DNA of 64,000 nucleotides from Alistipes sp. (GTDB lineage Bacteria; Bacteroidota; Bacteroidia; Bacteroidales; Rikenellaceae). Both the position numbers and the translations under genes were made by a program. Of this stretch, positions 1 to 64,000 are shown one piece after another; within the stretch, counting starts at the first letter, position 1; the number at the start of each line of letters is the position of its first letter. The notes below the pieces were generated by a model. It did not search any database. It was given only the letters and a program-made list of their open reading frames with translations, and was not told where the DNA came from. The stretch lies in the NCBI GenBank assembly GCA_045614985.1, contig JAZLDX010000025.1:39177-103176 (forward strand), in the 5' to 3' direction.

Positions 1-44
1 AAAATAAGGTTGTATCAATCAGGCTACCCTTTGTAGCCACACAT

Positions 45-86
45 AAAAAAACAAATGGAGAGAGACGATCTCTCCATTTGTTTTTT
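45..86. terminator. Bidirectional intrinsic terminator-like hairpin
   Basis: AAAAAACAAATGGAGAGA-GACGA-TCTCTCCATTTGTTTTTT, a perfect stem with A/T tracts on both sides. Confidence 0.75.
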
Positions 87-226
87 ACCCCATCGCCTCC
101 CCCTAAGGAAAGGAGAAACAGGCTCACCGACCCCCTCTAAGCCCTTCTCCAGAGGGTTTTCTTTTTTTGTTAATCACTTGTCAATAAATAGCCATTCGAG
201 TAATTTGTTTGTTCTAAAAAAGGGTC

Positions 227-234
227 TACTTTTG
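227..234 (+). promoter_or_regulatory. Bacteroidota housekeeping promoter -7 element for nrdJ
   Basis: TACTTTTG matches TAnnTTTG; TTTG at 204-207 lies 19 nt upstream (-33 element). Confidence 0.65.
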
Positions 235-311
235 TGAAAATTTCGCGCCATAAATTAGCGAATACAGCACAATACGTTGACAATTAGAAAATTATAATAA
301 AGGTAAAAATT

Positions 312-2849
312 ATGGCTGAAAAGAACGCAACCCCGCAGGAGGTGAATTTCACCGAGGCGGTTGAAGCTTCGAAGGAGTACTTTGCCGGAGATGCGCTGGC
401 CGCGCAGGTCTGGGTGACGAAGTACGCTTTGAAGGATTCGTTCGGACACATCTACGAGAAGTCGCCCGTGGAGATGCACGAGCGCATTGCCTCGGAGATC
501 GAACGCATCGAGAACAAGTATCCCAACCCGATGTCACACGACGAGATCTTCTCGCTCTTGGACCACTTCCGTTATGTGATCCCGCAGGGCGGTCCCATGA
601 CCGGTATCGGCAACCACTTCCAGGTAGCCTCGCTCTCGAACTGCTTTGTAATCGGCCATAAGAATCCAGCCGACTCCTACGGAGGTATCTTCCGCATGGA
701 CGAGGAGCAGGTACAGCTCATGAAGCGTCGCGGTGGCGTGGGTCATGACCTCTCACACATCCGCCCCACGGGCAGCCCCGTATTGAATTCGGCCCTTACC
801 TCGACGGGTATTGTTCCCTTTATGGAGCGTTACTCGAACTCCACGCGCGAGGTGGCACAGGATGGTCGTCGCGGAGCCTTGATGCTCTCGCTCTCGATGA
901 AGCATCCCGATGCCGAGCGTTTTATTGACGCCAAGATGGATACAGGCAAGGTGACCGGAGCCAACGTCTCGATCAAGATCGACGACGAGTTCATGCGCGC
1001 TGCCCTCTCGGGCAAGCCCTACAAGCAGCAGTTCCCGATCCAAAGCGCCCAGCCCACCTACACGCAGGAGATTGATGCCAAGAATCTTTGGGACAAGATT
1101 ATCCACAACGCCTGGAAGTCGGCCGAGCCCGGAGTTTTGTTCTGGGATACGATCATCCGCGAGAGCGTGCCCGACTGCTACGCCGATCAGGGTTTCACGA
1201 CCGTTTCGACCAACCCCTGCGGCGAGATTCCCTTGTGCCCCTACGACTCGTGCCGTCTGCTCGCCATCAACCTCTTCAGCTATGTGGAGAAGCCCTTCAC
1301 GAAGGAGGCCTCCTTCAACTTCCCGCTCTTCAAGGAGCATGTCTACAAGGCGATGCACATCATGGACGATATTATCGACCTGGAGTTGGAGAAGGTGGAT
1401 CTGATCATGTCGAAGATCGCCGGCGACCCCGAGGATAACGACATCCGCTCGGTGGAGCTCAACCTTTGGAAAAAGATCAAGGAGATGGCCCTCAAGGGTC
1501 GCCGCACGGGTCTCGGCATCACGGCCGAGGGCGATATGCTGGCCGCATTGGGACTCCGCTACGGTACGGATCAGGCCATCGAGTTTGCCGTTAAGGTGCA
1601 GAAGACCCTCGCCGTAGAGGCCTACCGCTCGTCGGTGAAGATGGCCTCGGAGCGTGGTGCCTTCCCCCTTTACAATGCCGACAAGGAGAAGAACAATCCA
1701 ATGATCAATCGTCTGCGCGAGGCCGATCCGAAGCTCTACGAGGAGATGATCAAGGTGGGTCGCCGCAACATCGCCATGCTGACGATCGCCCCCACGGGTA
1801 CCACCTCGCTGATGTCGCAGACCACCTCGGGTATCGAGCCCGTTTTCCGTACGGTCTACAAGCGCCGTCGTAAGATCAACCCCTCGGACAAGGATGCCCG
1901 CATCGACTATGTGGACGAGACGGGCGAAAAGTTCCAGGAGTACAATGTCTTCCACCACAACTTCGTAAAGTGGCTGGAGGTGAACGGTTACGACACCTCG
2001 AACCTGGAGTCGATCTCGGACGAGGAGCTGGGCAAGTTGCTCGAAGCCTCGCCCTACCACAAGGCCACGGCCAACGACATCGACTGGGTCGCCAAGGTGA
2101 AGATGCAGGGTGCCATTCAGAAGTGGGTGGACCACTCGATCTCGGTGACGGTAAACCTGCCGAACGATGTAACGGAGGCCTTGGTAGCCGATGTCTATCG
2201 CACGGCCTGGGAGTGCGGATGTAAGGGCGTTACAGTCTACCGCGACGGCTGCCGCTCGGGTGTGCTGATCGAGAAAAAGAAGGAGGAACCCAAAGCCAAC
2301 GAGGTGCCCAGCAACAAGCGCCCCAAGTCGATTGCCGCCGACATTCTGCGCTTCAAGAACGGCAAGGAGGATTGGATCGCCTTTGTGGGTCTGCAGGAGG
2401 GTCGCCCCTACGAGATCTTCACGGGTAAGTTGGAGGAGGACGCCATGTACATCCCGCCCAAAATCACCTCGGGTCAGATCATCCGTGTACGCGAGGAGGA
2501 TGGATCAAAGCGTTATGACTTCCAATACAAAGACCGCTACGGCTACACGAATACGATCGGTGGCATCTCGCGCCTCTTCGACGAGGAGTTTTGGAACTAC
2601 GCCAAGCTGATCTCGGGTGTATTGCGCCAAGGCATGCCGATCGAGAATGTGGTTTCGCTCATCGAATCGCTCCACCTGGACAGCGCCTCGATCAACACCT
2701 GGAAAACGGGTGTGGAGCGTGCTCTGAAGCGTTACATCACCGACGGCACGAAGCACAAGGGCAAGTGCCCGCAGTGCGGCCAGGAGCAGATGGCCTACCA
2801 AAACGGTTGCCTGACCTGCATGTCGTGCGGCTATTCGAAGTGCGGTTGA
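312..2849 (+). CDS. nrdJ: Class II (adenosylcobalamin-dependent) ribonucleoside-diphosphate reductase
   Basis: 845 aa; SLSNCFV, STNPCGEIPL thiyl-radical loop, TIAPTGT, DHSISVTVN, YRDGCR, C-terminal CPQC...CMSCGYSKC zinc ribbon; no beta subunit nearby. Confidence 0.93.
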   Translation: MAEKNATPQEVNFTEAVEASKEYFAGDALAAQVWVTKYALKDSFGHIYEKSPVEMHERIASEIERIENKYPNPMSHDEIFSLLDHFRYVIPQGGPMTGIGNHFQVASLSNCFVIGHKNPADSYGGIFRMDEEQVQLMKRRGGVGHDLSHIRPTGSPVLNSALTSTGIVPFMERYSNSTREVAQDGRRGALMLSLSMKHPDAERFIDAKMDTGKVTGANVSIKIDDEFMRAALSGKPYKQQFPIQSAQPTYTQEIDAKNLWDKIIHNAWKSAEPGVLFWDTIIRESVPDCYADQGFTTVSTNPCGEIPLCPYDSCRLLAINLFSYVEKPFTKEASFNFPLFKEHVYKAMHIMDDIIDLELEKVDLIMSKIAGDPEDNDIRSVELNLWKKIKEMALKGRRTGLGITAEGDMLAALGLRYGTDQAIEFAVKVQKTLAVEAYRSSVKMASERGAFPLYNADKEKNNPMINRLREADPKLYEEMIKVGRRNIAMLTIAPTGTTSLMSQTTSGIEPVFRTVYKRRRKINPSDKDARIDYVDETGEKFQEYNVFHHNFVKWLEVNGYDTSNLESISDEELGKLLEASPYHKATANDIDWVAKVKMQGAIQKWVDHSISVTVNLPNDVTEALVADVYRTAWECGCKGVTVYRDGCRSGVLIEKKKEEPKANEVPSNKRPKSIAADILRFKNGKEDWIAFVGLQEGRPYEIFTGKLEEDAMYIPPKITSGQIIRVREEDGSKRYDFQYKDRYGYTNTIGGISRLFDEEFWNYAKLISGVLRQGMPIENVVSLIESLHLDSASINTWKTGVERALKRYITDGTKHKGKCPQCGQEQMAYQNGCLTCMSCGYSKCG

Positions 2850-2875
2850 TTTTTCGCATTAAACCGAAAGATCCA

Positions 2876-2917
2876 CAGCGCATTTGGGGAAATAAACCTC
2901 GAATGCGCTGTTTTTTT
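2876..2917 (+). terminator. Intrinsic terminator after nrdJ
   Basis: CAGCGCATTTGGGG-loop-CCTCGAATGCGCTG followed by T7. Confidence 0.8.
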
Positions 2918-3057
2918 ATACTTTTGGAGTAAAAGAGAGAAATATTTGGGTGAATTTTAACGCAGAAAAGAAAAATTTACTACCTTTGTACGGATAAGTT
3001 GCCTAAAATTTAGGTTAAAAAAACAGAAAATAAAATAAACAATTAAAATTAAACAAC

Positions 3058-4209
3058 ATGAAAAAACTTTTTCTTTTGGTGCTGTGTGCTGCTTTCGCAG
3101 TAAACACCTACGCACAGGAGGGTGAGGCTCCGGCCAAAAAACCGAGCAACAAAGGCTTTGTAACCAACGGATTCTGGGACAACTGGGAGATCTCGCTGGG
3201 TGTGGGAGCCGACTACGAGGGCATCGCCCTGGGTCACGACTACGGCAAGGCTGCCAAGACCATCGGTCTTGAGGTCAATGGCGCCCTTACGAAGTGGTTC
3301 CACCCCATCTGGGGTGTTCGCGGTCAGTTGCAGGGCGGCTTCACCATGGGTTACAAGAGCCCCACGGCTAAGGCCCGCACGGTGACCAACTTCCTCTTCG
3401 CCCACGCTGACGCTATGATGAACTTCTCGAACTGGGTAGGTGGCTACCGTGAGGATCGCGTATACTACGCCGTTCCTTTCCTTGGCTTCGGTTTGCTGGC
3501 TCAGGACGTATTCAACGGCAAGGTGTCCAACAACTACGAGTTTGCCGCCACGATCGGTCTGTTGAACAAGTTCCGCGTATGCAAGTGCGTAGACATCAAC
3601 CTCGAGCTGAAGGGTTGGGTTTATCCCGAGAACGACCACAGACTCGCTCGCGGTGGTCGTCTGATCACCTCGTTCAGCGCCACGGTAGGTGCTTCGTACC
3701 GCTTCGGTAAGCGCGACTGGGATCGCAAGGTGGCCGCTACCACCTCGGGTGCCGACGCTGCTGCTTATGCCGCTCTGCTCGCTGAGAAGGATGCCGCCCT
3801 GGCCGCTGCTGCCACCGAGGCTGAGGCTCTGCGCGAGGCTGCCAACAAGAAGCCCGTAGAGGTGGTTGTTGAGAAGCAGGTAGATGTTTATGTAGGTGGC
3901 AAGACCGTGGTATTCTTCTCGCTGGGTAGCACCAAGCTCACCGACCACGAAAAGATCACGCTCGACCTGAAGGCCGACCAGATCAAGAATGGTCCCGCCA
4001 AGAAGGTATACATGATCGAGGGTCACGCCGACTCGAAGACCGGTACCGCCGCTACCAATATGCGCGTATCGGAGGCTCGTGCCAAGGCCGTTTACGACTA
4101 CCTCATTGAGAAGGGTGTAAAGGCTGAGCAGCTTCAGTACAAGGGTGTTGGTGACAAGGCTGAGCCCTTCACGACGGCTGAGACGAACCGTGTAGCCATC
4201 ATCGACTAA
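3058..4209 (+). CDS. OmpA-family outer membrane protein
   Basis: Signal peptide, aromatic beta-barrel N-terminus, Ala-rich linker, C-terminal OmpA domain (FSLGS...GHADSKTG...N..VSEARAKAV...NRVA); TACCTTTG promoter at 2981-2988. Confidence 0.9.
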   Translation: MKKLFLLVLCAAFAVNTYAQEGEAPAKKPSNKGFVTNGFWDNWEISLGVGADYEGIALGHDYGKAAKTIGLEVNGALTKWFHPIWGVRGQLQGGFTMGYKSPTAKARTVTNFLFAHADAMMNFSNWVGGYREDRVYYAVPFLGFGLLAQDVFNGKVSNNYEFAATIGLLNKFRVCKCVDINLELKGWVYPENDHRLARGGRLITSFSATVGASYRFGKRDWDRKVAATTSGADAAAYAALLAEKDAALAAAATEAEALREAANKKPVEVVVEKQVDVYVGGKTVVFFSLGSTKLTDHEKITLDLKADQIKNGPAKKVYMIEGHADSKTGTAATNMRVSEARAKAVYDYLIEKGVKAEQLQYKGVGDKAEPFTTAETNRVAIID

Positions 4210-4334
4210 TTTTAGCGTGATAAGCGGCTGTCTGTTGCTGCTAAGAATAAACCCGACAATGGGACGTACCAAGTACTGCCCATCGTCGGGTTTCTTCGTC
4301 GAGCGTTGCAGCCAACCGCTTCTGACGCTAAAAT
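4209..4334 (-). repeat. Palindromic intergenic repeat unit, GTAC-loop-GTAC family (copy A, 126 bp)
   Basis: Nested stems ATTTTAGCGT/ACGCTAAAAT, AAGCGG/CCGCTT, AAACCCGAC-AATGGG/CCCATC-GTCGGGTTT around AC-GTAC-CAA-GTAC-TG. Confidence 0.8.
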
Positions 4335-4350
4335 CCCCCTCCAAAGGAAT

Positions 4351-4374
4351 TTTCATGTCGGCACGGAATTTCCT
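4351..4374 (-). repeat. Isolated arm fragment of the same repeat family
   Basis: TTTCATGTCGGCACGGAATTTCCT is the exact reverse complement of AGGAAATTCCGTGCCGACATGAAA at 59397-59420. Confidence 0.85.
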
Positions 4375-4402
4375 TAACACCCTCTCACCCCTATTACCCC
4401 AA

Positions 4403-4430
4403 ATTGTGAATTGTGCATCGTGAATTGAAA
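4403..4430. repeat. Tandem heptamer repeats (ATTNNGA type)
   Basis: ATTGTGA ATTGTGC ATCGTGA ATTGAAA. Confidence 0.6.
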
Positions 4431-4481
4431 TAATTTCTTATTCCTCTCTGCGAATTCCCAATTATTTCGTACCTTTGTCGT

Positions 4482-5570
4482 ATGCGGTTAGAGAAACTAT
4501 CCCTCATCAACTTCAAGAACATCGCCCAATTGGAACTTCGGTTGGGTGAGGGCATCAATGGCTTTGTCGGAGATAATGGTGCCGGGAAGACCAATATCAT
4601 CGATGCGGTCTACTACCTCTCGATGTGTAAATCGGCCCTCCCCACGACCGACGGGCAGAATATTCGCCACGAGAGCGACTTCTTTTTGGTCGAGGGAAGC
4701 TATCGTACCGATGAAGGGAAGACAGAGCAGGTAGTGTGTAGTTTTTCGCGCAAGGGGGGTAAGGTACTTAAACGCAACGGAAAGGAGTATGAGCGGCTGT
4801 CGGATCATGTGGGGTTGATCCCCGTAGTGATTGTCTCGCCGGCCGACACAACCCTGATCAGCGATGCGGCCGATGAACGCCGCCGCTACCTGAACGGTTT
4901 CATCTCGCAATTGGATCGAGGCTACCTGATGGCAGTCATGCGCTACAACGCCGTGTTGGGCGAACGAAACAAACTGCTGAAGGTCTCCTCGGACGAGGAT
5001 ATGTTGCAGATCTACGACCTGCAGCTCGCCGAGCAGGCGGCCCTGATCCACCGCCTACGCCGAGAATACATCGAACGCCTCACCCCCCTGGTGCAGGAGT
5101 TCTACCGCGCCCTGTCGGAGGATCGCGAACAAGTATCGCTTGAGTATCGTTCGGAGTTGAATGAGGCTCCGCTGATGGAGATCCTGCAACGCAACCGCCA
5201 ACGCGACCTTGTGAATCAATTCACCACCTCGGGCATTCACCGCGACGACCTGATCCTTAAGATCGGGGGCTATCCGCTGCGGAAATACGGCTCACAAGGG
5301 CAGCAAAAATCCTTCCTGATCGCCCTAAAGTTGGCTCAATATCAGATCATTGCCTCGGAGTGCAACGAGCGACCCATCCTGTTGTTGGATGACCTGTTCG
5401 ACAAGTTGGATGCAGGGCGCGTAACACAACTTCTACGCCTGGTGGGAGCCGAACAATTCGGCCAGATCTTGATCACGGATTGCAACCCTACGCGCCTGCA
5501 GACGACCCTCGATCGTGCCGACACCCCCTATCAACTCTTTACGGTTACGGGAGGAACCGCCACCCAATGA
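4482..5570 (+). CDS. recF: DNA replication/repair protein RecF
   Basis: NFKNI, Walker A GDNGAGKT, GIHRDDL, GSQGQQKS, LLLDDLFDKLD. Confidence 0.95.
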   Translation: MRLEKLSLINFKNIAQLELRLGEGINGFVGDNGAGKTNIIDAVYYLSMCKSALPTTDGQNIRHESDFFLVEGSYRTDEGKTEQVVCSFSRKGGKVLKRNGKEYERLSDHVGLIPVVIVSPADTTLISDAADERRRYLNGFISQLDRGYLMAVMRYNAVLGERNKLLKVSSDEDMLQIYDLQLAEQAALIHRLRREYIERLTPLVQEFYRALSEDREQVSLEYRSELNEAPLMEILQRNRQRDLVNQFTTSGIHRDDLILKIGGYPLRKYGSQGQQKSFLIALKLAQYQIIASECNERPILLLDDLFDKLDAGRVTQLLRLVGAEQFGQILITDCNPTRLQTTLDRADTPYQLFTVTGGTATQ

Positions 5571-5857
5571 GACGCACCAAAACCCTTTTGATGGGCGAAC
5601 TTCTCGAGGAGTTCTTCCAACGCCCCTATGTGGCCGCCAAGGTGGCCGAGGGTCGCCTGCCCGAGACCTGGCGGGCGATCGTGGGCGAACACGCTGCGAA
5701 CGATACAGCCGAATTGAAATTGGAAAATCATGTACTCTATGTACGGATGCGCTCCTCGATTCTGCGCTCCGAACTCTTCTATCAGCGCGAGGCACTGCGC
5801 CTTGAAATCAACGAAAAATCAGGGGTAAAGTTGGTTAATGCGGTGATTATTCGCTAA
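5567..5857 (+). CDS. dciA: DUF721/DciA-family protein
   Basis: ATGA overlap with the recF stop; 96 aa with W..IVG...A..T...LYV...SSILRSEL pattern; typical recF neighbour. Confidence 0.75.
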   Translation: MRRTKTLLMGELLEEFFQRPYVAAKVAEGRLPETWRAIVGEHAANDTAELKLENHVLYVRMRSSILRSELFYQREALRLEINEKSGVKLVNAVIIR

Positions 5858-6058
5858 ATCACACCCATTTTCCATGTTTTTTGGTTGCTTTTCTCTTTTT
5901 TTCGGAAAAAAGCACTAACTTTGCGTGTTATTGCGCCCTTACCCTAAAAAGCCCGAGGGGCAAAGGGGTGGCAAAATACGAGAGACCTTGCAGCCAAGGA
6001 CTAAAACGAAAAGAAAAACAAAGAATTGAAATAATTGAAAAACTAAAAAATAAGAGTT

Positions 6059-6748
6059 ATGGCAAAAGAGAAGATTTTGAAGCCCGAAGAGGAGACCTTA
6101 GGTGTCGCCATGGGCAAGACCGAGCGTTTCCTGGAGGAGCACTCGAAGACGGCAAGCTACTGCATTATCGCCCTGCTGGTGTTAGGTGCCGCTATTTTTG
6201 GTTATAAGAAGCTCATCTCGGAGCCCCGCATCGAGAAGGCTGCCGAGCTGATCGCCGAGGCTCAGAACCGCTTTGCGGAGGAGACCCCCGACTTCCAGCT
6301 CGCCCTGGAGGGTGATGCCAACGGTGCCGGCTTCCTCGAGGTGATCGAGCAGTATGGTTCGACCCCTTCGGGCAACCTGGCCAAGCACTGCGCCGGTATC
6401 TGCTACTACAAGCTGGACGACATGGAGAACGCCACCGCCTACCTGAAGAAGTATAAGGCCGTAAAGGGTCTGCCGGGCGCCATCGTCAATGCCCAGAATC
6501 TGGGTCTGCAGGGTGATATCGCACTGGAGCAGGGCGACTACGCCGCCGCCGTAGCCCTCTACGAGAAGGCCGTAGCTGCTGCCGAGAACAACTACACGAC
6601 GCCCCTCTACCTGCGCAAGGCCGGTATCGCCGAGCAGTTGCAGGGCAACAAGGAGGCTGCCGAGAAGTTCTTCCAGCGCATTCTGACCTCCTACCCCGCC
6701 TCAATGGAGGCTCGTGAGGCCGAGAAGTTGATGGGTGCCAACAACTAA
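6059..6748 (+). CDS. Membrane-anchored tetratricopeptide repeat protein (YfgM-like)
   Basis: Single TM segment followed by helical TPR-like repeats (GNLAKHCAGICYY, YLRKAGIA); TAACTTTG promoter at 5916-5923. Confidence 0.8.
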   Translation: MAKEKILKPEEETLGVAMGKTERFLEEHSKTASYCIIALLVLGAAIFGYKKLISEPRIEKAAELIAEAQNRFAEETPDFQLALEGDANGAGFLEVIEQYGSTPSGNLAKHCAGICYYKLDDMENATAYLKKYKAVKGLPGAIVNAQNLGLQGDIALEQGDYAAAVALYEKAVAAAENNYTTPLYLRKAGIAEQLQGNKEAAEKFFQRILTSYPASMEAREAEKLMGANN

Positions 6749-6766
6749 CCCCAGAGACTAAAAACC

Positions 6767-7270
6767 ATGGTGCGTATCTCCGGATCCTCGAAAAACCTCA
6801 CCCTGCCGGCGGCCGATGAGATGGCCTTTGGCGTTGTGGTGGCCGAGGCCCACGGAGAGATCACCGGAATCCTCCTCGAGGGGGCGATGCGCACCCTCAA
6901 AGAGGCCGGCTGCCTGGAACACAACATCCAAATCAAGAGCGTGCCGAACCTCATGAGCCTTCCGATGGCCACGCAGTTCTTCGCCGAATATACCGACGTA
7001 GATGCCGTGATCCTCCTCGGATGCCACCTCTCGACAGAGGGTAACAACCCGCTCATGGGCCCCATCGCCCAAAATGTACTCCAAATCCAGATGCAGTGGA
7101 ACATGCCCTGCGCCTGGGGTGTAGTCGAGGCCGTGGAGCGCGGGGCAGCCTTCGAGCAAAGCGACCGAGGAGTCCTCGCCGCCGCCGAGGCTATCCGCAT
7201 GGTGCGTATGCAGATCGACATGGAGGCCGCCTCCCCCAACGCCAACCCCGACCGCCGAAACCTGAATTAA
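6767..7270 (+). CDS. ribH: Divergent 6,7-dimethyl-8-ribityllumazine synthase (RibH) homologue with degenerate active-site motifs
   Basis: FGVVVAE..EITGILLEGA..TL...G, DAVILLGC, PCAWGV fold motifs; recF-TPR-ribH synteny; catalytic motifs altered. Confidence 0.65.
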   Translation: MVRISGSSKNLTLPAADEMAFGVVVAEAHGEITGILLEGAMRTLKEAGCLEHNIQIKSVPNLMSLPMATQFFAEYTDVDAVILLGCHLSTEGNNPLMGPIAQNVLQIQMQWNMPCAWGVVEAVERGAAFEQSDRGVLAAAEAIRMVRMQIDMEAASPNANPDRRNLN

Positions 7271-7351
7271 CCCTGGGGGGGGCAGAGTTGGATCCAGCGT
7301 TTAGAGGCAAGGATTGGAAGCACAAAATAATAATTAAGAACCAAAAACACA

Positions 7352-7387
7352 AATAAGCGGGTCACCCGAAAAGGTGACCCGCTTATT
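7352..7387. terminator. Hairpin between convergent genes
   Basis: AATAAGCGGGTCACC-CGAAAA-GGTGACCCGCTTATT, perfect 15-bp stem. Confidence 0.75.
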
Positions 7388-7405
7388 GATTGAATAGCGC
7401 GAAGA

Positions 7406-7810
7406 CTACCGTACGCGAGAAAGGTTTATATAATAGAGTTCACCATCATCCCAAACGCCGATGACTGCCATATTGCCGGAGATCGTAATCAACTCATAAA
7501 CCTCCGTCTCATAACCATAGGTGAAGACCAATCGACGAGTCAAATCGTCATAACTCCAACGGAAGGCATCAAACTCATCATTGCCAGACTCCAGGTCTAC
7601 CTCACGCCAAACACCCGTGCCATCGGCATTGAGCGTAATCATGACATAATAACCATAGTTGGCCTCAGTACGCCAAGTACCCACCAGACTTGCCGCGGTA
7701 CCCGAGAGTTGAGTACCCGCCTTCTGCTCATCATCGCCTCCACACGAGGTCATAGCTCCTGCCCCCAACATGAGGGCTGCAGCCATCAAAAAAGTCAAAA
7801 ATCGCTTCAT
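7406..7810 (-). CDS. Hypothetical lipoprotein (lipocalin-like beta-barrel possible)
   Basis: Lipobox MTSC; LVGTW motif and F.W.Y beta-strands. Confidence 0.7.
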   Translation of the reverse strand: MKRFLTFLMAAALMLGAGAMTSCGGDDEQKAGTQLSGTAASLVGTWRTEANYGYYVMITLNADGTGVWREVDLESGNDEFDAFRWSYDDLTRRLVFTYGYETEVYELITISGNMAVIGVWDDGELYYINLSRVR

Positions 7811-7998
7811 AAAGGTAAAAATTTATTGATTGGTAATTTTCATTTTGGCCATCAAGTGTCTTCACAAACCTGCACTTTACAAGTGCAAAGATACGAAAAA
7901 AAGAAAACCTTCGGCCTCCACCGTATAAAAATTGTGCGCAAAGCGTAAAATTCGGTAAATAAAGCGTATCTTTGTATAGACACGAAAAACTTACACGC

Positions 7999-9585
7999 AT
8001 GAAAAAGCTCCTTTCCCGCATCGCTCTTGGGGCGATGGCTCTTCTGATGCTCGCCGGCACCGTGCATGCCGAGGAGTTGCTCTTGGTTCCCCAACCCCTC
8101 TCTGCTGTACTCACCGGAGGTATTTTCAAGGTGACGGCCAAGACCCCGCTGATCGTGGAGTCGGGCGATGAAAATCCGGCCCGCATCTTTGCCGAGCAGA
8201 TGATGCCCCTCTTCGGGCAGAAAAAACCGATGACCATCACGACTCGGGGGGAGGGAATCCGCCTGAGCATCGACCCCACATTGGCCGCCGAGGGCTACCG
8301 GATGGTAACTACCAAAAAGGGGATTCGTATCTCGGGAGGCACTGAAGCGGGGATCTTCTACGGCCTGCAGAGCCTTCGACAGCTGATCCACACCTACGAG
8401 GGTCGCATCCCCTGTGGGGAGATCCTCGATGCCCCGAACTTTGCCTACCGCGGGGCCCACTTTGATGTCTGCCGCCACTTCTTCACGGTCGAGGAGGTAA
8501 AGCGCTACATCGACATCCTCGCGGCCCACAAACTCAACCGTCTCCATTGGCACCTAACCGACGACCAGGGGTGGCGCATCGAGATTAAGGCCTATCCCGA
8601 ACTCACAGAGAAGGGCTCCATGCGCAAGGAGACCCTGATCGGCCACTGCCACCGTCCCGAGGGATTCGACGGAATCCCCTATGGAGGCTACTACACACAA
8701 GAACAGATTCGAGAGGTGGTAGACTACGCCGCAAAACGCTATATCACAATTGTCCCAGAAATCGAAATGCCGGGTCATGCCCAAGCGGCCCTCCATGCCC
8801 TTCCGTGGCTTGGATGCCAAGAGCAAAAGGTCGATGTGTGGTCCATGTGGGGCGTAACTCCCGAAGTAATGTGCGGAGGCAAAGAGACGACCTATGAGTT
8901 TTTAGAAACGGTGTTGAGTGAGGTGATCGAGTTGTTCCCCTCGGAGTTGATCCACATCGGTGGCGACGAGTGCCCGAAGGAGCGCTGGAAGGTCTGCGAG
9001 CATTGCCAGGCCCGCATGGAGGCCCTCGGCTTGGAGAGCGAGAACCAACTGCAAGGTTACCTAATCGAGCGCATCGAAAAGTTCCTGAACGGTTATGGTC
9101 GCCGCCTGATCGGTTGGGACGAGATCCTGGAGTGTGGCGTTACCCCCACGGCCACGGTGATGTCGTGGCGCGGCACGGAGGGGGGCATCACCGCCGCCAA
9201 GCGTGGCAACCAGGTAGTGATGACCCCCATGGAGCCCTGCTACTTCGATTTCTACCAAACCAAGAGCCAGGAGGGCGAAGGATTGCAGATCGGAGGCCAC
9301 GTCTCTTTCGAGAAGGTCTATGCGTGGGATCCCTATAAGGGGTTGAACGAAGAGGAGAAAAAGTACATCCTCGGGGTGCAGTGCAACCTCTGGACAGAGT
9401 ATATCCTCGACTTTGAGACCGTGGAGAAGAAACTCCTGCCTCGCCTGGCCGCCCTTTCAGAGGTGCAATGGGCTACGGAGCGTCGCAACGAAGCGACCAT
9501 CCGTCCTCGCATGGAGCAACTGCGTAAATTCTACGAGGCCTACGACTGGAACTACGCACCCTACTACTTCGAGGGGCGCGAGTAA
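7999..9585 (+). CDS. Beta-N-acetylhexosaminidase, GH20
   Basis: D.P.F.YRG.H.DVCRHFF, HWHLTDDQGWR, PEIEMPGH, catalytic HIGGDE; signal peptide; start moved to ATG 7999 downstream of TATCTTTG (7967-7974). Confidence 0.93.
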   Translation: MKKLLSRIALGAMALLMLAGTVHAEELLLVPQPLSAVLTGGIFKVTAKTPLIVESGDENPARIFAEQMMPLFGQKKPMTITTRGEGIRLSIDPTLAAEGYRMVTTKKGIRISGGTEAGIFYGLQSLRQLIHTYEGRIPCGEILDAPNFAYRGAHFDVCRHFFTVEEVKRYIDILAAHKLNRLHWHLTDDQGWRIEIKAYPELTEKGSMRKETLIGHCHRPEGFDGIPYGGYYTQEQIREVVDYAAKRYITIVPEIEMPGHAQAALHALPWLGCQEQKVDVWSMWGVTPEVMCGGKETTYEFLETVLSEVIELFPSELIHIGGDECPKERWKVCEHCQARMEALGLESENQLQGYLIERIEKFLNGYGRRLIGWDEILECGVTPTATVMSWRGTEGGITAAKRGNQVVMTPMEPCYFDFYQTKSQEGEGLQIGGHVSFEKVYAWDPYKGLNEEEKKYILGVQCNLWTEYILDFETVEKKLLPRLAALSEVQWATERRNEATIRPRMEQLRKFYEAYDWNYAPYYFEGRE

Positions 9586-9621
9586 CCCCACCCAACCTCG
9601 ATCCGCATTTTCGATTTAGCC

Positions 9622-10341
9622 ATGAAATTTCCTACGCTACTTGTCGCCTTCATACTCCTCTGCGCACCGCCCATCTCGGCCCAGCAGAGCGAAGGATGGC
9701 TCCCACTCGAAGAGTGGCCCGCCGGAGAGATCCTCTCCGTGGAGGAGATCGCACAGCAGGGAATCGAAGCCTTCTTTGTGGCCGAACCCCTCTCCGACCC
9801 CCTTTTCAAACAAATGTGGGGCCTCTCCTTCAAGACCGACTGCACCGTGCCGCGCGAGGAGCTACGCTACCTGAAGGTGCTCCATTGCAACCAAGAGGGA
9901 GAGACGCTTCGCGGGGAGTTGGTCTGCCATGCCGACCTTGCGGAGGATCTCTTGGCGATCTTTCGCCAACTCTACGAGGCCCGCTACCCCATCGAACGCA
10001 TGGTGCTCGTCGATGCTTACGGAGCCGACGACGGTCGCTCGATGGCCGACAACAATACTTCAGCCTTCAACTTCCGCCGCATGGTGGGCTCGTCGAAACT
10101 CTCCAAGCACAGTCTCGGGCGCGCCGTGGACATCAATCCGCTCTACAACCCCTATGTAAAAAAGGTGGGAGATCGACTTCGGGTGGAGCCCCCCGAAGCA
10201 ACCCCTTATGTGGATCGCTCCCGAAAATTTCCCTACAAAATCACAGCCGATGACCTCTGTTGCCGCCTCTTCAAAGCCTACGGATTCACCTGGGGTGGCG
10301 ACTGGCACTCCTTGAAAGACTACCAGCATTTCGAACGGTAA
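9622..10341 (+). CDS. M15-family Zn metallopeptidase (peptidoglycan carboxypeptidase-like)
   Basis: Signal peptide; NNTSAFNFR, SKHSLGRAVDINP, WGGDW..KDYQHFE. Confidence 0.85.
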   Translation: MKFPTLLVAFILLCAPPISAQQSEGWLPLEEWPAGEILSVEEIAQQGIEAFFVAEPLSDPLFKQMWGLSFKTDCTVPREELRYLKVLHCNQEGETLRGELVCHADLAEDLLAIFRQLYEARYPIERMVLVDAYGADDGRSMADNNTSAFNFRRMVGSSKLSKHSLGRAVDINPLYNPYVKKVGDRLRVEPPEATPYVDRSRKFPYKITADDLCCRLFKAYGFTWGGDWHSLKDYQHFER

Positions 10342-10493
10342 TCCATTAAATCGGAGTGCATATCATCATTTACACCACCTTCGCCACTTCGAACCATCTC
10401 TTCTAACTTAGAGGAGATGGTTTTTAATCATTTGGAGAGCACAAAAGAGAAAAAGAAGGAGAAAAGGAGGAGGAATAGGAGAAAATCTCCAAC

Positions 10494-10520
10494 AAAAAAA
10501 GCAACCGAAAATTCGGTTGC
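10494..10520 (-). terminator. Terminator after tRNA-Asp
   Basis: GCAACCGAA-AA-TTCGGTTGC with A7 on the + strand (T7 on -). Confidence 0.75.
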
Positions 10521-10522
10521 TT

Positions 10523-10599
10523 TGGCGGTGCGTAGGGGACTCGAACCCCTGACCCCGTGCGTGACAGGCACGTATTCTAACCAGCTGAACTAACGCACC
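10523..10599 (-). tRNA. tRNA-Asp(GTC)
   Basis: Reverse complement GGTGCGTTAGTTCAGCTGGTTAGAATACGTGCCT-GTC-ACGCACGGGGTCAGGGGTTCGAGTCCCCTACGCACCGCCA; full cloverleaf, CCA encoded. Confidence 0.97.
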
Positions 10600-10656
10600 A
10601 TTTGCTGATTGCGAGTGCAAAGATAATACAAATTTTCTACTTCGCAAAAAAAATCG

Positions 10657-11190
10657 TCATTTTTTGAAGAAAGAAAATTGCACGCTTCCGTAACTCCTTT
10701 GTTGCCAGAAGTTTGGGTGCTCAGAAAAATCTTTTCCTTTGGAGTGTTCAAAGACCAAAAAGCCCTCTTCGCGCAGCAAATCGCCCTCAAAAACCAAGTC
10801 GATAACCTGTTCTGCCCCCTCGAGATCATAGGGGGCATCCGAGAAGACAATATCGAACTGCTTGGGACAAGAACGCAAATAAAGGAAGGCGTTGGCCTTC
10901 ACGGCAAAGAGGTTTCGGATCCCGAGCGAGGTAGCCGTCTGGCGAATAAAGTTGTGGTGTACGCTATTGATCTCCACCGAGGTCACGCTCTTCACCCCAC
11001 GCGAAGCAAACTCGTAGCTGATAGAGCCCGTTCCAGAGAAGAGATCGAGGACATCGCACTCCTCAAACTCCACTAAGTTGCCGAGGACATTAAAGAGGTT
11101 CTCTTTGGCAAAATCGGTGGTAGGACGTGCCCGAAGGTTGCGAGGCGGGGTAATGGCACGACCCTTATATTGTCCGCTGATAATACGCAT
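10657..11190 (-). CDS. rsmD: RsmD-family rRNA methyltransferase
   Basis: MRIISG..KGR, RPTTDFAKENLFN, LDLFSGTGSIS.EF.SRG, FSDAPY. Confidence 0.9.
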   Translation of the reverse strand: MRIISGQYKGRAITPPRNLRARPTTDFAKENLFNVLGNLVEFEECDVLDLFSGTGSISYEFASRGVKSVTSVEINSVHHNFIRQTATSLGIRNLFAVKANAFLYLRSCPKQFDIVFSDAPYDLEGAEQVIDLVFEGDLLREEGFLVFEHSKGKDFSEHPNFWQQRSYGSVQFSFFKK

Positions 11191-11196
11191 AACAGC

Positions 11197-11790
11197 CTAT
11201 TTAAAATATTTTTTCACTAATTTACGGAGGCTCTTGGGCTCCTCTCCGGCAACCTCGAGCGAGTAATTGCGTAATGGAAGCACCTCCCCGAGGCGGGTAA
11301 GGTAATAGAGCAGATCCTCCTCGGACTCGACACGAATCACCTCGGCAAGGCGGAGGCGTCTATCCCACACCTTTATATATAGGAGGTTCTCATAGCGGGC
11401 CAAAAGCACAGACTCTTTGGTCTCTCCCTTCAAGCTAAGGAGCGGCGAGGTGAAGCGCACCGACTTGGGCAACTGCTCGAGGGTTGCGCGATCAATCGCC
11501 ATAACAGCCACTACCCCTTCGCAAGCTTCGCTCCAGACCGCCGTTTCGGTATCGTGGCAGGGTTGTCCGGCAAGCGATAGAAGACTTTCCGCCTGCTCTG
11601 GAGTAAAACAGGTCGCTGGAACGAGGGTGGTGCGAGGGCTCAGAAGTTCGATCTCGACACCCCCCTCCCCCACCTGCTCGCGCAAGGTTTTGAACTGCTC
11701 CCCGGGAAAAGAATGTCCATCCGACCAAAGGCGGATGGACATCTTTTGGGATACAAATTCGGGATTAGTCCTCCCAGTTACCTGCCTCAT
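11197..11790 (-). CDS. DUF3822-like protein
   Basis: MSIRLWSDGHSF N-terminus; position between a conserved hypothetical gene and rsmD is typical of Bacteroidota. Confidence 0.6.
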   Translation of the reverse strand: MRQVTGRTNPEFVSQKMSIRLWSDGHSFPGEQFKTLREQVGEGGVEIELLSPRTTLVPATCFTPEQAESLLSLAGQPCHDTETAVWSEACEGVVAVMAIDRATLEQLPKSVRFTSPLLSLKGETKESVLLARYENLLYIKVWDRRLRLAEVIRVESEEDLLYYLTRLGEVLPLRNYSLEVAGEEPKSLRKLVKKYFK

Positions 11791-12406
11791 TGTTAGCAGC
11801 GTTGATATCACCGAACTTCACACCGGCATAGCGGTTGAAGTTGTTCTCCTCATTGTCGATCAGGTTGATCACCTCCTGGCGGTAGGTAACCGTATCGAGG
11901 AAGAGTTTGTAGGGTACGCGGCACTCTACAACGGGAACCACAACGCCCGAACCCGTGGTGAGCTGGGCAGCCTCGAGGATAAACTCGCGCTGGTGGTGGG
12001 TAAAGGGCACATAGCGCAACTCCTTCACCTGATCGGGGGTGAGTTTCTTGGCACCGAACACGGTATCGATGGCGGGCATCGTGAACTTCTCGATGTTCTT
12101 CTTACCGGCCTTCTTCAGCAGGGCCAAACCTACCGAGTCATCCTCGTCGACGATCTTACGCTCGAACTCCAACTCCTCGTTCAACACGAAGTTGATCAGC
12201 GAGTCGAAATCGCCGGTAAAGTGCTGATACTTGGTTTTGAAAGCACGCTCAGCAGCACGAATGTCCTTGATGCGCTCGATTACCAAAGCCTTACGCTGTG
12301 CGGTCTCCTTCTCGAAACGAATCGGAGTCGAGATCTGGTCGTAAATCTTGTAGCAGAGAAGCAAAATTACGATGGCCAATACCACCTGAACAAGTTTTTT
12401 AATCAT
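11765..12406 (-). CDS. Conserved Bacteroidota hypothetical protein with an N-terminal TM anchor
   Basis: 213 aa, host-like codon use, hydrophobic N-terminus then a long helix, ends in GNWED. Confidence 0.75.
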   Translation of the reverse strand: MIKKLVQVVLAIVILLLCYKIYDQISTPIRFEKETAQRKALVIERIKDIRAAERAFKTKYQHFTGDFDSLINFVLNEELEFERKIVDEDDSVGLALLKKAGKKNIEKFTMPAIDTVFGAKKLTPDQVKELRYVPFTHHQREFILEAAQLTTGSGVVVPVVECRVPYKLFLDTVTYRQEVINLIDNEENNFNRYAGVKFGDINAANNEAGNWED

Positions 12407-12533
12407 TTTGTTATTTTTTTAAGTTTGTATTCCTATCTTTGTGGTAACGAAGGCTGATAACGAACAACGAATGCCCGAGTGTGGCAAACGCCGGCAAGCA
12501 AGCCCCAAGTTACACCATTTTAACCCGTTTATT

Positions 12534-13949
12534 ATGCTTAACACGGATATTGCGACCCAAATTTACGCTAAAATTTGTTTTAAACCAACTTTTTGCCAAA
12601 AAAAAATCGTTGAACAACTCGCAAATTTCCTTTCAGACGAAGATTTCTCGCGAATCTTTGTCCTCAACGGCTATGCAGGAACGGGAAAAACCACGCTAAT
12701 CTCAGCCCTCGTAGAAGCACTCAATGAACTGAAAATCAAAACAATACTCCTCGCTCCAACGGGACGTGCTGCCAAGGTACTCGCTCGCTACTCTCACCAA
12801 AAGGCCCTCACGATCCATAAACGCATCTACCGCGAGCGCACCAACGCCCAATACGAGTCAAAATTCTCGCTCGACCTAAACAAAGAGCAGGATGCGGTCT
12901 TCATCATCGACGAGGCCTCGATGCTGGCCAACGCTTCGGGTGAAGGACAACTCTTCGGCTCGGGGGCTCTGCTCGACGACCTGATAACCTATGTACGCAG
13001 CGGCAAACGCTGCCGCCTAATCTTAGTAGGCGACAGTGCCCAGCTTCCCCCCGTGGGTTCGGATCGCAGCCCGGCCCTCGATCCCGACTACATGGCGCGT
13101 TACGGCGAGGTGGAGTACGGCTCCATGGACGAGGTGGTACGCCAGGAGGCCGACTCGGGAATTCTCTTCAATGCCACTTTAGTGCGCTGCATGTTGGAGC
13201 AGGGGATCTACGAAATTCCGCGCTTTCGCATGGATTTTCCCGATATTCAAAATCTTACGGGTGGAGAGTTTTTGGAGACCCTGCAAGATTGTTACGACCG
13301 CTACGGACGCGACGAGGTGATCGTCATCACCCGCTCGAACAAGCGGGCCAACCGCTACAACGAGGGAATTCGCCGCCACATCCTCTCGGCCGAGGAGGAG
13401 ATCGAGAGCGGCGACATGCTGATGGTCGTGAAGAACAACTACCACTTCACCGAACGCATAGAGGATTGCCCCATTTCGTTCATGGCCAACGGCGATATCG
13501 CGCGGCTGAAACGCCTGCGCCGTTTCGAGGAGTTCTACGGTTTCCGCTTTGCCAATGCCGTCCTCTCGTTTCCCGATTACGACGACCTGGAGATCGAGTG
13601 TAAGATTCTCCTCGACACCATCTCATCGGAGGCTCCGTCGCTCACCTCGGAGCAGAGCAAACAACTCTTTTCGGAGGTGGAAAAAGACTACCTCGACATC
13701 AAGAGCAAAATCAAGAGGTTCAAAGAGATCCGAGAAAATCCGCACTTCAACGCCGTGCAGATCAAATTTGCCTATGCCGTCACCTGCCACAAGGCCCAAG
13801 GCGGCCAGTGGCGTGCCGTCTTCATCGACCGTTTCCTCTTCGGCGACGAACCCATGTCGCGCGACTGGATGCGCTGGCTCTACACGGCCCTGACACGCGC
13901 CACCGATCGCCTCTACCTGGTCAATTTCGACGATAACTTCTTTGAGTAG
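12534..13949 (+). CDS. RecD-like SF1 ATP-dependent DNA helicase
   Basis: GYAGTGKTT, LLAPTGRAAK, IIDEASM, VGDSAQLPPV, YAVTCHKAQG, LYTALTRA. Confidence 0.9.
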   Translation: MLNTDIATQIYAKICFKPTFCQKKIVEQLANFLSDEDFSRIFVLNGYAGTGKTTLISALVEALNELKIKTILLAPTGRAAKVLARYSHQKALTIHKRIYRERTNAQYESKFSLDLNKEQDAVFIIDEASMLANASGEGQLFGSGALLDDLITYVRSGKRCRLILVGDSAQLPPVGSDRSPALDPDYMARYGEVEYGSMDEVVRQEADSGILFNATLVRCMLEQGIYEIPRFRMDFPDIQNLTGGEFLETLQDCYDRYGRDEVIVITRSNKRANRYNEGIRRHILSAEEEIESGDMLMVVKNNYHFTERIEDCPISFMANGDIARLKRLRRFEEFYGFRFANAVLSFPDYDDLEIECKILLDTISSEAPSLTSEQSKQLFSEVEKDYLDIKSKIKRFKEIRENPHFNAVQIKFAYAVTCHKAQGGQWRAVFIDRFLFGDEPMSRDWMRWLYTALTRATDRLYLVNFDDNFFE

Positions 13950-14021
13950 TTCGAAATTTGTGTCAAAAATTGTCGTTTTGGGGCTCTATCTTTGTCTCGA
14001 AACCATAAGCATAGAGAGAAG

Positions 14022-14192
14022 ATGATTTTTCTATTGATCCTGATTCCGATTTTGGCGGGCGCGGCTGTCTGGTTCCTGGCCGACAAAAAGAGCCCCGCGC
14101 ACGCCATCGACTGCGCCAAGCAGGATTGCATCGACTGCCCCATCGGCCCCAACTGCGAACACTACCGTCGTCTGATGGGGATCGAAAAATAG
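14022..14192 (+). CDS. Small Cys-rich membrane protein (56 aa)
   Basis: Own TATCTTTG promoter (13987-13994); TM helix followed by C-x4-C-x2-C-x5-C-x-H. Confidence 0.6.
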   Translation: MIFLLILIPILAGAAVWFLADKKSPAHAIDCAKQDCIDCPIGPNCEHYRRLMGIEK

Positions 14193-14206
14193 GATGAAGG
14201 GGGGAG

Positions 14207-14307
14207 GCACAATGCACAATACACGATTCAAAATTCAAAATTCACAACGAAACTGAATGTTTCGGCTCGACAAAGAAAAATTTTGAATTTTGAATTCTGA
14301 ATTTTGA
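14207..14307. repeat. Inverted pair of tandem heptamer arrays
   Basis: Left arm GCACAAT GCACAAT ACACGAT TCAAAAT TCAAAAT TCACAAC; right arm ATTTTGA ATTTTGA ATTCTGA ATTTTGA. Confidence 0.8.
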
Positions 14308-14348
14308 ATTATTTTGTACCTTTGTCCTTTACGAAAAAAACCGAAATC

Positions 14349-17036
14349 ATGGCCGAAGAGAAGCAGACCACCAAAGAGAAGAGATATGTAGAGACCCCCT
14401 TGATGAAGCAGTACTACCAGATCAAGGCGGTACACCCCGATGCGATCCTGCTGTTCCGAGTCGGTGACTTCTACGAGACCTTTGGCGAGGATGCCATCAA
14501 GGCGAGCGGCATCTTGGGCATCACGCTCACACGCCGCGCCAACGGGGCTGCCTCGTTTGTCGAATTGGCCGGATTTCCCTTCCATGCAGTGGACACCTAC
14601 CTTCCCAAACTCGTTCGCGCAGGCGAGCGCGTGGCCATCTGCGAGCAGTTGGAAGATCCTAAGACTGTCAAGGGGCTTGTCAAGCGCGGAGTGATCGAGT
14701 TGGTTACCCCGGGAGTTGCCATGGGCGACAACATCCTCCCCTCGAAAGAGAACTCCTTCCTGGCCTCGATCTACTTCGGGAAACAACAGACCGGAGTCGC
14801 CTTCCTGGATATCTCGACCGGTGAATTTTATGTAGCCGAGGGCTCCGACACCTACATTGATAAGCTCCTCTCGAACTTCCAACCCAAAGAGATTCTCTAC
14901 CAGCGAGGCTGCGAAGATCGCTTTTCATCCCTCTTCGGCTCACGCCACTACACCTATCGTCTCGATGAGTGGGTCTTCTCGGAGGAGGTGAACCGAGAAA
15001 AACTCTGCAAACAGTTCTCGACCTCTTCGCTCAAGGGCTTCGGCGTGGATCACTTTACGAGCGGCATCTCGGCTGCCGGCGCCATCCTCTACTATTTGGA
15101 GTTTACAGAGCACCGCGACACGGCACATATCGACTCCATTGCACGCATCGACCAGGAGGAGTATGTTTGGATCGACAAGTTCACAATCCGCAACTTGGAG
15201 CTCTTCTCCTCGAACGGTTCTCGCGAAAAGTGCGGCTTTGCCGATGTGATCGACCGTACGTTGACCCCGATGGGAGGACGACGACTGAAGCGATGGGTGG
15301 CCATGCCCGTCCGCTCAATCGAGGAGATCAACCGCCGCCTCGATGTGGTGGAGCACCTGACCCGGGATGGGGAGTTTGCCGAGGCTTTGCGCGAACAGAT
15401 TGCGCAGGTGGGCGACCTGGAACGACTTGTATCGCGCATCGCTACGGGCCGAATCCTGCCCCGCGAGATGATTCAACTCAAGACGGCACTGGCCGCCGTG
15501 GCCCACTTCAAAGCTCTCATGGATTCGACCGATGCCGAACAACTCAATCTTTTGGGCGGAGAGCTCGACCCCCTGCAGGGGGTGCGCGAACGCCTCGAAC
15601 GCGAGCTCTACCCCGACCCCTCGAACCAACTCCAAAAGGGGGGATTTATCGCTCCGGGAGTGGATGCCGAGCTCGATGACCTCCGGCGCATCGCCCGACA
15701 CGGCAAGCAGGTTTTGGATCAGATCCTCGAGCGCGAGTCGGAGCGCACAGGCATCCCCTCACTGAAAATCAGCTACAACAATGTCTTTGGCTACTATATC
15801 GAGGTGCGCAACACCCACAAAGAGAAGGTTCCCGAGGATTGGATCCGCAAGCAGACCCTCACCTCGGCCGAGCGATACATCACCGAGGAGCTCAAGGAGT
15901 ACGAGCAAAAGATCCTGGGAGCCGAGGAGCGTATGCTCCAAATTGAGTTGCGTCTCTACCAACAACTCATCGCAGACCTTACCCGCACCATTCCCATCCT
16001 GCAACGCGATGCCACCATTATTGCCCGCGTAGACTGTCTGCAATCCTTTGCCCGCTTGGCCGTGGAACGTCGCTATACGCGTCCCGAGCTCAACGACGGG
16101 AAACGCATCGAGATCAAGGAGGGTCGCCACCCCGTGATCGAAATGCTGTTGCCCGTGGGTGAGGAATACATCCCCAACGACGTAACCTTGGACGACAAGG
16201 AGCAGCAGATCATCATGATCACGGGCCCCAACATGTCGGGTAAGTCGGCCCTACTGCGCCAAACAGCCCTCATCGTGCTGATGGCCCAGATGGGCATGTT
16301 CGTCCCCGCCAAGTCGGCCCGAATCGGTCTGGTGGACAAGATCTTCACTCGCGTGGGTGCTTCGGACAACATCTCACAAGGAGAATCGACTTTCATGGTC
16401 GAGATGTTGGAGTCAGCCTCGATTCTGAATAATATCTCGGACCGCAGTTTGGTGCTCTTGGATGAAATCGGCCGAGGCACGAGTACCTACGACGGTATCT
16501 CGATCGCCTGGGCCATGGTCGAGTACCTTCACAACCATCCCTCGGCCCACGCCAAGACCCTCTTCGCTACCCACTACTTCGAGCTCAACGAGATGGAGCA
16601 GATGTATCCGCGCGTAAAGAATTTCCATGTCAGTGTCAAAGAGTTGGATGGATCGGTAGTCTTTCTGCGCAAGCTATTGCGTGGCAGTTCAGAACACTCG
16701 TTCGGTATCCATGTAGCCCGCCTTGCGGGCATGCCCTCGTCGGTGGTGAACCGCGCGGACGAGATCCTGAAAAATCTGGTGCAGGTTTATGGCCAAAACG
16801 AGATTGTTCCTTCGAAGAGTCTCAAGGAGCGCGGTCGCAAACGGGCCTCGATCTCGGTGAAGGAGAGCGTCGAGGAGCTCGCGCGCACCCAAGAGATGCA
16901 ACTCTCGATGTTCCGCCTCGATGACCCGGTATTGGTGCAGATCCGCGACCAAATCAAGGGGATCGATATCAACTCGCTCACCCCTCTCGAAGCCCTCAAC
17001 AAACTCAACGAGATCAAAAAGATCACGGGATTGTAG
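14349..17036 (+). CDS. mutS: DNA mismatch repair protein MutS
   Basis: [49 protein letters not shown]. Confidence 0.97.
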
Positions 17037-17063
17037 AATTTTACCTGCTAACACCTAATCTAT

Positions 17064-18260
17064 ATGAAGCGACTCCTTCTCCTTTTTCTGCTGATTAGCG
17101 TTTCTGTTTCGGCACAGCAAACCCAATTAAAGCTTCCCAAAGGCTACAGCCTCTCTACGCAACCCAAAGCCTCACAAGAGGGATTTCATCTGGTCGTAAA
17201 AGGCGAAGGGGAGCATGCCCGCTACGGCTATGCCAACCGCGAAGGGGAGATCATAATCAAAGCCCAATACCGCTATGCCCACCCCTTCCTAAACGGCTAT
17301 GCCATCGTGGCCGAGGGCCCCATGGGTGGTGACCTGAAAGGGTTGATCGACACCACGGGGCGGATGGTAACCCCGATTTGCTGGAGTCATGTGGGAGCGG
17401 TCGTCGAGGGGCACTTTGTCGTCTGCGAAGAGGAGGATTCGGGCAAGAGAAGCTACTACTACCTAAACACCCAGGGCGAAAAACTCTTTGACCGCGCCTT
17501 TGACTATGCCGACGACTTCAGCGAAGAGGTTGCCGTGATCGGTGTCGGCACTTGGGAGCGCCCCACGGTTCCCGACAACGTGAAACTTCCCGAAGGGTAT
17601 ACCCTCAGGATGCGCGATATAGCGGCAAAATTCAAGGGCCTGTATGGTCTGATTGATACTCTGGGCCGCGAGATCATAGCCCCCAAATACCTCAAAATCG
17701 ACAAGATGCATAATGGTCTTGCCATTGCAGCGATCGAGGGGAAATATTATCCCAAATATGGTTATCTGAATCGCAACGGCGAACCGGTCATCCCCTTTGA
17801 TTACTACCAGGCCGAAAGGTTCAACGACGGACTGGCCGTGGTGTGTAAAGTCGTTCAAGGGGAGCCAAAATATGGTTATATCGACCTCACGGGGCGCGAA
17901 GTGATCCCCATTCGCTGGGACTACGCCTCTGCTCACGAATTCGGCCGCCTGTGGGTGGGTGAAAACGAGGGAGAGGCCATGCGCTACATGTTGCTCGACA
18001 GCCAGGGACGCGAACTCCTCTCGCAATGGGTCTATTCCCTAAACCCGAGCGGCCGCTACGGTCACGCTTCGTGTGCCATTGCCGACGCCACGGGACAACT
18101 TCGTTTCGGGGTGATCTCTTCGCGTGGCAAGGTGATCATCCCCTTCGAATACGACCAAATCAGCCTCTACTCGGAGTGGGACAATGCCTCGCAACGTTAC
18201 ATCGAGAGGGGCATTGCCTACCGGGATGGGATGTCGCTTCCCTTCACGCTGAATCGATAG
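17064..18260 (+). CDS. Secreted WG-repeat protein
   Basis: Signal peptide; repeated YGY(I/L)D..G..VIP..Y..A..F.DGLA units. Confidence 0.85.
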   Translation: MKRLLLLFLLISVSVSAQQTQLKLPKGYSLSTQPKASQEGFHLVVKGEGEHARYGYANREGEIIIKAQYRYAHPFLNGYAIVAEGPMGGDLKGLIDTTGRMVTPICWSHVGAVVEGHFVVCEEEDSGKRSYYYLNTQGEKLFDRAFDYADDFSEEVAVIGVGTWERPTVPDNVKLPEGYTLRMRDIAAKFKGLYGLIDTLGREIIAPKYLKIDKMHNGLAIAAIEGKYYPKYGYLNRNGEPVIPFDYYQAERFNDGLAVVCKVVQGEPKYGYIDLTGREVIPIRWDYASAHEFGRLWVGENEGEAMRYMLLDSQGRELLSQWVYSLNPSGRYGHASCAIADATGQLRFGVISSRGKVIIPFEYDQISLYSEWDNASQRYIERGIAYRDGMSLPFTLNR

Positions 18261-18275
18261 GTGCTTCCCTTGAAT

Positions 18276-18317
18276 AAAAAAATAAGTAAAGGCGGAACTT
18301 TCGAGTTCCGCCTTTAC
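18276..18317. terminator. Terminator between convergent WG-repeat gene and rplT
   Basis: GTAAAGGCGGAACT-TTCG-AGTTCCGCCTTTAC with an upstream A tract. Confidence 0.8.
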
Positions 18318-18339
18318 CATAAACAGCTATCGAGCTGTA

Positions 18340-18684
18340 CTATTTAACTGCGTTAACGATTGCTTCGAATGCCTTCGGCTCGTTCATGGCGAGGTCGGCC
18401 AGCACCTTACGGTTGAGCTGGATACCCTTCACGTTGAGCTTACCGATAAACTGCGAATAGGTCATACCGTAAGCGCGAACACCGGCGTTGATACGGGTGA
18501 TCCACAACGAACGATACGTTCTCTTCTTGAGCTGGCGGTGTGCATAAGCATACTGCAGACCCTTCTCGACCGTGTTTTTGGCAACGGTCCATACGTTTCC
18601 CCTTGAACCAAAGTTACCCTTGGCAAGTTTCAAAACCTTCTTTCTTCTTGCGCGTGACGCAACTGCGTTTACTGAACGTGGCAT
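18340..18684 (-). CDS. rplT: 50S ribosomal protein L20
   Basis: [25 protein letters not shown]...; LWITRINA; [10 protein letters not shown]. Confidence 0.98.
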
Positions 18685-18784
18685 AGTGTTAAAGTTTTTG
18701 ACGAGCTGTCAGCGACAGGCTTCTCTCCTGTTCTTTGGGGCTGTTTCGCTCTTTGGTTAATAAAATCCCTACGCGGCCAAATAA

Positions 18785-18979
18785 TTATTTAACCAGCAGG
18801 CTCTTGATTTTTGCCTCATCGGCAGGCGCAACGGTGCTCGAGTAGCAGAGGTTACGCTTCTGTTTCGTCGACTTTTTGGTCAGGATGTGACTGTGATAAG
18901 CGTGCTTGCGCTTGATCTTACCTGTGCCGGTGAAAGTGAATCTCTTCTTTGCAGCGGCATTCGTTTTCATTTTAGGCAT
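18785..18979 (-). CDS. rpmI: 50S ribosomal protein L35
   Basis: [23 protein letters not shown]...HILTKK. Confidence 0.98.
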
Positions 18980-19013
18980 TGTCGTAAAAGTTAATTTAGT
19001 TAAACATAGCGCG

Positions 19014-19021
19014 CAAAGATA
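19014..19021 (-). promoter_or_regulatory. Promoter -7 element directly upstream of rpmI
   Basis: TATCTTTG on the minus strand, ~35 nt before the rpmI start. Confidence 0.65.
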
Positions 19022-19097
19022 AGCATTTTTTTTCAGATGTTGCTCTTTGTGTACTATTTTTTATTGTTTTTACTCTTTTTATCGCATCCTCGCCCCC

Positions 19098-20105
19098 TTA
19101 AAACTGCATCGTAAGACCGTTGTAGAGAAGCGTACGAGTCACCCTACCCTCTTCGGTGGTATGCGAAACCGTCACCTCGGGTGAGGGATAGAGGGCCGCG
19201 GAGTACTCCTCCGGATGGGTCAGTCGGCAATGCTCCACCCCGCTCACAACCTCCGAGAACGATCCCGTCTTACTCGGCTCCCACTTCAGGCGGTCGGACT
19301 CCTCCACGCGATAGTGCATGTGGGTGGTCGATCGGTTGTCGAAAGCATAGAAGGTGCGCCCCTCGGCCTCACCCCACAGGGCGAAGGTGTCTTTGTGGTG
19401 GTTCGAGAAGGCAAAGTTGCCGGTGGTGGTCGAGGTGGTGAGCGTAAATTCGCCCGACCAGGCGGAGGCGAAGCGCTCCGAGACCTCGAACGATGCCTTC
19501 AGCCCCTCGAGGCGGATCGCATAGGAGCCTGCGGCGGTGGCATAGAGCCGCACAACCCCTCCCTTGATCATAAAACGCTCGGCATCGCCAAGGCCGGCAT
19601 AGAGATACATGGGCTCCACAGGAGTTACCGACCAGGGGCTCTCGGCCGAACTCTCCGCAAGCGAGACTCCATGAGTGGTGACCAAATAGCTCCCCTCACG
19701 ACAAAACCGATCAAGCGAAGTGGGAGGGGTATTTACATAGGTGATCCGATACTCCTCGGGGGCGGAAATCTCCCCCTCCTCCACCAAGGCCTCGATCTTC
19801 ACCGTGCGACCGAAGAGAAGATCCTTGAGCAGATGGTTGCGCCCCGAGAGTTGCACCTCCACCTCATCCATCGCCACCCCCTTCGATGCGGCTTCATCGA
19901 GGAGCATTGCCAGACGAATGGCAACGGCCGCTGGATCGAGCGAAACCAACTGCTGAGTGGAGGTTGCGTTATAAATCGCCAACCCGGGCTTCAGATCGCT
20001 ATACTCTCCAAAGTAGTGGGCTTCGGCATCCTTGTTGCAGGCCGTGGCCAAGAGCGCGAAGGTAGCCACAACAATCACAGACAAACTTTTGATTACACGT
20101 TTCAT
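19098..20105 (-). CDS. Hypothetical lipoprotein
   Basis: Lipobox LATAC-NKD; beta-rich mature region; no family recognised. Confidence 0.75.
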   Translation of the reverse strand: MKRVIKSLSVIVVATFALLATACNKDAEAHYFGEYSDLKPGLAIYNATSTQQLVSLDPAAVAIRLAMLLDEAASKGVAMDEVEVQLSGRNHLLKDLLFGRTVKIEALVEEGEISAPEEYRITYVNTPPTSLDRFCREGSYLVTTHGVSLAESSAESPWSVTPVEPMYLYAGLGDAERFMIKGGVVRLYATAAGSYAIRLEGLKASFEVSERFASAWSGEFTLTTSTTTGNFAFSNHHKDTFALWGEAEGRTFYAFDNRSTTHMHYRVEESDRLKWEPSKTGSFSEVVSGVEHCRLTHPEEYSAALYPSPEVTVSHTTEEGRVTRTLLYNGLTMQF

Positions 20106-20329
20106 TTTTTCTTTTTATATGGTTTATTCAAGCAAACGCCCCCTTTGGGGCGATTATTGCCCGGGCAGAACAACAGACAAAGGTATAAAAAAAATCGAAT
20201 CCTTGCGACGAAGTTTGGAAATCGAGAGATTTTTTGCTATCTTTGTGAGACCCGAAACGCTTGACATTTGCCATAAAAAGCGAGGCAAGCACAAACTTGA
20301 GATCGTTAAACTATAAGAGAATAACCGCT

Positions 20330-21043
20330 ATGGGAACCACTCCAGAACTCGCCTTCGGATATCCGTCTGACGCCTTTACCGCCAGTGTAGGAGCCCCGTT
20401 TCGCATGATCTTCTTCCAACACTCGTCGCTGGCCATCGAGGTGGGCGGCAAGTACATCTACACCGATCCGGTGGTGGCGCACGCCGACTACGACTCGCTA
20501 CCCAAGGCCGACCTGATCCTGATCTCGCACCACCACTACGACCACTTCGAGATCGAGGCGGTCTACAAACTCATGAAGCAGGATACGTTGATCTTCTGCG
20601 ATGCGACCACGGCCGGCATCCTGGCCGAGCACGGCATCGACTGCTCCACGGTACGCCCGGGCATCAGCATCAAGCCCTTGCCGTTCCTGCGCCTGGAGAC
20701 CCTACCCGCCTACAACTACTCGGAGGGCCGCACCAACTTCCACCCCAAGAGCCGCGAGGATGTGGGCTACATCATCGGCTTCGGCGGCGTACGCATCTAC
20801 ATCGCCGGCGATGGAGAGAACACCCCCGAGATGAAGGCCGCGCCCAACATCGACATCGCCCTGCTGCCCGTCAATCAGCCCTACACGATGACCGTGGATC
20901 AGGCCATTGATGCCGTGAAGGCAATCCGTCCCCGCATCTTCTACCCCTACCACTACGGTCAGGTGGAGGAACTAACCGACCTGGAGCGTCTACAACGCGA
21001 GTTGGAGGGGATTTGCGAGGTCCGCATCCGCGGCATGGAGTAA
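20330..21043 (+). CDS. Metallo-beta-lactamase-fold hydrolase
   Basis: YTDP, SHHHYDH, IYIAGD, DIALLPVN, YPYHY. Confidence 0.88.
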   Translation: MGTTPELAFGYPSDAFTASVGAPFRMIFFQHSSLAIEVGGKYIYTDPVVAHADYDSLPKADLILISHHHYDHFEIEAVYKLMKQDTLIFCDATTAGILAEHGIDCSTVRPGISIKPLPFLRLETLPAYNYSEGRTNFHPKSREDVGYIIGFGGVRIYIAGDGENTPEMKAAPNIDIALLPVNQPYTMTVDQAIDAVKAIRPRIFYPYHYGQVEELTDLERLQRELEGICEVRIRGME

Positions 21044-21058
21044 CTCCAAGACAGGCCC

Positions 21059-21100
21059 CAACGAAAGCGCCTCTCCCTTTTCGGAGAGGCGTTTTCGTTG
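21059..21100 (+). terminator. Terminator after the MBL gene
   Basis: CAACGAAAGCGCCTCTCC-loop-GGAGAGGCGTTTTCGTTG. Confidence 0.7.
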
Positions 21101-21123
21101 TAACGACGATCGGCAGCCCAAAG

Positions 21124-21241
21124 TTTTTGATTTTAGGAGAAGATATTTTGCGCTAACGCAAACTACCCCGAATGGGAGGTACTTGTGTACCCCCCATTCG
21201 GGGTAGTCAAGGCGGTGCAAAATTTACTGCATAAATTAAAA
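21124..21241 (+). repeat. Palindromic intergenic repeat unit, GTAC-loop-GTAC family (copy B)
   Basis: ACTACCCCGAATGGG-AG-GTAC-TTGT-GTAC-CC-CCCATTCGGGGTAGT; outer ATTTTGCGC/GTGCAAAAT stem; left end TTTTAGGAGAAGATATT resembles TTTTAGGCGAGGATATT at 59501. Confidence 0.85.
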
Positions 21242-21242
21242 C

Positions 21243-21788
21243 CTATTTGGTGCGATAATGCGCACGATATTTCCCCTTGGTAAGGTTCGTGAGTTTGTTC
21301 TTGAGTAGATTGCGGCGCAGGGGCGAGAGGTGGTCGGTAAAGACCTCGCCCTCGAGGTGGTCGTACTCGTGCTGAATCACGCGAGCGGGCAATCCCTCGA
21401 TCCACTCATCGTGCTCATTGAAATCCTCATCCATCCAACGCATGCGGATGGCAATGGGACGGCGCACATTCTCATGCAGACCTGGCAGGGAAAGACACCC
21501 CTCATTGAAGAGGTCCGTCTCCTCCGACTCCTCAAGGATCTCGGCATTGATGAAAGCCTTACGATAATCGGCCAACTCGGGATGTTCCTCGGCCCAGGGG
21601 GTGCAATCCACCACAAAGAGGCGGATATTCTTACCGATCTGGGGGGCTGCAAGACCTACGCCCTCGGCCTCGCGCATGGTGAGAAACATATCCTCGATGA
21701 GCTTCTTCAGATCGGGGTAGTCGGGGGTGATATCCTCCGAAATATTTCTCAAAATCGGAGAGCCATAGATGACAATCGGGTAAATCAT
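21243..21788 (-). CDS. def: Peptide deformylase
   Basis: GVGLAAPQIG, EGCLSLP, QHEYDHL. Confidence 0.97.
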   Translation of the reverse strand: MIYPIVIYGSPILRNISEDITPDYPDLKKLIEDMFLTMREAEGVGLAAPQIGKNIRLFVVDCTPWAEEHPELADYRKAFINAEILEESEETDLFNEGCLSLPGLHENVRRPIAIRMRWMDEDFNEHDEWIEGLPARVIQHEYDHLEGEVFTDHLSPLRRNLLKNKLTNLTKGKYRAHYRTK

Positions 21789-22207
21789 AACTTAAAGTTC
21801 AAATGTTCCATATAATCTTGCAGGATAATGGTTGCCGAGACCTTATCAACCAGGGCCTTATCTCGGCGGGCCATCTTGCCGATGCCCGACTCGCGAATGG
21901 CACGGTTGGCCAATACCGAGGTGAAGCGCTCATCGTAAAGAGTTACCTCCTTCTCGGGAAAGGCTGCCTTTAGACGACGTACCAAGGGCTCTACGAAACG
22001 CCAGGTCTCCGAGGGTTGGCCATTAGGCTGCATAGGCTTGCCAACCACAATCGTCGAGACATCTTCTTTGGCTACATATTGCGCCAACCACTTCTCGAGT
22101 TGCTTGGTCTCCACGGTTTCAAGTCCTCCGGCAATGATGCGCAGGGGGTCACTCACGGCAATCCCCGTGCGCTTCGTGCCGTAGTCTATGGCCAAAATAC
22201 GCCCCAT
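21785..22207 (-). CDS. ruvX: YqgF/RuvX Holliday-junction-resolvase-like nuclease
   Basis: ILAIDYGTKRTGIAVSD, DERFTS, VDKVSATIILQDY. Confidence 0.93.
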   Translation of the reverse strand: MGRILAIDYGTKRTGIAVSDPLRIIAGGLETVETKQLEKWLAQYVAKEDVSTIVVGKPMQPNGQPSETWRFVEPLVRRLKAAFPEKEVTLYDERFTSVLANRAIRESGIGKMARRDKALVDKVSATIILQDYMEHLNFKL

Positions 22208-22217
22208 CTGCAAGTTT

Positions 22218-23762
22218 TTAGAGGCTCAATTTCTTGAACAAACGGGCAAACGAGCACTCCTCATCTACCATACGCTTCAGGTCACTGATGGCGATGCGCT
22301 CCTGCTGCATCGAGTCGCGATGACGCACCGTAACGGTTCCGTCCTCCAGGGTCTGTCCATCGACCGTCACACAGAAAGGAGTACCCACAGCATCCTGACG
22401 GCGGTAACGCTTGCCTACCGAGTCCTTCTCGTCGTAAACCACATTGTAGTCGTACTTGAGTTCGTCCACAATCTTGCGGGCCACCTCAGGCATGCCATCC
22501 TTCTTTACCAAGGGCAGCACGGCCACCTTGACGGGGGCGAGGGCTGCGGGGAGCTTCAGCACCACACGCTGATCGCCACCCTCGAGGGCCTCCTCGGTAT
22601 AGGCAGCCGACATCACCTGCAAGAACATACGATCCACACCGATCGAGGTCTCCACCACATAGGGGACATAACTCTCACCACGCTCGGCATCGAAGTACTG
22701 AATCTTCTTACCCGAGAACTCCTGGTGGCGACCCAAGTCGAAGTCCGTGCGCGAGTGAATACCCTCCACCTCTTTGAATCCGAAGGGGAAGTTATACTCC
22801 ACATCGGTAGCGGCATTGGCGTAGTGGGCCAACTTCTCGTGGTCGTGGAAACGATAGTTCTCGTCACCGAAACCGAGGGCGCGGTGCCAAGCCATACGGG
22901 TCTCCTTCCACTTCGACCACCACTCCATCTCCGTACCGGGCTGCACGAAGAACTGCATCTCCATCTGCTCGAACTCGCGCATGCGGAAGATGAACTGACG
23001 AGCCACGATCTCGTTGCGGAAGGCCTTACCGATCTGGGCAATACCAAAGGGGAGCTTCATGCGGCCCGTCTTCTGCACATTAAGGAAATTCACGAAGATA
23101 CCCTGTGCCGTCTCGGGACGCAGGTAGATGGTGTTGGCACCCTCGGCCGTCGAACCCATCTGGGTCGAAAACATGAGGTTGAACTGGCGCACATCGGTCC
23201 AGTTGCGCGTACCCGAGATAGGGCAGACGATCTCGCAGTCGAGAATGATCTGCTTGAGCTCCTCCAGGTCATTCTCGTTCAGCGCCTTCGTGAAACGATC
23301 CAATACAACCTGCTTCTTTTGGGCAATCTCCAACACACGGGGCGAAGTCGAACGGAACTGTTCCTCGTTGAAGGCCTCGCCAAAACGCTTCTTGGCCTTA
23401 TCAACCTCCTTCTGCATCTTCTCGTCCTGCTTGGCCATCCAATCCTCCACAAGCACATCAGCGCGGTAACGCTTCTTCGAGTCGCGGTTGTCGATCAACG
23501 GATCATTGAAGGCGCCCACATGGCCCGAAGCCTCCCAAGTTTTGGGGTGCATGAAGATCGCGGCATCAATACCCACGATATTCTCGTGGAGCTTGACCAT
23601 CGAATCCCACCAATAGCGTTTGATGTTGTTCTTAAGCTCCACACCATTCTGTCCGTAATCGTAAACGGCACCCAGGCCATCGTAAATCTCGCTCGAGGGG
23701 AATACGAATCCATACTCCTTGCAGTGAGCGACCAACTTCTTAAAGAGTTCTTCCTGTGTCAT
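22218..23762 (-). CDS. glyQS: Glycine--tRNA ligase (homodimeric type)
   Basis: EIYDG...YDYG..G.ELK, LRPETAQGIF, FRNEI...FIFRMREFEQME, GKRYRRQD; promoter TATCTTTG at 23812-23819 (-). Confidence 0.96.
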   Translation of the reverse strand: MTQEELFKKLVAHCKEYGFVFPSSEIYDGLGAVYDYGQNGVELKNNIKRYWWDSMVKLHENIVGIDAAIFMHPKTWEASGHVGAFNDPLIDNRDSKKRYRADVLVEDWMAKQDEKMQKEVDKAKKRFGEAFNEEQFRSTSPRVLEIAQKKQVVLDRFTKALNENDLEELKQIILDCEIVCPISGTRNWTDVRQFNLMFSTQMGSTAEGANTIYLRPETAQGIFVNFLNVQKTGRMKLPFGIAQIGKAFRNEIVARQFIFRMREFEQMEMQFFVQPGTEMEWWSKWKETRMAWHRALGFGDENYRFHDHEKLAHYANAATDVEYNFPFGFKEVEGIHSRTDFDLGRHQEFSGKKIQYFDAERGESYVPYVVETSIGVDRMFLQVMSAAYTEEALEGGDQRVVLKLPAALAPVKVAVLPLVKKDGMPEVARKIVDELKYDYNVVYDEKDSVGKRYRRQDAVGTPFCVTVDGQTLEDGTVTVRHRDSMQQERIAISDLKRMVDEECSFARLFKKLSL

Positions 23763-23921
23763 ATATCGTTAATTTTTGTTGTCTTTATTTTGTTCGTTCG
23801 ATTACAACCTGCAAAGATACAAAATAATTAGGAATGAGGAATTATTTGATTCAAAATTATTTTTACGGTTCGACCACGGGAGAGATTCTAAATTAACCCA
23901 TGAGGCGGCAATCGGGCCATG

Positions 23922-23938
23922 TTGGCACAATCCTTGCC
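23922..23938 (+). promoter_or_regulatory. Putative sigma-54 (-24/-12) promoter for crcB-ure operon
   Basis: TTGGCACAATCCTTGCC = TGGCAC-N5-TTGC with exact GG-N10-GC spacing, ~32 nt before the crcB ATG; no TAnnTTTG on this strand in the intergenic region. Confidence 0.7.
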
Positions 23939-23969
23939 TGCCAAGGGCAAAGAATCGCAAAAACAAAAT

Positions 23970-24350
23970 ATGCCTATGATACGCTTGATGCTAATAGCCG
24001 GAGCCGGTGGCTTTTTGGGAACCTGCCTCCGATTTTTGGTGGGACGCTATATGCACCACATCGCCCCTGCGACAGCCTTTCCATGGGGTACCTTTGTTGT
24101 CAATGTGGTGGGGTCGCTCCTGATCGGAGTGCTCTACGGCCTCTCCGAAAAGCACCACCTGCTCTCTCCGGCCGCCTCGGCCCTGCTGATCACGGGCCTC
24201 TGCGGAGGTCTTACCACCTTCTCCTCCTTTGCCGACGACCTCTATCTGTTGCTTGCCGAACGCCACCAGGTACTCTTCGTGGTCTACCTTGTGATGAGCT
24301 TTGCCCTGGGTCTTACGATGGTGATGCTCGGACGAGCCGTCATAAAATAA
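23970..24350 (+). CDS. crcB: Fluoride efflux channel Fluc/CrcB
   Basis: GAGGFLGTCLRF, FPWGTF.VN..GS..IG, GLCGGLTTFSSF; start at 23970 or 23976. Confidence 0.93.
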   Translation: MPMIRLMLIAGAGGFLGTCLRFLVGRYMHHIAPATAFPWGTFVVNVVGSLLIGVLYGLSEKHHLLSPAASALLITGLCGGLTTFSSFADDLYLLLAERHQVLFVVYLVMSFALGLTMVMLGRAVIK

Positions 24351-24379
24351 AGAGAATGCAAAATTTTATAACTCTTGAT

Positions 24380-24407
24380 TCCTAATACCTAATTTCTAAT
24401 TCCTAAA
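24380..24407. repeat. Tandem heptamer repeats before ureA
   Basis: TCCTAAT ACCTAAT TTCTAAT TCCTAAA; inverted relative to ATTAGGA ATGAGGA at 23827-23840. Confidence 0.65.
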
Positions 24408-24411
24408 AACT

Positions 24412-24714
24412 ATGCATTTAACACCGAAAGAGATTGAAAAGCTGATGCTTTTATCGCTGGGTCAGGTGGCCGAGCGACGCAAAGCCAAGGGGTTGAAGCT
24501 CAACTACCCCGAAGCCGTGGCCTACATCACGGCAAGTGCCCTGGAGGGTGCCCGCGAAGGCAAGAATGTAGAGCAGGTCATGAAGGAGGCTGCCCAGGTA
24601 CTCCGTCGCGAAGATGTGATGGAGGGGGTTGCCGACATGATCGGGCTCTTGCAGATCGAGGCGGTATTCACCGACGGATCGAGACTCGTAAGTATTCACC
24701 AACCAATCAAATAG
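24412..24714 (+). CDS. ureA: Urease gamma subunit
   Basis: [40 protein letters not shown]. Confidence 0.97.
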
Positions 24715-24716
24715 AC

Positions 24717-25223
24717 ATGAAAAACAGTTCTCTCTATCCCTGCGAGGCAGGGTTTGTACCTCGGAAGGCCGTACCAGTCGGCGGACTTCTTTTTGCCGAG
24801 GAGCCGATCCAATACAACGAGGGACGCCCCGTAATCACTTTGTCCGTGAAAAACAGGGGAGATCGTCCGATTCAGATAGGCTCCCATTTCCACCTCTTCG
24901 AGGCCAATCGCTACTTGGAATTCGACCGCAAAGCGGCCTTCGGATGCCATCTGAACATCCCCGCCACCACCGCCATTCGCTTCGAGCCCGGAGATGAAAA
25001 GCAGGTCGAGGCGGTCCCCTTCGGCGGAAAACAGCGCATCATCGGCTTCAACGGGTTGGTACAAGGCTACACCGGAGGAGAGGATGCGCCGATCTACGAT
25101 CCGACGAAACATCGGGCCATCCACCGCATGAAAAAACTCGGCTTCTGCCACACGGAGTCGCAGGACTGCGGCCACGACGAAAAGAAAGATTCAACCACAA
25201 CGAGCAAAACAAAAGAAGAATAG
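24717..25223 (+). CDS. ureB: Urease beta subunit
   Basis: [41 protein letters not shown]. Confidence 0.97.
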
Positions 25224-25226
25224 ACA

Positions 25227-26945
25227 ATGGCTACAATTTCACGACAGGCCTACTGCGACCTCTTCGGTCCGACGGTAGGCGATAAAATCCGCCTCGGGGA
25301 TACGGATCTCTATGTAGAGATCGAAAAGGATCTGCGCGTTTACGGCGACGAGGTGGTCTATGGCGGAGGCAAAACCTTGCGCGATGGCATGGGGCTGGCC
25401 AACGGCACCTCATCGAAAGAGGGGTCGCTCGATCTGGTCATCACCAATGTAACGATCATCGACCCCGTACTGGGCATCGTTAAGGCGGATGTTGGGATCA
25501 AAGATGGTAAAATTGCCGGCATCGGCAAATCGGGAAACCCCGACACGATGCCCGGGGTCTCGCCCGAATTGGTTACAGGAGCCTCGACCGATGCCATCTC
25601 GGGCGAGCATCTGATTCTGACGGCAGGCGGTATTGACGGCCATGTCCACATGATCGCCCCGCAGCAGGCCGAGGCGGCCCTCTCGAACGGAATTACCACC
25701 CTGATCGGGGGTGGCGTGGGCCCCACGGATGGCACCAACGGCACGACAATCACCTCGGGGGTTTGGAACGTGGAGCGCATGTTGGAGGCGGCCGAAGCAT
25801 GGCCGGTCAACATCGGGCTGTTGGGCAAGGGGAACTGCTCGGGCAAACAATCCGTAGCCGAACAACTCGAAGCGGGCTGCTGTGGTCTGAAGATCCACGA
25901 GGATTGGGGCTCTACCCCCCAGGCGATTCGCACCGCCCTGAAGGTGGCCGACCGCTACGATGTACAGGTAGCCATCCACACCGACACCTTGAATGAGGGG
26001 GGCTATGTCGAGGATACGATTGCCGCCTTCGAGGGACGCACGATCCACACCTATCACACCGAGGGTGCAGGCGGAGGCCATGCCCCCGACCTGTTGAAGG
26101 TGGCCTCGATGCACAACGTCCTCCCTTCGTCCACCAACCCCACCCTGCCCTTCGGCATCAACTCGCAGGCCGAGCTCTTCGATATGATCATGGTGTGCCA
26201 CAACCTCAATCCGAAGATCCCCTCCGATGTTTCGTTTGCCGAGAGCCGCGTACGCACCGAGACACAGGCCGCCGAAAATATGCTCCACGACCTGGGGGTA
26301 TTATCCATGGTTTCGTCCGACTCCCAGGCCATGGGACGCGTGGGCGAGAGCTTCATGCGCACCTTCCAGATGGCCTCCTACATGAAGCAGGCTTGCGGAA
26401 GGCTGAAGGAGGACTGCTCCGAGAACGACAACTTCCGCGTCAAGCGTTACTTGGCGAAGATCACCCTCAACCCAGCCATCTGCTTCGGCATTTCGGACTA
26501 TGTGGGCTCGATCGAAAAGGGCAAGGTGGCCGACCTGGTCCTGTGGGATCCCGCCATGTTCGGAGCCAAGCCCAAGATGGTGATCAAGGGCGGCATGATC
26601 AGCTGGGCCAACATGGGCGATCCGAACGCCTCGTTGCCCACCCCGCAACCGATGTGCTACCGTCCGATGTTCGGAGCCTACGGATCGGCCCTCAAGCGCA
26701 GCTGCATCTCCTTCGTATCGCGAGCAGCCTGCGAACTCGGCATCAAAGAGCGTTTGGGCCTCGAGCGTTGCGTGAAGCCCGTTCACCACACCCGACAGCT
26801 CACCAAAGAGCACATGTGGATGAATGGCTCGACCCCCAAGATCGAGGTAGACAGCCAAACCTTCGAGGTGCGCATCAACGGAGAGGTGGTATCGCTCAAG
26901 CCGACCGAAAAGGTGGCTCTGGGACAACTCTATTGGTTCAGCTGA
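25227..26945 (+). CDS. ureC: Urease alpha subunit
   Basis: Ni ligands and flap intact: [49 protein letters not shown]. Confidence 0.98.
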
Positions 26946-27541
26946 TGGCCGGCGAGATCATTTCCCGGATTTTGGGGAATCGAGCCGAAAAGGGTTGGGC
27001 CGAGAGGCTCTCCCACGGCTCGATTGACACCCTGGAACTCGACCGATGGACGGCTCAGAAGAGCCGCCTCATCGGCCGCAGTTCGCGGGGCGAGGAGGTG
27101 GCCGTTGCCCTGAACCGTCCCCAGCGGCTCCACGACGGCGACATTCTACGCTACAATCCCTCAACCGGAGAGGCCCTGGTCGTACACCTACGCCTTGGCG
27201 AGGTGCTGGTGATCGACCTCGAGGAGCCGAAGGGAGGATCACCCGAGGAGCATCGGGAGCGCCTTTTCGAGTTGGGCCACGCCATCGGCAACCAACATTG
27301 GCCCGCCGTGATTCACGACAAGCGGGTCTATGTCCCCCTGGCGGTAGATCGCAAGGTGATGCAGAGTGTCCTCGAGAGCCACCGCTTCGAGGGGATTTCC
27401 TTCCACTTCGAGGCGGGCAACGAGGTGATTCCCTACCTCTCGCCCCACGAGATTCGCCGCCTGTTTGCCGGAGCCGACCCCCACGAACACAAGCACGAAC
27501 ACCAAAAAGAGGGCACCCATGATCCCCACGGAAAAGAGTAA
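26945..27541 (+). CDS. ureE: Urease accessory nickel chaperone UreE
   Basis: ATG overlaps the ureC TGA; QKSR, L.DGD.L, ELGHAIGNQHWPA, short His-rich tail (HEHKHEH). Confidence 0.92.
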   Translation: MAGEIISRILGNRAEKGWAERLSHGSIDTLELDRWTAQKSRLIGRSSRGEEVAVALNRPQRLHDGDILRYNPSTGEALVVHLRLGEVLVIDLEEPKGGSPEEHRERLFELGHAIGNQHWPAVIHDKRVYVPLAVDRKVMQSVLESHRFEGISFHFEAGNEVIPYLSPHEIRRLFAGADPHEHKHEHQKEGTHDPHGKE

Positions 27542-28229
27542 TCGCTCGGTCTGTGAACTTTTTCGGCTGATGGAGTTCTCCGACTCTGCCCTGCCTGTGG
27601 GAGGTTTCAGTTTCTCATGTGGGGTGGAAACAGCCACAGCCTGTGGAATGATTCACGACGAAGAGTCGCTCGGAGAGTATCTGCTCGCGACGGCCCGTCA
27701 GGTCGCAACCTGCGACGGCGTGGCCGCCCTTGCAGCTCACCGCGCCATTCTCCGTCAGGACTGGGAGGCCTTTGCGGCCGCTGACCATCGGATTGGGCTC
27801 TTCAAGACGGGAGATGAAAATCGCCGTATGAGCCTGCGCATGGGCCACAAACTCGGTCAATTGACCCGACAAGTACTCCCCCAAAAGGAGATTATCAAGT
27901 GGAGCGAAGCTGTGATGCGGGGTAAAATCGAGGGGCACCATGCCCCGATGCTGGGGTTGCTCTTTGCCCTCACCGGACAAAACGAAGAGCAACTCTTCGC
28001 CTCGCTACTCTATGGGACAGCGTCCCAAATCACGGGAGCAGCCCTACGCCTGATGCGCATAGACCACTTCGCCACCCAACGCCTGCTCTACGCCTTGGGC
28101 GAAGAGGTCGCGAGGCTTTATGAGGAGCTCTCCCCACTCGAGATGGGGGAGATGCACCTATTCGGCCCCGAACGCGAGATCCTGGCCTCAATGCACGAAG
28201 AGGGCCCGCAACGTATGTTTATGAATTAG
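27519..28229 (+). CDS. ureF: Urease accessory protein UreF
   Basis: [29 protein letters not shown]-terminal HEEG..RMFMN. Confidence 0.93.
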
Positions 28230-28341
28230 CGCCGGAGGTGCGCACTCCGCTCCTCCTTTTCCCCAAAAACCTCCTCCGCAACCGAAAAAAAAATCGGAAG
28301 AGAAAATAAACGGAACAAAACGAAAATACCGAAGAATCGAA

Positions 28342-28971
28342 ATGAGTTGCAGAATTGGAATCGGCGGCCCCGTGGGATCGGGAAAGACCGCCCTGATCGA
28401 AGCCCTTGTCCCCCGCCTGCTTGAGCGAGGGCTTCAAGTGCTGGTTATCACCAACGACATTGTTACCACAGAGGACGCCCAACACGTCCGACGCACGCTG
28501 AAAGGGGTGCTCCACGAGGATCGCATCCTCGGTGTGGAGACCGGAGCCTGCCCTCACACGGCCGTGCGAGAAGACCCATCGATGAACTTAGCCGCTGTCG
28601 AGGAGATGGAGAACCGTTTCCCCGAGACGGATGTGGTATTGATTGAGTCGGGAGGCGACAACCTCACGCTCACCTTCAGCCCCGCCCTGGTGGATTTCTT
28701 CATCTATGTGATCGACGTGGCGGCCGGCGACAAAATTCCCCGCAAGGACGGCCCAGGAATCTCTCAATCGGATATCCTGGTAATCAACAAGTTCGACCTG
28801 GCCCCCTATGTAGGAGCCTCGCTCGAGGTAATGAAGCGCGATTCGGAGAAGATGCGCCCCGGGAAACCCTTTATTTTTACAAACTGCATGACGGGCGAAG
28901 GAATTGAAGAACTCCTGAGACTAATTTTTCGCATGGCTCTTTTCGACCTCGAAACACCTACTGAAGCGTGA
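28342..28971 (+). CDS. ureG: Urease accessory GTPase UreG
   Basis: [40 protein letters not shown]. Confidence 0.97.
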
Positions 28972-29885
28972 AATCCGAATTCCAACATATACGCGAACTG
29001 CGCCCCTACCTAAGCGACCCCCCTGCTATGGCCGCCGGAGGAGCCGGGAAACGAGGCTACTTATACCTCGGTTTCGAATGCAACAGCCAAGGGAAGACTT
29101 TGTTGCGCCATTGGGAACGCCGCGCCCCGATGATCGTACAGCAGGCCCTCTACTTCGACGAACGCCTCCCCTCGATGGCTTGTGTCTATATGCTCTCGGC
29201 CGGCGGCCCGCAGGTGGATGGCGACCGCTACCGTTGCGAGGTGCATGCCGGAGCCCAAAGCGAGGTACACCTCTCGACGGGAGCCGCCACCAAGGTGGCT
29301 ACCATGCGCCACAACTTTGCCGCCTCAGAGCAGCATTTCAGGCTCGACGATGGGGCCTACATGGAGTATCTGCCCGAGCCGGTGATCCCGGCCCGCGGAG
29401 CCCGACTTTGGAGTCACACAGAACTTACGATCGCCCCCTCAGCCACCCTCTTCTATGGGGAGTGTTACCTCTCGGGGCGACACCACCACCTCGAAGAGCG
29501 ATTCCAGTACGACCTACTCTCACTCAATCTCCGGGCACAACGACCCTCGGGAGAGGAGCTTTTTTGCGAGAAAATTCTGCTCGAACCCGCGCGGCACACC
29601 CCCACGGGATTGGGGGTGATGGGTCGGTATGAACTCTTTGCCACGGCCCTAATCCTGACGCCTCCCCCACAACGCGAGGCAATCCTAAAACGGGTACGGG
29701 AGCTGATTGGCTTTCGGTCGGAGTGGGCTCTCGGGATCCTCCGCCTACCCTCTGATGCGGGGCTCGTCTGCCGCATCTTAAGCCGGCAGAGCGACGAAGC
29801 CAAGAGGCTGCTGCGCACCCTCTGCTCGGCCACGCGCGAGGTGATAAAGGGGGTTCCGATGCCCGAGGAGTTTCCCTGGCGATAG
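28968..29885 (+). CDS. ureD: Urease accessory protein UreD
   Basis: GTG start overlapping the ureG stop; [18 protein letters not shown]; ends PEEFPWR. Confidence 0.9.
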
Positions 29886-29933
29886 CCACCAAGTCGCAAC
29901 CAATATAAACGTAAAATTTAAAGACGTATCTCT

Positions 29934-30959
29934 ATGGAAAACAATCTTTCAACTGAAAATTCCCTGCGGGGAATGATCTGCGGCACCGGCCAAGTGATGT
30001 TTCAACAAAACCTTTGGTGCAGCCTGCTCTTTTTGATCGGTATCTTTTGGGGTGCCTGGGCCGAGGGACGGATCTCGGTGGCCTGGGGCGGATTGGTCGG
30101 ACTCATCGTCTCCTACCTCACGGGGCGTATCTTGGGGCTCAAAGCCGAAGAGGGCGAGCAGGGCTTGTGGGGTTTTAACGGCGTTTTGGTCGGTTGTGCA
30201 ATCATGACCTTCCTGAGAAGTACCCCGCTGACCTGGTGCATCCTCATCCTGGGAGCTGCCCACACGGTTTGGCTGCGCGAAGGATTGAACCGCATCATGG
30301 CCAAATGGAAAGTAAACTCGATGACCATGCCCTTTGTCCTGACCACCTGGATGTTGCTGCTTGCCGCACGCGGACTGAACGGGCTTCCGATCGAGGGGCT
30401 TTCGACTCCGATGTTCCCCCACGCCGCAACGGCCCACATCGCCACCGGACCGCTCCACCTGCTCCTCTATTGGCTGCGCGGCATCGGTCAAGTCTTTCTG
30501 ATCGACTCCTGGATCACGGGACTCTTCTTCCTGGCGGGCCTGATCGCCGCAAACGGCTGGTCGGCCTTTTGGGCCGCCTTCGCCTCAGCCCTCTCGCTCG
30601 CCGTGGCCCTGCTATTCGATGCGCCGGGATTGGGTATCAGCGAAGGACTCTACGGCTTCAGCCCCGTATTGACGGGCATTGCCTTGGGTTCGATCTTCTA
30701 CCACCCCTCATGGCGTTCGGCTCTCTGGGCCATTGTCGGCATTGTGATCACACTCTTTGCCCAGGCAGCCACCAATTCGCTGCTCTCTCCGCTGGGTCTA
30801 CCCTCACTCACGGCCCCCTTCTGTTTTGTTACCTGGGTATTCCTGCTCCCGATGTTTTCGCTCGAGAAGCACCCCTTCTCCAAAAAGAGAGAGACCCCCA
30901 GCCACGAGGCCGACCACTCGGATTGGAACCCCGCCCGCAAACCCCACCTCAAAGGATAG
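29934..30959 (+). CDS. Urea transporter (UT/Yut family channel)
   Basis: Duplicated halves: GQVMF...GLWGFNG...SMTMPF and GQVFL...GLYGFS...LPSLTAPF; about 10 TM segments. Confidence 0.9.
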   Translation: MENNLSTENSLRGMICGTGQVMFQQNLWCSLLFLIGIFWGAWAEGRISVAWGGLVGLIVSYLTGRILGLKAEEGEQGLWGFNGVLVGCAIMTFLRSTPLTWCILILGAAHTVWLREGLNRIMAKWKVNSMTMPFVLTTWMLLLAARGLNGLPIEGLSTPMFPHAATAHIATGPLHLLLYWLRGIGQVFLIDSWITGLFFLAGLIAANGWSAFWAAFASALSLAVALLFDAPGLGISEGLYGFSPVLTGIALGSIFYHPSWRSALWAIVGIVITLFAQAATNSLLSPLGLPSLTAPFCFVTWVFLLPMFSLEKHPFSKKRETPSHEADHSDWNPARKPHLKG

Positions 30960-30983
30960 TTGGCCTACACAAGGCCTTGCACA

Positions 30984-31014
30984 AAGCCCACCGGAGATTG
31001 TCCGGTGGGCTTGT
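30984..31014 (+). terminator. Hairpin closing the urease operon
   Basis: AAGCCCACCGGA-GATTG-TCCGGTGGGCTT. Confidence 0.65.
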
Positions 31015-31113
31015 CGGGTATAAATTTGCGTATTCGCGTTTTTTTTATTAGTTTTGTAAGTTAGAAAGCCCCCGCTTCGAAAACAAACAATACTAACAAT
31101 AAAAACAAAGGAC

Positions 31114-33126
31114 ATGGAAAACCAAAAAATGCAAAACTCCCTGCCGGAAAACGCCTATCGCGAACTCAAAGCCGGTGAAGAGTACAAACCCATGATGCCC
31201 GATACTCCCGCTCCGGTAGAGGTAACCCCCTACTCGGTGGGTATGGGTATTCTGATGGCCGTGATCTTCTCGGCCGCCGCCGCCTTCCTCGGCCTGAAGG
31301 TGGGTCAGGTCTTCGAGGCCGCCATCCCGATCGCCATCATCGCTGTAGGTGTGGGCTCAATTTTGGGAAAGAAGAACATGTTGGGCCAAAATGTGATCAT
31401 TCAGTCGATCGGAGCCTCGTCGGGCGTGATCGTAGCCGGTGCTATCTTTACCCTTCCGGCCCTCTACATCCTGGGGCTGGAGGCTCAATTCTATCAGGTC
31501 TTTCTCTCGTCGCTCCTGGGCGGTGTGTTGGGTATCGTCCTGATGATCCCCTTCCGTAAGTATTTCGTCAAGGAGATGCACGGCAAGTACCCCTTCCCGG
31601 AGGCTACGGCCACTACCGAGGTACTCGTATCGGGTGAGAAGGGTGGCAACCAAGCCAAACTGCTGGCCGTGGCCGGCCTTGTGGGAGGTCTCTACGACTT
31701 CGTGGTGGGCACCTTCGGTTTTTGGACCGACTCGATCTCCACGCGCATCTCGCAGTGGGGCGTGGCCTTGGCCGAGAAGCACAAAGTGGTCTTTGGTCTG
31801 AATACCTCGGCCGCTGTATTGGGTTTGGGTTACATCATCGGCCTGAAGTATGCCGTCATCATCACCGCTGGTTCGTGCCTCGTTTGGTTCTTCATCGTAC
31901 CGCTCGTAGGCTCGCTGGCCGAGTCGATCGACCCCTCGACGCTGATCGCTTCGTTGGGTGTTACGGCCAACCACATCCTCGAGAACCCCTCGCAGATCCT
32001 CACCCCCGAGAATCTCTACCAATACATTGGTCGTCCGATCGGTATTGGTGGTATCGCCATGGCCGGTCTGATCGGTATCGTGCGCCAGGCCGGCATCATT
32101 AAGTCGGCCCTCGGATTGGCCGTATCGGAGCTCGGAGGCAAGAAGACGGAGAGTGCCACGGAGGTACGCACGCAGCGTGATCTCTCGATGAAGTTGATCC
32201 TCTCGGTGCTCTGCGCCGCCCTGATCACCACCTTCATCTTCTTCCAATTTGGTGTGCTCAACAACTGGGGACAGTCGATCGTGGCCATTCTGATCGTCTT
32301 TGTGATCGCCTTCCTCTTTACGACCGTAGCGGCCAACGCCATCGCCATCGTGGGCTCGAACCCTGTATCAGGCATGACGCTCATGACGCTGATTCTCTCG
32401 TCGCTGGTCTTGGTCAGCGTGGGTCTGACGGGCAAGAGTGGCATGACGGCCGCCCTGATCATCGGTGGCGTGGTCTGCACCGCCCTCTCGATGGCTGGAG
32501 GTTTCATTACCGACCTCAAGATCGGTTACTGGCTCGGCACCTCGCCTCGCAAGCAGGAGGGTTGGAAGTTCCTCGGCACAGCCATCTCGGCCGCCACGGT
32601 AGCAGGCGTGATCCTGGTACTTAATGCCGCCTATGGCTTTGACACGGCCAACAACCCCGAGGCCCTGGTGGCTCCGCAAGCTAACGCCATGGCGGCCGTG
32701 ATCCAGCCCCTGATGACGGGAGGACAGACCCCCTGGGCCCTCTACTTCATCGGTGCCGCTTTGGCTCTCGTTCTGACGGCCATCGGTATCCCTGCCTTGG
32801 CCTTTGCTTTGGGTATGTTCATTCCGATGCACCTGAATGCCCCGCTGGTAGTGGGTGGCTTGGTTTCGTGGTTCGTATCGGGTCGCTCGAAGGATCAGGA
32901 ACTCAACAAGGCCCGCACGGATCGTGGTACGCTGATCGCCTCGGGCTTCATCGCCGGAGGTGCCCTGATGGGCGTGGTAAGTGCTGTACTGAAGTTCGCC
33001 GGCGTGGATTGGCGCCTGGCTGAGTGGGCTTCGTCGAATGCCGCCGAGTGGTGCGGTGTAGCGGCCTACCTCTGCCTGATTGGCTACTTCATCTGCCACA
33101 CCATGAAGGCCAAGAAGGAGGAGTAG
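31114..33126 (+). CDS. OPT-family oligopeptide transporter
   Basis: GLKVGQVFEAAIP, FPEATAT..VL, DLK.GY.LG..PR.Q, APQAN.M; multiple TM segments; TAGTTTTG promoter at 31049-31056. Confidence 0.92.
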   Translation: MENQKMQNSLPENAYRELKAGEEYKPMMPDTPAPVEVTPYSVGMGILMAVIFSAAAAFLGLKVGQVFEAAIPIAIIAVGVGSILGKKNMLGQNVIIQSIGASSGVIVAGAIFTLPALYILGLEAQFYQVFLSSLLGGVLGIVLMIPFRKYFVKEMHGKYPFPEATATTEVLVSGEKGGNQAKLLAVAGLVGGLYDFVVGTFGFWTDSISTRISQWGVALAEKHKVVFGLNTSAAVLGLGYIIGLKYAVIITAGSCLVWFFIVPLVGSLAESIDPSTLIASLGVTANHILENPSQILTPENLYQYIGRPIGIGGIAMAGLIGIVRQAGIIKSALGLAVSELGGKKTESATEVRTQRDLSMKLILSVLCAALITTFIFFQFGVLNNWGQSIVAILIVFVIAFLFTTVAANAIAIVGSNPVSGMTLMTLILSSLVLVSVGLTGKSGMTAALIIGGVVCTALSMAGGFITDLKIGYWLGTSPRKQEGWKFLGTAISAATVAGVILVLNAAYGFDTANNPEALVAPQANAMAAVIQPLMTGGQTPWALYFIGAALALVLTAIGIPALAFALGMFIPMHLNAPLVVGGLVSWFVSGRSKDQELNKARTDRGTLIASGFIAGGALMGVVSAVLKFAGVDWRLAEWASSNAAEWCGVAAYLCLIGYFICHTMKAKKEE

Positions 33127-33168
33127 CTCCTTTCAATTCAAAATTCAGAATTCATTTTTAATAGAAAT

Positions 33169-34386
33169 ATGCAACTAATCGATAGATTCCTGAAATATGT
33201 TTCGTTTGACACACAGTCGGACGAGAACAGCGAGACCTTCCCCTCAACCGAAAAACAGAAGGTTTTATTGAATTACCTCAAAGAGGAGATGGAGACCTTG
33301 GGACTGACTGAGGTAACAATGGACGAGTATGGCTATGTGATGGGTACAATTCCCGCCTCGGAGGGGTATGAAAATAGCCCCGTGATCGGCTTCATCGCCC
33401 ACGTCGACACAGCCCCCGACATGAGTGGCAAGGATGTAAAACCGCGCATTGTAGAGGATTACGACGGCGGCGACCTGATTCTCAACGGCCAGCTCACGAT
33501 GAAGGTTTCGGACTTCCCCGAACTCTCGTTCTTCAAGGGTCACACGCTCATTCACACCGACGGCACCACCCTGCTGGGCGCCGACGACAAGGCCGGTGTG
33601 GCCGAGATCATGTCGGCAGCCGAGTACCTGATGAGCCACCCCGAGCACAAACACGGTAAGATCCGCATCGGCTTTACGCCCGATGAGGAGATTGGTCGCG
33701 GAGTAGACTACTTCAATGTCGAAAAATTCGGGGCCGACTTCGCCTACACGATGGACGGCGGCTTCGAGGGCGAATTGGAGTACGAAAATTTCAACGCCGC
33801 AGGAGCCAAGATCCACATCCAGGGTCGCAATGTGCATCCGGGCGCAGCCAAGGGCAAGATGCTCAACGCCATCGATATTGCCTGCGAGCTGAACCAGCTG
33901 CTTCCCGCTACGCAGCGTCCGCAGTTCACCGAGGGCTACGAGGGCTTCTTCCACTGCGTAGGCTTCAAGGGTACGGTCGAGGAGGCCGACCTGCAATACA
34001 TCATCCGCGACCACGACATGGAGCTCTTCGAGAAGAAGAAGAACTTCATGGTGGCTTGTGTCGAGCACCTGAACCACAAGTACTCGGCCGGCATTGTGTC
34101 GCTCCAGATCAAGGATCAGTACTTCAACATGCGCAAGATGGTGGAGCCGCACCCTCAGGTTATCGAGAAGGCCAAGGAGGCAATGCGTATGGTGGATGTA
34201 GAGCCCATCGTGAAGCCCATTCGTGGCGGTACGGACGGTTCGCGTCTCTCTTTCATGGGACTGCCCTGCCCCAATCTCTTCACCGGTGGCATGAACTTCC
34301 ATGGCAAATTTGAGTACTGCTCGCTGACGACGATGCAGAAGGCCACGCAGGTAATCTTGAACCTGGCCTCGCTTTGGGCAAAATAG
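33169..34386 (+). CDS. pepT: Peptidase T (tripeptidase, M20B)
   Basis: RFLKYV..DTQSD, AHVDT, LGADDKAG, FTPDEEIG, IRGGTDG, N.HG..E. Confidence 0.95.
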   Translation: MQLIDRFLKYVSFDTQSDENSETFPSTEKQKVLLNYLKEEMETLGLTEVTMDEYGYVMGTIPASEGYENSPVIGFIAHVDTAPDMSGKDVKPRIVEDYDGGDLILNGQLTMKVSDFPELSFFKGHTLIHTDGTTLLGADDKAGVAEIMSAAEYLMSHPEHKHGKIRIGFTPDEEIGRGVDYFNVEKFGADFAYTMDGGFEGELEYENFNAAGAKIHIQGRNVHPGAAKGKMLNAIDIACELNQLLPATQRPQFTEGYEGFFHCVGFKGTVEEADLQYIIRDHDMELFEKKKNFMVACVEHLNHKYSAGIVSLQIKDQYFNMRKMVEPHPQVIEKAKEAMRMVDVEPIVKPIRGGTDGSRLSFMGLPCPNLFTGGMNFHGKFEYCSLTTMQKATQVILNLASLWAK

Positions 34387-34406
34387 TAGAACCTAATCGA
34401 ATAACA

Positions 34407-36332
34407 ATGAACCCCTATGGTTTCTTTAAGGTCGCAGGCGCCATTCCCGCAGTGCGGGTTGGCGACTGCGCCTTCTTGGCGGATCGCCACATCGAACTGA
34501 TCCGCCGAGCCACCGAGCGCGGTGCGGAACTTGTCGCCTTCCCTGAGCTCTCTCTCACTGGCTACACCTGTGGTGATCTCTTCCTGCAACCCAACCTCAT
34601 GCAGGCAGCAGAAAAAGCTCTTAAGGAGATCGTGCGGACTACAGCCGACTGCCCCATTGCAGCAGTGGTCGGCATGCCTATCGTAGCAGGAGGTCGCCGC
34701 TACAACTGCGCCGTAGCCTTCTCGCAAGGCGAAATTTTGGGCGTAGTGCCCAAGAGCTATCTCCCGAACTACGGAGAATTCTACGAACCTCGTTGGTTCG
34801 CTTCAGGGGCCAACATCAAGGGAAGTCTCGTAGAACTTTGTGGCCAGGAGGTCCCCTTCGGAGTGGATGTGATGCTCAAGATCAACGGGGTGGAGTGCGG
34901 CATAGAGATCTGTGAAGACCTGTGGGTACCCAATCCCCCCTCGGCAGCCCTTGCCCAGGGGGGTGCCCGCATCCTCATCAACCTCTCGGCATCGCCCGAG
35001 GTGGTGGGAAAGTATGCCTACCTACGCTCGCTTGTCAGTCAGCAGTCGGCCCGTCTTCGTGCAGGCTACCTCTATGTATCGTCGGGCTTCGGAGAATCCT
35101 CGACCGACCTGGTCTTCGGGGGCAACATCCTCATTGCCGACCAGGGCGAGTGGGTGGCCGAGAGCGAACGATTCTCTCTCGAGGAGCAGTTGCTTTGTGC
35201 CGAGATTGATGTGGAGCGCATCGAGGTGGAGCGCACGCGTACCAACACCTTTGCTCCTCTGCACAACGAAGCCTCCTTCCTGCTTTGTCCCTGTGCATTT
35301 GAGCCCAAAGAGAGCCCCTTCGAGCGAAAGATCAACCCCATGCCCTTCGTTCCGGCCAATGAAGCCACGCGCCACGCCCGATGCGAAGAGATCTTCCAAA
35401 TTCAAGCCATGGGATTGGCCAAACGCCTCGAACACACCCACTGCCGATCGGTGGTGCTGGGTATCTCGGGAGGTTTGGACTCAACCCTGGCCCTATTGGT
35501 CGTGGTCAAGGCATTCGACAAGTTGGGGCTCGACCGCCGAGGAATCTACGGCATCACGATGCCGGGCTTCGGCACGACGGATCGCACCTACCGCAATGCC
35601 CTCGACCTGATGGATCAGTTGGGCATCACACAGGCCGAGATCTCGATCGCCAAGGCGGTCAATCAACACTTCGCCGACATCGGACTCGACCCCGCAGACC
35701 GTTCGGCCACCTATGAAAATTCGCAGGCGCGCGAACGCACGCAGATCCTCATGGACTACGCCAACAAGGTGGGAGGCTTAGTGATCGGCACGGGCGACTT
35801 GAGCGAGTTGGCCCTGGGTTGGGCCACCTACAACGGCGACCACATGTCGATGTATGGAGTAAACGGCTCGATTCCCAAGACCCTGGTGCGCCACCTTGTG
35901 CGCACAGCAGCCGAGCAGTTGGGAGGTGAAGTCGAAAAGACCCTCTTGGATATTGTCGATACCCCCGTCAGCCCCGAACTGCTGCCGGCTGACGAGAAGG
36001 GCGAAATTGCGCAAAAGACCGAGGATTTAGTGGGTCCCTACGAGTTGCACGACTTCTTCCTCTATCACTTCATTCGACGCGGAGCCTCCCCCCGAAAACT
36101 CCTATTCCTCACGGATCAGGCCTTCGCGGGTCGCTACTCGCGTGAGGTGATTCTCCACTGGATGGAGGTCTTCTTCCGCCGCTTCTTCTCGCAGCAGTTC
36201 AAGCGTTCGGCACTGCCCGATGGCCCCCAGGTGGGCTCGGTGAGTCTCTCGCCGCGTGGCGACTGGCGCATGCCCTCGGATGCCTCGGCGGCAGTATGGT
36301 TGGCGGAAATAGAGACCTTGAAAAAGGAGTAG
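34407..36332 (+). CDS. nadE: Glutamine-dependent NAD+ synthetase
   Basis: Nitrilase domain (FPELSLTGY, VPK.YLPNY.EFYE, EICEDLW) plus synthetase domain (GISGGLDSTLA, GTGDLSE, SPEL). Confidence 0.96.
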   Translation: MNPYGFFKVAGAIPAVRVGDCAFLADRHIELIRRATERGAELVAFPELSLTGYTCGDLFLQPNLMQAAEKALKEIVRTTADCPIAAVVGMPIVAGGRRYNCAVAFSQGEILGVVPKSYLPNYGEFYEPRWFASGANIKGSLVELCGQEVPFGVDVMLKINGVECGIEICEDLWVPNPPSAALAQGGARILINLSASPEVVGKYAYLRSLVSQQSARLRAGYLYVSSGFGESSTDLVFGGNILIADQGEWVAESERFSLEEQLLCAEIDVERIEVERTRTNTFAPLHNEASFLLCPCAFEPKESPFERKINPMPFVPANEATRHARCEEIFQIQAMGLAKRLEHTHCRSVVLGISGGLDSTLALLVVVKAFDKLGLDRRGIYGITMPGFGTTDRTYRNALDLMDQLGITQAEISIAKAVNQHFADIGLDPADRSATYENSQARERTQILMDYANKVGGLVIGTGDLSELALGWATYNGDHMSMYGVNGSIPKTLVRHLVRTAAEQLGGEVEKTLLDIVDTPVSPELLPADEKGEIAQKTEDLVGPYELHDFFLYHFIRRGASPRKLLFLTDQAFAGRYSREVILHWMEVFFRRFFSQQFKRSALPDGPQVGSVSLSPRGDWRMPSDASAAVWLAEIETLKKE

Positions 36333-36367
36333 TTCACCCTTGTAATCACCCCAAAACAAAAGAAAAG

Positions 36368-36973
36368 ATGAAACGCATACTTCTTATTTTAGCCCTGCTG
36401 TCGGGCAGTGCCCACAATATGCAGGCTCAATCTTGGACAGAGATGCTGAAGAGCCTCTTCGGCATCGGCTCGCAGAAGGAGACCGAGTTGGTCCCCGAGG
36501 TGAAGCACATCACCGCCACGGAACTCGCCGCCACCTGGATCTTCGCAGACCCCGTCATCGTTTATACGGGCAGTGATCCCGTCGCCACCATGGCCGTCAG
36601 TGCCCTGGAGGGACAGATGGACGGCATCCTCCTCAAAGGAGGGGTACAGCGTGGCCGCGACCGCATTACCTTCAACAAGCGGGGTACAATGACCCTCGAG
36701 ATCAACGACTTCATCGGTGCCGGCAACTACCTCTACACCCCCTCGACGGGCGAGATTACGCTGACGCTCACCTCGAAGGAGAAGTCGCTGACAATCTCCG
36801 GGAAGACCGAGTACAAAGAGGGTGTCCTGACCCTAAAGTTCGATGCAGACAAGGCCCTTTCGGCCATCCAAGCCGCCGCGCCCTCGCTTGCCGAGAACGA
36901 CTATGTAAAGATCGCCTCCTCGATCATTTCGAGCTACCCGGGGATCGAAATCGGAGCCTCGTTTAAGCGATAG
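36368..36973 (+). CDS. Secreted protein, DUF4923-like (lipocalin-like)
   Basis: Signal peptide; L..TW....P; G.Y.Y...T..ITL; C-terminal G...G. Confidence 0.65.
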   Translation: MKRILLILALLSGSAHNMQAQSWTEMLKSLFGIGSQKETELVPEVKHITATELAATWIFADPVIVYTGSDPVATMAVSALEGQMDGILLKGGVQRGRDRITFNKRGTMTLEINDFIGAGNYLYTPSTGEITLTLTSKEKSLTISGKTEYKEGVLTLKFDADKALSAIQAAAPSLAENDYVKIASSIISSYPGIEIGASFKR

Positions 36974-36990
36974 CCTTTCAGCCAAACCAA

Positions 36991-37027
36991 AAAAATAGCC
37001 CGCCTAACGATGTTAGGCGGGCTATTT
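36991..37027. terminator. Terminator between convergent genes
   Basis: AAATAGCCCGCCTAAC-GAT-GTTAGGCGGGCTATTT. Confidence 0.8.
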
Positions 37028-37080
37028 CGTAGAGTATCAGAAGGAGATTAGCAGATCATCCGAAGCTCCCTACCCCGACT

Positions 37081-38193
37081 TTAGTTGTATTCGTAGGAGA
37101 CCGTCTCGCCGGGGGCACATACGGTGCAGTTCACCAAATGGAACTCGCCATCGCTGCCTCGTACCGAGGTCAGAACCATCGCCTTGCAATTCTCGGCCGC
37201 CCAGCTATCGACCAAAAGGGCCGCGGTGATGTAATTGACCGTCTCACCCGACTCCAAATCCCCGAGCTGGGCACCAAAAATACGGGTCGTCTTGTTGTCG
37301 CCAAGCATCTCGCGCAGGCAGTTGTGGTGAATATGGTGCCAGCTGGCTGTGGCTCCACTCTGATTCGACTGAATGTTATCCTCCAGGATCCAAACCGCCA
37401 CGCGGTAGTTGCCCGAAGTGGCCACCTTCAACCCCACGTTGATATAAAGACGCTTATCGATCAATGACACGGCGGCCGAGAGGCCGGCACCGGCCTCGTC
37501 CTTGTGGTGCTGGTCGATATAGCTCTTCACGGCCGAGATCTCATGCTCGTAGTCGGTTGTGTAATCGAAAGTAAGCCAGGGGTAGTAGCCATCGAGATTA
37601 AACTCTCGGGAAAGGAGGACGGCCGCCCCCGAGTAGGCCTTGTCGGTTTTGTTGTAGGAGTGCGATGCCACCTGATGGTAGAGCGAATTGTAGGCCTCAT
37701 CCTCCGAGAGGCTCTTCAAGAGGTTCATCATACGCGGGCAGTTCGGGCAGGCGTTGCCGGTGTGCTGCACCAAGAGCATGCGGTGCTTAAACGAAAAATT
37801 GCTTGGGTCGCTATCGGCCGGAAGCGAAGCAATACCGTGTACGGCCGAAACTTTGACCGTATTTGAACGATAGTTGTTGTAGTCGGCATTGAACGAGAAA
37901 TCGCCCTCCTCGAGCGAGGTAAAACGCAACTCCTCCAACTGAATCTTCTCGCCGTTGCAAAGCAATTCGGCCTGCTCTCCGATATCGTAGGTAAAACCCT
38001 TATCATCGGTAAAGAGGATACGGAAAGTAGCCACATCCTCCCCATCGGCATTGATATAGTTCTTATCGACCGAAAGGAGCACGCCTACCTTATTAACACT
38101 CTGACCTCCAGATGGTGCTCCCTGTCCATTGTCGGAATCTCCCCCACAAGCGGCCAAAAGGAACATTAGACTATAAAACAAAAGCTTTTTCAT
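37081..38193 (-). CDS. Omp28-related lipoprotein with thioredoxin-like CxxC
   Basis: Lipobox LAAC; MLLVQHTG.ACPNCP, YP, W.LED...Q...H.H. Confidence 0.75.
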   Translation of the reverse strand: MKKLLFYSLMFLLAACGGDSDNGQGAPSGGQSVNKVGVLLSVDKNYINADGEDVATFRILFTDDKGFTYDIGEQAELLCNGEKIQLEELRFTSLEEGDFSFNADYNNYRSNTVKVSAVHGIASLPADSDPSNFSFKHRMLLVQHTGNACPNCPRMMNLLKSLSEDEAYNSLYHQVASHSYNKTDKAYSGAAVLLSREFNLDGYYPWLTFDYTTDYEHEISAVKSYIDQHHKDEAGAGLSAAVSLIDKRLYINVGLKVATSGNYRVAVWILEDNIQSNQSGATASWHHIHHNCLREMLGDNKTTRIFGAQLGDLESGETVNYITAALLVDSWAAENCKAMVLTSVRGSDGEFHLVNCTVCAPGETVSYEYN

Positions 38194-38361
38194 AGATGTT
38201 GAATTTTAGTTCATTTTTGTTGTTTTCACAAAAATACAAAAATCTTTTTTTCTTGACAAAAAAATCGAAAGCTTTCGCAATAAGATTTACCCCTGAAACA
38301 AAAAACACTCCTCCACTCAATCGAGTGGAGGAGGTCATCCCATACAAGCCAAGAGCAGCAA

Positions 38362-39015
38362 TCAGAGTAAGAGCACCACCGAACTCATGATCAGGAAGCC
38401 TCCGGCATAACCGGCCAGGATTTGGGTGGCGGTATGGCAACCGAGCCATAGACGCGCTGAAGCCAACAGACCACTGCATAGCACAATTCCAATCAACGGA
38501 AGCAACATATCGCCGGCACCGGCCACCGCCAGCAGAACGAAGAAAGCGGTAGCTCCGCCCAACGCCGTCAGGTGCAGGCTGATCTTCCAGCGCAAGGTTA
38601 CCACCAGGCAGAAGAGTTGGCAGAGGGCTGCCCCAAACATCATCTTGTGGAGCAGTTGTGCCACGGGAAAGTTCAGCAAAGTCAAAGCACAAAGCAGATA
38701 GCAGACCGTGCCCAACATCAGGGGAAGAATGCGTTCGCGTCGATCGTCGATACGAAGCGAACTCAACCGCCCCAAGCGGCGCAAAAAGAGGAGCGAGAGC
38801 GTAGGAAGAGCCATTGTATAGAGCAAGAGCACCCCGAGGAGGTAGAGTTTGGTCGTGAGCGAGAGAAACGAGTAGAGGGTCGGGGTAAAAAGGAGTACAC
38901 AGAGGGCATAGAGGGGGATAAAGAAGGGGTGCAGCACCGTGGATATCCCATGTGCCAACCTCTCCTTTCGGGCCCAATCCAACTCCTTAAACCATCCCAT
39001 AATCACCCTTCTCAA
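38362..39015 (-). CDS. PAP2-like integral membrane protein
   Basis: About 6 TM segments; KISLH, ARL.LG.HT..Q...G. Confidence 0.7.
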   Translation of the reverse strand: MRRVIMGWFKELDWARKERLAHGISTVLHPFFIPLYALCVLLFTPTLYSFLSLTTKLYLLGVLLLYTMALPTLSLLFLRRLGRLSSLRIDDRRERILPLMLGTVCYLLCALTLLNFPVAQLLHKMMFGAALCQLFCLVVTLRWKISLHLTALGGATAFFVLLAVAGAGDMLLPLIGIVLCSGLLASARLWLGCHTATQILAGYAGGFLIMSSVVLLL

Positions 39016-39019
39016 AAAT

Positions 39020-40438
39020 CTAAATCTGTTTGCGCAGGCGGGCGACAGGAATACCCAGCATCTCGCGGTATTTGGCCACCGTGCGACGGGCTATGCGATA
39101 TCCCTTGTCGTTAAGCATCACCATGAGGGTCTCGTCGGTCAAGGGGCGACGCTTCTCCTCGCCATCAATAAAGCGTTGCAGCAGGGTCTTCACCTCATAG
39201 CTCGACACCTCCTCGCCCGAATCGGTCTGCATCGCCTCCGAGAAGAGCGATTTCAGCAAGATGATGCCGAAGGGCGTTTGCACATATTTACTATTAACGA
39301 CACGCGAGATGGTCGAGACATCGAGCCCCGTACGGTCGGCGATATCTTTAAGAATCATCGGGCGCAACTTCGACTTGTCACCATCGCGGAAATACTCCAT
39401 TTGGTAGTTCAGGATCTCCTGCATGGTACGCATCAGCGTGTCGTGTCGCTGGCGGATAGCCGAGATAAACCACTTGGCCGAGTCAATCTTCGACTTCACG
39501 AACTGCACCGCTTCACGATTCTCGCTCTTGACCGAGCCGTCGGGCTGCACCATCTCGCGCATCATCTCCACATAGCGACGATTGATCTTCACCTCGGGAA
39601 CCCCCGTGGAGTTGAGCGAGAGGTCGAACTGCCCATCGTGGTAGTCGAGTACAAAGTCGGGAATGATATAGGGGGTCGCCTCACTCCCCCCTTCGGCATA
39701 GAGGTTTCCGGGCTTGGGCGAGAGGTGGCGAATCTCTTGCAACGCCTCGCGAAACTCCTCCTCCGAGACCTGCAAACGCTGAATCAGCTTCTCGTAGTGT
39801 TTTTTGACAAACTCCTCGAAGTTGTGTTCAAGGATTCGCTTGGCCAATCGGCGCGACCGGGTGGTCGGTGGGATCTGATTCATCTGCAATAAAAGGCACT
39901 CTCGCAGATCGCGAGCTCCGATGCCGGCCGGCTCCAACTCGTGAATCACCTCAAGAAGTCGCTCCAATTCTTGCTCCGAGGTCTCAATGCCGAGCGTAAA
40001 GGCGATGTCGTCGGCAATCGAGAAGAGCTCGCGCCGAAGGTAGCCGTCCTCGTCGATCGACCCAATCAGGTAGACCGCCAGACGCAACTGTCGCTCCGAG
40101 AGGTTGCGATAACCGAGCTGCTCGACCAAATACTCCTGCAACGAACGCCCACCCGAGAGGTAGACCGTGCGCTGCTTGTCGTCCTTCGAAAAGTTGTTGA
40201 TGCGACTCTTATAGGCTGGGGTATCATCCTCTTTGAGATACTCCTCCACGGAGATTTGACGGGGCTCCTCCTCAGCGTCCCCCTGTCGCTCCTCCTCTAA
40301 GACAATATTCTCCTCGATCTCCTGCTTAATGCGTTGTTCGAGTTGCATGGTGGGGAGCTCCAGCAACTTGATCATCTGAATCTGCTGCGGAGAGAGCTTC
40401 TGCTGAAGCGTCAGGAGTTGTTTTTGGTTTATTGCCAT
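39020..40438 (-). CDS. rpoN: RNA polymerase sigma-54 factor
   Basis: Q/L-rich region I, P.GIGAR.L.ECL, STISRV, RpoN box ARRTVAKYRE. Confidence 0.97.
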   Translation of the reverse strand: MAINQKQLLTLQQKLSPQQIQMIKLLELPTMQLEQRIKQEIEENIVLEEERQGDAEEEPRQISVEEYLKEDDTPAYKSRINNFSKDDKQRTVYLSGGRSLQEYLVEQLGYRNLSERQLRLAVYLIGSIDEDGYLRRELFSIADDIAFTLGIETSEQELERLLEVIHELEPAGIGARDLRECLLLQMNQIPPTTRSRRLAKRILEHNFEEFVKKHYEKLIQRLQVSEEEFREALQEIRHLSPKPGNLYAEGGSEATPYIIPDFVLDYHDGQFDLSLNSTGVPEVKINRRYVEMMREMVQPDGSVKSENREAVQFVKSKIDSAKWFISAIRQRHDTLMRTMQEILNYQMEYFRDGDKSKLRPMILKDIADRTGLDVSTISRVVNSKYVQTPFGIILLKSLFSEAMQTDSGEEVSSYEVKTLLQRFIDGEEKRRPLTDETLMVMLNDKGYRIARRTVAKYREMLGIPVARLRKQI

Positions 40439-40495
40439 AGTAAGTTGCCCATTTGTAATTTATCTTCCACAAATTGGCCTCTTCATCCTTTAAGC

Positions 40496-40534
40496 AAAAA
40501 CGCCTCCCAAACCGGTTTTATTATTTGGGAGGCG
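40496..40534 (-). terminator. Terminator after asnS
   Basis: CGCCTCCCAAA/TTTGGGAGGCG stem with A5 on the + strand. Confidence 0.6.
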
Positions 40535-40563
40535 GTCTCTATTTTGGTCGTAGTGCCTTTTTA

Positions 40564-41952
40564 TTAAAATTCGGCATTCTTCGGCGTACGCGGGAAGGGC
40601 TGCACGTCGCGGATATTCTGAAGACCCGTGACGAACATCAGCAGGCGGTCAAAACCCAAGCCAAAGCCCGAGTGAGGAGCCGAACCCCAACGGCGCGTAT
40701 CGAGGTACCACCACACATCCTTCTCGTTCATGCCCAACTCTTGAACTCGTGCACGAAGCTTGCCATAATCATTCTCGCGCTCCGAACCACCGATAATCTC
40801 GCCGATTTTCGGGAACAAGACATCCATGGCGCGTACGGTCTTGCCATCCTCGTTCTGCTTCATATAGAAGGCCTTGATACCCTTCGGATAGTTAATCAGG
40901 ATGACCGGACGCTTGAAGTGCTCCTCCACAAGGTAGCGCTCGTGCTCCGACTGCAGGTCATCGCCCCAGTTGCACGGGAACTCAAACTTGCGCCCCGAAG
41001 CCTTCAAGATCTCGATACCCTCGGTATAATCCAAGCGTTTGAAGTCGTTCTCCACCACAAAGTTCAGGCGATCCAACAGCTCGGGATCCCACATCTTATT
41101 CATAAACTCAAGATCCTCGCGGCAGTTATCGAGCGCATAGCGTACCAAATACTTGATAAAATCCTCGGCCAAATCCATGTTATCCTCCAACTCATAGAAG
41201 GCAGCCTCGGGCTCGATCATCCAAAACTCCGAAGCGTGGCGTACGGTATTCGAGTTCTCGGCACGGAAGGTGGGGCCGAAAGTATAGATACGACCCAGCG
41301 AAAGAGCTCCCAACTCACCCTCCAACTGACCCGACACGGTGAGGTTGCAGGGCTTGCCAAAGAAGTCCTGCGTGTAGTCTACCTGACCCTCCTCGTTCTT
41401 GGGGACATTGTTCAAATCCATGGTCGTTACGGTAAACATGGCACCGGCACCCTCGCAATCCGAACCCGTGATGATGGGGGTATGGAAGTAGTAGAAACCA
41501 TGGTTGTGGAAATACTCGTGAATGGCGTAGGCCATGGCATGGCGGATGCGCAGCACGGCACCAAATGTGTTGGTACGAGGACGCAGGTAAGCAATCTCGC
41601 GCAGGAACTCCAACGAGTGGCCCTTTTTCTGCAAGGGATAGGTCTCGGGATCGGCCGTACCATAAATTTCAATCTTCTCGGCCTGCACCTCAACACCCTG
41701 ACCGGCACCCTGCGAGGCAACCAACTTACCATCCACACGCAAGCAAGCGCCCGTCGTAATAGGCTTCAACTCTTCGGCATCAATCTTCTGAAGATCTACT
41801 ACTACTTGGATGTTCTGCACGCACGAACCATCGTTCAGCGCGATGAAGGCTACATTCTTGTTCCCACGTTTCGTGCGAACCCAACCCTTTACCACTACGT
41901 CGCAATCGACCTCCTTCGAGGCAAGCAACTCTACAATGCGTAACTTTTTCAT
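40564..41952 (-). CDS. asnS: Asparagine--tRNA ligase
   Basis: [55 protein letters not shown]. Confidence 0.97.
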
Positions 41953-42050
41953 CTTATATTTTTGGTTTTTTTGTTTTTCGTAGTTCGGTTTAGCCCACAA
42001 AGATAGGTATTTATTTGCGATAATTCAAATAAAAAAGTACCTTTGCCCCT

Positions 42051-43367
42051 ATGAGAAAGTTTCGATTGCTACAACTTGTGCTCCTTACAGCCCTTTTTGC
42101 GGGGCATTGGAGCCCCCTTTTGGCCCAACGACACGAGGTTTTTCGTGCCGAAGGCCTCCCCTATCAAAACCGCCACGATGCCGTGGTCGGAGGCGACTTC
42201 ACCCACAGCAACCAATACCTTCGCTTTGCCCCTGAAGTGGAGTCGTTGGAGGCCGAGGCGATTTGGATGGGGCAGAAGTCCGAAATCCCCTACTTTTGGA
42301 CCGACGGCTTGGTGATGATCCACCTCGAGGCGGTGGGACAAGCCTACACGCTTGAAGCCAACGGCCACGAGGTATGTCGCAACGAGGATGGACTTTCACC
42401 CGCCGAGTTCGACCTGACCCCCTACATCCGCCAGGGCCTCAACCATTTCCGCATCGCCCTGCGTAGCGGAGAATTGGAGCACACACAACAAGGGCTCGGC
42501 CTAGCCTGCGAGCGTTTCGCCGGCTCCTACCTCTTCACCCTGCAGAAGCGTTCGATTGCCGACTACCGTATCCGCTTGGTCCCCGACTCGTTGCGTCGCT
42601 TCGGAGTCTTGGAACTCGATATCGTGGCCCGCAACGCCTTCAACTACGAGGAGGAGGTCAATGTAGCCTACGACATCTACTCGCCCGAAGGGAAGTTAAT
42701 GGACTACACCGACCATCCGATCCGCATTGCAGGTCGCTCGCAGGACACAGTACATCTACACCCCTTTATCTACCACACCAACGAACAAAAGTGGGGCAAC
42801 GGCAAGGCCCCTCTCTACCGCGTGATGCTCTTCACGAAACGCGATGGCAAGATGTGGGAGTATATGCCTATCGAGTTGGGTTTCAGCGACATGGTCTACC
42901 GCGATGGTACCTGGTACCGCTTTGGCGAACCCTACACCCTGAAGAGCACCCCCTGCAACGCATTGTCCGATAAAAAGACGACCGAAAGCGAGATGCGCCG
43001 CCTACTGAAGGCCGGATTCAACACCCTCTGCCCCACGGCTCCGCAACCGCACTGGTACTATGAGTTGGCCGATCGACTGGGGCTCTATATCATCGACTGT
43101 GCCGCCATTTCAGCCCCCGATAAGCGCGAAGATCGCACCGTAGGAGGCACCCCCGCCAACGACCCCTCGCTGGCCGAGGAGTTCACCCTGCGTGTAAAAC
43201 GCATGTACTACCGCTCGCGCAACCACACCTCGGTGATCGGCTTCCGTTTGGCTAACCCCTCGGGCAACGGCTACGCCCTCTACAAGGCCTATCAGTGGAT
43301 CAAATCAGTAGAGACTGAACGCCCCGTCTTTTACGAAGATGCCCAAGGGGAATGGAATAGCGATTAG
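42051..43367 (+). CDS. Secreted GH2 (LacZ-like) homologue, C-terminally short and lacking catalytic glutamates
   Basis: LEAVGQAY, PAEFDLTPY, RSRNHTSV...LANPSGNG, YQWIKSV...RPVFYE. Confidence 0.75.
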   Translation: MRKFRLLQLVLLTALFAGHWSPLLAQRHEVFRAEGLPYQNRHDAVVGGDFTHSNQYLRFAPEVESLEAEAIWMGQKSEIPYFWTDGLVMIHLEAVGQAYTLEANGHEVCRNEDGLSPAEFDLTPYIRQGLNHFRIALRSGELEHTQQGLGLACERFAGSYLFTLQKRSIADYRIRLVPDSLRRFGVLELDIVARNAFNYEEEVNVAYDIYSPEGKLMDYTDHPIRIAGRSQDTVHLHPFIYHTNEQKWGNGKAPLYRVMLFTKRDGKMWEYMPIELGFSDMVYRDGTWYRFGEPYTLKSTPCNALSDKKTTESEMRRLLKAGFNTLCPTAPQPHWYYELADRLGLYIIDCAAISAPDKREDRTVGGTPANDPSLAEEFTLRVKRMYYRSRNHTSVIGFRLANPSGNGYALYKAYQWIKSVETERPVFYEDAQGEWNSD

Positions 43368-43432
43368 AAGCCGTTCAACAAGTTTTAGAAGAGGCCACAA
43401 GCGAAAAACGGCCTCACAAAATCAGAAACAGC

Positions 43433-43906
43433 ATGAATATAGAGTTGATTGTCATCGGAAAAACCGACTCGAAGGAGGTCGGAGCTCTCGTGGAGATGTA
43501 TCTCAAACGGGTGAACCACTACTGCCGCATGGCCATCACGACCCTGCCCGATATTAAAAACGCCAAATCACTGAGCATCAAGCAGCAGCGCACATTAGAG
43601 GGAGAGGCAATCCTGAGGCAGTTAGGCGAGGGCGATTATGTTGTATTGCTCGATGAGCGGGGCGAGGAGATGCGCTCCGTGGAGTTTGCCTATTGGTTGC
43701 AAAAGCGGATGAACAGTGGCATGCGTCGTTTGGTGCTCATTATCGGTGGCCCCTACGGATTCTCCGAAGAGGTCTATGCCCGCGCCAACGGCAAACTTTC
43801 GCTCTCGCGCATGACCTTCTCGCACCAGATTGTCCGAGCTCTCTTTGCTGAACAGATCTATCGCGCCTTTACGATCCTCAACAACGAACCCTACCACCAT
43901 GAATAA
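43433..43906 (+). CDS. rlmH: 23S rRNA m3Psi1915 methyltransferase RlmH
   Basis: LDERG...S..FA, IGGPYG.S, LS.MTF.HQ.VR....EQIYRA..I....PYH. Confidence 0.96.
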   Translation: MNIELIVIGKTDSKEVGALVEMYLKRVNHYCRMAITTLPDIKNAKSLSIKQQRTLEGEAILRQLGEGDYVVLLDERGEEMRSVEFAYWLQKRMNSGMRRLVLIIGGPYGFSEEVYARANGKLSLSRMTFSHQIVRALFAEQIYRAFTILNNEPYHHE

Positions 43907-44477
43907 CTCCTCAATGCCCACCCCGCGCTTTGCCATCCTTAGCACCAACGCCCTGGTCGGCTTAGGGCTGAAATCGCTCCTGGAGCGGATTCTTCCCTCG
44001 GTGGAGGTGGTACTATTCTCCTCGATCGAGGCCCTTTTGGAGGAGGAGCGCCACGAACACTTCTTCCACTATTTCATCGACTCCGAGTTGGTGGAGCGCG
44101 AGCCGGCAAGGCTGCACGACAAACTGCACCGCACGATCCGCCTGACGCAGGGAGAGGCGGTCGCAGGACACCACCTCGACATCCGCCAAAACGAAGCCGA
44201 GATTGTGCGCGAGGTGATGCGCATCCGCCACTTCGGCCACCCCGCAGAGGGGCACGGTGCCCCCCGTCCGAAGCCCGAAAAGCAACTCACCCCCCGAGAA
44301 ATCGAGGTCTTACGACTCCTTACACGGGGGCTGATCAACAAGGAGATTGCCGATCGCATGGGAGTAAGCCTCACCACTGTAATATCCCACCGCCGCAACC
44401 TCACCCGAAAACTCGGCATCCGTACCGCCTCGGCCCTGACGATCTACGCCATGATGAATGGGTATATCGACGAGTAA
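43899..44477 (+). CDS. LuxR-family transcriptional regulator
   Basis: C-terminal LTPREIEVL.LL.RGL.NKEIA..M.VS..TV..HR.N...KLG. Confidence 0.9.
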   Translation: MNNSSMPTPRFAILSTNALVGLGLKSLLERILPSVEVVLFSSIEALLEEERHEHFFHYFIDSELVEREPARLHDKLHRTIRLTQGEAVAGHHLDIRQNEAEIVREVMRIRHFGHPAEGHGAPRPKPEKQLTPREIEVLRLLTRGLINKEIADRMGVSLTTVISHRRNLTRKLGIRTASALTIYAMMNGYIDE

Positions 44478-44540
44478 TGCGCCCACTCTCCTCATAAATG
44501 AGGATTGCAGCATCCGAACTTTTTTTGTTCCTTTGCACCC

Positions 44541-46760
44541 GTGAAAAGGTGCATTTTTTACTCCTTGCTGATCGCTATGCTACACTTTGCCACCCTCGGA
44601 GCCTCGGCTCGTGAGCGCGGCACTGATCCGTTTATCGAGGCCGATACGACCATTCAGGTCGGCGAGGTAGTCATTCGCTCCTCGTCGGTCAAGCAACGCT
44701 TGCCCCTGAGTCAGAGCCCCGTGGCCGCCTCGCTCTTTCTAAAGGAGCAAGTCGATCGACTCCAACTCTCGGCTCCCAAAGAGATTTCGTGTATTGTTCC
44801 GAACCTCTACGCCCCCGACTATGGTTCGCGCATGACCTCATCGATCTATGTACGCGGCCTGGGGGCCCGCATCGACCAACCCGTAGTAGGGCTCAATGTT
44901 GACAATGTGCCAATACTGAACAAGGATGCCTACGACCTAGAGGTGGCCGACATCGAACGCCTGGAGGTACTGCGCGGCCCGCAGAGCACCCTCTACGGCC
45001 GCAACACGATGGGGGGCGTAATCAACCTCCAGACCCTTTCGCCCCTGCACTACCAAGGGGCCCGCTTCTTGGGCGAATATGGTAGCGGCAACACCTATAA
45101 GTTGCGCCTTTCGAGCTACAACCGATTCAAAAACCTCGGCTTGGGACTGTCGGCCCACTTCGGAGGTTCGGACGGACTCTTTACCAACGAATACACGGGC
45201 AAAAAGTGCGACCACGAGACCAGCGGCGGAGCCCGCATCAAGGTGGAGTGGGAGCGCGACCGATGGTTTTGGGGCAACACCCTCGCCATAGGGTACCTGG
45301 AGCAGGGGGGCTACCCCTATCGTTCGGTCGAGACGGGCGACATCGCCTACAACGACCCCTGTGGCTACGATCGTGCCTCGATCACCGAGGCCTTCACCCT
45401 GCGCTACACGGCTCCCTCGGTTGTGGTGGAGAGCATCTCCTCCTACCAATTCCTCGACGACCACATGACCCTCGACCAGGATTTTCGTCCCGAGAGTTAC
45501 TTCACCCTCGAGCAGATTCGCCGCGAACACGCCCTGACCGAGGAGGTCGTGGTACGCTCGACCACCAAGAGCCGCTACCAATGGCTCGTGGGGGCCTTCG
45601 GCTTTTGGAAGGGGGGCGATATGCAGGCCCCCGTCGTCTTCAAACCCGACGGCATCCAAAACCTGATCCTGGGGAATATTCCCGAAGGGATCGAGGTCGA
45701 TTTTCCCGAGGAGTTTCCGCTCGACAGCCGCTTCGACCAGCAGACCCTCGGGGCGGCCCTCTACCACGAATCGACCCTGCGACTCGGCCATTGGCTCCTG
45801 ACCGCCGGTCTGCGCCTCGACATGGAGTGGGCCTCGCTCGACTACCACAGCGCCACCCATTACCCTTGTCGTGTCAACACCACGACCATCGCCCCGTTCG
45901 CTCTGAGCGGAGCCCTTCGAAACGATTTTACCGAACTGCTGCCCAAATTCTCGGCCCTCTATCGTTTTGGCAACCATCGCCTCTCGAACCTCTACCTCTC
46001 GGCCTCGAAGGGTTATAAAGCGGGAGGATTCAACACTCAGATGTTCAGCGAGGTGCTCCAAAATGCACTGATGAAGAAGATGGGCATCTCCTTCAATCGC
46101 CAATTCGACCCCTCGGAGGTGGTGAGCTACGACCCCGAGTGGAGTTGGAACTACGAATTGGGCGGCCACCTCCACCTGGCCAAGGGAGATCTGCAACTCG
46201 ATTGGGCCCTCTTCTTTATCGACTGCCACGACCAGCAGCTCACCGTCTTCCCCCCGGGACAAACCACCGGCCGCATGATGACCAACGCAGGCCGCACCCA
46301 CAGCCTGGGTGGCGAACTCTCGCTCGCGGCACGCCCCACCCGCCACCTCCACCTCGCCGCCTCCTACGGCTACACCCACGCCACCTTCCGCGACTATCTG
46401 AACGGCGATCAAAACTACGCCGGCCACCGCGTACCCTACGCCCCCGAACACACCTTCTCGGCGCGTGTAGGCTACCACTTTGAGATAGGATGCTCCTGGC
46501 TCGAGCGAATCATCCCTTCGATTGATGTGCGGGGCGCAGGGCGCATCGCGTGGAACGAGGAGAATACCCTTTGGCAGGATTTCTATTTGGTGCCCAACTT
46601 CTCTCTGCGTTTCGAGCATCGCAACTACAGCCTCGACCTCTGGTGTCGCAACCTGACCGATACTCGCTACGACCTCTTCTACTTCAAGTCCGTGGGTCGC
46701 GAGTTCATGCAGCAAGGCCGTCCCCGCACCTTTGGATTTACGGTCACGGCCAATTTTTAG
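44541..46760 (+). CDS. TonB-dependent receptor
   Basis: Plug motifs (IYVRG, ERLEVLRGPQSTLYGRNTMGGVIN), GYKAGGFN, C-terminal RTFGFTVTANF; start GTG 44541 or ATG 44577. Confidence 0.93.
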   Translation: MKRCIFYSLLIAMLHFATLGASARERGTDPFIEADTTIQVGEVVIRSSSVKQRLPLSQSPVAASLFLKEQVDRLQLSAPKEISCIVPNLYAPDYGSRMTSSIYVRGLGARIDQPVVGLNVDNVPILNKDAYDLEVADIERLEVLRGPQSTLYGRNTMGGVINLQTLSPLHYQGARFLGEYGSGNTYKLRLSSYNRFKNLGLGLSAHFGGSDGLFTNEYTGKKCDHETSGGARIKVEWERDRWFWGNTLAIGYLEQGGYPYRSVETGDIAYNDPCGYDRASITEAFTLRYTAPSVVVESISSYQFLDDHMTLDQDFRPESYFTLEQIRREHALTEEVVVRSTTKSRYQWLVGAFGFWKGGDMQAPVVFKPDGIQNLILGNIPEGIEVDFPEEFPLDSRFDQQTLGAALYHESTLRLGHWLLTAGLRLDMEWASLDYHSATHYPCRVNTTTIAPFALSGALRNDFTELLPKFSALYRFGNHRLSNLYLSASKGYKAGGFNTQMFSEVLQNALMKKMGISFNRQFDPSEVVSYDPEWSWNYELGGHLHLAKGDLQLDWALFFIDCHDQQLTVFPPGQTTGRMMTNAGRTHSLGGELSLAARPTRHLHLAASYGYTHATFRDYLNGDQNYAGHRVPYAPEHTFSARVGYHFEIGCSWLERIIPSIDVRGAGRIAWNEENTLWQDFYLVPNFSLRFEHRNYSLDLWCRNLTDTRYDLFYFKSVGREFMQQGRPRTFGFTVTANF

Positions 46761-46805
46761 ATTTTTCGATATCACAAAACCAAAAACTCCATATCTTTTT
46801 AATTT

Positions 46806-47270
46806 ATGAAAAAAATTTTGATGCTTATTGCGCTGCTCGGAGGATGCTTGGCCTGCAGCGATAGCGAGAAGAACGAAACTCCCGCTCCGGCACCCACAGA
46901 GAAACTCCTCTTTACGGGCTTACTTGAGGCTACCCCCGACCAGGAAAGCCGCTTCGAAGCTTTTGCCGAAGAGGGTATCACGATGGAGCTCCAAGCCGCA
47001 GGGGAGAACCTCTACAATCTGCTGATGCCCGAGATAAAATTTGTACCCCAAATGCCCTGGCTCTCAATCGAAGTGCGCGGCCTGGAGGATACGGCAGACG
47101 GAGAGGCAATCCGTTTCGAGGTTGCCGAGACCATCCCCTATTTCATGGGAGCCCCCTACGACTCCTTCCCGATCGCGAACCTGCGAGGCGAGTACAACCC
47201 CTCGACCCGAAGCCTGGTGGTCGATTTCGACTGCAACACCATGCAGGTACATTTTGCAGGAACCAAATAG
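46806..47270 (+). CDS. Lipoprotein, calycin/lipocalin-like
   Basis: Lipobox CLAC; beta-rich, KFVPQMP motif, ends V.F.GTK. Confidence 0.7.
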   Translation: MKKILMLIALLGGCLACSDSEKNETPAPAPTEKLLFTGLLEATPDQESRFEAFAEEGITMELQAAGENLYNLLMPEIKFVPQMPWLSIEVRGLEDTADGEAIRFEVAETIPYFMGAPYDSFPIANLRGEYNPSTRSLVVDFDCNTMQVHFAGTK

Positions 47271-47291
47271 AAAACCCGCCCAGCAATCCAT

Positions 47292-47319
47292 CGGCCGAGC
47301 TCTCCGCTCGGCCGTTTTT
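47292..47319 (+). terminator. Terminator after the TonB-dependent receptor/lipoprotein pair
   Basis: CGGCCGAGC-TCTCC-GCTCGGCCG-TTTTT. Confidence 0.8.
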
Positions 47320-47558
47320 CTTTGAGGGAGGGGGCTAAAGGGTTTAGAGGAACAAAGATGTTGCTAATCGAATCGTTAAAAACCTATTTCACCTCGATCT
47401 CTCCTCGAAAGGCCGATGGTTTACTGCTGAAAGCAGAATACAATCCTAATTTGCGCAAGGTGAATTAAATAATTCCTCCTCTCCAACCCCTAATTTACAA
47501 TTATTTTTGTACCTTTGCCGACAAAGCAAATAATTATAAACAAATAAAACCAAGGTTA

Positions 47559-49793
47559 ATGATGAAAAAACTTCTGAGTTTAGCCCTTTATGCGGCTCTT
47601 TTTAGTCTGACAATCGCTTGTGGAAGCGATCCCGAGGAGTTCCAACCGGCCCCAACGGGAAAGACCCCCATTGCCCTCCAGGCTACGTTAGCCGACTATG
47701 GGCGTGCCACCGACACCCTCTTCGAAGAGGGCGACCAAATCGGCTTGTACATCTTCACCTCGGAGACCTACATCGACAATGGCCTCTACACGATCAAGGA
47801 GGGGGCTCTGCAGTCGAACGGTGCTCGCTACTGGTATGAGGACAAGACGATCGAATCGACCCTTGTAGCCTACTACCCCTACGCTTCGACCTGGAAATAC
47901 AGCGCCGAGGGGGTAATTTTTACCGTTCGCGAGGATCAGACGAGCCAAAAGACCTACACCATTTCAGATCTGATGGTGGCCACTACCACCGCGAAGCCCA
48001 CCTCGGAGGCGGTAACCCTTCCTTTCCGTCATGCCCTCTCGAAGGTGATTCTCAAAATCAACAACCAGCTCGGCGAGGCGATCCGCGAGGTCTCGATCTC
48101 GAATGTGTTGGGTAGCGTGAAGGTGAATCAGAAAAACCTTTCGGTCGCCGCTACGGGCAACATGATGGCCATCAAGGCGGCCCCCGTAACGATTGACGAT
48201 GCCGAGGGTTGGCAGCTGATCGTGGCTCCCCAGCAAGGGGCCGATCCTGTACTCACGGTAACCACCGCCTCGGGCAAGCAGTACTCCTGCCGTCTGGAGG
48301 AGCGCACCGACCTGGCCGCCGGCAAGCAGCACACGGCCCATGCCACCCTCACCGCAAAGGAGGGTCTCAAATTGACGCTCTCCTACTCAATCGAGGATTG
48401 GGAAGAGGGTGCGAACATTGACTTTGTGGTAGACGAGGAGCCCGGCGAGGAACCCGAACCTACCCCCACCCCCGGAGAGGATGTGGCCGATGGTTACAGC
48501 TACATCTTCGACATGGAGGCTCTGCCCGAAATTCACCTCAACATCACGGAGAAGGAGTGGAACGAGTTGCTGAAGCTCTACGACCAAAACTCCAATACGG
48601 ACGAGTACATCCACTGCGATGCCTCGTTTATTAAAGAGGGTAAGGTTCACAGCTTTACCGACACGGGTCTGCGTTTGCGTGGCAACACCTCGCGTCGTCG
48701 CCCCGAGGGTAATGGTGGCGAAATGCACAACACCGAGAATCCCGACTACCACCATGTACACTTCATGCTCAACCTGCGCAAGTTCCAAAAGGACGACGAG
48801 CACGAGTTGGGCGGCGTGAGAAAGATCCACCTCAAGTGGCACAAGGACGACCCCTGCTACGCCCGCGAGATCTTCTGCTACGACCTCTTCCGCCGTTACG
48901 GCATTTGGACGGCGCTGAATACCTCCTACTGCCGTCTGTGGCTCAAGGTTGGAGACTCGAAGGAGGCCTACTACGGTGTCTACATCATGCTGGAGGCTCC
49001 CGATGAGCGCTACTTGAAAAAGCGTATCGACGGCTTTGAGAATGATAAGGGCTTCTTGTGGAAGTGCGGCTGGTCGAACAGCGGCTTCGGTGCCGGTTTG
49101 GACAACACGAACGACGACCGCTTTTGGCACGACGACAACGCTGGCACGGAGAACCGCGCCTACTGCTTGAAGACCGAGATCGAGAGTTTCGACGCCGCCA
49201 AGACCCAAATCAAGGATTTCATCAAGAAACTCAACGGCAAGTCGGGCGACGATTTCAAGAACTGGATCTCGTCGGTGACGGATGTGGAGTTGCTGCTGAA
49301 GACTTACGCCGTGAATGTGGCTGTAGGTATGTGGGACGACTACTGGTGCAATCAGAACAACTACTACATCTACTTCAACTCGATGGACAAAGAGAATTAC
49401 AAATTCTTCTTCATCCCCTACGACTACGACAACACGTTGGGTACCTCGTCCATCATTGATGCCGGTCGCCAGAACCCCTTGAATTGGGACAACAGCGATT
49501 CGGGTCGCCAGCTCATCGAGAAATTGTTGCAGTTCAGCGACTATAAGAAGATCTACCTCGATGCTCTGAAGGAGATCTGCTCGAACGACAACCTGATGAA
49601 GCCCGCAGCCGCCACTGCCCGCATCAAGGGTTGGCACGCCATGATCGGCGACTATGTATCGAACGACACGGGCGAAGACATGAAGATCAAGGACCGCCCC
49701 GCAGGGTGGAGCAACAAGGGTGAGTATCGCCTGTTGGAAAGCGGCTCGAACAACTTCTTCGAGGCCAAGGCTGCCAGCATTCCCCAGAACTAA
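47559..49793 (+). CDS. Lipoprotein: type V pilin (fimbrillin/Mfa-like) domain fused to a CotH kinase domain
   Basis: Lipobox TIAC; GRATDT.FEEGD.IGLY, AYYPY, DQT......SDLM.A, L.F.HALSKV; Pro/Glu linker; RLRGNTS, GVY.MLE..D, WDDY...NNYY.Y, PYDYD.T.G; TACCTTTG promoter at 47510-47517. Confidence 0.85.
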   Translation: MMKKLLSLALYAALFSLTIACGSDPEEFQPAPTGKTPIALQATLADYGRATDTLFEEGDQIGLYIFTSETYIDNGLYTIKEGALQSNGARYWYEDKTIESTLVAYYPYASTWKYSAEGVIFTVREDQTSQKTYTISDLMVATTTAKPTSEAVTLPFRHALSKVILKINNQLGEAIREVSISNVLGSVKVNQKNLSVAATGNMMAIKAAPVTIDDAEGWQLIVAPQQGADPVLTVTTASGKQYSCRLEERTDLAAGKQHTAHATLTAKEGLKLTLSYSIEDWEEGANIDFVVDEEPGEEPEPTPTPGEDVADGYSYIFDMEALPEIHLNITEKEWNELLKLYDQNSNTDEYIHCDASFIKEGKVHSFTDTGLRLRGNTSRRRPEGNGGEMHNTENPDYHHVHFMLNLRKFQKDDEHELGGVRKIHLKWHKDDPCYAREIFCYDLFRRYGIWTALNTSYCRLWLKVGDSKEAYYGVYIMLEAPDERYLKKRIDGFENDKGFLWKCGWSNSGFGAGLDNTNDDRFWHDDNAGTENRAYCLKTEIESFDAAKTQIKDFIKKLNGKSGDDFKNWISSVTDVELLLKTYAVNVAVGMWDDYWCNQNNYYIYFNSMDKENYKFFFIPYDYDNTLGTSSIIDAGRQNPLNWDNSDSGRQLIEKLLQFSDYKKIYLDALKEICSNDNLMKPAAATARIKGWHAMIGDYVSNDTGEDMKIKDRPAGWSNKGEYRLLESGSNNFFEAKAASIPQN

Positions 49794-49831
49794 CCCCCTG
49801 CCACAAAACCAAAAAAAGAGAAACAAGCCTT

Positions 49832-50683
49832 ATGAAACCCGAATATAAGCCCTATGTGGATGAGTTGATTGAACTCGCCATCAAAGAGGATATTGGTGAC
49901 GGCGACCACACCTCGCTCTGCTGTATCCCCGCCCAGGAGCAAGGTCGTATGCGCCTGCTCTGCAAGCAGGAGGGAATTCTGGCCGGAGTGGAGGTGGCCG
50001 AGTTGGTCTTGCGCCGCTTGGACTCTACGATGAAGTTTGAGCCCCTGTTGGCAGATGGCACCCGCGTGAAGCCCGGCGATGTAGCCTTCTATGTGGAGGG
50101 TCGTCTGCAGTCGCTGCTGCAAGCCGAGCGCATCCTGCTCAACATCATGCAGCGTATGAGTGGTGTGGCCACCCAAACGGCAGTCTATGCCGATCGTCTG
50201 AAGGGCTACAAGACCAAGGTGCTCGACACACGCAAAACCACCCCGGGTATGCGCGTTTTGGATAAGATGGCCGTAAAGATCGGAGGCGGAGAGAACCACC
50301 GCATCGGTCTGTTCGACATGATCCTCTTGAAGGACAACCACATCGACTTTGCCGGTGGGGTTGAGAAGGCTGTGCTCGGAGCTAAAGCCTACCTCAAAGA
50401 AAAGAACAAAAACATCCCCATCGAGTGCGAGGTGCGCTCGTTGGAGGATATCGACAAAGTCTTTGCTGCAGGAGGGGTTGATCGCATCATGTTCGATAAC
50501 TTCACCCCCGAGATGACCCGCTTGGCGGTGGAGAAGGTCGCCGGACGTTGCGAGACGGAGTCCAGCGGAGGCATCACGCTCGAGACCATGGAGGAGTATG
50601 CCGCCTGCGGCGTAGACTTCATCTCGGTAGGTGCCCTGACCCACCAGATCCGTTCGCTCGACATGTCGCTCAAAGCCTGCTAA
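49832..50683 (+). CDS. nadC: Quinolinate phosphoribosyltransferase
   Basis: EDIG.GD.T, LDTRKTTPG, NHR.GL.D..LLKDNH, EV.SL, DNF, SGGI, SVGALTH. Confidence 0.97.
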   Translation: MKPEYKPYVDELIELAIKEDIGDGDHTSLCCIPAQEQGRMRLLCKQEGILAGVEVAELVLRRLDSTMKFEPLLADGTRVKPGDVAFYVEGRLQSLLQAERILLNIMQRMSGVATQTAVYADRLKGYKTKVLDTRKTTPGMRVLDKMAVKIGGGENHRIGLFDMILLKDNHIDFAGGVEKAVLGAKAYLKEKNKNIPIECEVRSLEDIDKVFAAGGVDRIMFDNFTPEMTRLAVEKVAGRCETESSGGITLETMEEYAACGVDFISVGALTHQIRSLDMSLKAC

Positions 50684-50685
50684 GG

Positions 50686-52578
50686 ATGAAGCAATCCAAA
50701 AACTTTGGGAGCATGAGCCATACGGCAATCACCCTACGGCGTGTAGCATTGCTATACGCCGTATTGGCATTGTGTCGTCTTCTGTTTTGGTTGCACAACC
50801 GCGAATTGATCGGCCCAATCGAGACTTGGTGGCCGTTGGTAAAGGGTGCGTTGCAGTTCGACACCGTTTCAATCCTCTATGCCGAGGGGCTTTGGCTTGT
50901 GTTGGCCCTGCTTCCCCTGCCCTTGGCCCTGCGCGAGAGTCGCTTGTGGCAAGGCTTTCTTTTTGGGCTCTACACAACGGTAGGTTCGCTGATCATCGCC
51001 CTCAACCTCTCGGATGCCGTCTACTTCCGCTACACGCAGAAGCGATTCACGGCAGACGAGATCTTCTTTGCCGACAACGCCAACTCGCTCCAATTGATGG
51101 GGAAATTCATGGCCGAGAATTGGCCCCTGGTTGTAGCTTGGCTCCTCCTTACCGTGCTGTTGGTATGGGGAGGCGGTCGCAAACTCCACCCCCAATCACC
51201 CCTGCGCCGTTGGTGGAGTTACTATCCCGCATCGCTCGCGGTGCTGGCCCTTACGGTGGGGCTTGCCATTGGAGGTATCCGCGGAGGCTTCACTCGCATG
51301 ACGCGCCCAATCACCCTCTCCAATGCCACGCTCTACGCCCCGACGAGCGCCCAGGCGAACCTCATTCTGAGCAACCCCTTCTGCATCCTGCGCACGGCGG
51401 GAAGCAGTTCAAAGGTCGAGGTGCCGGAGTTCTTCCCCCCCGAGACCCTCGCGGAGCACTTTTCGCCCTACCACTACCCCACCCCGGAGGCCGAGGCTCC
51501 GCTTCGAGGGCGCAACGTGGTAATCTTCATATTGGAGAGCATGTCGGCCGAGCACTCGGCCCACCTGCGCCCCGACCTCTACGCCGAAAGCGAATACTAC
51601 AAAGGCTTCACCCCCTTCCTCGACTCGCTCATGCGCGAGGGCTACTGCTTCAAGCAGATGTACTCGAACGGATTACGCTCGATTCAAGCCATGCCGGCCG
51701 TTCTGGGGAGCATTCCTTCGTTCAAGACCCCCTTTGTACTGATGCCCCAATCGCTGGGAGAGAGCCGACAGTTGCCCCGCATCTTGCGCGACCAAGGCTA
51801 CGAAACGGCCTTCTTCTGCGGTTCGGAGGCGGGTTCGATGGGCTTCGGAGCCTATGCCCGCTCAGCAGGCATCGAGCACCTCTACGCCCGTGAGGAGTAC
51901 GAAGCCCGCCACGGCAAGGCCGATTTCGATGGCTATTGGGGGATTTGGGACGACAAATTTTTACAGTTCTTTGGCGAGGAGCTCACCACCCTACAAGAGC
52001 CCTTTTTGGCCACCCTTTTCACCCTCTCGTCGCACCACCCCTTTGTGGTGCCCGAACGACTGAAGGATTCACTCCCCTTAGGCCACACGGCCATCCACCG
52101 TTGTGCTGCCTACGAAGACTACGCCTTTCGGGAATTTTTCAATCGCTACAAGGAGACTGAATGGTTCAAGAATACCCTCTTTGTCTTCGTAGCCGACCAT
52201 GTTTCGTCGGAGCGTTACAGCACGGAGAGCCTCACCTGGCCGGGCGACCACCACATCTTCGGTTTCTGCTACGCCCCCGAAAGCAATCTTAAGGGCGAGA
52301 GTTCGGAGCCGGCACAGCAGATCGACTGGATGCCCACGATCCTCTCTCTTTTGGGGAATACAAAGCCCTATTTCGCCTTTGGGCGCGACCTCTTCGCCGA
52401 GCCCGAGCGTCCGCGTTGGGCCTTCAGCTACGAAAACGGCTACCAACTCATCACCGAAGAGGGGGCCCGCGCCCTCAGTCCCGAACTCTCGGAGCAAGAC
52501 GAGGAGGCACAAAAATTGAAGGCCCTCATTCAGCAATACTACACGCATATCAGCCAACAGAGTTACCTGGTAAAATGA
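50686..52578 (+). CDS. LTA synthase-family (sulfatase-like) membrane phosphoglycerol transferase
   Basis: Five N-terminal TM segments; NVVIFILES, RSIQA, SSHHPF, FVADH, QIDWMPT; start 50686 or 50713. Confidence 0.88.
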   Translation: MKQSKNFGSMSHTAITLRRVALLYAVLALCRLLFWLHNRELIGPIETWWPLVKGALQFDTVSILYAEGLWLVLALLPLPLALRESRLWQGFLFGLYTTVGSLIIALNLSDAVYFRYTQKRFTADEIFFADNANSLQLMGKFMAENWPLVVAWLLLTVLLVWGGGRKLHPQSPLRRWWSYYPASLAVLALTVGLAIGGIRGGFTRMTRPITLSNATLYAPTSAQANLILSNPFCILRTAGSSSKVEVPEFFPPETLAEHFSPYHYPTPEAEAPLRGRNVVIFILESMSAEHSAHLRPDLYAESEYYKGFTPFLDSLMREGYCFKQMYSNGLRSIQAMPAVLGSIPSFKTPFVLMPQSLGESRQLPRILRDQGYETAFFCGSEAGSMGFGAYARSAGIEHLYAREEYEARHGKADFDGYWGIWDDKFLQFFGEELTTLQEPFLATLFTLSSHHPFVVPERLKDSLPLGHTAIHRCAAYEDYAFREFFNRYKETEWFKNTLFVFVADHVSSERYSTESLTWPGDHHIFGFCYAPESNLKGESSEPAQQIDWMPTILSLLGNTKPYFAFGRDLFAEPERPRWAFSYENGYQLITEEGARALSPELSEQDEEAQKLKALIQQYYTHISQQSYLVK

Positions 52579-53999
52579 TCTCGTTCAAACCCGTAGAGCT
52601 GGCCGACAAGGCCACAATCGAACACTACACCCACCCCAGCGAGTGCCGCAACTGCGACATGTCGTTCGCCAACATCTACTGCTGGCGCGCCTTTCACCAA
52701 ACCCATTGGGCCGTGGTGGAGGGGTTTCTGATCATTCGCTTTTTGATCGACGGCCGAGAGCAACTGGGTTACATGCAACCCATCGGCGAGGGGGATTTTT
52801 CACACCTGCTTCCCCTCTTGGAGCAGGATGCACGCGAAAATTTCGGACAACCGCTGCGCCTCTACGGCCTTTGTCGCGAAGGCCGCAAGTGCATCTGCGA
52901 GAGCTCGCTCTGCCACGACTTCGCCTTCGACGACGACCGCGCCCTATCGGACTACATCTACCTGGCCGACGACCTCCGCACACTCGCGGGCCGCAAGTAC
53001 CAACCCAAACGCAACCACCTGAACCGTTTCCTAAACGGCTACAACTACCGCTACGAGCCCCTCACCCCCGACCACTTCGAGGCGTGTCTGCAACTCGAAG
53101 CCGCCTGGCGGGCCGCCCGCACGAGCGACTCTGATAGCGAGGCGATGCGCCACGAGCAGCGGGCCCTGCGCGAGGCCTTCGACCATTGGCGGGAGCTCGA
53201 TCTGATGGGGGGCGTGCTCTATGTCGATGACCGCCTGGCCGCCTTTACCTACGGCTCGCGGATCAACTACGACACCTTCGACTGCCACATCGAGAAGGCC
53301 GACACCCAATACGAGGGGATCTTCGCGGCGATCAACAAACTCTTTGCCGACCACCTGCCCACAGAGTTCACCTACATCAACCGCGAGGAGGATATGGGGC
53401 TCGAGGGGCTGCGTCGCTCGAAACTCTCCTACTACCCCACCCTGCTTTGGCCCAAGACCACAGCACTGCTCCTTGGTGACGAGCAGCGGGCCTGCAAAAC
53501 CCTTTGGCAGGAGGTCTTTGGCGACGAGGAGGCCTTTGTCGATCGCTTTCTGATCCACCACTTCCGAAGCGACCGAATGCTCCGCATCGAGGAGGATTGC
53601 GCTGAACCATCGACGCTCACCAACCCCGAAAATCGAAAACTCCTCTCGATGCTCCACCTCCTTCCGTTCCGTACCGAGGAGGGCGAACGCGTGGGCTATA
53701 TCTACGGCGTGGCCACCACCCCCGAGGCCCGAGGTCGTGGCCTGGCCACCAGCCTATTGCTGGAGGCGATCCGGCGTGGCCAAGCCGAGGGGCTGAAGGC
53801 TCTCATCCTGATCCCCGCCAATGACGGGGTGCGCGCGTTCTACGCCCGCCACAGCTTCTCGGGCGAGGTGCCCGTGCGTCTGCTTGCCACGAACGACTTC
53901 GACTTCGGCACCGGTGATCCCGAACGCGACCGAGCGATGGTGCTCCCCTTAAGCGCGGAGTTTTCTACACCCACCGAGCTGGAGCTGCACAAAGACTGA
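52575..53999 (+). CDS. DUF2156 (phosphatidylglycerol lysyltransferase-like) domain fused to a GNAT acetyltransferase
   Basis: KRNH.NRF, AFTYG, HIEKA, INREED.G..GLR..KLSY.P; then YIYGVAT.P..RGRGLA..LL; ATGA overlap with the upstream gene. Confidence 0.85.
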   Translation: MISFKPVELADKATIEHYTHPSECRNCDMSFANIYCWRAFHQTHWAVVEGFLIIRFLIDGREQLGYMQPIGEGDFSHLLPLLEQDARENFGQPLRLYGLCREGRKCICESSLCHDFAFDDDRALSDYIYLADDLRTLAGRKYQPKRNHLNRFLNGYNYRYEPLTPDHFEACLQLEAAWRAARTSDSDSEAMRHEQRALREAFDHWRELDLMGGVLYVDDRLAAFTYGSRINYDTFDCHIEKADTQYEGIFAAINKLFADHLPTEFTYINREEDMGLEGLRRSKLSYYPTLLWPKTTALLLGDEQRACKTLWQEVFGDEEAFVDRFLIHHFRSDRMLRIEEDCAEPSTLTNPENRKLLSMLHLLPFRTEEGERVGYIYGVATTPEARGRGLATSLLLEAIRRGQAEGLKALILIPANDGVRAFYARHSFSGEVPVRLLATNDFDFGTGDPERDRAMVLPLSAEFSTPTELELHKD

Positions 54000-54224
54000 T
54001 TCCGCCCGCACAAAAGCCCCAAAGGGAGGGAGCATAGAGAGCAAAATAAACGAGAAGTGTTTCATGGTGCAAGGTGAATATCTAAAGACAGGAATATTTT
54101 CGATCAGAGAGGTTTTGGGGCCCATTTTTGACTTTTTTACATTTTTTTGGCAAAATTGTTGGTCGATTCATTTTTTTTTATCATCTTTGCACCCGCAATA
54201 GAGGAGAACCCGTTTCTCCGGAAG

Positions 54225-54296
54225 GCCGAAATAGCTCAGCGGTAGAGCACTTCACTCGTAATGAAGGGGTCCCGAGTTCAAATCTCGGTTTCGGCT
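54225..54296 (+). tRNA. tRNA-Thr(CGT)
   Basis: GCCGAAA-TAGCTCAGCGGTAGAGCA-CTTCACT-CGT-AATGAAG-GGGTCCCGAGTTCAAATCTCGG-TTTCGGC-T; CCA not encoded. Confidence 0.96.
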
Positions 54297-54303
54297 CAAG
54301 GCA

Positions 54304-54339
54304 AAAAGGACGAAAATATTTTCGTCCTTTTCTTTTTTT
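54304..54339 (+). terminator. Terminator after tRNA-Thr
   Basis: AAAAGGACGAAA/TTTCGTCCTTTT stem followed by a T tract. Confidence 0.75.
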
Positions 54340-54440
54340 GCACCCCACCTATTTTTATTACCCTAAAGTATTCGGAAAATTAAGACCTAAATCGTGTGAT
54401 TTTTATTACTTTTGTAGGAGAAAACAAATAAAAATACGAT

Positions 54441-55916
54441 ATGGTAACCTTTTTGATCTGTTTGGCGATGCTCATAGGGGCCTATTTCACCTACGGACGT
54501 TATTTGGAGCGAGTCTGCGAAATCGATGCAAAAAACCCCGTCCCCTCGAAAACCTGCTACGACGGAGTCGACTATCTCCCCCTTCCGCGCTGGAAGATCT
54601 TTCTGATTCAGCTCCTCAACATTGCCGGCCTGGGTCCCATCTTCGGAGCGGTGCTGGGTGCCGCCTACGGCCCCGTGGCCTTTCTGTGGATCACCCTCGG
54701 AGGCATCTTCCTTGGAGCCATGCACGACATGATCTCGGGTGTAATCTCCCTGAAGCAGAACGGCATGAGTCTTCCGGAGATCATTGGCGACCTCTTGGGC
54801 GACAAGGTGAAGCTCTTCATGCGCCTCTTCTCGGTGCTGCTGATGGTATTGGTGGGAGCCGTCTTCCTCTCGCAGCCCGCCAACCTCATCGACTTCCGAC
54901 TTGACATCCCCGGCCTCGAAGGCGTAGTCTTCGGAAACTACAGTTGGACTCTGCTCCTGATTTTGGGGGCGATACTCGTCTACTACGTCCTGGCCACACT
55001 GCTGCCCATCGACAAGATCATTGGCAAGTTCTATCCCATCTTCGGCCTGGCCCTGCTTATCATGGCCCTGGGGATCCTCTTCGTGCTGCTGACCCAGAGC
55101 GACAAGTACCCCATTCCGGAGTTCACGTCGTTTGAGAATATGATTGCCAACCGCGAGAAGTTCCCTCTTCTTCCGATGCTCTTCACGACGATCGCCTGCG
55201 GAGCTATCTCGGGCTTCCACGCCACACAGTCGCCCCTGATGGCGCGCTGCATGACCAACGAGACACAATGCCGCTCGATCTTCTACGGAGCGATGATCGC
55301 TGAGAGCATCATCGCTCTGATTTGGGCTGCCATCGGCATGGCTTTTTGGGGCGGTGTGCAAGGGCTCAACGAGGCAATTGCCACCCACGGAGGCAATGCC
55401 GCCATTCTGATCAACCAAATTGCAACCGAGACCCTCGGTCCTACGATTGCCAGCCTAGTGATCTTCGGTGTGATTGCCTGCGCTATCACCTCGGGCGATA
55501 CCGCCTTCCGCTCAGCGCGCCTAATTGTAACCGACTTCCTTAAAATCGAACAAAAGAACCTCAGCAAGCGCATCTATGTTTCTTTGCCGCTCTTTGCCTT
55601 GGGTCTCTTTATCATCCTCGTCCTGCCATTCCAAACCATTTGGAGCTACTTCGCCTGGTGCAATCAGACCCTGGCAGCCATTACCCTGTGGGCCATCACG
55701 GTCTACTTGGCCAAGCAACGAAAGCCGATTTGGATCGGTCTGCTTCCCGCCCTCTTTATGACCTTTGTCTGCAGCAGTTACATCTTTGTATCGCCCCTGA
55801 TGTTCGGACTCAAAAGCCGCCTTACAGCCTACCTATTGGGAGGGCTCCTCACGCTGATCATCCTGGGTGCAGTACTCAAACTCATAAGAAAATATGCTCA
55901 TGAAAAACACGCCTAA
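54441..55916 (+). CDS. cstA: Carbon starvation protein A (CstA) transporter
   Basis: IAGLGPIFG, GAMHD, IACGAISGFHATQSP, AITSGDTAFR. Confidence 0.92.
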   Translation: MVTFLICLAMLIGAYFTYGRYLERVCEIDAKNPVPSKTCYDGVDYLPLPRWKIFLIQLLNIAGLGPIFGAVLGAAYGPVAFLWITLGGIFLGAMHDMISGVISLKQNGMSLPEIIGDLLGDKVKLFMRLFSVLLMVLVGAVFLSQPANLIDFRLDIPGLEGVVFGNYSWTLLLILGAILVYYVLATLLPIDKIIGKFYPIFGLALLIMALGILFVLLTQSDKYPIPEFTSFENMIANREKFPLLPMLFTTIACGAISGFHATQSPLMARCMTNETQCRSIFYGAMIAESIIALIWAAIGMAFWGGVQGLNEAIATHGGNAAILINQIATETLGPTIASLVIFGVIACAITSGDTAFRSARLIVTDFLKIEQKNLSKRIYVSLPLFALGLFIILVLPFQTIWSYFAWCNQTLAAITLWAITVYLAKQRKPIWIGLLPALFMTFVCSSYIFVSPLMFGLKSRLTAYLLGGLLTLIILGAVLKLIRKYAHEKHA

Positions 55917-56604
55917 ATACACCTTGATCCCCACCGCAGAACAGACCTTCGAGTTGGAGGGCTCGGGACCTTGGGATTTTCGTAAACGTCTCCGTACGGC
56001 CGAGGAGTTACAACGCTCAGGGCAGATCGAAGCCGCTTGCGAGGAGCGGTACCGCGCCGTGCAGCTCATCGAGGAGCTTCTGCCCGAGGAGGAGGAGATC
56101 AACCTCGAGTGGAACCACCCAAATAGCCGGGCCGCCCTGGAACTGATCCACAGCTCGGCCATCGACCACTTCTTGATTGGGGACTTCGAGCTCTCGGCAG
56201 CCCTCTTGGAACTCTGCCTCGAACTCGACCCCGAAGACCACCTTGAGGCGGTCAATCTCTTGGGATTCGACTATGTAGAACTCGGTGAGTACGAACTCTG
56301 CGAGGAGGTCTTGCTCGACATCTCCGAAAAGAGCCCCATGTGTCCCCTGCTGACACTTTGGCTCGCCTTCCGTCGAAGCGGAGAGTTGGCTGCCGCCCCG
56401 TTGCAGCACCTCAAGAGCCGCCACACGGCCCTCTTCGAGGAGTTCACGGCCGAGGAGCACCCCGCAGACGAAGCCTTCATTAAAGAGATCAACTCCGAAC
56501 GCCCCTCCGCACGCGCCCAGGCCCGCGAAGTGTGGCTCCAAACCGAACCCCTGTGGGCTCTACACCCCGAATTTATCTCCGCCCTCAAGGCTGCCAAGGG
56601 ATAA
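55900..56604 (+). CDS. TPR-like hypothetical protein
   Basis: All-helical; LELCLELDPEDHLEA..LL...Y. Confidence 0.7.
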   Translation: MKNTPKYTLIPTAEQTFELEGSGPWDFRKRLRTAEELQRSGQIEAACEERYRAVQLIEELLPEEEEINLEWNHPNSRAALELIHSSAIDHFLIGDFELSAALLELCLELDPEDHLEAVNLLGFDYVELGEYELCEEVLLDISEKSPMCPLLTLWLAFRRSGELAAAPLQHLKSRHTALFEEFTAEEHPADEAFIKEINSERPSARAQAREVWLQTEPLWALHPEFISALKAAKG

Positions 56605-56795
56605 AAAGAGGTGAAGTATGAAATCTTTTTCTGCTCGAAAATCGAGAAAAAACGGGGCTCGGGAGGAAAAAACCACCGGAAAAGAGATAAAAAAGGTGGA
56701 AATGTTTGGTAAATCGGGAAAATCGTTTTACCTTTGCACTCCGCGAAATGTGATTATTTGAGCAATAAATAACTAAAAACGAGATAGCTATGGCA

Positions 56796-56957
56796 ATGAA
56801 AAGAACTTACCAGCCTTCGCGCCGCAAGCGTATTAACAAGCACGGTTTCCGTCAGCGTATGGCAACCGCCAACGGTCGCAAGGTATTGGCCGCACGTCGT
56901 GCCAAGGGTCGCAAGAAGCTGACCGTTTCGGACGAGTCGACCTTCAAGTACGCTTAA
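56796..56957 (+). CDS. rpmH: 50S ribosomal protein L34 (not in the ORF track)
   Basis: [53 protein letters not shown]. Confidence 0.98.
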
Positions 56958-56977
56958 TTCCCTCGGGAATTGGCCAT

Positions 56978-57016
56978 AGAATGGGGTGGTGCAAGGCATC
57001 ACCCCATTCTGTTTTT
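56978..57016 (+). terminator. Terminator after rpmH
   Basis: AGAATGGGGTGGTGC-AAG-GCATCACCCCATTCT-GTTTTT. Confidence 0.85.
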
Positions 57017-57132
57017 GATTTTATAGGGCAGATTTCACCTTGCCTTGCGCGCCCCGAATGGGTAGTACCTCTAGTACAACCCATCCGGGACTTGCTACGT
57101 TAAATCGAAATCTGCTCCTCTAAAATCAAAAA
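57012..57132 (-). repeat. Palindromic intergenic repeat unit, GTAC-loop-GTAC family (copy C, 121 bp)
   Basis: TTTTTGATTTTA/TAAAATCAAAAA, GGGCAGATTTC/GAAATCTGCTC, CCCGAATGGG-TA-GTAC-CTCTA-GTAC-AA-CCCATCCGGG. Confidence 0.85.
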
Positions 57133-57231
57133 AACGGGTGGCGTATTGGGAGTCTAAAAAAGGAATTTTGAATTATAATAATTCCCAATTATTTATTATC
57201 TTTGTATATCGAACCCGAACCAAAAGAGATT

Positions 57232-58530
57232 ATGGCTATTTTTCAAGTAGAAGGCGGACACCGCCTGCATGGTGAAATCACCCCGCAAGGAGCCAAGAAT
57301 GAGGCTCTTCAGATCCTCTGTGCCACGTTGCTGACCCCCGAAAAGGTGATCGTAAGAAACGTGCCCCAAATCCTGGATGTGCTCCAACTCATCGAGTTGC
57401 TGAAGGCGATGGGGGTCGAGGTGGAAAAACTCTCCGACGACTGCTACTCGTTCCGCGCTGCCGAGATCAACCTCGACTACCTGCAGAGTGAGGATTACCG
57501 CCGTCGTGGAGCCAAGTTGCGCGGTTCGGTGATGATGCTCGGCCCGCTGTTGGCCCGTTTCGGAGTAGCCTACATCCCCAAGCCCGGAGGCGACAAAATC
57601 GGTCGCCGTCGCCTGGATACCCACTTCCTCGGATTCCAAAAATTGGGGGCCGAATTGGATTTTGCCGCAGGCAAGGTCTCAGCCAAGGAGTTGAAGGGTA
57701 CCTACATGCTCCTGGACGAAGCCTCGGTAACGGGTACGGCCAATATCGTGATGGCCGCCGTTTTGGCCAAGGGGACGACCACGATCTACAACGCCGCCTG
57801 CGAACCCTACCTGCAGCAACTCTGCAAGATGCTCAACCGCATGGGAGCAAAGATCTCGGGTATCGCCTCGAACCTGCTGACCATCGAGGGCGTGGAGTCG
57901 TTGGGAGGCACCGAGCACACGATGCTTCCCGACATGATCGAGGTGGGTAGTTTTATCGGCATGGCGGCCATGAACCGCTCGGAGCTTCTGATCCGCAATG
58001 TGTCGTTCGAAAATCTCGGTATTATCCCCACCCAATTTGCCCGCATGGGTATACAGTTCGAACAGCGGGGCGACGACCTATACATCCCGCAGCAGGATCA
58101 CTACCGCATCGAGACCTTTATGGATGGGTCGATCATGACCATCGCCGATGCTCCGTGGCCGGGTCTCACGCCCGACTTGCTGTCGATCTTCCTGGTGGTG
58201 GCCACCCAGGCCAAGGGAGCTGTACTGATCCACCAAAAGATGTTCGAGAGCCGCCTCTTCTTCGTCGATAAGTTGATCGACATGGGGGCCCAGATCATCC
58301 TCTGCGACCCCCACCGTGCCACCGTGATCGGACACAACCACGAGGTGCGCCTGCGCGCTACGCGCATGTCCTCGCCCGACATCCGTGCCGGCGTGGCCCT
58401 GCTGATTGCCGCCATGTCGGCCGAAGGGGTCTCGACCATCCAGAATGTGGATCAGATCGACCGCGGCTACCGCGACATCGACCGCCGACTGAATGCTCTG
58501 GGAGCAAGAATCACCCGCCTCGACGAGTAG
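57232..58530 (+). CDS. murA: UDP-N-acetylglucosamine 1-carboxyvinyltransferase
   Basis: GAKNEAL, LRGS...LGPLLAR, PGGDKIGRR.LD.H (Asp-type loop), SVTGT.N, IDRGY. Confidence 0.96.
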   Translation: MAIFQVEGGHRLHGEITPQGAKNEALQILCATLLTPEKVIVRNVPQILDVLQLIELLKAMGVEVEKLSDDCYSFRAAEINLDYLQSEDYRRRGAKLRGSVMMLGPLLARFGVAYIPKPGGDKIGRRRLDTHFLGFQKLGAELDFAAGKVSAKELKGTYMLLDEASVTGTANIVMAAVLAKGTTTIYNAACEPYLQQLCKMLNRMGAKISGIASNLLTIEGVESLGGTEHTMLPDMIEVGSFIGMAAMNRSELLIRNVSFENLGIIPTQFARMGIQFEQRGDDLYIPQQDHYRIETFMDGSIMTIADAPWPGLTPDLLSIFLVVATQAKGAVLIHQKMFESRLFFVDKLIDMGAQIILCDPHRATVIGHNHEVRLRATRMSSPDIRAGVALLIAAMSAEGVSTIQNVDQIDRGYRDIDRRLNALGARITRLDE

Positions 58531-58583
58531 GTTAAAAACACCATATAGGTATAACTGCAACAAATAAGGAAAAGAATCGAAAT

Positions 58584-59162
58584 ATGTTTTTGGAAAGTTC
58601 AACAAAGAAGGGCTGGATCGAAGTGATTTGCGGCTCGATGTTCTCGGGCAAGACCGAAGAGCTGATTCGCCGCATGAAGCGTGCGAAGTTTGCCAACCAG
58701 CGGGTCGAGATCTTCAAGCCCCGTATTGATGTACGATATTCGGAGGAGGAGGTCGTGTCGCACGACTCGAATGCCATCCGCTCCACCCCCGTGGATTCGG
58801 CACAAACCATCCTACTGATGGCCTCGGATGTGGATGTAGTGGGTATTGACGAGGCCCAGTTCTTCGACGAGGGAATCGTAGAGGTCTGCCGCAAGTTGGC
58901 CGACAACGGCGTGCGCGTCATCCTGGCCGGATTGGATATGGACTACCTGGGAAAGCCCTTTGGTCCGATGCCCGCCTTGATGGCTACGGCCGAGTATGTT
59001 ACCAAGGTACATGCTATCTGTGTTCGCTGTGGCAACCTAGCCCACCACTCGCACCGCCTAATTGTGGATGACAAACAGGTGGTCTTGGGAGCACAGGACA
59101 GCTACCAGCCCATCTGCCGCCACTGTTTCACCGAAGCCATGAAGGCCAAGAAAAACGAATAA
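58584..59162 (+). CDS. tdk: Thymidine kinase
   Basis: [31 protein letters not shown]...Y.PICR.C. Confidence 0.96.
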
Positions 59163-59208
59163 CATCAATCGGTCAAAAAGGCCTGATTATTTCGAGATTA
59201 AACTTTTT

Positions 59209-59243
59209 AAAGCCTACCTAATCAATGGTTAGATAGGCTTTTT
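59209..59243 (+). terminator. Terminator after tdk
   Basis: AAAGCCTACCTAA/TTAGATAGGCTTT stem with a T tract. Confidence 0.65.
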
Positions 59244-59264
59244 CATATATAGCGGAATGAGATG

Positions 59265-59609
59265 TTAGGCAAGGGTATTCCGTGCCGACATGAAATTGGG
59301 GCGGATGGGTAGTACTTTCGTACGTCCCATTCACCCCAAGGATTGAAATGCGAAATTTTCCCCCCCTATTGCATGGTAAAGATGGGATACTAAGCGAGGA
59401 AATTCCGTGCCGACATGAAATTGGGGCGGATGGGTAGTACTTTCGTACGTCCCATTCACCCCAAGGATTGAGGTGCGGAATTTACCGCTTAGATTAGTCG
59501 TTTTAGGCGAGGATATTCCGTATATCGTAATAAGAAACCCGGGCGGGTAGTACTTGAGGTACGTCCCGCTCGGGTTTTGTTTAGGATATGCGGAATCTAC
59601 CGCATAAAA
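59265..59609 (+). repeat. Tandem array of three palindromic units, GTAC-loop-GTAC family (copies D, E, F)
   Basis: 70 bp identical at 59277-59346 and 59402-59471 (offset 125); third unit 59501-59609 keeps the fold with different stem sequence. Confidence 0.9.
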
Positions 59610-59612
59610 CGG

Positions 59613-62600
59613 CTAATACTCCATTTTTGCGTGGCGCTGATAGGTATTGTATCTCCACTTGGCATTCTCCTCGGCTGCCTGGAAGAGCTCCTCAGCCTCG
59701 GCGGGGAAGGCCTTCTGCAACGAGGTGTAGCGTACCTCCTTCTTGAGGAAGTCCTGGAACTTCGACCAATCGGGCTCCTTCGAGTCATAGACGAAGGGGT
59801 TCTTGCCGGCGGCCTCCAACTCGGGGTTGTAGTGCCACAAGTGCCAGTAACCACACTCCACGGCCTGCTTACCGACAGTCTGCGTGCGGGTCATTCCACC
59901 CTTGATACCGTGGTTGATACAGGGTGCGTAGGCGATGATGAGCGAGGGTCCGGGGTAGGCCTCGGCCTCCTTGAGCACATTGAAGAGTTGCTGCTGCGAA
60001 GCGCCAATCGACACCTGAGCTACATAGACATAACCATAGGTCATAGCAATGGCACCGATATCCTTCTTGCGGATGCGCTTACCGCTCGAGGCGAACTTGG
60101 CCACAGCTCCCACAGGGGTAGCCTTCGACGACTGACCACCGGTATTCGAGTATACCTCGGTGTCGATGATCAGGATATTAACATCCTGACCCGAGGCGAG
60201 GACATGGTCTACACCACCGAAGCCGATGTCGTAGCCCCAGCCGTCACCACCGATGATCCACTGCGACTTCTTCACGAGCCAATCCTTCATCTCGAGGATC
60301 TTCTGGCAGGCATCGCAACCGCAGGCCTCCATCATCGGCACCAGGCGGGCGGTAACCTCGGCCGAAGCCGACGACGAACCACGCTTCTCGATCCACTCCT
60401 TCATGGTGGCCTTCAATTCCTCGGAGCACTTGGCGCAGTTGGCAATGGCATCCTCCATGGCAAGCTGGATGCGGTCGCGGAGCTTCTCCACACCGACATG
60501 CATACCCAAACCGAACTCGGCATTATCCTCAAAGAGCGAGTTGGCCCAAGCGGGACCCTGACCCTTCTCGTTGGTGCAGTAGGGAGTCGAGGGGGCCGAA
60601 CCCGAGTAGATCGAGGTGCAACCCGTGGCATTGGCCACCATCATCTTGTCGCCGAAGAGCTGGGTAATGGCCTTGATATAGGGGGTCTCACCGCAACCGG
60701 CACAGGCACCCGAGAACTCGAACAGAGGCTGGGCGAACTGGAGGTTCTTCACCGACTTGGTCTTGTCTACGACATTCTTGTAGCCGATCTTCTCCACGCA
60801 GTAGTTCCAATGCTCGGCCTCCTTCATCTGGCTCTCCAGGGGCTTCATTACCAAAGCCTTCTCCTTCGAGGGGCAGACATCCACACAGTTGTTGCAACCC
60901 GTACAGTCGAGCGGCGAGAGTTGGATGCGGAACTTATACTCCTTGGTCTCACCCAAGCCCTGCTTGAACTCCAAGCCCGAAGCGGCAGCCTCCTCTTCCG
61001 TTGCCAGGAAGGGACGGATAGCGGCGTGGGGGCAGACATAAGCACACTGGTTACACTGGATACAGTTCTCCACCTTCCACTCAGGAACGCTCACGGCGAT
61101 ACCGCGCTTCTCCCAAGCAGCCGTACCGTTGTCCCAGGTACCATCCTCACGACCATTGAAAGCCGACACAGGGAGCAGATCGCCCTTCAGGGCGTTGATC
61201 GGATCCACGATGTTGCAGACAAACTCGGGACGCTTCTCGTCGGTGGTGCAGGCACAAGCCTCCTTGAGCTCAATCTCGGCCCAAGCGGCAGGAACCTCCA
61301 CCTTCTCTACGGCCGAACCTCCGGCATCCACGGCGGCGTAGTTCATATTAACGATATCCTCGCCCTTCTTGCCGTAGGACTTCAGGATGGCCTTCTTCAT
61401 CTCCTCGACAGCCTTCTCGAAGGGGATCACCTCGGCAATCTTGAAGAAGGCGGCCTGCATGATGGTGTTGGTCCGCGAACCCAAGCCCAACTCGGCAGCG
61501 ATCTTCGTGGCGTTGATGATATAGAAATTGATCTTATTCTTGGCCAAATAGACCTTCATGTGGTCGGGCAACGTGGCGCAGGTCGTGGCGGCATCGTGTA
61601 CCGAGTTCAAAAGGAACGAACCACCGGCCTTCAGACCCTTCAGCACGTCATACTTATCGACATACGAGGGGACATGGCAGGCTACGAAGTCGGGCGTAGT
61701 TACCAGGTAGGGCGAAGTGATGGGGTTGTCGCCGAAGCGGAGGTGCGACGAGGTGTAGCCACCCGACTTCTTCGAATCGTAAGAGAAGTAAGCCTGGCAA
61801 TACTTATTGGTCGAGCCACCGATAATCTTGATCGAGTTCTTGTTGGCACCCACCGTACCATCGGCACCCAGGCCAAAGAAGAGGGCCTCGAAGGTACCGG
61901 GCTTGGCCAGCGAAATCTCCTCGCCTACGGGCAGCGAGAGGAAGGTTACATCGTCGTTAATACCCACCGTGAAGTGGTTCTTGGGCTCAGCGGCAGCCAA
62001 GTTCTCGAATACAGCCAGCATCTGGGCGGGCGTCGTATCCTTCGACGAGAGGCCATAACGACCACCGATCACCATCGGCTGGTTCTCCTTGCCATAGAAC
62101 ATATCCTTTACATCGAGGTACAAGGGCTCACCATTCGATCCGGGCTCCTTCGTGCGGTCGAGCACACAGACACGCTTCACGGTCGTGGGCAGTACATCGA
62201 AGAAGTACTTCTCCGAGAAGGGACGATAGAGGTGTACGGTCACCAGACCCACCTTCTTACCCTGTGCCACAAGGTAGTCGATCGTCTCCTTGATGGTCTC
62301 GGTTACCGAACCCATCGCTACGATAATCTGCTCGGCATCCTCAGCACCATAGTAGGTGAAGGGCTTATAGTCACGACCCGTAATCTCCGAGATCTGCTTC
62401 ATAGCCTCGGCCACCATGTCGGGCACTGCGTTGTAGAACTTGTTCGAAGCCTCGCGGGTCTGGAAGTAGATGTCGGGGTTCTGAGCCGTACCGCGCGTTA
62501 CGGGGTGCTCGGGGTTAAGGGCCTTCTGACGGAAGGTCTTCAGGGCATCGCGGTCGAGCATCGCCGTCAAACGAGCCTCATCAATGAGTTCGATCTTCTG

Positions 62601-63143
62601 AATCTCGTGCGAAGTACGGAAACCATCGAAGAAGTGCAGGAAGGGAATGCGGGCCTTCAGGGCTACGATGTGAGCCACACCGGCCAAATCCATCACCTCC
62701 TGTACGGACGAGGTGGCCAACATAGCAAAGCCCGTCTGGCGGGTTGCCATCACATCCTGGTGGTCGCCGAAGATCGACAGAGACTGGGCGGCCAGGGCAC
62801 GAGCCGAGACATGGAATACACCGGGAAGCAACTCACCGGCGATCTTGTACATATTGGGGATCATCAGCAACAGACCCTGCGATGCGGTGAAGGTCGTCGT
62901 CAGAGCACCCGACTGCAACGAGCCATGTACAGCACCGGCAGCACCAGCCTCCGACTGCATCTCCACCACCTTGACGGTCTCGCCAAAGATGTTTTTACGT
63001 CCGGCAGCGGCCCACTCGTCAACGAGCTCGGCCATGGTGGACGACGGCGTAATAGGATAGATGGCGGCTACCTCCGAAAACATGTAGGCCACATGGGCGG
63101 CGGCGTAGTTACCATCACAAGTAATGAATTTCTTTTCTGCCAT
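59613..63143 (-). CDS. nifJ: Pyruvate:ferredoxin (flavodoxin) oxidoreductase
   Basis: YPITPSS, MQSEAGAAG, FTASQGLLLM, two ferredoxin motifs (CIQCNQC..VCP, CTGCNNC..VCP), GACAGCGE, GGDGW.YDIG. Confidence 0.97.
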   Translation of the reverse strand: MAEKKFITCDGNYAAAHVAYMFSEVAAIYPITPSSTMAELVDEWAAAGRKNIFGETVKVVEMQSEAGAAGAVHGSLQSGALTTTFTASQGLLLMIPNMYKIAGELLPGVFHVSARALAAQSLSIFGDHQDVMATRQTGFAMLATSSVQEVMDLAGVAHIVALKARIPFLHFFDGFRTSHEIQKIELIDEARLTAMLDRDALKTFRQKALNPEHPVTRGTAQNPDIYFQTREASNKFYNAVPDMVAEAMKQISEITGRDYKPFTYYGAEDAEQIIVAMGSVTETIKETIDYLVAQGKKVGLVTVHLYRPFSEKYFFDVLPTTVKRVCVLDRTKEPGSNGEPLYLDVKDMFYGKENQPMVIGGRYGLSSKDTTPAQMLAVFENLAAAEPKNHFTVGINDDVTFLSLPVGEEISLAKPGTFEALFFGLGADGTVGANKNSIKIIGGSTNKYCQAYFSYDSKKSGGYTSSHLRFGDNPITSPYLVTTPDFVACHVPSYVDKYDVLKGLKAGGSFLLNSVHDAATTCATLPDHMKVYLAKNKINFYIINATKIAAELGLGSRTNTIMQAAFFKIAEVIPFEKAVEEMKKAILKSYGKKGEDIVNMNYAAVDAGGSAVEKVEVPAAWAEIELKEACACTTDEKRPEFVCNIVDPINALKGDLLPVSAFNGREDGTWDNGTAAWEKRGIAVSVPEWKVENCIQCNQCAYVCPHAAIRPFLATEEEAAASGLEFKQGLGETKEYKFRIQLSPLDCTGCNNCVDVCPSKEKALVMKPLESQMKEAEHWNYCVEKIGYKNVVDKTKSVKNLQFAQPLFEFSGACAGCGETPYIKAITQLFGDKMMVANATGCTSIYSGSAPSTPYCTNEKGQGPAWANSLFEDNAEFGLGMHVGVEKLRDRIQLAMEDAIANCAKCSEELKATMKEWIEKRGSSSASAEVTARLVPMMEACGCDACQKILEMKDWLVKKSQWIIGGDGWGYDIGFGGVDHVLASGQDVNILIIDTEVYSNTGGQSSKATPVGAVAKFASSGKRIRKKDIGAIAMTYGYVYVAQVSIGASQQQLFNVLKEAEAYPGPSLIIAYAPCINHGIKGGMTRTQTVGKQAVECGYWHLWHYNPELEAAGKNPFVYDSKEPDWSKFQDFLKKEVRYTSLQKAFPAEAEELFQAAEENAKWRYNTYQRHAKMEY

Positions 63144-63358
63144 TTTTATCAGATTTTAACGTTATTTTCCAACTCAGTTTCCAACTAACCTATTTGATTT
63201 TCATCGCCTCTTTTTCACTTTTTTTTCAAAGCGCGAAAATTCGATGCAAAGATACAAAAAATTCGCCAAGGTTATCACACTTCAAGCGGTTGCAGAGATA
63301 AAATTTGACAAAAAAACATTTATCTTTGCCCAACGAAACCAAATATTATCAGGATCGA

Positions 63359-64000
63359 ATGATACCTTTCAAATCATACCGGCTCAAGAACGGCCTTATG
63401 GTTTTGGCCAATCGTGATCAACAGTCAAAACTCGCTGCCGTCAATCTTCTCTACAAAGTGGGGGCGCGAAACGAAAATCCGGCCCGCACGGGATTTGCTC
63501 ATCTGTTTGAGCACCTGATGTTTAGAGGAACAAAAGCCGTACCCGACTTCGATACTCCCGTACAGATGGCTTGTGGCGAAAACAACGCTTTTACAAACAA
63601 CGACTACACCGATTTCTACATCACCCTGCCAAAGGACAACATCGAGACTGCTCTTTGGCTTGAGAGCGACCGTATGACGGGACTCGAAATCACCTCCGAA
63701 GTGCTCGAAACCGAAAAACGGGTAGTGATCGAGGAGTTTCGCCAACGCTACCTGAACCAACCCTATGGCGATCAGATGATGCTCCTACGCGGATTGTGCT
63801 ACCGCGAACACCCCTATCGCTGGGCCACCATCGGACTCACTCCCGAACACATCGAGGAGGCTACGCTCCAAGAGGTCGAGGCCTTCTATCGCCACTTCTA
63901 CCGCCCCTCGAATGCCATCCTCTCGATCTCGGGCGATTTGGAGGAGGAGCGCATGTTCGAATTGGCCGAGCGTTGGTTCGGCTCGATTCCCGACGATGGT
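63359..64000 (+). CDS. M16-family (pitrilysin/insulinase-like) peptidase, truncated by the window end
   Basis: MIPFKSYRLKNGL...VGARNE...TGFAHLFEHLMF (HxxEH), NAFT..DYT; TATCTTTG promoter at 63321-63328; not in the ORF track. Confidence 0.9.
   Translation, partial: MIPFKSYRLKNGLMVLANRDQQSKLAAVNLLYKVGARNENPARTGFAHLFEHLMFRGTKAVPDFDTPVQMACGENNAFTNNDYTDFYITLPKDNIETALWLESDRMTGLEITSEVLETEKRVVIEEFRQRYLNQPYGDQMMLLRGLCYREHPYRWATIGLTPEHIEEATLQEVEAFYRHFYRPSNAILSISGDLEEERMFELAERWFGSIPDDG

Follow-up and report, generated by a model that had tools for sequence, protein, structure and literature searches.

What are the long palindromes that recur between the genes of gut Alistipes, and what sets them where they lie? 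The question is raised by a 64,000-nucleotide stretch of an Alistipes sp. contig, the window throughout this text, in which a first-pass annotation had pointed out six intergenic units, each an imperfect hairpin capped by the same apex, and had read them as either non-autonomous mobile elements or RNA/ssDNA elements of 3' UTRs.

Hairpin units and their conserved apex

All six units were confirmed, and a 51-member HMM returned just these six in the window. The first, u1 (4207..4334, + strand; HMM match 4210-4332 (+), E 2e-21; fold -63.4 kcal/mol), runs in the sense of an OmpA-family gene (3058-4209; OmpA Pfam match), starts at its TAA stop codon (4207-4209) and was found in four of the four DNA runs examined. 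Adjoining u1 on its distal side, at 4351..4374 (+), is a 24-nt distal-arm remnant of an older u5-type copy, 100% complementary to 59397-59420; this right-arm remnant is a seventh piece, to be added to the six units. The second unit, u2 (21124..21241, - strand; HMM match 21237-21124 (-), E 4e-17; fold -61.2), is also gene-sense, its first base lying 1-2 nt past the TAG stop (21243-21245) of a peptide deformylase gene (def; 21243-21788, - strand; Pep_deformylase Pfam match). A separate intrinsic-terminator-like hairpin, AACGAAAGCGCCTCTCC...GGAGAGGCGTTTTCGTT, can be read from the sequence at 21060..21099, between an MBL-fold gene and u2, and u2 is therefore not the terminator of either neighbor. 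The exception in the window is u3 (57012..57133, + strand, gene-sense; fold -54.8; HMM match 57012-57132, 68.6 bits on + versus 39.7 on -), which is placed downstream of rpmH (56799-56954; Ribosomal_L34 Pfam match) after a terminator, not after a stop codon: a terminator scan called the rpmH intrinsic terminator at 56976..57016 (+; 17-pair stem 56976-57012, tail TTTTGATTTT), and the first bases of u3 are its T-tract. The remaining three form an array on the - strand behind a PFOR (nifJ-like) gene (59613-63143, - strand). The gene-proximal copy, u6 (59494..59612; HMM match 59494-59610; fold -69.7), lies 3 nt past the TAG stop (59613-59615); the middle copy, u5 (59386..59491; HMM match, E 8e-20; fold -57.2), has both arms shortened at the feet; and the distal, partly degenerate third copy, u4 (59262..59364; HMM match), nearly duplicates u5 (direct repeat D1: 90% identity over 105 nt at a spacing of 125).

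The unit is about 125 bp long (120-130 nt), and every one of the six folds as a single long imperfect hairpin, the RNA MFE ranging from -42 to -70 kcal/mol. The cap GGG-NN-GTAC-(3-5)-GTAC-NN-CCC was found on the units as described. The looser pattern GTAC-N2-8-GTAC occurs nine times in the window versus 1.4 expected, the three surplus matches falling in coding sequence and not being elements, and ATGGGNNGTACN{3,5}GTACNNCCCAT occurs five times versus none in 100 shuffles; the apex of u6 deviates, reading GCGGG...CCCGC. Across the family the apex is nearly invariant (ATGGG-NN-GTAC-loop-GTAC-NN-CCCAT), and conservation is greatest there, not at the ends. The feet are conserved as TTTCTTGTGATAAGG.../...CCTTCTGACAAGAAA, in the window as TTTTTGATTTTATRGG.../...CCYCTAAAATCAAAAA, and mid-stem modules are interchangeable between units. 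The window-type unit extends slightly beyond the termini proposed earlier, to ATTTTTGATTTTAGG...CCTAAAATCAAAAAT.

The stems had been described as compensatory, and an alignment of 51 sequences over a 43-pair hairpin, with shuffles and slid partners as controls, bears this out. Paired cells made up 83.2% versus 67.1% in shuffles and about 40% with slid partners, double-change cells numbered 355 versus 136, and the covariation score was 0.41 versus 0.15 and 0.10 in the controls. Both this covariation and the strand asymmetry discussed below are partly inherited, and the copies are therefore not independent.

The annotation had proposed a search for more copies in other Rikenellaceae, and many were found. 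A minimum of 119 genome stretches carry the apex pattern, MAGs of Alistipes, Rikenellaceae or unclassified Bacteroidales accounting for 115 of them, and the HMM gave 210 unique matches across 1.1 Mb of fetched loci, nearly all from uncultured Alistipes/Rikenellaceae gut MAGs. Many of the stretches with the apex pattern sit at contig ends, and the repeats thus fragment Alistipes MAG assemblies. An Rfam scan of the whole window at gathering thresholds returned only two tRNAs and a 5_ureB_sRNA, all elsewhere than in the units, and an E-value scan of 59200-59650 gave spurious eukaryotic matches only. With no plasmid or phage match to the repeat, and no paper describing it found in a literature search, the annotation's remark that this is not a named family stands; the hairpin repeat is common in gut Alistipes and apparently undescribed so far.

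These data leave next to no room for an assembly artefact or for terminator-like hairpins that arose by chance, in favor of which there is only the intergenic position of the units. Chance hairpins are refuted by the shuffle counts for the apex, by the covariation and by further copies, which run to hundreds of related sequences in independent assemblies. Nor are the units intrinsic terminators: past the hairpins there is no T-run, the AAAT that closes the distal arm giving way to G-rich sequence, and the terminator scan passed over all of the units and called only the separate rpmH terminator.

Placement directly behind stop codons

The chief regularity of the family, overlooked in the first-pass annotation, is that units abut stop codons in a fixed orientation. 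Among 160 near-full copies, 82 begin no more than 6 nt from the stop of an ORF that is 100 codons or longer, and in 47 of the 160 this distance is exactly 0 nt. Another 22 near-full copies lie 116-140 nt from a stop and seven lie at 236-270 nt, that is, one or two unit lengths out, in tandem arrays. Orientation relative to the stop-abutting gene was always the same, and no convergent ORF ended at the distal end of a unit. The statement that copies occur in both orientations is correct for strands; when each unit is compared with the gene that it follows, there is a single orientation. It is the gene that orientation follows, since GC skew in the window is single-signed while units face both ways on the + strand.

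New copies immediately follow the stop codon of an ordinary gene, a TAA or, less often, a TAG. Stops at the junction were TAA in 62 cases, TAG in 10 and TGA in 2, versus a background of 49/30/21%, and the base just beyond the distal arm is complementary to the last base of the stop (A-T in 30/36, G-C in 7/8). No conserved upstream motif was seen at the junction besides the stop codon itself, and in filled and empty def orthologues the stop codon is at an identical position. The abutted genes are housekeeping genes, including those for EF-Ts, DnaN, PFOR, def, L17 and OmpA, and 135 Pfam families are represented upstream.

The units follow the stop codon but precede the real terminator and are hence carried in 3' UTRs; metatranscriptome contigs of the OmpA-family gene extend 35-45 nt into u1. 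About 125-400 nt of structured sequence is in this way added to housekeeping 3' UTRs in abundant gut bacteria, which may affect mRNA stability, and several of the genes given the extra sequence are of kinds that are usually highly expressed.

The two strands of the unit are not equivalent. With DNA parameters, 139/148 copies fold more stably as the complement of the upstream mRNA than as the sense strand, and with RNA parameters 90/103 do; the sense fold is weaker by about 10 kcal/mol. Sense A-C mismatches, which are antisense G-T pairs, number 492 versus 131 (p 4e-50); G-T wobble pairs are retained on the mRNA-complementary strand alone.

This asymmetry bears directly on the view that the repeat is a functional 3'-UTR module, transcribed along with the upstream gene (a 3' exonuclease block, an RNase III or protein-binding site, or a sensor of translation termination) and kept at stops by selection, which we consider unlikely. 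A unit that begins at the stop upstream of the true terminator, mRNA contigs that reach into u1, an invariant apex and covarying stems are all what one would hope to see of such a module, and many abutted genes, judged by gene kind alone, are of usually highly expressed kinds (EF-Ts, L17, L34, OmpA, PFOR). However, the wobbles are kept on the complement of the mRNA, the sense RNA having the A-C mismatches, and orthologues in sister species lack the unit. Where RNA contigs stop within u1, contigs from DNA runs break as well, so that these ends do not demonstrate processing, and the dissimilar tandem units, decayed remnants and strain presence/absence at housekeeping genes described below resemble selfish turnover. 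The RNA/ssDNA reading of the annotation is thus weakened in its simple RNA version, both by the identity of the wobble strand and by the separate terminators near u2 and u3.

Signs of mobility and the search for a mobilizing enzyme

Support for a mobile element, the other reading offered by the annotation, comes from near-identical copies and strain polymorphism. Dispersed pairs behind unrelated genes in one genome are up to 98% identical, with 8 of 135 pairs at 90% or above; tandem neighbors are usually dissimilar, with a median identity of 66%. One three-unit array is common to the 3' flanks of two different genes, and in arrays degenerate remnants lie distal to intact copies. Within the PFOR array, u6 is a presence/absence polymorphism at strain level, missing from contigs of three metagenome runs and from L020 (joint 59492->59620), and the copy number of u4/u5 varies by strain, contigs L122 and L123 from other samples being one unit short here. 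At the def site that holds u2, some 10 species have a unit of another subfamily and sister species have none; no clean filled/empty pair was obtained among near-identical genomes. The strain-level length polymorphisms that the repeats create could be used for typing.

Target duplications, for which the annotation had suggested a comparison, did not appear. Among 132 copies, flank matches of 1, 2, 3 and 4 nt numbered 37, 5, 3 and 0, no more than chance. The shortage of 2-nt matches (5/132) is one reason why a classical MITE is a distinctly unlikely origin; such an element would be what internal deletion leaves of a DDE-transposase IS, with terminal inverted repeats (TIRs) by which it is cut and pasted into AT-rich targets. 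The feet do act like TIRs and define subfamilies, multi-unit arrays seem to move as composites, and a TA duplication is one way to read the flanks of two young copies (L031) and of u6; against this, u1 is without a target-site duplication (TSD), no duplication of fixed length accompanies the inverted feet over the 132 copies, orientation is strictly fixed to the gene, which a palindromic TA target would not yield, the apex is conserved above the ends, and a search of the 1.1 Mb, of plasmids and of phages turned up no parent IS or transposase.

The link to a RAYT/HUH nuclease proposed earlier likewise found no support: no ORF with an HUH...Y (Y1) motif was present in the window or in the 1.1 Mb around 210 copies, a sample in which only about one would be expected. 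Multi-copy transposase or recombinase gene clusters near copies were absent from the loci examined, as were split copies with long inserts. Candidate movers would be a single-copy HUH/RAYT-type nuclease or a recombinase acting on hairpins.

With modest confidence, we favor the view that the units are non-autonomous, REP/BIME-like mobile repeats specific to Alistipes/Rikenellaceae, whose folded single strand integrates at TAA/TAG stops. Most likely, the repeat spreads as selfish DNA by way of a trans-acting enzyme. Movement would require that this enzyme recognize the folded single strand, which we take to be the complement of the mRNA because only that strand keeps the G-T wobbles. The conserved apex is a putative protein-binding site, and the stop trinucleotide may be read partly via complementarity to the base or bases beyond the distal arm. 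Arrays would grow by fresh insertions at the stop that displace older copies distally to decay, a picture that the remnant at 4351-4374 fits; any effects on mRNA would be secondary.

Several points count against the mobile-repeat reading, among them the failure to find a mobilizing enzyme in the 1.1 Mb. An element whose apex exceeds its ends in conservation would be unusual among transposons. Another objection concerns the stops themselves: an enzyme acting on DNA cannot read frame, and a TAA/TAG target combined with purifying selection would lead one to expect many copies at other intergenic TAAs, yet the association with true stops, some 50-75%, exceeds what such a simple model gives. An improbable but more radical reading is a new class of "stop-codon-homing" DNA, in which the hairpin would insert at the first base after an in-frame stop, in an orientation set by the gene, either through coupling to expression (e.g., a DNA state where translation ends and transcription continues) or through a recombinase that uses base pairing to read the template-strand hairpin along with the stop trinucleotide; successive homing would build the arrays, and the GTAC-loop-GTAC apex would be the recombinase handle. 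If the placement rule does stem from the integration mechanism, the repeats would count among the rare mobile DNAs that are targeted to gene ends and not to a long sequence, and the short element with its sharp rule would offer a tractable system for finding the enzyme. Should it be merely another selfish palindromic repeat, it would still add a missing entry to what is catalogued for a major gut genus.

Relation to known repeat families

Several well-known families resemble the Alistipes units in part. Correia elements of Neisseria, ERIC/IRU of enterobacteria, and RUP and BOX of pneumococcus are intergenic, about 100-150 bp long and able to form full-length hairpins; they are co-transcribed with their neighbors, split into subfamilies and can break assemblies. 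The Alistipes units share all of these properties; as these families are usually described, the units differ from them in having no TSD, a fixed orientation, stop-codon placement and a conserved apex. MITE-like families with known parents carry TIRs plus a TSD (TA in Correia). In the MIRUs of mycobacteria, short tandem intergenic repeats, the ends overlap the upstream gene's stop codon; MIRUs, however, are not long hairpins but direct repeats that lie inside operons and contain small ORFs.

The integron attC site, 57-141 bp long, invites closer comparison. Like attC, the Alistipes unit, whose size is inside this range, is an imperfect palindrome that directly follows an ORF and is fixed in orientation, its better-folding strand is the template strand of the ORF, as is the attC bottom strand, and its stems conserve structure above sequence. 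That attC-like sites, folded as bottom-strand hairpins for a tyrosine recombinase, are scattered behind chromosomal genes is nevertheless highly unlikely. The boxes R''/L'' and L'/R' (RYYYAAC/GTTRRRY) are absent from the alignment consensus; attC sites conserve the base and vary at the tip, whereas the reverse is true here; the upstream genes are housekeeping genes and not cassettes; the units stack without ORFs between them, outside any cassette array next to intI; and no integrase or multi-copy recombinase/transposase cluster was in view in the loci.

For the favored reading of a folded, integrating single strand, the IS200/IS605 elements (IS608, ISDra2) serve as a working analogy. They are strand-specific, leave no TSD, insert 3' of a short target that is read by base pairing with the element, and have hairpins read on one strand. 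However, they possess two distinct subterminal hairpins and tnpA, whereas the Alistipes unit is one hairpin without a gene, and their orientation follows replication, not the neighboring gene.

The closest likeness is to the RAYT/TnpA-REP-associated REP and BIME sequences of Proteobacteria, which are high-copy extragenic palindromes in the 3' regions of genes, form mosaics and tandem clusters with other short motifs, lack a TSD and are believed to transpose as folded single strands via a single-copy HUH enzyme. REP-like repeats and their enzymes have barely been studied in Bacteroidota. The annotation had brought in REPs and REPINs for comparison, and an identity with REPs does not hold: a REP is a 20-40-nt imperfect palindrome with a conserved GT[AG]G (or CGTC) tetranucleotide at the foot, whereas the Alistipes foot starts (TAA)TTTCTTG or TTTTTGATTTTA without such a tag, GTAG being confined to the interior of one apex subtype. 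A REPIN also forms a long hairpin, but from two inverted REPs; the Alistipes unit is one 125-bp hairpin whose arms have no recognizable REP-like sub-unit and whose conservation peaks at the apex, not in two REP cores. Its orientation and stop-codon rule, moreover, is near absolute, unlike that of REPs. The REPs of the Bacteroidetes TnpA-Y1 subclass 2.6 are 24-nt hairpins, again unlike these units (PMC6006769). REP ends have themselves been reported as a source of TAG stops for neighboring ORFs (PMC3733652).

Hairpin units in the window and beyond

The first-pass annotation placed six palindromic units in the window, and re-reading the sequence confirms all of them: u1 (4207-4334, +), u2 (21124-21241, -), u3 (57012-57133, +), and an array of u4 (59262-59364, -), u5 (59386-59491, -), and u6 (59494-59612, -). 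Each of the six window units folds into a single long hairpin, with an RNA minimum free energy of -42 to -70 kcal/mol. The GTAC apex exceeds chance: GTAC-N2-8-GTAC occurs 9 times in the window versus 1.4 expected, and six of the nine matches are the units; the remaining three (5732, 7668, and 42907) lie in coding sequence and have no palindrome around them. A longer apex pattern, ATGGGNNGTACN{3,5}GTACNNCCCAT, occurs 5 times in the window and 0 times in 100 shuffles; the apex of u6 differs from that of the other five units (GCGGG...CCCGC). An HMM built from 51 family members matches exactly the six units in the window, and a 24-nt decayed arm at 4351-4374, beyond u1, is the remnant of a seventh.

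Next to the GTAC helix, each copy has an asymmetric internal loop, from which its direction can be read. Read along the upstream gene, the common form is stop codon, TTTCTTGTGATAAGG, middle stem, G A ATGGG (AC/CA) GTAC GYCAA GTAC (TA/AG) CCCAT C C, middle stem, CCTTCTGACAAGAAA T; the feet, or outer ends, are TTTTTGATTTTATRGG/CCYCTAAAATCAAAAA in the window type and TTTTTCGTGAAAAGG/CCTTTTGACGAAAAA in other subfamilies. The GGG/CCC and GTAC/GTAC pairs do not vary across 51 diverse copies, and the seven pairs just below them carry double compensatory changes in 10-28 of 51 sequences. The claim of compensatory stems is borne out over a 43-pair hairpin in these 51 sequences: 83.2% of cells are paired, versus 67.1% after shuffling and approximately 40% with partners slid; double-change cells number 355, versus 136 and 104-143, respectively; and the covariation score is 0.41, versus 0.15 and 0.10, a contrast inflated because the structure was derived from the same alignment, but with a margin that is still large.

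An apex-pattern scan of 185,579 species genomes returned at least 119 stretches. Among the matches listed, 115 come from Alistipes, Rikenellaceae, or unclassified Bacteroidales/Bacteroidetes MAGs of ruminant, human, and mouse guts; four others (Oscillospiraceae, Algibacter, Propionibacteriales, and Yoonia) have the apex without the rest of the element. Many apex matches lie only 15-65 nt from a contig end, and thus the repeat breaks assemblies. With the HMM, we identified 210 unique copies in 1.1 Mb of fetched loci. Neither a gathering-threshold Rfam scan of the window nor an E-value scan of the array gave a relevant match, and against Rfam the first-pass view that this is not a named family holds. 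Blastn searches of PLSDB plasmids and INPHARED phages gave no match to the repeat, and the apex pattern was found twice in 2.9 million IMG/VR contigs; the repeat is therefore essentially absent from viruses. The closest reports in the literature searched were general REP/RAYT surveys, and no description of the element was found. The finding is real, with no prior description in Rfam, in the plasmid and phage collections, or in the literature searched.

Placement at stop codons and the folding strand

The main new result is where the units sit. Once copies are oriented alike, long ORFs are seen to terminate at the hairpin foot on just one of its two sides. In 160 unique near-full copies from the HMM census, we measured how far the first base of the unit lies from the stop of an ORF with 100 or more codons. 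This distance was no more than 6 nt in 82 of the 160 (exactly 0 in 47), 116-140 nt in 22 (the second unit in an array), and 236-270 nt in 7 (the third); in 10 more, the ORF ended inside the foot, at its TGATAA. Several copies classed as "other" also adjoin TAA stops, the ORFs there being cut by the locus edge. A convergent ORF ending at the distal end was seen in 0 of the 160. The stops at these junctions are TAA in 62 cases, TAG in 10, and TGA in 2, versus 49%, 30%, and 21% for long ORFs in the same DNA (p = 1e-5 for the shortage of TGA). The palindrome itself extends into the stop codon; past the distal arm, the next base is T for 30 of 36 copies that follow TAA and C for 7 of 8 that follow TAG. 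Upstream of the junction stop, nothing is conserved beyond the three-base periodicity of coding sequence, and peptide deformylase orthologues stop at the same codon with or without a following unit.

The window copies illustrate the pattern. The first base of u1 is at the TAA of the OmpA-family gene, u2 begins 1-2 nt past the TAG of the peptide deformylase gene (def), and u6 begins 3 nt past the TAG of the pyruvate:ferredoxin oxidoreductase (PFOR) gene, with u5 and then u4 stacked behind it. Unit u3 lies downstream of rpmH, in rpmH sense, after the rpmH terminator, whose T-tract forms the first bases of u3. Pfam agrees with the genes originally named beside the units (OmpA-family protein, MBL-fold protein, peptide deformylase, L34, thymidine kinase, and PFOR) and adds RecF and an EPSP-synthase-family enzyme. 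The statement that copies occur in both orientations stands for the + strand, on which units point both ways; it fails relative to the gene, where all six obey the one-orientation rule. GC skew keeps one sign over the whole window while the units face both ways, which argues, from only four loci, that orientation follows the gene and not replication.

The stems are also asymmetric between strands. Transition-type mismatches on the gene-sense strand are A-C in 492 cases versus 131 of the reverse (p = 4e-50), and the excess runs in this direction in 117 copies versus 9; nearly all copies inherit one apex-adjacent mismatch, so these counts are not independent, but the mean is still 3.8 versus 1.0 per copy. 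Each A-C mismatch in the sense strand corresponds to a G-T wobble in its complement; accordingly, the hairpin is more stable on the strand complementary to the upstream mRNA: -61.2 versus -50.5 kcal/mol with RNA parameters (lower in 90 of 103 copies, p = 1e-16) and -32.7 versus -27.2 with DNA parameters (lower in 139 of 148, p = 3e-25).

Purifying selection alone seems too weak to produce so strong a bias to true in-frame stops over other intergenic TAA/TAG, which would allow for a mechanism linked to gene expression.

Turnover and the nature of the element

Of 135 pairs of dispersed copies compared inside individual MAGs, 8 show identities of 90% or more (up to 98%), with the two copies behind unrelated genes; between genomes, only 1.2% of the pairs sampled reach this level. 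Neighbours in arrays are usually unlike (median identity of 66%, with only the u4/u5 pair of the window reaching 90%), and arrays therefore stem mostly from separate arrivals and not from slippage. One three-unit array is common to the 3' ends of two different genes, the similarity beginning at the stop codon. In the window array, u6 is missing from contigs of three metagenome runs and a related MAG, and two other assemblies carry one unit in place of u4/u5. The 3' site of def holds different subfamilies in approximately 10 species; sister species that are similarly diverged have no unit there. A TAA or TAG is retained at about one-third of internal array junctions, which, together with the decayed arm distal to u1, fits a series of insertions at the stop, each pushing older copies outward. 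No clean empty site was found behind def (relatives are approximately 80% identical, too diverged), behind L34 (contigs with the exact protein belong to other species), or for u1 (the exact OmpA-family protein is not on record).

Copies also take up insertions and exchange parts. In L030, a 57-nt segment is nested within the GTAC apex of one copy (approximately 3880-3940), and a small hairpin of approximately 80 nt interrupts the right arm in L026, L038, and L082. Partial HMM matches proved to be contig-edge truncations or copies with small nested inserts, not split (autonomous) copies. Two copies of one genome (L042 5270-5560 and L060 7640-7930) have near-identical feet, followed by an almost identical G-rich tail of 55 nt ending in the terminator-like AAAAGGCGTTGCCTTTTT, and their hairpin interiors differ; thus, modules recombine, and the three parts (hairpin, tail, and terminator) may move as one 3'-end module. 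In other genomes, too, the G-rich tail moves with the unit; it may represent an older foot that has decayed, or else a module of its own. As a pre-existing target it was rejected, its pattern (TTGGGTnGTGG) being at chance level in the window.

An RNA function would account for the carriage of units in 3' UTRs, often behind genes of usually highly expressed kinds, and this explanation keeps some weight; the strand asymmetry and the selfish-looking turnover speak against it. Metatranscriptome contigs end 35-45 nt into u1; however, DNA contigs break at the same place, so these ends are an assembly effect and not processing. Nor are the units intrinsic terminators: they have no T-run, a terminator scan calls none of them, and separate terminators are present.

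What the data show is a high-copy, structured repeat with recent duplications; its copies directly follow TAA/TAG stops in a single orientation, with one strand favoured for folding and without duplication of flanking bases. Target-site duplication, raised in the first-pass annotation, is lacking overall (2-nt flank matches in 5 of 132 copies), which sets the units apart from classical MITEs; u6 and two L031 copies can be read as having a TA duplication, and u1 and most copies cannot. They are not attC sites: R/L boxes are lacking, the genes upstream belong to 135 Pfam families of housekeeping kind, and units are stacked without ORFs between them. Size, the lack of a GT[AG]G foot, and conservation that is highest at the apex set the units apart from canonical REPs and probably from canonical REPINs; the REPs of Bacteroidetes TnpA-Y1 subclass 2.6, unlike these units, are 24-nt hairpins (PMC6006769). 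The element is best filed with small palindromic intergenic repeats of the REP/BIME/MITE kind, from which its apex-conserved single hairpin, template-strand folding bias, and stop-codon placement rule distinguish it.

Such a repeat would most likely spread through a trans-acting enzyme that makes or moves copies by acting on the folded hairpin of the template strand; the putative binding site of this enzyme is the invariant apex. Integration would occur beside the stop trinucleotide, read partly by pairing with the distal end of the unit, and such reading would resemble that of IS200/IS605 elements. The RAYT/HUH enzyme envisaged near the units did not emerge from a crude screen of all six frames of the 1.1 Mb for an HUH...Y motif. 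An all-against-all blastp of 1349 ORFs near copies gave only orthologue clusters and no transposase, and a Pfam scan of 70 abutted proteins gave ordinary housekeeping families; these searches cover approximately 8-kb samples from approximately 100 genomes, in which a single-copy gene would probably be missed. The variable stem was also considered as a guide to nearby sequence and dismissed, since 10-mer matches are at chance after masking of elements.

Other repeats near the units and in the window

After the def stop in L148, L149, and L167 lies a shorter hairpin of approximately 50 nt, TAG GGTAGTGGCTGAAATGGGAATGTAGTTTTGTACCCAGCTGCCATAAC, whose tip is GGG..GTAC-like and whose foot is similar to the G-rich tail; it is possibly a mini relative, likewise starting at the stop codon. 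The distal flanks of units in seven loci (L015, L037, L055, L078, L079, L102, and L106) contain arrays of 7-9-nt tandem repeats (TAGGGAATTT and similar) followed by the same repeats inverted, which makes another type of long palindrome next to the units. In seven others (L002, L004, L007, L019, L029, L072, and L089), a recurring module, GGTTCTTTGGAnnCTATTTCCA...TGTCATTCTGAGGAGCG...GAATCTC, forms a short REP-like palindrome family in fixed order after TTTTCGTGAAAAGG-type units.

Within the window, AATTCAAAATT / GAATTTTGAATT units are densely packed, both inverted and in tandem, in intergenic DNA at 14211-14310. A motif of approximately 35 nt, GAATT..AATTATTT.GTACCTTTG, occurs just upstream of gene starts at 2901-2935, 4452-4486, 14299-14333, and 57179-57213; it resembles the Bacteroidetes TAnnTTTG promoter region. 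A gathering-level Rfam match at 25377-25677 (-) to 5_ureB_sRNA, a Helicobacter antisense sRNA model, probably reflects conserved urease coding sequence rather than an sRNA. Finally, each of ten contigs from different samples (L206-L215) that encode the exact L34 protein has its first base 1-3 nt upstream of the rpmH start codon, which suggests another assembly-breaking repeat just upstream of rpmH.

Follow-up and report, generated by a model that had tools for sequence, protein, structure and literature searches.

The crcB-urease gene cluster in the 64-kb stretch of DNA analysed here (the window) is probably headed by a sigma-54 promoter, the reading that, on sequence comparison, best explains the evidence as a whole, and urease is likely a new sigma-54 target in Bacteroidales, with the motif kept in about 35 related species. 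The core, TGGCACAATCCTTGC (with its preceding base TTGGCACAATCCTTGC, 23922-23937 on the + strand), matches TGGCAC-N5-TTGC at 10/10 core positions, and its −24 GG (23924-23925) and −12 GC (23936-23937) doublets are exactly 10 nt apart, the canonical sigma-54 spacing, with C rather than the canonical A/T at −11. It is oriented toward crcB, whose start at 23976 lies 38 nt downstream, and simple arithmetic with the C at 23937 taken as −12 places the predicted +1 at about 23949. Exact TGGCAC-N5-TTGC occurs once in the 64 kb with both strands scanned; dinucleotide shuffles gave an expectation of 0.06 exact cores per window, with at least one in 6 of 100 shuffles, and one-mismatch cores showed no enrichment (three found versus 4.06 expected). 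An earlier, sequence-only reading, which first pointed to this promoter, had put the chance of such a match at 2e-4 per 200 bp, which is correct as arithmetic but ignores the roughly 50 intergenic regions that were read. Taken alone, the exact match is thus weak, only suggestive evidence; the case rests on context and conservation and is made by comparison with relatives. Elsewhere in the window, TGGCAAAATTGTTGGT at 54148-54163 (+), in the spacer before a tRNA at 54225, is a weak −24/−12-like string with a poor −12 region and probably arises by chance.

Genes in the window were identified by Pfam (crcB, ureA, ureB, ureC, ureE, ureF, ureG, ureD and a UT urea transporter) and are collected with the other features in Table 1. 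The crcB start is most likely the ATG at 23976, which aligns with the ATG of the closest related locus (L001, see below), with ATG 23970 also possible; a longer crcB reading frame from 23919 would include the motif. The Bacteroidetes primary-sigma box TAnnTTTG, seen ahead of about 16 other lead genes in the window, was not found on the + strand in 23763-23975 or in the 61-nt crcB-ureA spacer, and this spacer also had no terminator-like site and no stable fold (z = −0.37). Given the spacer devoid of such signals, the hairpin after the transporter and the TAnnTTTG boxes that the OPT gene behind this hairpin has of its own, we predict a unit crcB-ureABCEFGD-UT of about 7 kb; the sole ground for placing ureA in one transcript with crcB is the absence of recognisable signals in those 61 nt. 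The sequence-only reading had likewise described the exact −24/−12 spacing and correct orientation of the motif, a short A-rich leader after the predicted start, the lack of TAnnTTTG before crcB on the + strand and a spacer free of TAnnTTTG and terminator, all of which were borne out by our signal scans and folding analysis.

Table 1. Features of the predicted crcB-urease unit and related elements in the window.
Feature	Position	Strand	Evidence or remark
Sigma-54-type core TGGCACAATCCTTGC	23923-23937	+	Exact match; conserved in L001 and 33/36 related loci
Predicted transcription start	23947-23951	+	Inferred solely from the −12 position
A-rich unstructured leader	23949-23975	+	Fold z = +1.73; no Rfam family
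crcB (Fluc fluoride channel)	23976-24350	+	PF02537, 4e-27; GGLTTFSSF in translation
crcB-ureA spacer, 61 nt	24351-24411	+	No recognisable promoter or terminator
ureA (urease gamma)	24412-24714	+	Pfam
ureB (urease beta)	24717-25223	+	Pfam
ureC (urease alpha)	25227-26945	+	Pfam
ureE, ureF, ureG, ureD accessory genes	26945-29885	+	Pfam; TAnnTTTG absent before ureG and ureD
UT-family urea transporter, last gene of predicted unit	29934-30959	+	PF03253, 1e-87
GC-rich 12-bp hairpin 3′ of transporter, likely operon terminator	30984-31012	+	z = −3.73
Class II aminoacyl-tRNA synthetase, divergent from crcB	22218-23762	-	Pfam
TATCTTTG, Bacteroidetes sigma-A −7 box of the divergent synthetase gene	23812-23819	-	Conserved in L001; outside the sigma-54 unit
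rpoN (sigma-54), all three domains, RpoN box ARRTVAKYRE	39020-40438	-	Pfam; box in translation

No fluoride riboswitch (RF01734) or other family was found in an Rfam scan of the crcB leader at two thresholds, nor was RF01734 found in 16 related loci. Rfam did match the Helicobacter antisense RNA 5_ureB_sRNA above its gathering score at 25377-25677 (-). We rejected the sRNA reading: the match runs antisense to ureC, over its conserved 5′ part, and 11 of 16 scanned related loci show it too, coding conservation being the most likely explanation. Public RNA runs holding the window or either of two related loci (L007 and L056) consisted of assembled contigs, whole-region or fragmentary, and were uninformative on 5′ ends. 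Behind the urease unit, 31114-36332 encodes an OPT oligopeptide transporter, an M20 peptidase and a glutamine-dependent NAD synthetase (NadE), and is a nitrogen-scavenging neighbourhood under ordinary promoters.

For comparison, we assembled 80 Bacteroidales loci by a ureA-based scan with one genome per species. The best matches were Rikenellaceae, Alistipes and Tidjanibacter metagenome-assembled genomes, and the DNA runs containing the window sequence were bovine gut metagenomes. L001 is the sole locus among the 80 that shares the synteny of the window, with identities of 98% for the synthetase, 76% for CrcB and 89% for UreA, and between the two TGGCACAATCCTTGCC is identical at 16/16 nt, the sole conserved island in otherwise diverged intergenic DNA. 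Along the alignment of window 22218-24714 with L001:1666-4300, identity falls exactly at the synthetase start. This drop, the contrast between the 98% identity of the synthetase and the lower values of CrcB and UreA, and the absence of this synthetase next to the urease cluster in any locus besides these two suggest that the urease cluster was exchanged or relocated among Rikenellaceae.

A further 36 loci have crcB immediately 5′ of ureA but on the other strand. Across the 80 loci, the 700-nt regions preceding ureA (54 kb) contained 7 exact cores and 12 with one mismatch, as against a background of 1 exact and 14 one-mismatch cores in the 605 kb making up the rest of the loci. An unbiased k-mer count in the 36 spacers placed TGGCAT, GGCATA and TTTGCC on top, and when the spacers were anchored on the motif, information content was limited to TGGCA and TTTG, the flanks being random. 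The only conserved block 5′ of ureA, TGGCAY-N5-TTTG(C/A/T), occurs in 33 of these 36 Alistipes/Rikenellaceae/Tidjanibacter loci, 31-146 nt before the ATG and with fixed internal spacing and orientation. Scored with a matrix of the sites, the 200 nt next to ureA reached 13 bits or more in 33/36 loci with divergent crcB and in 0/44 other Bacteroidales loci (Muribaculaceae, Odoribacter, Barnesiella, Sphingobacterium and others), and the motif would be a trait of the Rikenellaceae lineage (Alistipes, Tidjanibacter and relatives). Among 24 unique urease sites, C is present at −12 in 50%, and −11 is mostly occupied by C instead of the canonical A/T. One base separates the window core from TGGCATAATCCTTGCC, the ureA-facing site of L007, and L056, from Alistipes senegalensis, carries TGGCACACTCTTTGAC 83 nt before ureA. 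The alternative that the motif is a sigma-A −7 box was rejected, the four bases before TTTG in the ureA-facing sites not being TAnn, and TAnnTTTG itself is present on the + strand in merely one of the 36 divergent-crcB loci. The sequence-only reading had proposed looking for the motif at orthologous operons, and there it proves conserved, in L001 and in 33 of the 36 Rikenellaceae-type loci, amid diverged flanks.

These comparisons bear directly on whether the match is a product of chance or a functionless relic, which we now consider highly improbable. At least one exact match does turn up in about 6% of shuffled 64-kb windows, and no enhancer-binding protein (EBP) was found nearby, in the window or the 80 loci; against this, L001 retains every base of the motif in a spacer that has otherwise diverged, 33 of 36 species-level relatives have it between flanks that are not conserved, and no alternative promoter is visible upstream of crcB.

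Some ureA upstream regions have further features. Two tandem ureA-facing motifs, TGGCAAACCTTGTGCC and TGGCACGCAATTTGTC, are present 54 nt apart in L064:3509-3578. Longer ureA leaders (~72-83 nt) in L023, L048, L049, L056 and L071 have a common GCCGTCGATC-like sequence, and another leader block, of 50 nt, is common to L004 and L007; Rfam gave no match for these leaders, and the shared blocks could be leader-level regulatory elements.

When the ureA-facing site was masked and the same matrix was run on the minus strand between this site and crcB, a second motif facing crcB emerged, mostly 21-47 nt from the crcB start (e.g. L014:2434-2449(-) and L010:3836-3851(-)). Shuffling gave p < 0.05 for it in 27 of 33 loci (binomial 6e-30), and the crcB-facing segments had a median score of 9.3 bits versus −1.1 on the wrong strand, used as control. 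The −24 elements of the two motifs are 1-145 nt apart, mostly 14-44. The usual Rikenellaceae layout thus appears to be two outward-facing sigma-54-type motifs, one for crcB and one for the urease genes, and this promoter type is not specific to urease, crcB in the relatives having its own copy. In the window and L001, crcB is co-directional with ureA behind a single motif, and the window, like L001, would represent a fused, single-promoter arrangement.

A single motif of this kind might serve crcB alone, with ureA depending on a weak promoter of its own that escaped recognition, either in the 61-nt spacer or within crcB. The distance of 38 nt between motif and crcB in the window does resemble that of the crcB-facing motifs of relatives, and the crcB-ureA spacer of L001, at 163 nt, would suffice for a promoter. 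However, neither spacer has TAnnTTTG, a sigma-54-like motif or a terminator, and the window core is only one base away from a ureA-facing site, that of L007. Moreover, ureA in the relatives always has its own sigma-54-type motif, and loss of this motif without replacement implies read-through from crcB, so that we consider exclusive service of crcB unlikely.

The paired layout also bears on the possibility that the motif is not a promoter at all and is instead the operator of a dimeric factor, such as a nitrogen or urea regulator, acting on GGCA-N8-TGCC, with transcription coming from an unrecognised sigma-A promoter. The window core is partly palindromic (GGCA...TGCC), with a score of 8.4 bits when read on the minus strand; the reverse strand of several other sites scores well, about half of the ureA-facing sites read TTTGCC and so form a 4-bp inverted repeat with GGCA, and the two copies per spacer in relatives are readable as two operators. 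Conservation is nevertheless asymmetric, since TGGCA[C/T]A does not mirror TTTG, and TTTG persists in sites where TTTGAA, TTTGTT or TTTGAC destroys the palindrome. Furthermore, on either side the motif always points toward its downstream gene, the two copies are separated by anything from 1 to 145 nt, no TAnnTTTG lies downstream of the sites, some of which are merely 31 nt from the ATG, and groES is preceded by the same architecture (see below). An operator is accordingly given a low probability here, and a sigma-54 promoter is retained as the preferred reading.

Imperfect inverted repeats of 33 nt (73% complementary; 84% in a 19-nt core), rich in AATTAGGAAT/ATTCCTAATT, flank the promoter-plus-crcB segment at 23826-23858 and 24362-24394, and may, speculatively, be the trace of an inversion that turned crcB toward ureA. 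A contig (X25) joining 23844 to 24378 was discarded, as it matched only AT-rich repeats, over 19 and 24 nt.

The groES genes provided an independent calibration. The urease-derived matrix matches TGGCACGAAATTTGTA, at L066:1265-1280(-), 36 nt before a Cpn10 (groES) gene, and in a groES-based scan of metagenome contigs (L081-L160), 75 of 76 Bacteroidales loci had TGGCAC-N5-T[T/A][T/C/G]G(C/T)(A/T) at 39-105 nt upstream of the groES ATG. In these groES sites, GG and the −13 G are invariant while C occupies −12 in 61% of 46 unique sites, which shows that the −12 C of sigma-54 promoters is weakly conserved in Bacteroidales and that the textbook GC rule is relaxed there. Since the same matrix finds groES promoters, and groES and grpE are reported to be sigma-54-dependent in Bacteroides thetaiotaomicron (PMC12316311), the urease motif most plausibly belongs to the local sigma-54 promoter class. 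In the same 2025 survey, chaperone genes are the main sigma-54-enriched class in Bacteroidota, and urease COGs are enriched for sigma-54 promoters mainly in alpha- and beta-Proteobacteria, not Bacteroidota (PMC12316311); in Flavobacterium psychrophilum, −24/−12 promoters were validated by transcription start mapping and reporter mutagenesis (PMC9723704). The claim of the sequence-only reading that a sigma-54 promoter heads the crcB-urease genes and that urease is a member of the RpoN regulon is therefore supported, as far as sequences can tell, by L001, by the 33/36 versus 0/44 loci and by the groES match; its remark that sigma-54 is little characterised in Bacteroidota was overstated, the field being less uncharted than implied (PMC9723704, PMC12316311).

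The sigma factor itself is encoded in the window: an rpoN gene 15 kb from the motif, as the earlier reading had it, was confirmed with an intact RpoN box, and has an Asn/Asp/Lys-type synthetase gene as neighbour. Sigma-54 promoters need a cognate AAA+ EBP (PF00158, GAFTGA loop), usually with upstream sites. EBP patterns (GAFTGA/Walker-A) were not found in the six frames of the 64-kb window, and tblastn with an approximate NtrC central domain gave no hit better than E = 0.26, either in the window or among the 80 loci, which span 4 kb either side of ureA (loci up to 8.3 kb). The suggestion that 23820-23920 carries the activator site did not hold up, as this region has no block common to the window and L001, and a search in 34 loci yielded no dyad in more than 3/34, with the top k-mers all being coding sequence. 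The shortest divergent spacers, at 101 nt, are too small to accommodate an activator site outside the two promoters, and −24 elements mostly 14-44 nt apart leave no space for a shared one between them. No glnA, amtB or glnK genes were found in the window or loci, and a nitrogen signal is proposed from gene content alone.

In the mechanism we favour, polymerase with RpoN would bind the motif as a closed complex, an AAA+ EBP encoded elsewhere in the genome would open it, and transcription would begin near 23949 and yield one ~7-kb mRNA, crcB-ureABCEFGD-UT, ending at the hairpin that follows the transporter. The relatives would differ in that crcB and ureA face apart, each behind its own sigma-54-type motif, whereas in the window and L001 one promoter would drive both. 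Its physiological logic is likely to obtain nitrogen by scavenging urea in the bovine gut, and the gene content (urea channel, urease and maturation factors) points to such use of urea.

The high sensitivity of urease to fluoride would be the reason for expressing the fluoride channel along with it. Indeed, crcB adjoins ureA in 41 of the 80 Bacteroidales urease loci, being divergent in 36 (among L002-L071, e.g. L058:3893-4000) and co-directional in L001, L015, L017, L029 and L031, as it is in the window. A literature search found no paper describing crcB-urease linkage. The pairing makes sense because fluoride strongly inhibits urease, 0.3 mM causing 50% inhibition (PMC5508371), and it may protect the enzyme; it also suggests that fluoride is a relevant stress for ureolytic gut bacteria. 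More tentatively, and with considerable doubt, CrcB and urease in Rikenellaceae could form a dedicated sigma-54 module, usually back-to-back and fused here, that is switched by an EBP, possibly without a conventional upstream site, and in which fluoride export is co-induced specifically to protect the nickel enzyme in the gut. Were this so, a Fluc channel would be seen in a new physiological role and Bacteroidota would gain a new sigma-54 regulon.

Bacteroidales of the gut and rumen recycle host urea. If the conserved sigma-54 promoter is real, the urease of Alistipes and its relatives would be under all-or-none, activator-gated control, pointing to a specific sensor protein, and a metabolic target would be added to a Bacteroidota sigma-54 regulon so far known mainly for chaperone, envelope-stress and gliding-motility genes. 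The weak conservation of the −12 C in Bacteroidales matters, in addition, for genome-wide promoter prediction.

Several known systems invite comparison. The crcB genes controlled by the fluoride riboswitch (Rfam RF01734) encode the same Fluc/CrcB channel, but there is no such riboswitch in the window or 16 related loci, and crcB here seems to be controlled when transcription initiates, together with urease. Divergent sigma-54 promoter pairs are exemplified by hyc/hyp of Escherichia coli under FhlA, where the activator sites lie between the promoters. The divergent crcB/ureA loci similarly have two outward-facing sigma-54-type promoters serving functionally linked units but, unlike hyc/hyp, their −24 elements are close (mostly 14-44 nt) and no conserved sequence lies between them. 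Proteobacterial urease and urea-transport operons under NtrC and sigma-54 likewise have a sigma-54 promoter directly before the urease genes, with a shared presumed link to nitrogen supply; they belong to another phylum, NtrC-type sites or an EBP were not identified in the window or loci, and crcB and a UT-type channel take the place here of the urtABCDE transporter in the Proteobacterial urease units. A further comparison is with the sigma-54 promoters of Bacteroidota heat-shock and quality-control genes (B. thetaiotaomicron groES/grpE; motif SM4 of F. psychrophilum), which agree with the urease motif in −24 TGGCAC, −12 T(T)G(C/T) and spacing, are also located 30-150 nt before the start codon and show the same weakly conserved −12 C. 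The urease motif differs from them in that −11 is mostly C, as against A/T at groES sites, in being restricted to Rikenellaceae-type loci, unlike the groES promoters, and in its targets, with urea catabolism and a fluoride channel in place of chaperones.

Follow-up and report, generated by a model that had tools for sequence, protein, structure and literature searches.

This report concerns a stretch of 64,000 nucleotides of Alistipes sp. DNA, here called the window, in which a gene for a fluoride channel, crcB, stands directly in front of the genes for a urease and a urea transporter (UT). The source is the bovine gut and the organism an Alistipes-like member of the Rikenellaceae. The question raised by this locus is whether the channel belongs functionally to the urease, or whether the two are merely neighbours on the chromosome.

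Gene organization

The features of the locus are as follows, with positions counted from the first letter of the window.

23826..23858, no strand assigned: left arm of an imperfect 33-nt inverted repeat (right arm 24362-24394), 73% complementary and AT-rich
23923..23937, + strand: candidate sigma-54-type promoter (-24 TGGCAC / -12 TTGC), an exact match and the sole one in the window
23970..24350, + strand: crcB, predicted Fluc-type fluoride channel of 126 aa (Pfam PF02537, TIGR00494)
24351..24411, + strand: crcB-ureA spacer, 61 nt, AT-rich, fold z-score -0.15, with no sigma-54 motif and no TAnnTTTG
24412..24714, + strand: ureA, urease gamma subunit (Pfam PF00547, Urease_gamma)
24717..25223, + strand: ureB, urease beta subunit (Pfam PF00699, Urease_beta)
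25227..26945, + strand: ureC, urease alpha, the dinickel catalytic subunit (Pfam PF00449, Urease_alpha, and PF01979; NF009834)
26945..27541, + strand: ureE, nickel metallochaperone (Pfam UreE_N, UreE_C)
27519..28229, + strand: ureF (Pfam PF01730)
28342..28971, + strand: ureG, GTPase (Pfam cobW/UreG)
28968..29885, + strand: ureD (Pfam PF01774)
29934..30959, + strand: urea transporter of UT/Yut type (Pfam PF03253, 294 bits)
30984..31012, + strand: terminator-like hairpin at the end of the unit (12-bp stem, fold z-score -3.83)
39020..40438, - strand: rpoN, encoding the sigma-54 factor that the promoter would require in trans (Pfam Sigma54_AID, Sigma54_CBD, Sigma54_DBD)

The order crcB-ureABCEFGD-UT proposed in the first-pass annotation is correct. 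Every gene is confirmed by Pfam, all are on the + strand, and the intergenic distances from crcB through UT are short or negative (61, 2, 3, -1, -23, 112, -4 and 48 nt, in order), the ATG of ureE overlapping the stop codon of ureC. The urease set is complete, with three structural and four nickel-insertion genes present as full-length open reading frames, all seven above their Pfam cutoffs. UreC passes the NCBIfam equivalog model NF009834 (1025, cutoff 1001), and the urea transporter scores 268.3 with TIGR03441, slightly below the cutoff of 274.6. The unit also has one candidate promoter and one terminator-like end, as had been claimed, in the form of the sigma-54 motif before crcB and the closing hairpin. 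The hairpin is G+C-rich, the first T run occurs about 30 nt downstream of it, and a simple terminator scan does not list the site; U tracts are often absent from the terminators of Bacteroidota. We infer that crcB is the first gene of the urease operon and is transcribed together with it in this organism. In one metatranscriptome the matches were pieces of ureB, ureC and ureE of a relative (90-95% identity), and none crossed crcB-ureA.

The CrcB protein

Judged by its sequence, the CrcB of the window is a Fluc-type fluoride channel. It scores above the curated cutoffs of PF02537 (95.6 bits, cutoff 32.9) and of the equivalog model TIGR00494 (84.3, cutoff 80.45). In the alignment with Fluc-Ec2 (5A43) the segment LRFL corresponds to LRWL, VVNVV to VVNLL and GLCGGLTTFSSF to GLCGGLSTFSTF, with D in place of E. 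The Fluc signature is intact, comprising the Arg of TM1, the Asn of TM2, GGLTTFSSF and the acidic residue after it; the last motif conforms to the pattern GGxTTFS(S/T)F of the TM3 break (Phe box), at the pore and Na+ site. These signature residues are conserved likewise across the urease-linked homologues.

Transcription signals and RNA candidates

The sigma-54 -24/-12 element TGGCACAATCCTTGC (TGGCAC-N5-TTGC) is located 32 nt 5' of the crcB ATG. The exact motif occurs once in the 64 kb window, where 0.06 occurrences are expected, and it has the GG at -24, the GC at -12, the canonical spacing and the placement before a gene that define such promoters. Its location points to a crcB start at 23970 or 23976 rather than at the in-frame ATG at 23919, 4 nt 5' of the element; the reading frame from that ATG runs across the element. 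The rpoN product encoded in the window scores 425 with TIGR02395 (cutoff 277). No gene for an enhancer-binding protein of the GAFTGA type is encoded within the 64 kb window; elsewhere, such genes adjoin ureF in a related contig (L088) and lie upstream of the urease of locus L074. The promoter implies an enhancer-binding activator. To our knowledge, a sigma-54 promoter has apparently not been described so far for the urease operons of Bacteroidota.

The Bacteroidota -7 box, TAnnTTTG, is commoner than chance in the window (40 occurrences, 18 expected). On the + strand none is found upstream of crcB and none throughout 24097-31020, and the next occurrences, at 31021 and 31049, precede the following gene, an OPT transporter. 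A scan with the sigma-70 consensus gave one weak match, below chance expectation; this consensus is uninformative for Bacteroidota. The crcB-ureA spacer was found to contain no structured RNA, attenuator or terminator.

It had been noted that crcB has no fluoride riboswitch upstream, and Rfam covariance searches agree: RF01734 gives no match at gathering score in the whole window and none at E<=10 in 23650-24500. The riboswitch is likewise missing at gathering score from eight other loci, including that of a Bacteroidales crcB gene unlinked to urease, so its absence here is nothing special. A match to the Rfam family '5_ureB_sRNA', antisense in ureC (25377-25677), was rejected as an sRNA since it recurs at the identical place in every urease locus scanned, which points to conserved coding sequence.

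Arrangement in related Rikenellaceae

The first-pass placement of crcB inside the operon fits the window genome and fails for most of its Rikenellaceae relatives, in which crcB lies beside ureA and divergent from it. In most loci of this form the sigma-54 motif is found directly before ureA, 34-76 nt 5' of the ATG. One sub-lineage has the co-oriented crcB-ure arrangement, which is derived. Locus L001 has a 16-mer identical to the promoter upstream of crcB, while the remaining intergenic region cannot be aligned. Within the Rikenellaceae, crcB and urease stay adjacent in five or more different outer genomic contexts, and the nearest homologues of the window CrcB are all urease-linked, with varying outer neighbours.

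The promoter and crcB are enclosed by the two arms of the inverted repeat. On weak sequence evidence, this repeat could be the scar of an inversion by which crcB joined the operon. Its interpretation as an invertible switch was rejected, given the low complementarity and AT-richness of the arms and the lack of a recombinase nearby.

Recurrence of the linkage in other bacteria

The survey covered the 80 closest urease (UreC) loci in species-representative genomes, and crcB was counted when present within 10 kb. It is present in 27 of the 80, compared with about 1-2% expected by chance if a genome of 2.5-3 Mb has one or two crcB genes. The adjacency is not unique to this genome and recurs across Bacteroidales and Proteobacteria. 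At least six architectures occur among the 27 loci. The crcB gene may be upstream and co-oriented, upstream and divergent, between ureC and ureE (L061 and Laribacter), convergent after nik, after UT-MFS, after UT-amtB, or immediately behind UT, its start codon overlapping the UT stop codon (L036). The linked CrcB proteins belong to at least four separate lineages, namely Bacteroidales singletons, a Muribaculaceae pair, a Brucella/Crenobacter/Laribacter pair and a Desulfovibrionaceae pair.

No crcB is found nearby in most Muribaculaceae, in Photorhabdus or in one Alistipes (L003). Most urease loci of the clade lack a nearby crcB, which makes the linkage facultative, and since the Bacteroidales singletons form one clade, the recurrence is partly due to shared ancestry. 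No sigma-54 motif stands before ureA in Bilophila or Desulfovibrionaceae, even though an activator gene lies upstream in L074. The crcB-bearing locus is a real and recurrent form of the urease gene cluster that is for the most part undescribed.

Evidence on expression comes from two other species. In Laribacter hongkongensis the crcB genes LHK_01038 and LHK_01039 are up 12.1- and 10.0-fold, along with ureA-D at 8.1-10.5-fold (PMC5234827 supplement); that they lie within the urease cluster is deduced from PMC2652115 and PMC3125207. In a close relative of B. wadsworthia a single 8.8-kb RNA contig extends from ureA to the second crcB, and in four RNA runs the depth at the Bilophila locus is zero outside 9127-18282. 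The proposed co-regulation with urease is thus found in Laribacter as co-induction and in Bilophila as one transcript contig, and may extend to the window organism.

Comparison with known systems

The closest parallel is the L. hongkongensis cassette (LHK_01035-01044), which likewise combines ureABC...EFGD, a urea channel and crcB with a urease of the Yersinia/Brucella type. However, Laribacter has a crcB pair of the heterodimer type and of another CrcB lineage between ureC and ureE, whereas the window has a single crcB before ureA; and no sigma-54 promoter is mentioned for the Laribacter cassette, in contrast to the sigma-54-type promoter here. The Laribacter crcB genes were labelled 'camphor resistance' by the authors and excluded from the cassette (PMC2652115, PMC3125207, PMC5234827).

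Yersinia ure-yut and Brucella ure2 (ureABCEFGD-ureT-nik) resemble the window in having ureABCEFGD followed by a UT-family channel, and in a UreC of the same NCBIfam equivalog. These two ureases have a role in acid resistance. In Brucella anthropi (L076) the crcB pair lies just past the nik genes, convergent and outside the operon, while in the window crcB is inside it; Photorhabdus (loci L075, L077 and L080), unlike the window, has no crcB within 10 kb. The ureI gene of Helicobacter pylori is comparable in concept to the crcB of the window, a small inner-membrane channel encoded in a urease operon tuning the cytoplasmic conditions of urease activity. UreI is a proton-gated importer of urea. 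The two proteins are unrelated, and UreI brings in the substrate whereas Fluc would remove an inhibitor.

The regulons of the fluoride riboswitch also couple an exporter genomically to fluoride-sensitive metalloenzymes. They join crcB or CLC-F with, among others, enolase and pyrophosphatase (Baker et al. 2012, reviewed in PMC11139923), and urease is missing from the neighbours given in that review. Those regulons respond to fluoride, whereas the exporter of the window has no riboswitch and would share the sigma-54-type control of the enzyme itself. Urease and Fluc are both well known individually, but in the literature searched, no paper connects them genomically and none interprets the linkage.

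Alternative explanations

The linkage could be neutral, a housekeeping crcB beside the insertion site of a mobile urease island having been carried along, and its co-orientation here a chance local inversion. The urease module is indeed mobile, with UreC 70-76% identical across phyla and horizontal transfer inferred in PMC2652115; many urease loci have no crcB; the singleton CrcBs of Bacteroidales, whether linked to urease or, as in L089, unlinked, fall into one order-typical clade; and the inverted repeat brackets the promoter and crcB. Such hitchhiking would, however, have to account for unrelated CrcB lineages in at least six positions, including the overlap with UT and the insertion between ureC and ureE, for persistence in Rikenellaceae despite changing outer neighbours, for joint transcription or induction in Bilophila and Laribacter, and for a frequency far above chance. 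We regard it as quite unlikely. It is likewise unlikely, if a little less so, that crcB is transcribed separately in this genome, with a ureA promoter in the spacer or inside crcB, so that crcB would stand outside the operon. The AT-rich spacer, the divergent unit that crcB forms in most relatives and the single -7-box match TACCTTTG inside crcB at 24089-24096 would fit such an arrangement, but the conserved motif GTFVVN is encoded at this match, which is therefore explained by coding constraint. Moreover, the spacer lacks the sigma-54 motif that relatives have in front of ureA; here and in L001 it stands only before crcB, and no terminator follows crcB.

A further reading is that the linked CrcBs carry another small anion of ureolysis (carbamate, bicarbonate or cyanate) and not fluoride. 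Urease clusters do gather transporters of substrate and product (UT, AmtB, MFS, Nik/Cbi). Against this, every defining residue of fluoride-conducting Flucs is conserved, the CrcB equivalog model is passed, and the linked proteins are ordinary members of the CrcB clade of their own taxon. Fluc channels are described as extremely selective for fluoride, and this reading is most improbable.

As an overall explanation we lean, with some reserve, towards an operon P(sigma-54)-crcB-ureABCEFGD-UT in which Fluc is expressed with urease against fluoride.

Proposed function and significance

The chemistry assumed in the first-pass annotation is documented. Fluoride inhibits the dinickel site of urease (PMC7433671, PMC7244745), where it occupies the Ni-bridging position (PMC7433671), and 1 mM NaF abolishes ureolysis by K. 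pneumoniae cells and by jack bean urease (PMC7244745). The entry of HF driven by the pH gradient is described as well (PMC7433671, PMC7244745, PMC11139923). In the mechanism proposed here, the sigma-54 holoenzyme and an enhancer-binding activator would transcribe crcB, the urease, the nickel-insertion genes and the urea channel jointly. Fluc, as a passive F- channel through which the membrane potential drives fluoride out, would keep cytoplasmic fluoride low precisely during urease activity. This could matter for two mutually compatible reasons: fluoride bound at the dinickel centre would block the enzyme, and cytoplasmic ammonia would raise the internal pH and increase the trapping of HF-derived fluoride. 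A protective role of Fluc for urease is what we infer. It should be noted that sigma-54 control would be odd if crcB were the only fluoride exporter of the genome.

The assumption that this is an acid-resistance urease is not established for the window organism, whose candidate promoter is of the sigma-54 type with no activator gene in the window. A role in scavenging urea nitrogen in the bovine gut is no less plausible.

The pairing of crcB with urease recurs in several gut bacteria that are unrelated, and suggests a defence of urea breakdown against fluoride. We propose tentatively, at slightly less than an even chance, that Fluc is a genuine and repeatedly recruited accessory of the gut urease modules (ureABCEFGD-UT) of different phyla, serving for inhibitor export. 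If so, inhibitor export by Fluc would take its place beside substrate import by UT, product handling by AmtB and cofactor import by Nik, and in the Rikenellaceae channel and enzyme would make up a sigma-54 regulon of their own, divergent or fused. A conserved link would put urease on the short list of enzymes visibly defended against fluoride, and would account for the long-ignored gene pair in the urease regions of Laribacter, Brucella and Bilophila. Ambient fluoride would then be a physiological brake on intracellular ureolysis, and hence on the recycling of urea nitrogen in ruminant and other guts. The link would offer a testable handle on the effects of dietary and environmental fluoride on microbial urea hydrolysis, a process that bears on ruminant nitrogen economy, hyperammonaemia and urease-dependent acid survival.

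Gene content and the fluoride channel

The gene calls of the first-pass annotation were borne out by the ORF listing and by Pfam. The order of the genes in and around the crcB-urease unit is as follows.

22218-23762, minus strand: glyS
23970-24350, plus strand: crcB, the putative fluoride channel (Fluc) gene
[quoted passage not shown]
after UT: OPT peptide transporter gene, then pepT

The gaps between successive genes from crcB to UT are 61, 2, 3, -1, -23, 112, -4 and 48 nt. The 112-nt spacer between ureF and ureG (28230-28341) is rich in purines and A. It is dispensable and strain-variable, because a variant metagenome contig from one sequencing run (X1) lacks 106 nt of it (28228-28335).

The CrcB protein passes the NCBIfam equivalog model for the fluoride efflux transporter, and UreC passes NF009834. 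In the alignment with crystallised Fluc-Ec2, the arginine of TM1, the asparagine of TM2, the GGxTTFSSF segment and the acidic residue following it are all kept. On every criterion that can be tested in the sequence, this CrcB is an ordinary Fluc. The Rfam model 5_ureB_sRNA (RF02514) matches 25377-25677 on the minus strand, antisense to ureC, above the gathering threshold. The small RNA reading was rejected: the match recurs at the same relative position in every urease locus scanned (L002, L009, L014, L036, L043, L061 and L078), and looks like conserved coding sequence that fits a model built on H. pylori.

Promoter and transcription unit

A fluoride riboswitch had been reported missing at crcB, and the search agrees with this: none was found at the Rfam gathering score and none at E≤10 around crcB. 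At 23923-23937, 32 nt 5' of the crcB ATG, there is instead a perfect -24/-12 element for sigma-54, TGGCACAATCCTTGC. It is the sole exact match within the 64-kb window, compared with 0.06 in shuffles. The full-length gene for sigma-54 itself, rpoN (39020-40438, minus strand; all three sigma-54 Pfam domains and TIGR02395 passed), also lies inside the window, some 8 kb past the urease operon. No gene for a sigma-54 activator was found within the window.

TAnnTTTG, the -7 box of Bacteroidota, is present 40 times in the window, with 18 expected, mostly just 5' of gene starts; it is also useful for calling operons elsewhere in the window. On the plus strand it is found neither before crcB nor across 24097-31020, and it is back at 31021 and 31049, just 5' of the OPT gene. 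The match at 24089 is explained by coding constraint, since it falls within codons of the conserved CrcB motif GTFVVN. Folding revealed no stable structure in the crcB-ureA spacer, and the transporter gene is followed by a hairpin (30984-31012) with a 12-bp G+C-rich stem that folds far better than shuffles. From the pattern of promoter and -7 boxes, the unstructured spacer and the closing hairpin we infer that crcB to UT are transcribed as a single unit, which starts at the sigma-54 promoter and ends at the hairpin.

Linkage of crcB to urease in related genomes

The survey covered the 80 species-representative loci closest in UreC, onto which the window proteins were mapped by tblastn and in which the ORFs were read. 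The adjacency of crcB and ureA is not unique to this genome. It was found in further loci, and crcB lies at most 10 kb from urease in 27 of the 80 (26 by the tblastn map, together with the contig-truncated L010). Proximity by chance would be about 1-2%, given one or two crcB genes per genome of 2.5-3 Mb.

Arrangements of crcB at urease loci
(a) immediately upstream, in the same orientation: window, L001, L063
(b) immediately upstream but divergent, with a spacer of 84-340 nt: 15 Alistipes/Tidjanibacter/Rikenellaceae loci and contig-truncated L010
(c) next gene after UT, whose stop overlaps the crcB start: L036
(d) separated from UT by an MFS gene, in the same orientation: L014, L015 (Odoribacteraceae)
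(e) two crcB genes in Muribaculaceae, upstream and divergent in L043, downstream and convergent in L038
(f) co-oriented pair after UT-amtB: L074 (Desulfovibrionaceae), L078 (Bilophila wadsworthia)
(g) pair inserted after ureC and before ureE: L061 (Crenobacter intestini)
(h) convergent pair past nik/cbi nickel transporter genes: L076 (Brucella anthropi)

Among the Rikenellaceae loci with enough upstream sequence, crcB is absent only in L003. The closest CrcB homologues on long contigs (P0006, P0027, P0042 and P0065) are all linked to urease; the more distant P0115 is unlinked. The outer neighbour of the linked genes varies, being glyS, an aldo-keto reductase, an L-PSP protein, a methyltransferase or a tRNA. 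Two Alistipes species (L002, 8429-8502; L009, 66-138) each have a tRNA gene just past their divergent crcB, a possible landmark for placement of the module in these genomes.

Several other features of these loci were observed. UT is followed by a conserved MFS transporter (Sugar_tr type, about 458 residues) in Odoribacteraceae (L014, 15899-17275; L015, 15743-17131) and Muribaculaceae (L038, 15795-17168), and in Alistipes loci L084-L086 such a gene also adjoins UT on the opposite strand. Wherever crcB is present, the MFS gene stands between it and UT. The crcB pair of Brucella anthropi adjoins the ure2-like/nik region, and one of its two subunits (L076, 19253-20065, minus strand) carries a C-terminal DUF302 fusion, 270 residues in total.

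The sigma-54 motif is also found in the divergent loci, 34-76 nt before the ureA ATG, in most of them with 9-10 of the 10 specified bases. It was not found before ureA in Muribaculaceae or the other groups scanned. The loci, 1.37 Mb in all, contain seven exact matches, and four of them fall at the crcB/ureA positions described here. In about eleven divergent loci the opposite strand also has a sigma-54-like motif, weaker than the first, 34-48 nt ahead of the ATG of crcB, which scores 10-13 of 14; scores of at least 11 are reached by shuffles in 7.7% of spacers. Back-to-back sigma-54 promoters, and hence co-regulation of crcB and urease even when divergent, are suggested only.

Genes for sigma-54 activators were found at two other loci: one adjoins ureF in the related contig L088, and the other lies upstream of urease in L074. 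Contigs L087 and L088 encode the same CrcB protein (P0042), and by coordinates their called genes are identical from ureF onwards and differ beyond. One continues with ureG-ureD; the other has an enhancer-binding protein gene (L088, 626-1846, minus strand; Sigma54_activat and HTH_8, no receiver domain) and then lptE. The two contigs may differ through a rearrangement between strains or a chimeric assembly, or the difference may point to the protein that activates the urease promoter.

Origin of the linkage

The CrcB tree resolved four groups: Bacteroidales singletons (Rikenellaceae, Odoribacteraceae and L036, with the unlinked L089 alongside), two Muribaculaceae paralogues, the Brucella/Crenobacter pair and the Desulfovibrionaceae pair. 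These four groups indicate at least four recruitments of crcB to urease. Within Bacteroidales, some of the recurrence reflects common descent, with later rearrangements that kept the link. In the UreC tree the three co-oriented loci form one sub-clade nested among divergent loci, and the placement of crcB inside the operon is thus a derived event.

The DNA runs containing the region are bovine and other gut metagenomes. The nearest genome locus, L001, is from a Rikenellaceae MAG and has the same def-ruvX-glyS-crcB-ureA synteny. DNA identity with it is 81-89% in the left flank and 72-77% across crcB-UT; in protein (21000-31200) it is 96-98% for the housekeeping genes def, ruvX and glyS and 60-91% for the crcB-urease-UT module. 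The alignment picks up again exactly at the sigma-54 motif, and synteny stops right after UT. The drop in identity and these limits show that crcB travels with the urease module and not with the flank. The lower identity of the module suggests that it was exchanged as a cassette or has evolved faster.

Certain repeats were also seen. In the window an imperfect 33-nt inverted repeat flanks the promoter and crcB, and may be the scar of an inversion that fused the two units. L001 has a tandem repeat upstream of crcB, (AAAATTC)x4 at 8430-8460, and three copies of the 14-nt unit AATAAAGAATTTTC in the crcB-ureA spacer (9075-9125), both absent from the window.

Expression and alternative explanations

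The urease cluster of L. hongkongensis has been given as LHK_01035-01037 and LHK_01040-01044 (PMC2652115). The skipped LHK_01038 and LHK_01039 are "camphor resistance" crcB genes (PMC3125207). [quoted passage not shown] For Bilophila, transcriptomic runs were mapped on L078. An RNA contig of 8,796 nt extends from within ureA (9451) to 18244, six bases beyond the stop of the second crcB, and a DNase-treated library gave a contig spanning UT, amtB and both crcB genes. None of the four runs has any coverage before 9127 or after 18282. The case for a single mRNA from ureA to the second crcB is strong, short of formal proof, since the contigs are assemblies.

Neutral hitchhiking of crcB with urease does not sit easily with the involvement of four CrcB lineages, the many positions of the gene and this co-transcription elsewhere. 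It is possible that crcB and the urease genes are transcribed separately in the present genome, where the sole RNA run with related sequence covers fragments of ureB, ureC and ureE and not the crcB-ureA junction. A substrate other than fluoride for the urease-linked CrcB is unlikely, because the Fluc signature is intact.

Functional implications

No description or interpretation of a link between crcB, Fluc or a fluoride exporter and urease was found in the full-text literature outside subscription journals. A 2024 review gives enolase, pyrophosphatase, chorismate mutase, formate hydrogen lyase and cation transporters as neighbours of fluoride exporters; urease is not listed (PMC11139923). All the parts are known; what appears to be undescribed is their coupling, how widely it occurs and how it is wired to sigma-54 in Rikenellaceae.

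The proposal that this urease works in acid resistance is only partly supported. The enzyme is of the Yersinia/Brucella/Photorhabdus type, a family in which some ureases help cells to survive acid. However, the sigma-54 promoter, the habitat in the bovine gut and the peptide and nitrogen genes nearby agree equally well with nitrogen scavenging.

In urease, fluoride takes the place of the hydroxide that bridges the nickel ions, and it binds Ni(1) as well (PMC7433671); 1 mM NaF abolished ureolysis by K. pneumoniae cells and jack bean urease (PMC7244745). Fluoride enters cells as HF, accumulates according to the pH gradient and leaves electrophoretically via Fluc (PMC11139923). Hydrolysis of urea in the cytoplasm would place a fluoride-sensitive enzyme under high demand and, by raising internal pH, would worsen the trapping of fluoride. 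A co-expressed Fluc would remove the inhibitor. The protected target may be urease itself or the cell at large, and these would be two versions of one explanation.

What the first reader, a model, noticed from the sequence alone, without database searches (positions are those of the whole stretch)
59265..59609. Tandem triplet of the palindromic unit between convergent tdk and nifJ: a recent duplication plus an older diverged copy
Seen in sequence: two units share 70 identical bp at a 125-bp offset. The third keeps the architecture (GCGAGG-A-W-ATTCCG ... GCGGAAT-YT-AC-CGC, an asymmetric AGG/AC loop and the GTAC apex) with almost entirely different inner stem bases. The array lies beyond the tdk terminator and directly under the nifJ stop. 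Inference: the family is still amplifying locally, in the manner of BIME/REPIN arrays, or the array stabilises the 3' end of the nifJ transcript.
Basis: partly seen in the sequence, partly recalled or inferred. Interest (0 to 1): 0.65.

Follow-up and report, generated by a model that had tools for sequence, protein, structure and literature searches.

The report
Stop-codon hairpin repeats behind nifJ
The three look-alike hairpins between tdk and nifJ are a local row of a ~125-base repeat found about 60 times in this Alistipes-like gut bacterium, almost always starting at a gene's stop codon in one fixed orientation; no published description of such a repeat family was found here.

Summary
Three ~125-nt imperfect palindromes lie at 59255-59619. 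U1 and U2 share exactly 70 identical bp at a 125-bp offset. U3 keeps the architecture but has a different inner stem.

The units belong to a dispersed family with about 60 loci in this 1.81-Mb genome. The family occurs in 16 of 25 genomes of the same genus. Its apex motif is absent from 400 other Bacteroidota genomes, from IMG/VR and from Rfam.

At 40 of 45 sites a unit or row begins at, or within a few nt of, the stop codon of a co-oriented gene. The triplet therefore belongs to nifJ, not tdk.

Two independent metagenome contigs of a sister strain carry only two units here: a U1/U2 hybrid plus U3. So copy number varies between strains. The U1-U2 junction is unique sequence, so U1/U2 is not a plain in-situ duplicate.

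Related species have one unit behind nifJ, or an ordinary intrinsic terminator instead. No RAYT (Y1) or IS630-type transposase is present.

My best reading is a REP/SPRITE-like hairpin cassette lying directly behind the stop codon that provides a terminator-like or stabilising end, with rows remodelled by recombination. The function and the copying mechanism are inferred.

The parts
58584..59162 (+). tdk (thymidine kinase) CDS. It is a neighbour of the array, not its host gene.
   Evidence: PF00265, E 3.8e-56; ORF list.
59209..59246 (+). tdk's own intrinsic terminator: a 16-nt-arm hairpin followed by TTTTTC.
   Evidence: Inverted repeat I3, 88% complementary; sequence. It is conserved in the sister-strain contigs.
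59255..59378 (-). U1, the unit farthest from nifJ. Its core is intact and its nifJ-side outer arm is degenerate (GAAATGCGAAATTTTCCCCCCC on the + strand).
   Evidence: CM R1 hit on the minus strand, 65.6 bits (G000:C25:98431-98554); fold; alignment.
59277..59346 (.). First copy of the 70-bp stretch that is identical in U1 and U2.
   Evidence: Exact run at offset 125.
59367..59389 (.). Unique 23-nt spacer (TATTGCATGGTAAAGATGGGATA) between U1 and U2. It is absent from the 2-unit strain allele.
   Evidence: Sequence; three-way alignment with L176 and L177.
59378..59504 (-). U2, the complete middle unit. Its core is closest to the single nifJ unit of the nearest congener, G008.
   Evidence: CM R1, 92.4 bits on the minus strand; fold -55.6 kcal/mol; comparison with G008.
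59402..59471 (.). Second copy of the 70-bp identical stretch.
59493..59619 (-). U3, the unit next to the nifJ stop. Its outer arm pairs with the last nifJ codons and the stop (TATTAG/CTAAT). Its inner core is of the type II kind.
   Evidence: CM R1, 109.3 bits on the minus strand; fold -56.8 kcal/mol; comparison with the nifJ units of G014 and G012 and with the core-B units at rpsU.
59613..63143 (-). nifJ (pyruvate:ferredoxin/flavodoxin oxidoreductase) CDS, the host gene of the array. Its stop TAG is at 59613-59615.
   Evidence: PF01855, PF01558, PF10371, PF17147 and Fer4 domains.
21123..21245 (-). Another type I unit in the window, starting at the stop codon of def (peptide deformylase, 21243-21788, minus strand).
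   Evidence: CM R1, 97.2 bits; def contigs from other samples break inside the unit.
57009..57133 (+). Another type I unit, downstream of rpmH (56790-56957). It begins in the T tract of rpmH's own terminator hairpin.
   Evidence: CM R1, 121.1 bits; ORFs and sequence; relatives without the unit.
4206..4335 (+). Unit of the sister type II family (arms TTTTAGCGTGATAAGCGGC...GCTTCTGACGCTAAAA) directly after a TAA.
   Evidence: Weak R1 hit, 39.6 bits; sequence.

Best explanation
The triplet is a head-to-tail row of three members of a genus-wide family of ~125-nt imperfect-palindrome repeats. These repeats occupy the stretch directly behind stop codons, always with the same strand in the sense of the upstream gene. 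Here the host gene is nifJ. U3 is the old resident unit at the nifJ stop. U2 and U1 lie distal to it. Their identical 70-bp cores combined with diverged arms, and a sister-strain allele that is a precise U1/U2 hybrid, show that the row is remodelled by homologous recombination and gene conversion between units. That is how copy number changes between strains. Inferred mechanism: each unit is transcribed as the 3' untranslated end of its host mRNA. Its GC-rich core hairpin is followed by a U-richer tail only in the sense orientation, so it acts as a terminator-like or exonuclease-blocking 3'-end cassette. It stands in for the ordinary intrinsic terminator that related species carry at the same position. 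New copies arise by an unidentified copying process that does not use a RAYT or an IS630-type transposase. Shown: family membership, placement, orientation, strain polymorphism, and conservation of pairing. Inferred: transcription, the 3'-end function, and the copying mechanism.
For: Family: two rounds of nhmmer find 66 loci, 43 of them at least 83 nt long. CM R1 finds about 60 loci in the own genome.
Placement and orientation: at 40 of 45 sites a co-oriented gene's stop lies within 40 nt upstream. In full-unit coordinates the offset is usually 0, and TAA forms the first 3 nt of the unit. One apparent exception is explained by a missed rpmH gene.
Structure: 29 of 41 pairs show changes on both sides, 89.8% of cells are paired against 76.7% in shuffles, and 0 of 500 shuffles reach the observed covariation score.
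Sense-strand polarity: the 10 nt after the core hairpin hold on average 4.5 U in sense against 1.2 in antisense (p = 1e-6).
Lack of separate terminators: only 7 of 46 unit sites have a separate canonical terminator within 150 nt.
Orthologous gene ends: congeners carry the same unit, a sister-type unit, or no unit but a canonical hairpin plus T-run terminator. This holds for nifJ in G011, G009 and G015; rpsU in L180 and L184; and sites 9, 25 and 29 in G008.
Conservation: orthologous units of G000 and G008 are 90-98% identical with compensatory apex changes, while the neighbouring intergenic DNA cannot be aligned.
Strain polymorphism: contigs L176 and L177, from two different samples, have 328 nt instead of 450 nt between tdk and nifJ and carry a U1-arm/U2-arm hybrid unit plus U3.
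Against: No expression data could be obtained, so transcription and 3'-end formation are untested. The U tail after the core is weak (for example AAUCUUCGUU), and the simple terminator scan finds nothing in the array. All 40 full units fold more stably on the strand antisense to the host gene, by 11 kcal/mol on average. One A.C mismatch in the mRNA sense is conserved in 29 of 31 copies. This is the opposite of what selection on the mRNA hairpin alone would predict. The high similarity of orthologous units could come from concerted evolution rather than function. Near-identical copies at unlinked loci (11 pairs at 95% or more) show copying, which a purely selfish element would also explain. The sense strands lie on the G-rich strand 35:7, which hints at a link to replication.
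Confidence: 0.55

Rival explanations
1. The units are purely selfish, MITE-like mobile DNA. They are copied by a host-encoded or lost transposase into a preferred target (TAAT or a T-rich stretch at stop codons and terminator tails). The row grows by repeated insertion at the stop-proximal site. The units have no role for nifJ.
For: The units have terminal inverted arms, and near-identical copies sit at unlinked loci. Presence and absence differ at orthologous sites. At rpsU an extra type II unit in L181 and L185, compared with G000 and L182, is flanked by TAAT on both sides, which could be a 4-nt target duplication. Units within rows are usually separated by TAA. Truncated and half units exist. 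Contigs break inside units.
Against: No autonomous element with these arms exists in the genome. PF01797 (Y1/RAYT) and PF13358 (IS630-type DDE) are absent from every repeat-bearing congener, including a complete 3.8-Mb genome. A TAAT target alone cannot explain why about 90% of sites are the in-frame stop of a co-oriented gene, nor why one orientation is used. Units persist at orthologous sites across species with 10-20% coding divergence. The window's 3-unit allele cannot be derived from the 2-unit allele by inserting one whole unit.
Confidence: 0.27
2. The units are strand-specific single-stranded-DNA recombination sites, working like integron attC sites or IS200/IS605 ends. The better-folding bottom (antisense) strand, with its fixed mismatches, would be recognised by an unidentified recombinase. 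That enzyme would place units at gene ends and shuffle cores between them.
For: In 40 of 40 units the antisense strand folds better. Mismatch and bulge positions are conserved across types and species. Units are mosaic, combining arms and cores of different types: U3 has type I feet and a type II core, and G008's nifJ unit has U3's flanks and U2's core. The apex differs in a patch between strain alleles. Units show a replication-strand bias of 35:7.
Against: No candidate enzyme was found and Y1 HUH proteins are absent. The units follow ordinary housekeeping genes dispersed around the chromosome, not cassettes in an array. The R''/R' core-site motif of attC is not evident. For the 83% of units on the G-rich strand, the better-folding strand is the leading-strand template, which is the less exposed strand.
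Confidence: 0.1
3. The U1/U2 repeat is an assembly artefact: one unit was written twice in a metagenome-assembled genome.
For: The genome is a 30-contig MAG. Several contigs end inside units. Two other assemblies show only two units at this locus.
Against: An artefactual duplicate would repeat flanks exactly. Here the internal junction is unique sequence (a degenerate arm, a C7 run and a 23-nt spacer). U1's and U2's outer arms differ at about 12 positions. The 2-unit contigs also differ from the window in the apex (about 10 of 30 nt) and at scattered flanking sites, so they are a different strain and not the same reads assembled better.
Confidence: 0.03

Closest known systems
[quoted passage not shown] 2011, PMC3049150)
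   Same: Both are small interspersed repeats with a long duplex followed by a U-rich tract. Both are concentrated close to the 3' ends of CDSs. For both a co-opted terminator role has been proposed, and no mobilising IS is known. The distribution is limited to one species group.
   Different: There is no sequence relation. SPRITE is AT-rich with only AAAA/TTTT ends. Here the whole ~125-nt unit is one long imperfect palindrome, starts at the stop codon itself, keeps one orientation in about 95% of sites, and forms head-to-tail rows.
REP / BIME elements and REPINs mobilised by RAYT (Y1 HUH) transposases (Bertels & Rainey 2011, PMC3116915; Quentin et al. 2018, PMC6006769)
   Same: Both are extragenic palindromic repeats in tens to hundreds of copies. 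They show long-term vertical persistence at orthologous sites, compensatory evolution of the hairpin, clusters, and a location in 3' UTRs where REPs can stabilise mRNA.
   Different: No RAYT gene is present in any repeat-bearing genome. There is no GTAG/CGTC foot tag. Rows are direct rather than alternating as in BIMEs. The strict abutment to the stop codon and the gene-polar orientation are not REP properties.
ERIC / IRU elements of Enterobacteriaceae (about 127-bp imperfect palindromes, MITE class). This entry rests on my own knowledge and was not re-read here.
   Same: Both have nearly the same length and an overall long-hairpin architecture. Both lie in transcribed intergenic regions and 3' UTRs.
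   Different: ERICs occur in both orientations and are not anchored to stop codons. There is no sequence similarity and the host phylum is different.
Integron attC sites (own knowledge)
   Same: Both are imperfect palindromes of 60-140 nt directly behind ORFs in a fixed orientation. In both, the bottom strand folds better and carries fixed unpaired bases, and sequence varies while structure is conserved.
   Different: The units are dispersed behind housekeeping genes and not in a cassette array next to intI/attI. The R''/R' core sites were not seen. No integrase link was tested.

Membership tests
REP/REPIN-RAYT system | A cognate RAYT (IS200-like Y1 HUH transposase, Pfam PF01797) is encoded in the genome, typically flanked by REPs. 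| tested here: not met
   A six-frame HMM search of 25 genomes of the genus gave 0 hits in all 16 repeat-bearing genomes, including complete G011. The only hit is in G004, which lacks the repeats. The positive controls gave hits.
REP/REPIN-RAYT system | A conserved GTAG or CGTC tetranucleotide at the foot of the palindrome (Di Nocera et al. 2013, PMC3733652, abstract seen). | tested here: not met
   The consensus foot is TAATTTTTGATTTTATAGGG...CCTCTAAAATCAAAAAT. The conserved tetranucleotide GTAC sits at the apex, not at the foot.
REP/REPIN-RAYT system | Extragenic, multi-copy hairpin with compensatory evolution. | tested here: met
   About 60 loci, all intergenic. 29 of 41 pairs have double-sided changes and 0 of 500 shuffles reach the observed score.
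BIME (mosaic REP clusters) | Clusters of palindromic units in alternating orientation, separated by defined linker motifs. | tested here: not met
   Rows are head-to-tail, as in the triplet and at C3, C8, C10, C19, C20 and C26. The only inverted pair (C15 18016/18214) is two units serving two convergent genes.
MITE | Terminal inverted repeats. | tested here: met
   The outer arms TTTTTGATTTTA / TAAAATCAAAAA pair in more than 90% of copies.
MITE | Target-site duplication flanking insertions. | tested here: inconclusive
   One filled/empty pair at rpsU shows TAAT on both sides of an extra unit. Palindromic AT-rich ends make the boundary ambiguous, and no second clean empty site was found.
MITE | A parent autonomous IS with matching ends or transposase. 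| tested here: not met
   No long element is bounded by the unit arms in G000. PF13358 (IS630-type DDE) is absent from the repeat-bearing genomes. Other transposase families were not searched.
Intrinsic (Rho-independent) terminator | A GC-rich hairpin immediately followed by a U tract on the transcribed strand. | tested here: inconclusive
   The core hairpin has -17 to -29 kcal/mol. The sense tail holds 4.5 U per 10 nt against 1.2 in antisense, but there is no run of 5 or more U, and the consensus scan finds none in 59100-59700. Termination itself cannot be tested with these tools.
Any Rfam 15 RNA family | A covariance-model match. | tested here: not met
   No gathering-threshold hit lies in the region. 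Only chance-level eukaryotic miRNA/snoRNA matches appear at E up to 10 for the triplet and E up to 1 for three other loci.
Integron attC | A site next to cassette ORFs in an array beside intI/attI, with R''/L''-L'/R' boxes. | not tested
   Only the structural analogy was noted. The units follow dispersed housekeeping genes. No integrase search was made.

The most novel reading that the evidence does not exclude
The family could be a new class of gene-polar element that homes to translation stop codons. Its copying machinery would read the direction and end of gene expression, or a stop-codon/T-tract signal on one strand, rather than an ordinary DNA target. It would use neither a RAYT nor an IS630-type transposase. 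It would supply terminator-like cassettes that replace each other at the same gene ends across Alistipes species. The conserved apex (GAATGGG-NN-GTAC-loop-GTAC-NN-CCCATCC with its fixed A.C/G.T position) would be the handle for an undiscovered protein partner.
Probability: 0.15. Interest if true: 0.8.

Novelty: new variant of a known kind. Interest (0 to 1): 0.55.

Why it matters
Interspersed palindromic repeats such as REP, BIME, ERIC, BOX, RUP and SPRITE are known mainly from Proteobacteria and Firmicutes. Nothing comparable was found described for Alistipes, an abundant gut genus. This family has a placement rule much stricter than those classes: zero-distance abutment to stop codons, one orientation, and turnover of unit types at the same gene ends.

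If the units act as portable terminator or stabiliser cassettes, they bear on three questions: how 3' ends are made in Bacteroidota, how such cassettes spread without a recognisable transposase, and why MAG assemblies of these genomes break at gene ends.

In practice the nifJ row is a strain-variable marker (2 versus 3 units). The family also needs to be masked or annotated in Alistipes genomes.

Tried and rejected
Rfam searches gave nothing at the gathering threshold or at permissive E-values, for the triplet and for three other loci.

A direct empty-site comparison at tdk|nifJ failed. 80 tdk loci from GTDB genomes keep murA-tdk but never have nifJ downstream. In 15 congeners tdk and nifJ are unlinked.

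RAYT and IS630-type transposase searches were negative. A search for a long parent element with the unit arms found none.

The apex motif was absent from IMG/VR viral contigs. An exact search of JGI metagenome contigs for the nifJ end gave 0 hits.

A promoter/terminator consensus scan of the array gave nothing.

Literature searches for Alistipes with REP or MITE terms, and for Bacteroidetes with REPIN/RAYT, found no description of this family.

The idea that the array belongs to tdk was rejected, because tdk has its own terminator and the units are antisense to it. A simple tandem duplication of U1/U2 was rejected because the junction is unique and the strain allele is a hybrid.

I did not test the RPE-1 relationship or the cross-phylum spread of the apex that earlier scan notes suggested. 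I only established that the apex is absent from 400 other Bacteroidota genomes.

Full report
**1. The observation**

The region 59255-59619 holds three hairpin units. The longest exact match at a 125-bp offset is 70 bp (59277-59346 = 59402-59471). The repeat finder reports a 105-nt direct repeat at 90% identity. It also finds three in-register copies of both the foot motif and the GGGTAGTAC apex, at spacings 125 and 113.

- U2 and U3 fold at -55.6 and -56.8 kcal/mol. No shuffle out of 200 folds as well.
- U1 folds only in its inner part, because one outer arm is degenerate.
- tdk (PF00265) ends at 59162 and has its own hairpin plus T-run at 59209-59246.
- nifJ (PFOR domains) is on the minus strand with its stop at 59613-59615.

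The description is therefore correct.

**2. A dispersed family**

- BLAST, two rounds of nhmmer and a covariance model (R1, built from 31 copies) find about 60 loci on 20 of the 30 contigs of this 1.81-Mb genome. 43 loci are near full length.
- In the sense of the host gene, the consensus is TAATTTTTGATTTTATAGGGCATATTTTGCACC - variable stem - CCGAATGGGnAGTAC - loop - GTACnnCCCATCCGG - variable stem - GGCACAAAATCTGCTCCTCTAAAATCAAAAAT.
- Two foot subtypes covary: GCGGTAAATT...AATTTCCTCGC, as in the triplet, and AGGGCATATT...AATCTGCTCCTC.
- A sister 'type II' family shares the apex but has arms TTTGyCGTGATAAGGnGGC...GCCnCCTTCTGACrrCAAA. It is present in a few copies here (one at window 4206-4335) and is abundant in congeners.
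- Pairing is maintained by compensation. 29 of 41 pairs show changes on both sides, and 0 of 500 shuffles reach the observed covariation score.
- No Rfam family matches.

**3. Placement rule**

I called genes with a simple codon-usage caller (1,367 genes, 85% coding).

- At 40 of 45 sites the unit or row starts within 40 nt downstream of the stop of a co-oriented gene. This is in nhmmer coordinates. In full-unit coordinates the offset is usually 0, and TAA forms the first three bases of the unit.
- In a few genes the ORF runs into the arm and stops at the TGA or TAG inside TTTTTGATTTTATAG.
- One apparent exception in the window (57009-57133) follows the uncalled rpmH gene and shares the T tract of its terminator.
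- No unit lies between divergent genes.
All three units of the triplet are co-oriented with nifJ and antisense to tdk, so the array belongs to nifJ.
- Host genes are ordinary housekeeping genes: rpsU, rpmH, def, ssb, tpiA, dnaJ, fba, aspS, prfC, typA, a rubrerythrin gene and nifJ.

**4. Strand asymmetries**

- All 40 full units fold more stably as RNA on the strand antisense to the host gene, by 11 kcal/mol on average.
- The cause is a few positions that are A.C in sense and G.U in antisense. One of them, inside the conserved core, is present in 29 of 31 copies and also in other species.
- Conversely, the 10 nt after the core hairpin hold 4.5 U in sense against 1.2 in antisense (p = 1e-6). This is a weak terminator-like polarity.
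- Unit sense strands lie on the G-rich strand 35:7, while genes overall split 639:660.

These three facts are not explained by a single model.

**5. Distribution**

- The genome is Alistipes-like. Tdk is 84% identical to that of A. montrealensis.
- R1 hits 16 of 25 genomes of the genus, often with dozens of copies, and none of 16 genomes from other families of the order.
- In an even sample of the family it hits 3 of 7 genomes of the genus, one other genus with 9 copies, and two single weak hits.
- The apex motif occurs 40 times per strand here. It occurs 0 times in 400 other Bacteroidota genomes and 0 times in IMG/VR.

**6. The nifJ locus in relatives and strains**

The tdk|nifJ adjacency is unique to this genome. 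Behind nifJ the congeners differ:

- G008 (91% nt identity), G013 and G014 each have one unit, and G012 has a weak match.
- G011, G009 and G015 have a canonical hairpin plus T-run terminator instead.
- G008's single unit sits in the same locus-specific outer arms as U3 (TAG-CCATTTTA...TAAAACGACTAATC) but carries a U2-like core.
- U3's core resembles the nifJ units of G014 and G012, and also 'core-B' units seen at rpsU in other species.

U3 is therefore the older resident, and cores are exchanged between units.

Two ENA metagenome contigs from different samples (L176, L177) encode the identical Tdk protein. They have 328 nt instead of 450 nt between tdk and nifJ. They contain U3 plus one unit made of:

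- U1's tdk-side arm;
- a different apex (about 10 of 30 nt changed);
- U2's nifJ-side arm.

The extra 125 nt in the window are not a copy of flanking sequence. They include U1's degenerate arm, a C7 run and a unique 23-nt spacer. The simplest history is recombination between two pre-existing units that deleted one of them, together with gene conversion that keeps the cores of U1 and U2 identical. A fresh tandem duplication and an assembly duplicate both fit poorly.

**7. Other gene ends**

I used a concatenated query of 33 gene 3' ends. Orthologous sites in G008 and G013 carry one of three things:

- the same unit at 90-98% identity, with compensatory apex changes, next to intergenic DNA that cannot be aligned;
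- a unit of the sister type;
- no unit but a canonical terminator.

At rpsU a series of species shows 0, 1, 2 or 3 units. One extra type II unit is flanked by TAAT on both sides, which may be a target duplication. Only 7 of 46 unit sites in this genome have a separate canonical terminator within 150 nt.

**8. What could copy the units**

- PF01797 (RAYT/IS200 Y1) is absent from all repeat-bearing genomes. The only hit is in a genome that lacks the repeats.
- PF13358 (IS630-type) is likewise absent.
- No long element carries the unit arms.
- Eleven unit pairs at unlinked loci are at least 95% identical, so copying is recent. Its mechanism is unknown.

**9. Reading**

Shown:

- The triplet is a row of three members of this family in the nifJ 3' region.
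- The row differs in unit number between strains.
- Units are kept in one gene-polar orientation at stop codons.
- Pairing is conserved.

Inferred: the units work as terminator-like or stabilising 3'-end cassettes, interchangeable with ordinary terminators. I put this at roughly 50-55%. The closest functional analogue is SPRITE of the pneumococcus. The closest evolutionary analogues are REP/REPIN elements, whose defining RAYT is missing here.

A purely selfish MITE-like element (about 27%) and a bottom-strand ssDNA recombination site (about 10%) remain open. An assembly artefact is unlikely (about 3%).

**10. Limits**

- Gene calls come from my own simple caller.
- Only two transposase families were searched.
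- Earlier scan notes describe the same kind of family in other Alistipes genomes and similar ones in other phyla. I used them as leads only. I tested the orientation, strand-fold and RAYT points here, and found no spread of the apex within 400 other Bacteroidota genomes.

Noticed in passing
window 4206-4335 (+): A unit of the sister 'type II' hairpin family (arms TTTTAGCGTGATAAGCGGC...GCTTCTGACGCTAAAA, same GTAC apex) lies directly after a TAA. Type II is rare in this genome but common in congeners G008, G012, G013 and G014.
   Followed up: partly
window 56790-57133: The small rpmH (L34, 55 aa) gene is followed by its own terminator hairpin (AGAATGGGGTG...CACCCCATTCT). The T tract of that hairpin is at the same time the 5' arm of a type I unit (57009-57133). 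Relatives with rpmH-murA synteny lack the unit.
   Followed up: yes
window 59577-63188 (+): A 1,203-aa open frame on the strand opposite nifJ is a shadow ORF, not a gene.
   Followed up: no
window 25377-25677 (-): Rfam hit to 5_ureB_sRNA (RF02514, 52.3 bits, above the gathering score) inside the urease region.
   Followed up: no
G000 contigs C10 95250-96100, C3 65900-66400, C20 about 69600-69950: There are 'half units': the 3' half of a unit preceded by TGGGTGGTGTTTCTGAAAGTCAAAA plus a small hairpin GTGGCGTTACGCCAC. They are often in tandem with full units, and the same small hairpin occurs in G008. No Rfam match.
   Followed up: partly
whole genome G000: The sense strands of units lie on the G-rich (putative leading) strand 35:7, although genes overall are split 639:660 by the same local GC-skew measure.
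   Followed up: partly
tdk|nifJ junction, window 59162-59613: The convergent tdk-nifJ adjacency is unique to this genome among 15 congeners and 26 related tdk loci. The repeat row may therefore sit at a rearrangement junction.
   Followed up: partly
G000 contig ends (C26 start; C15 and C23 ends), loci L178/L179: Contigs of this MAG, and of other assemblies, end inside units. The family is thus a cause of assembly breaks in Alistipes MAGs.
   Followed up: no
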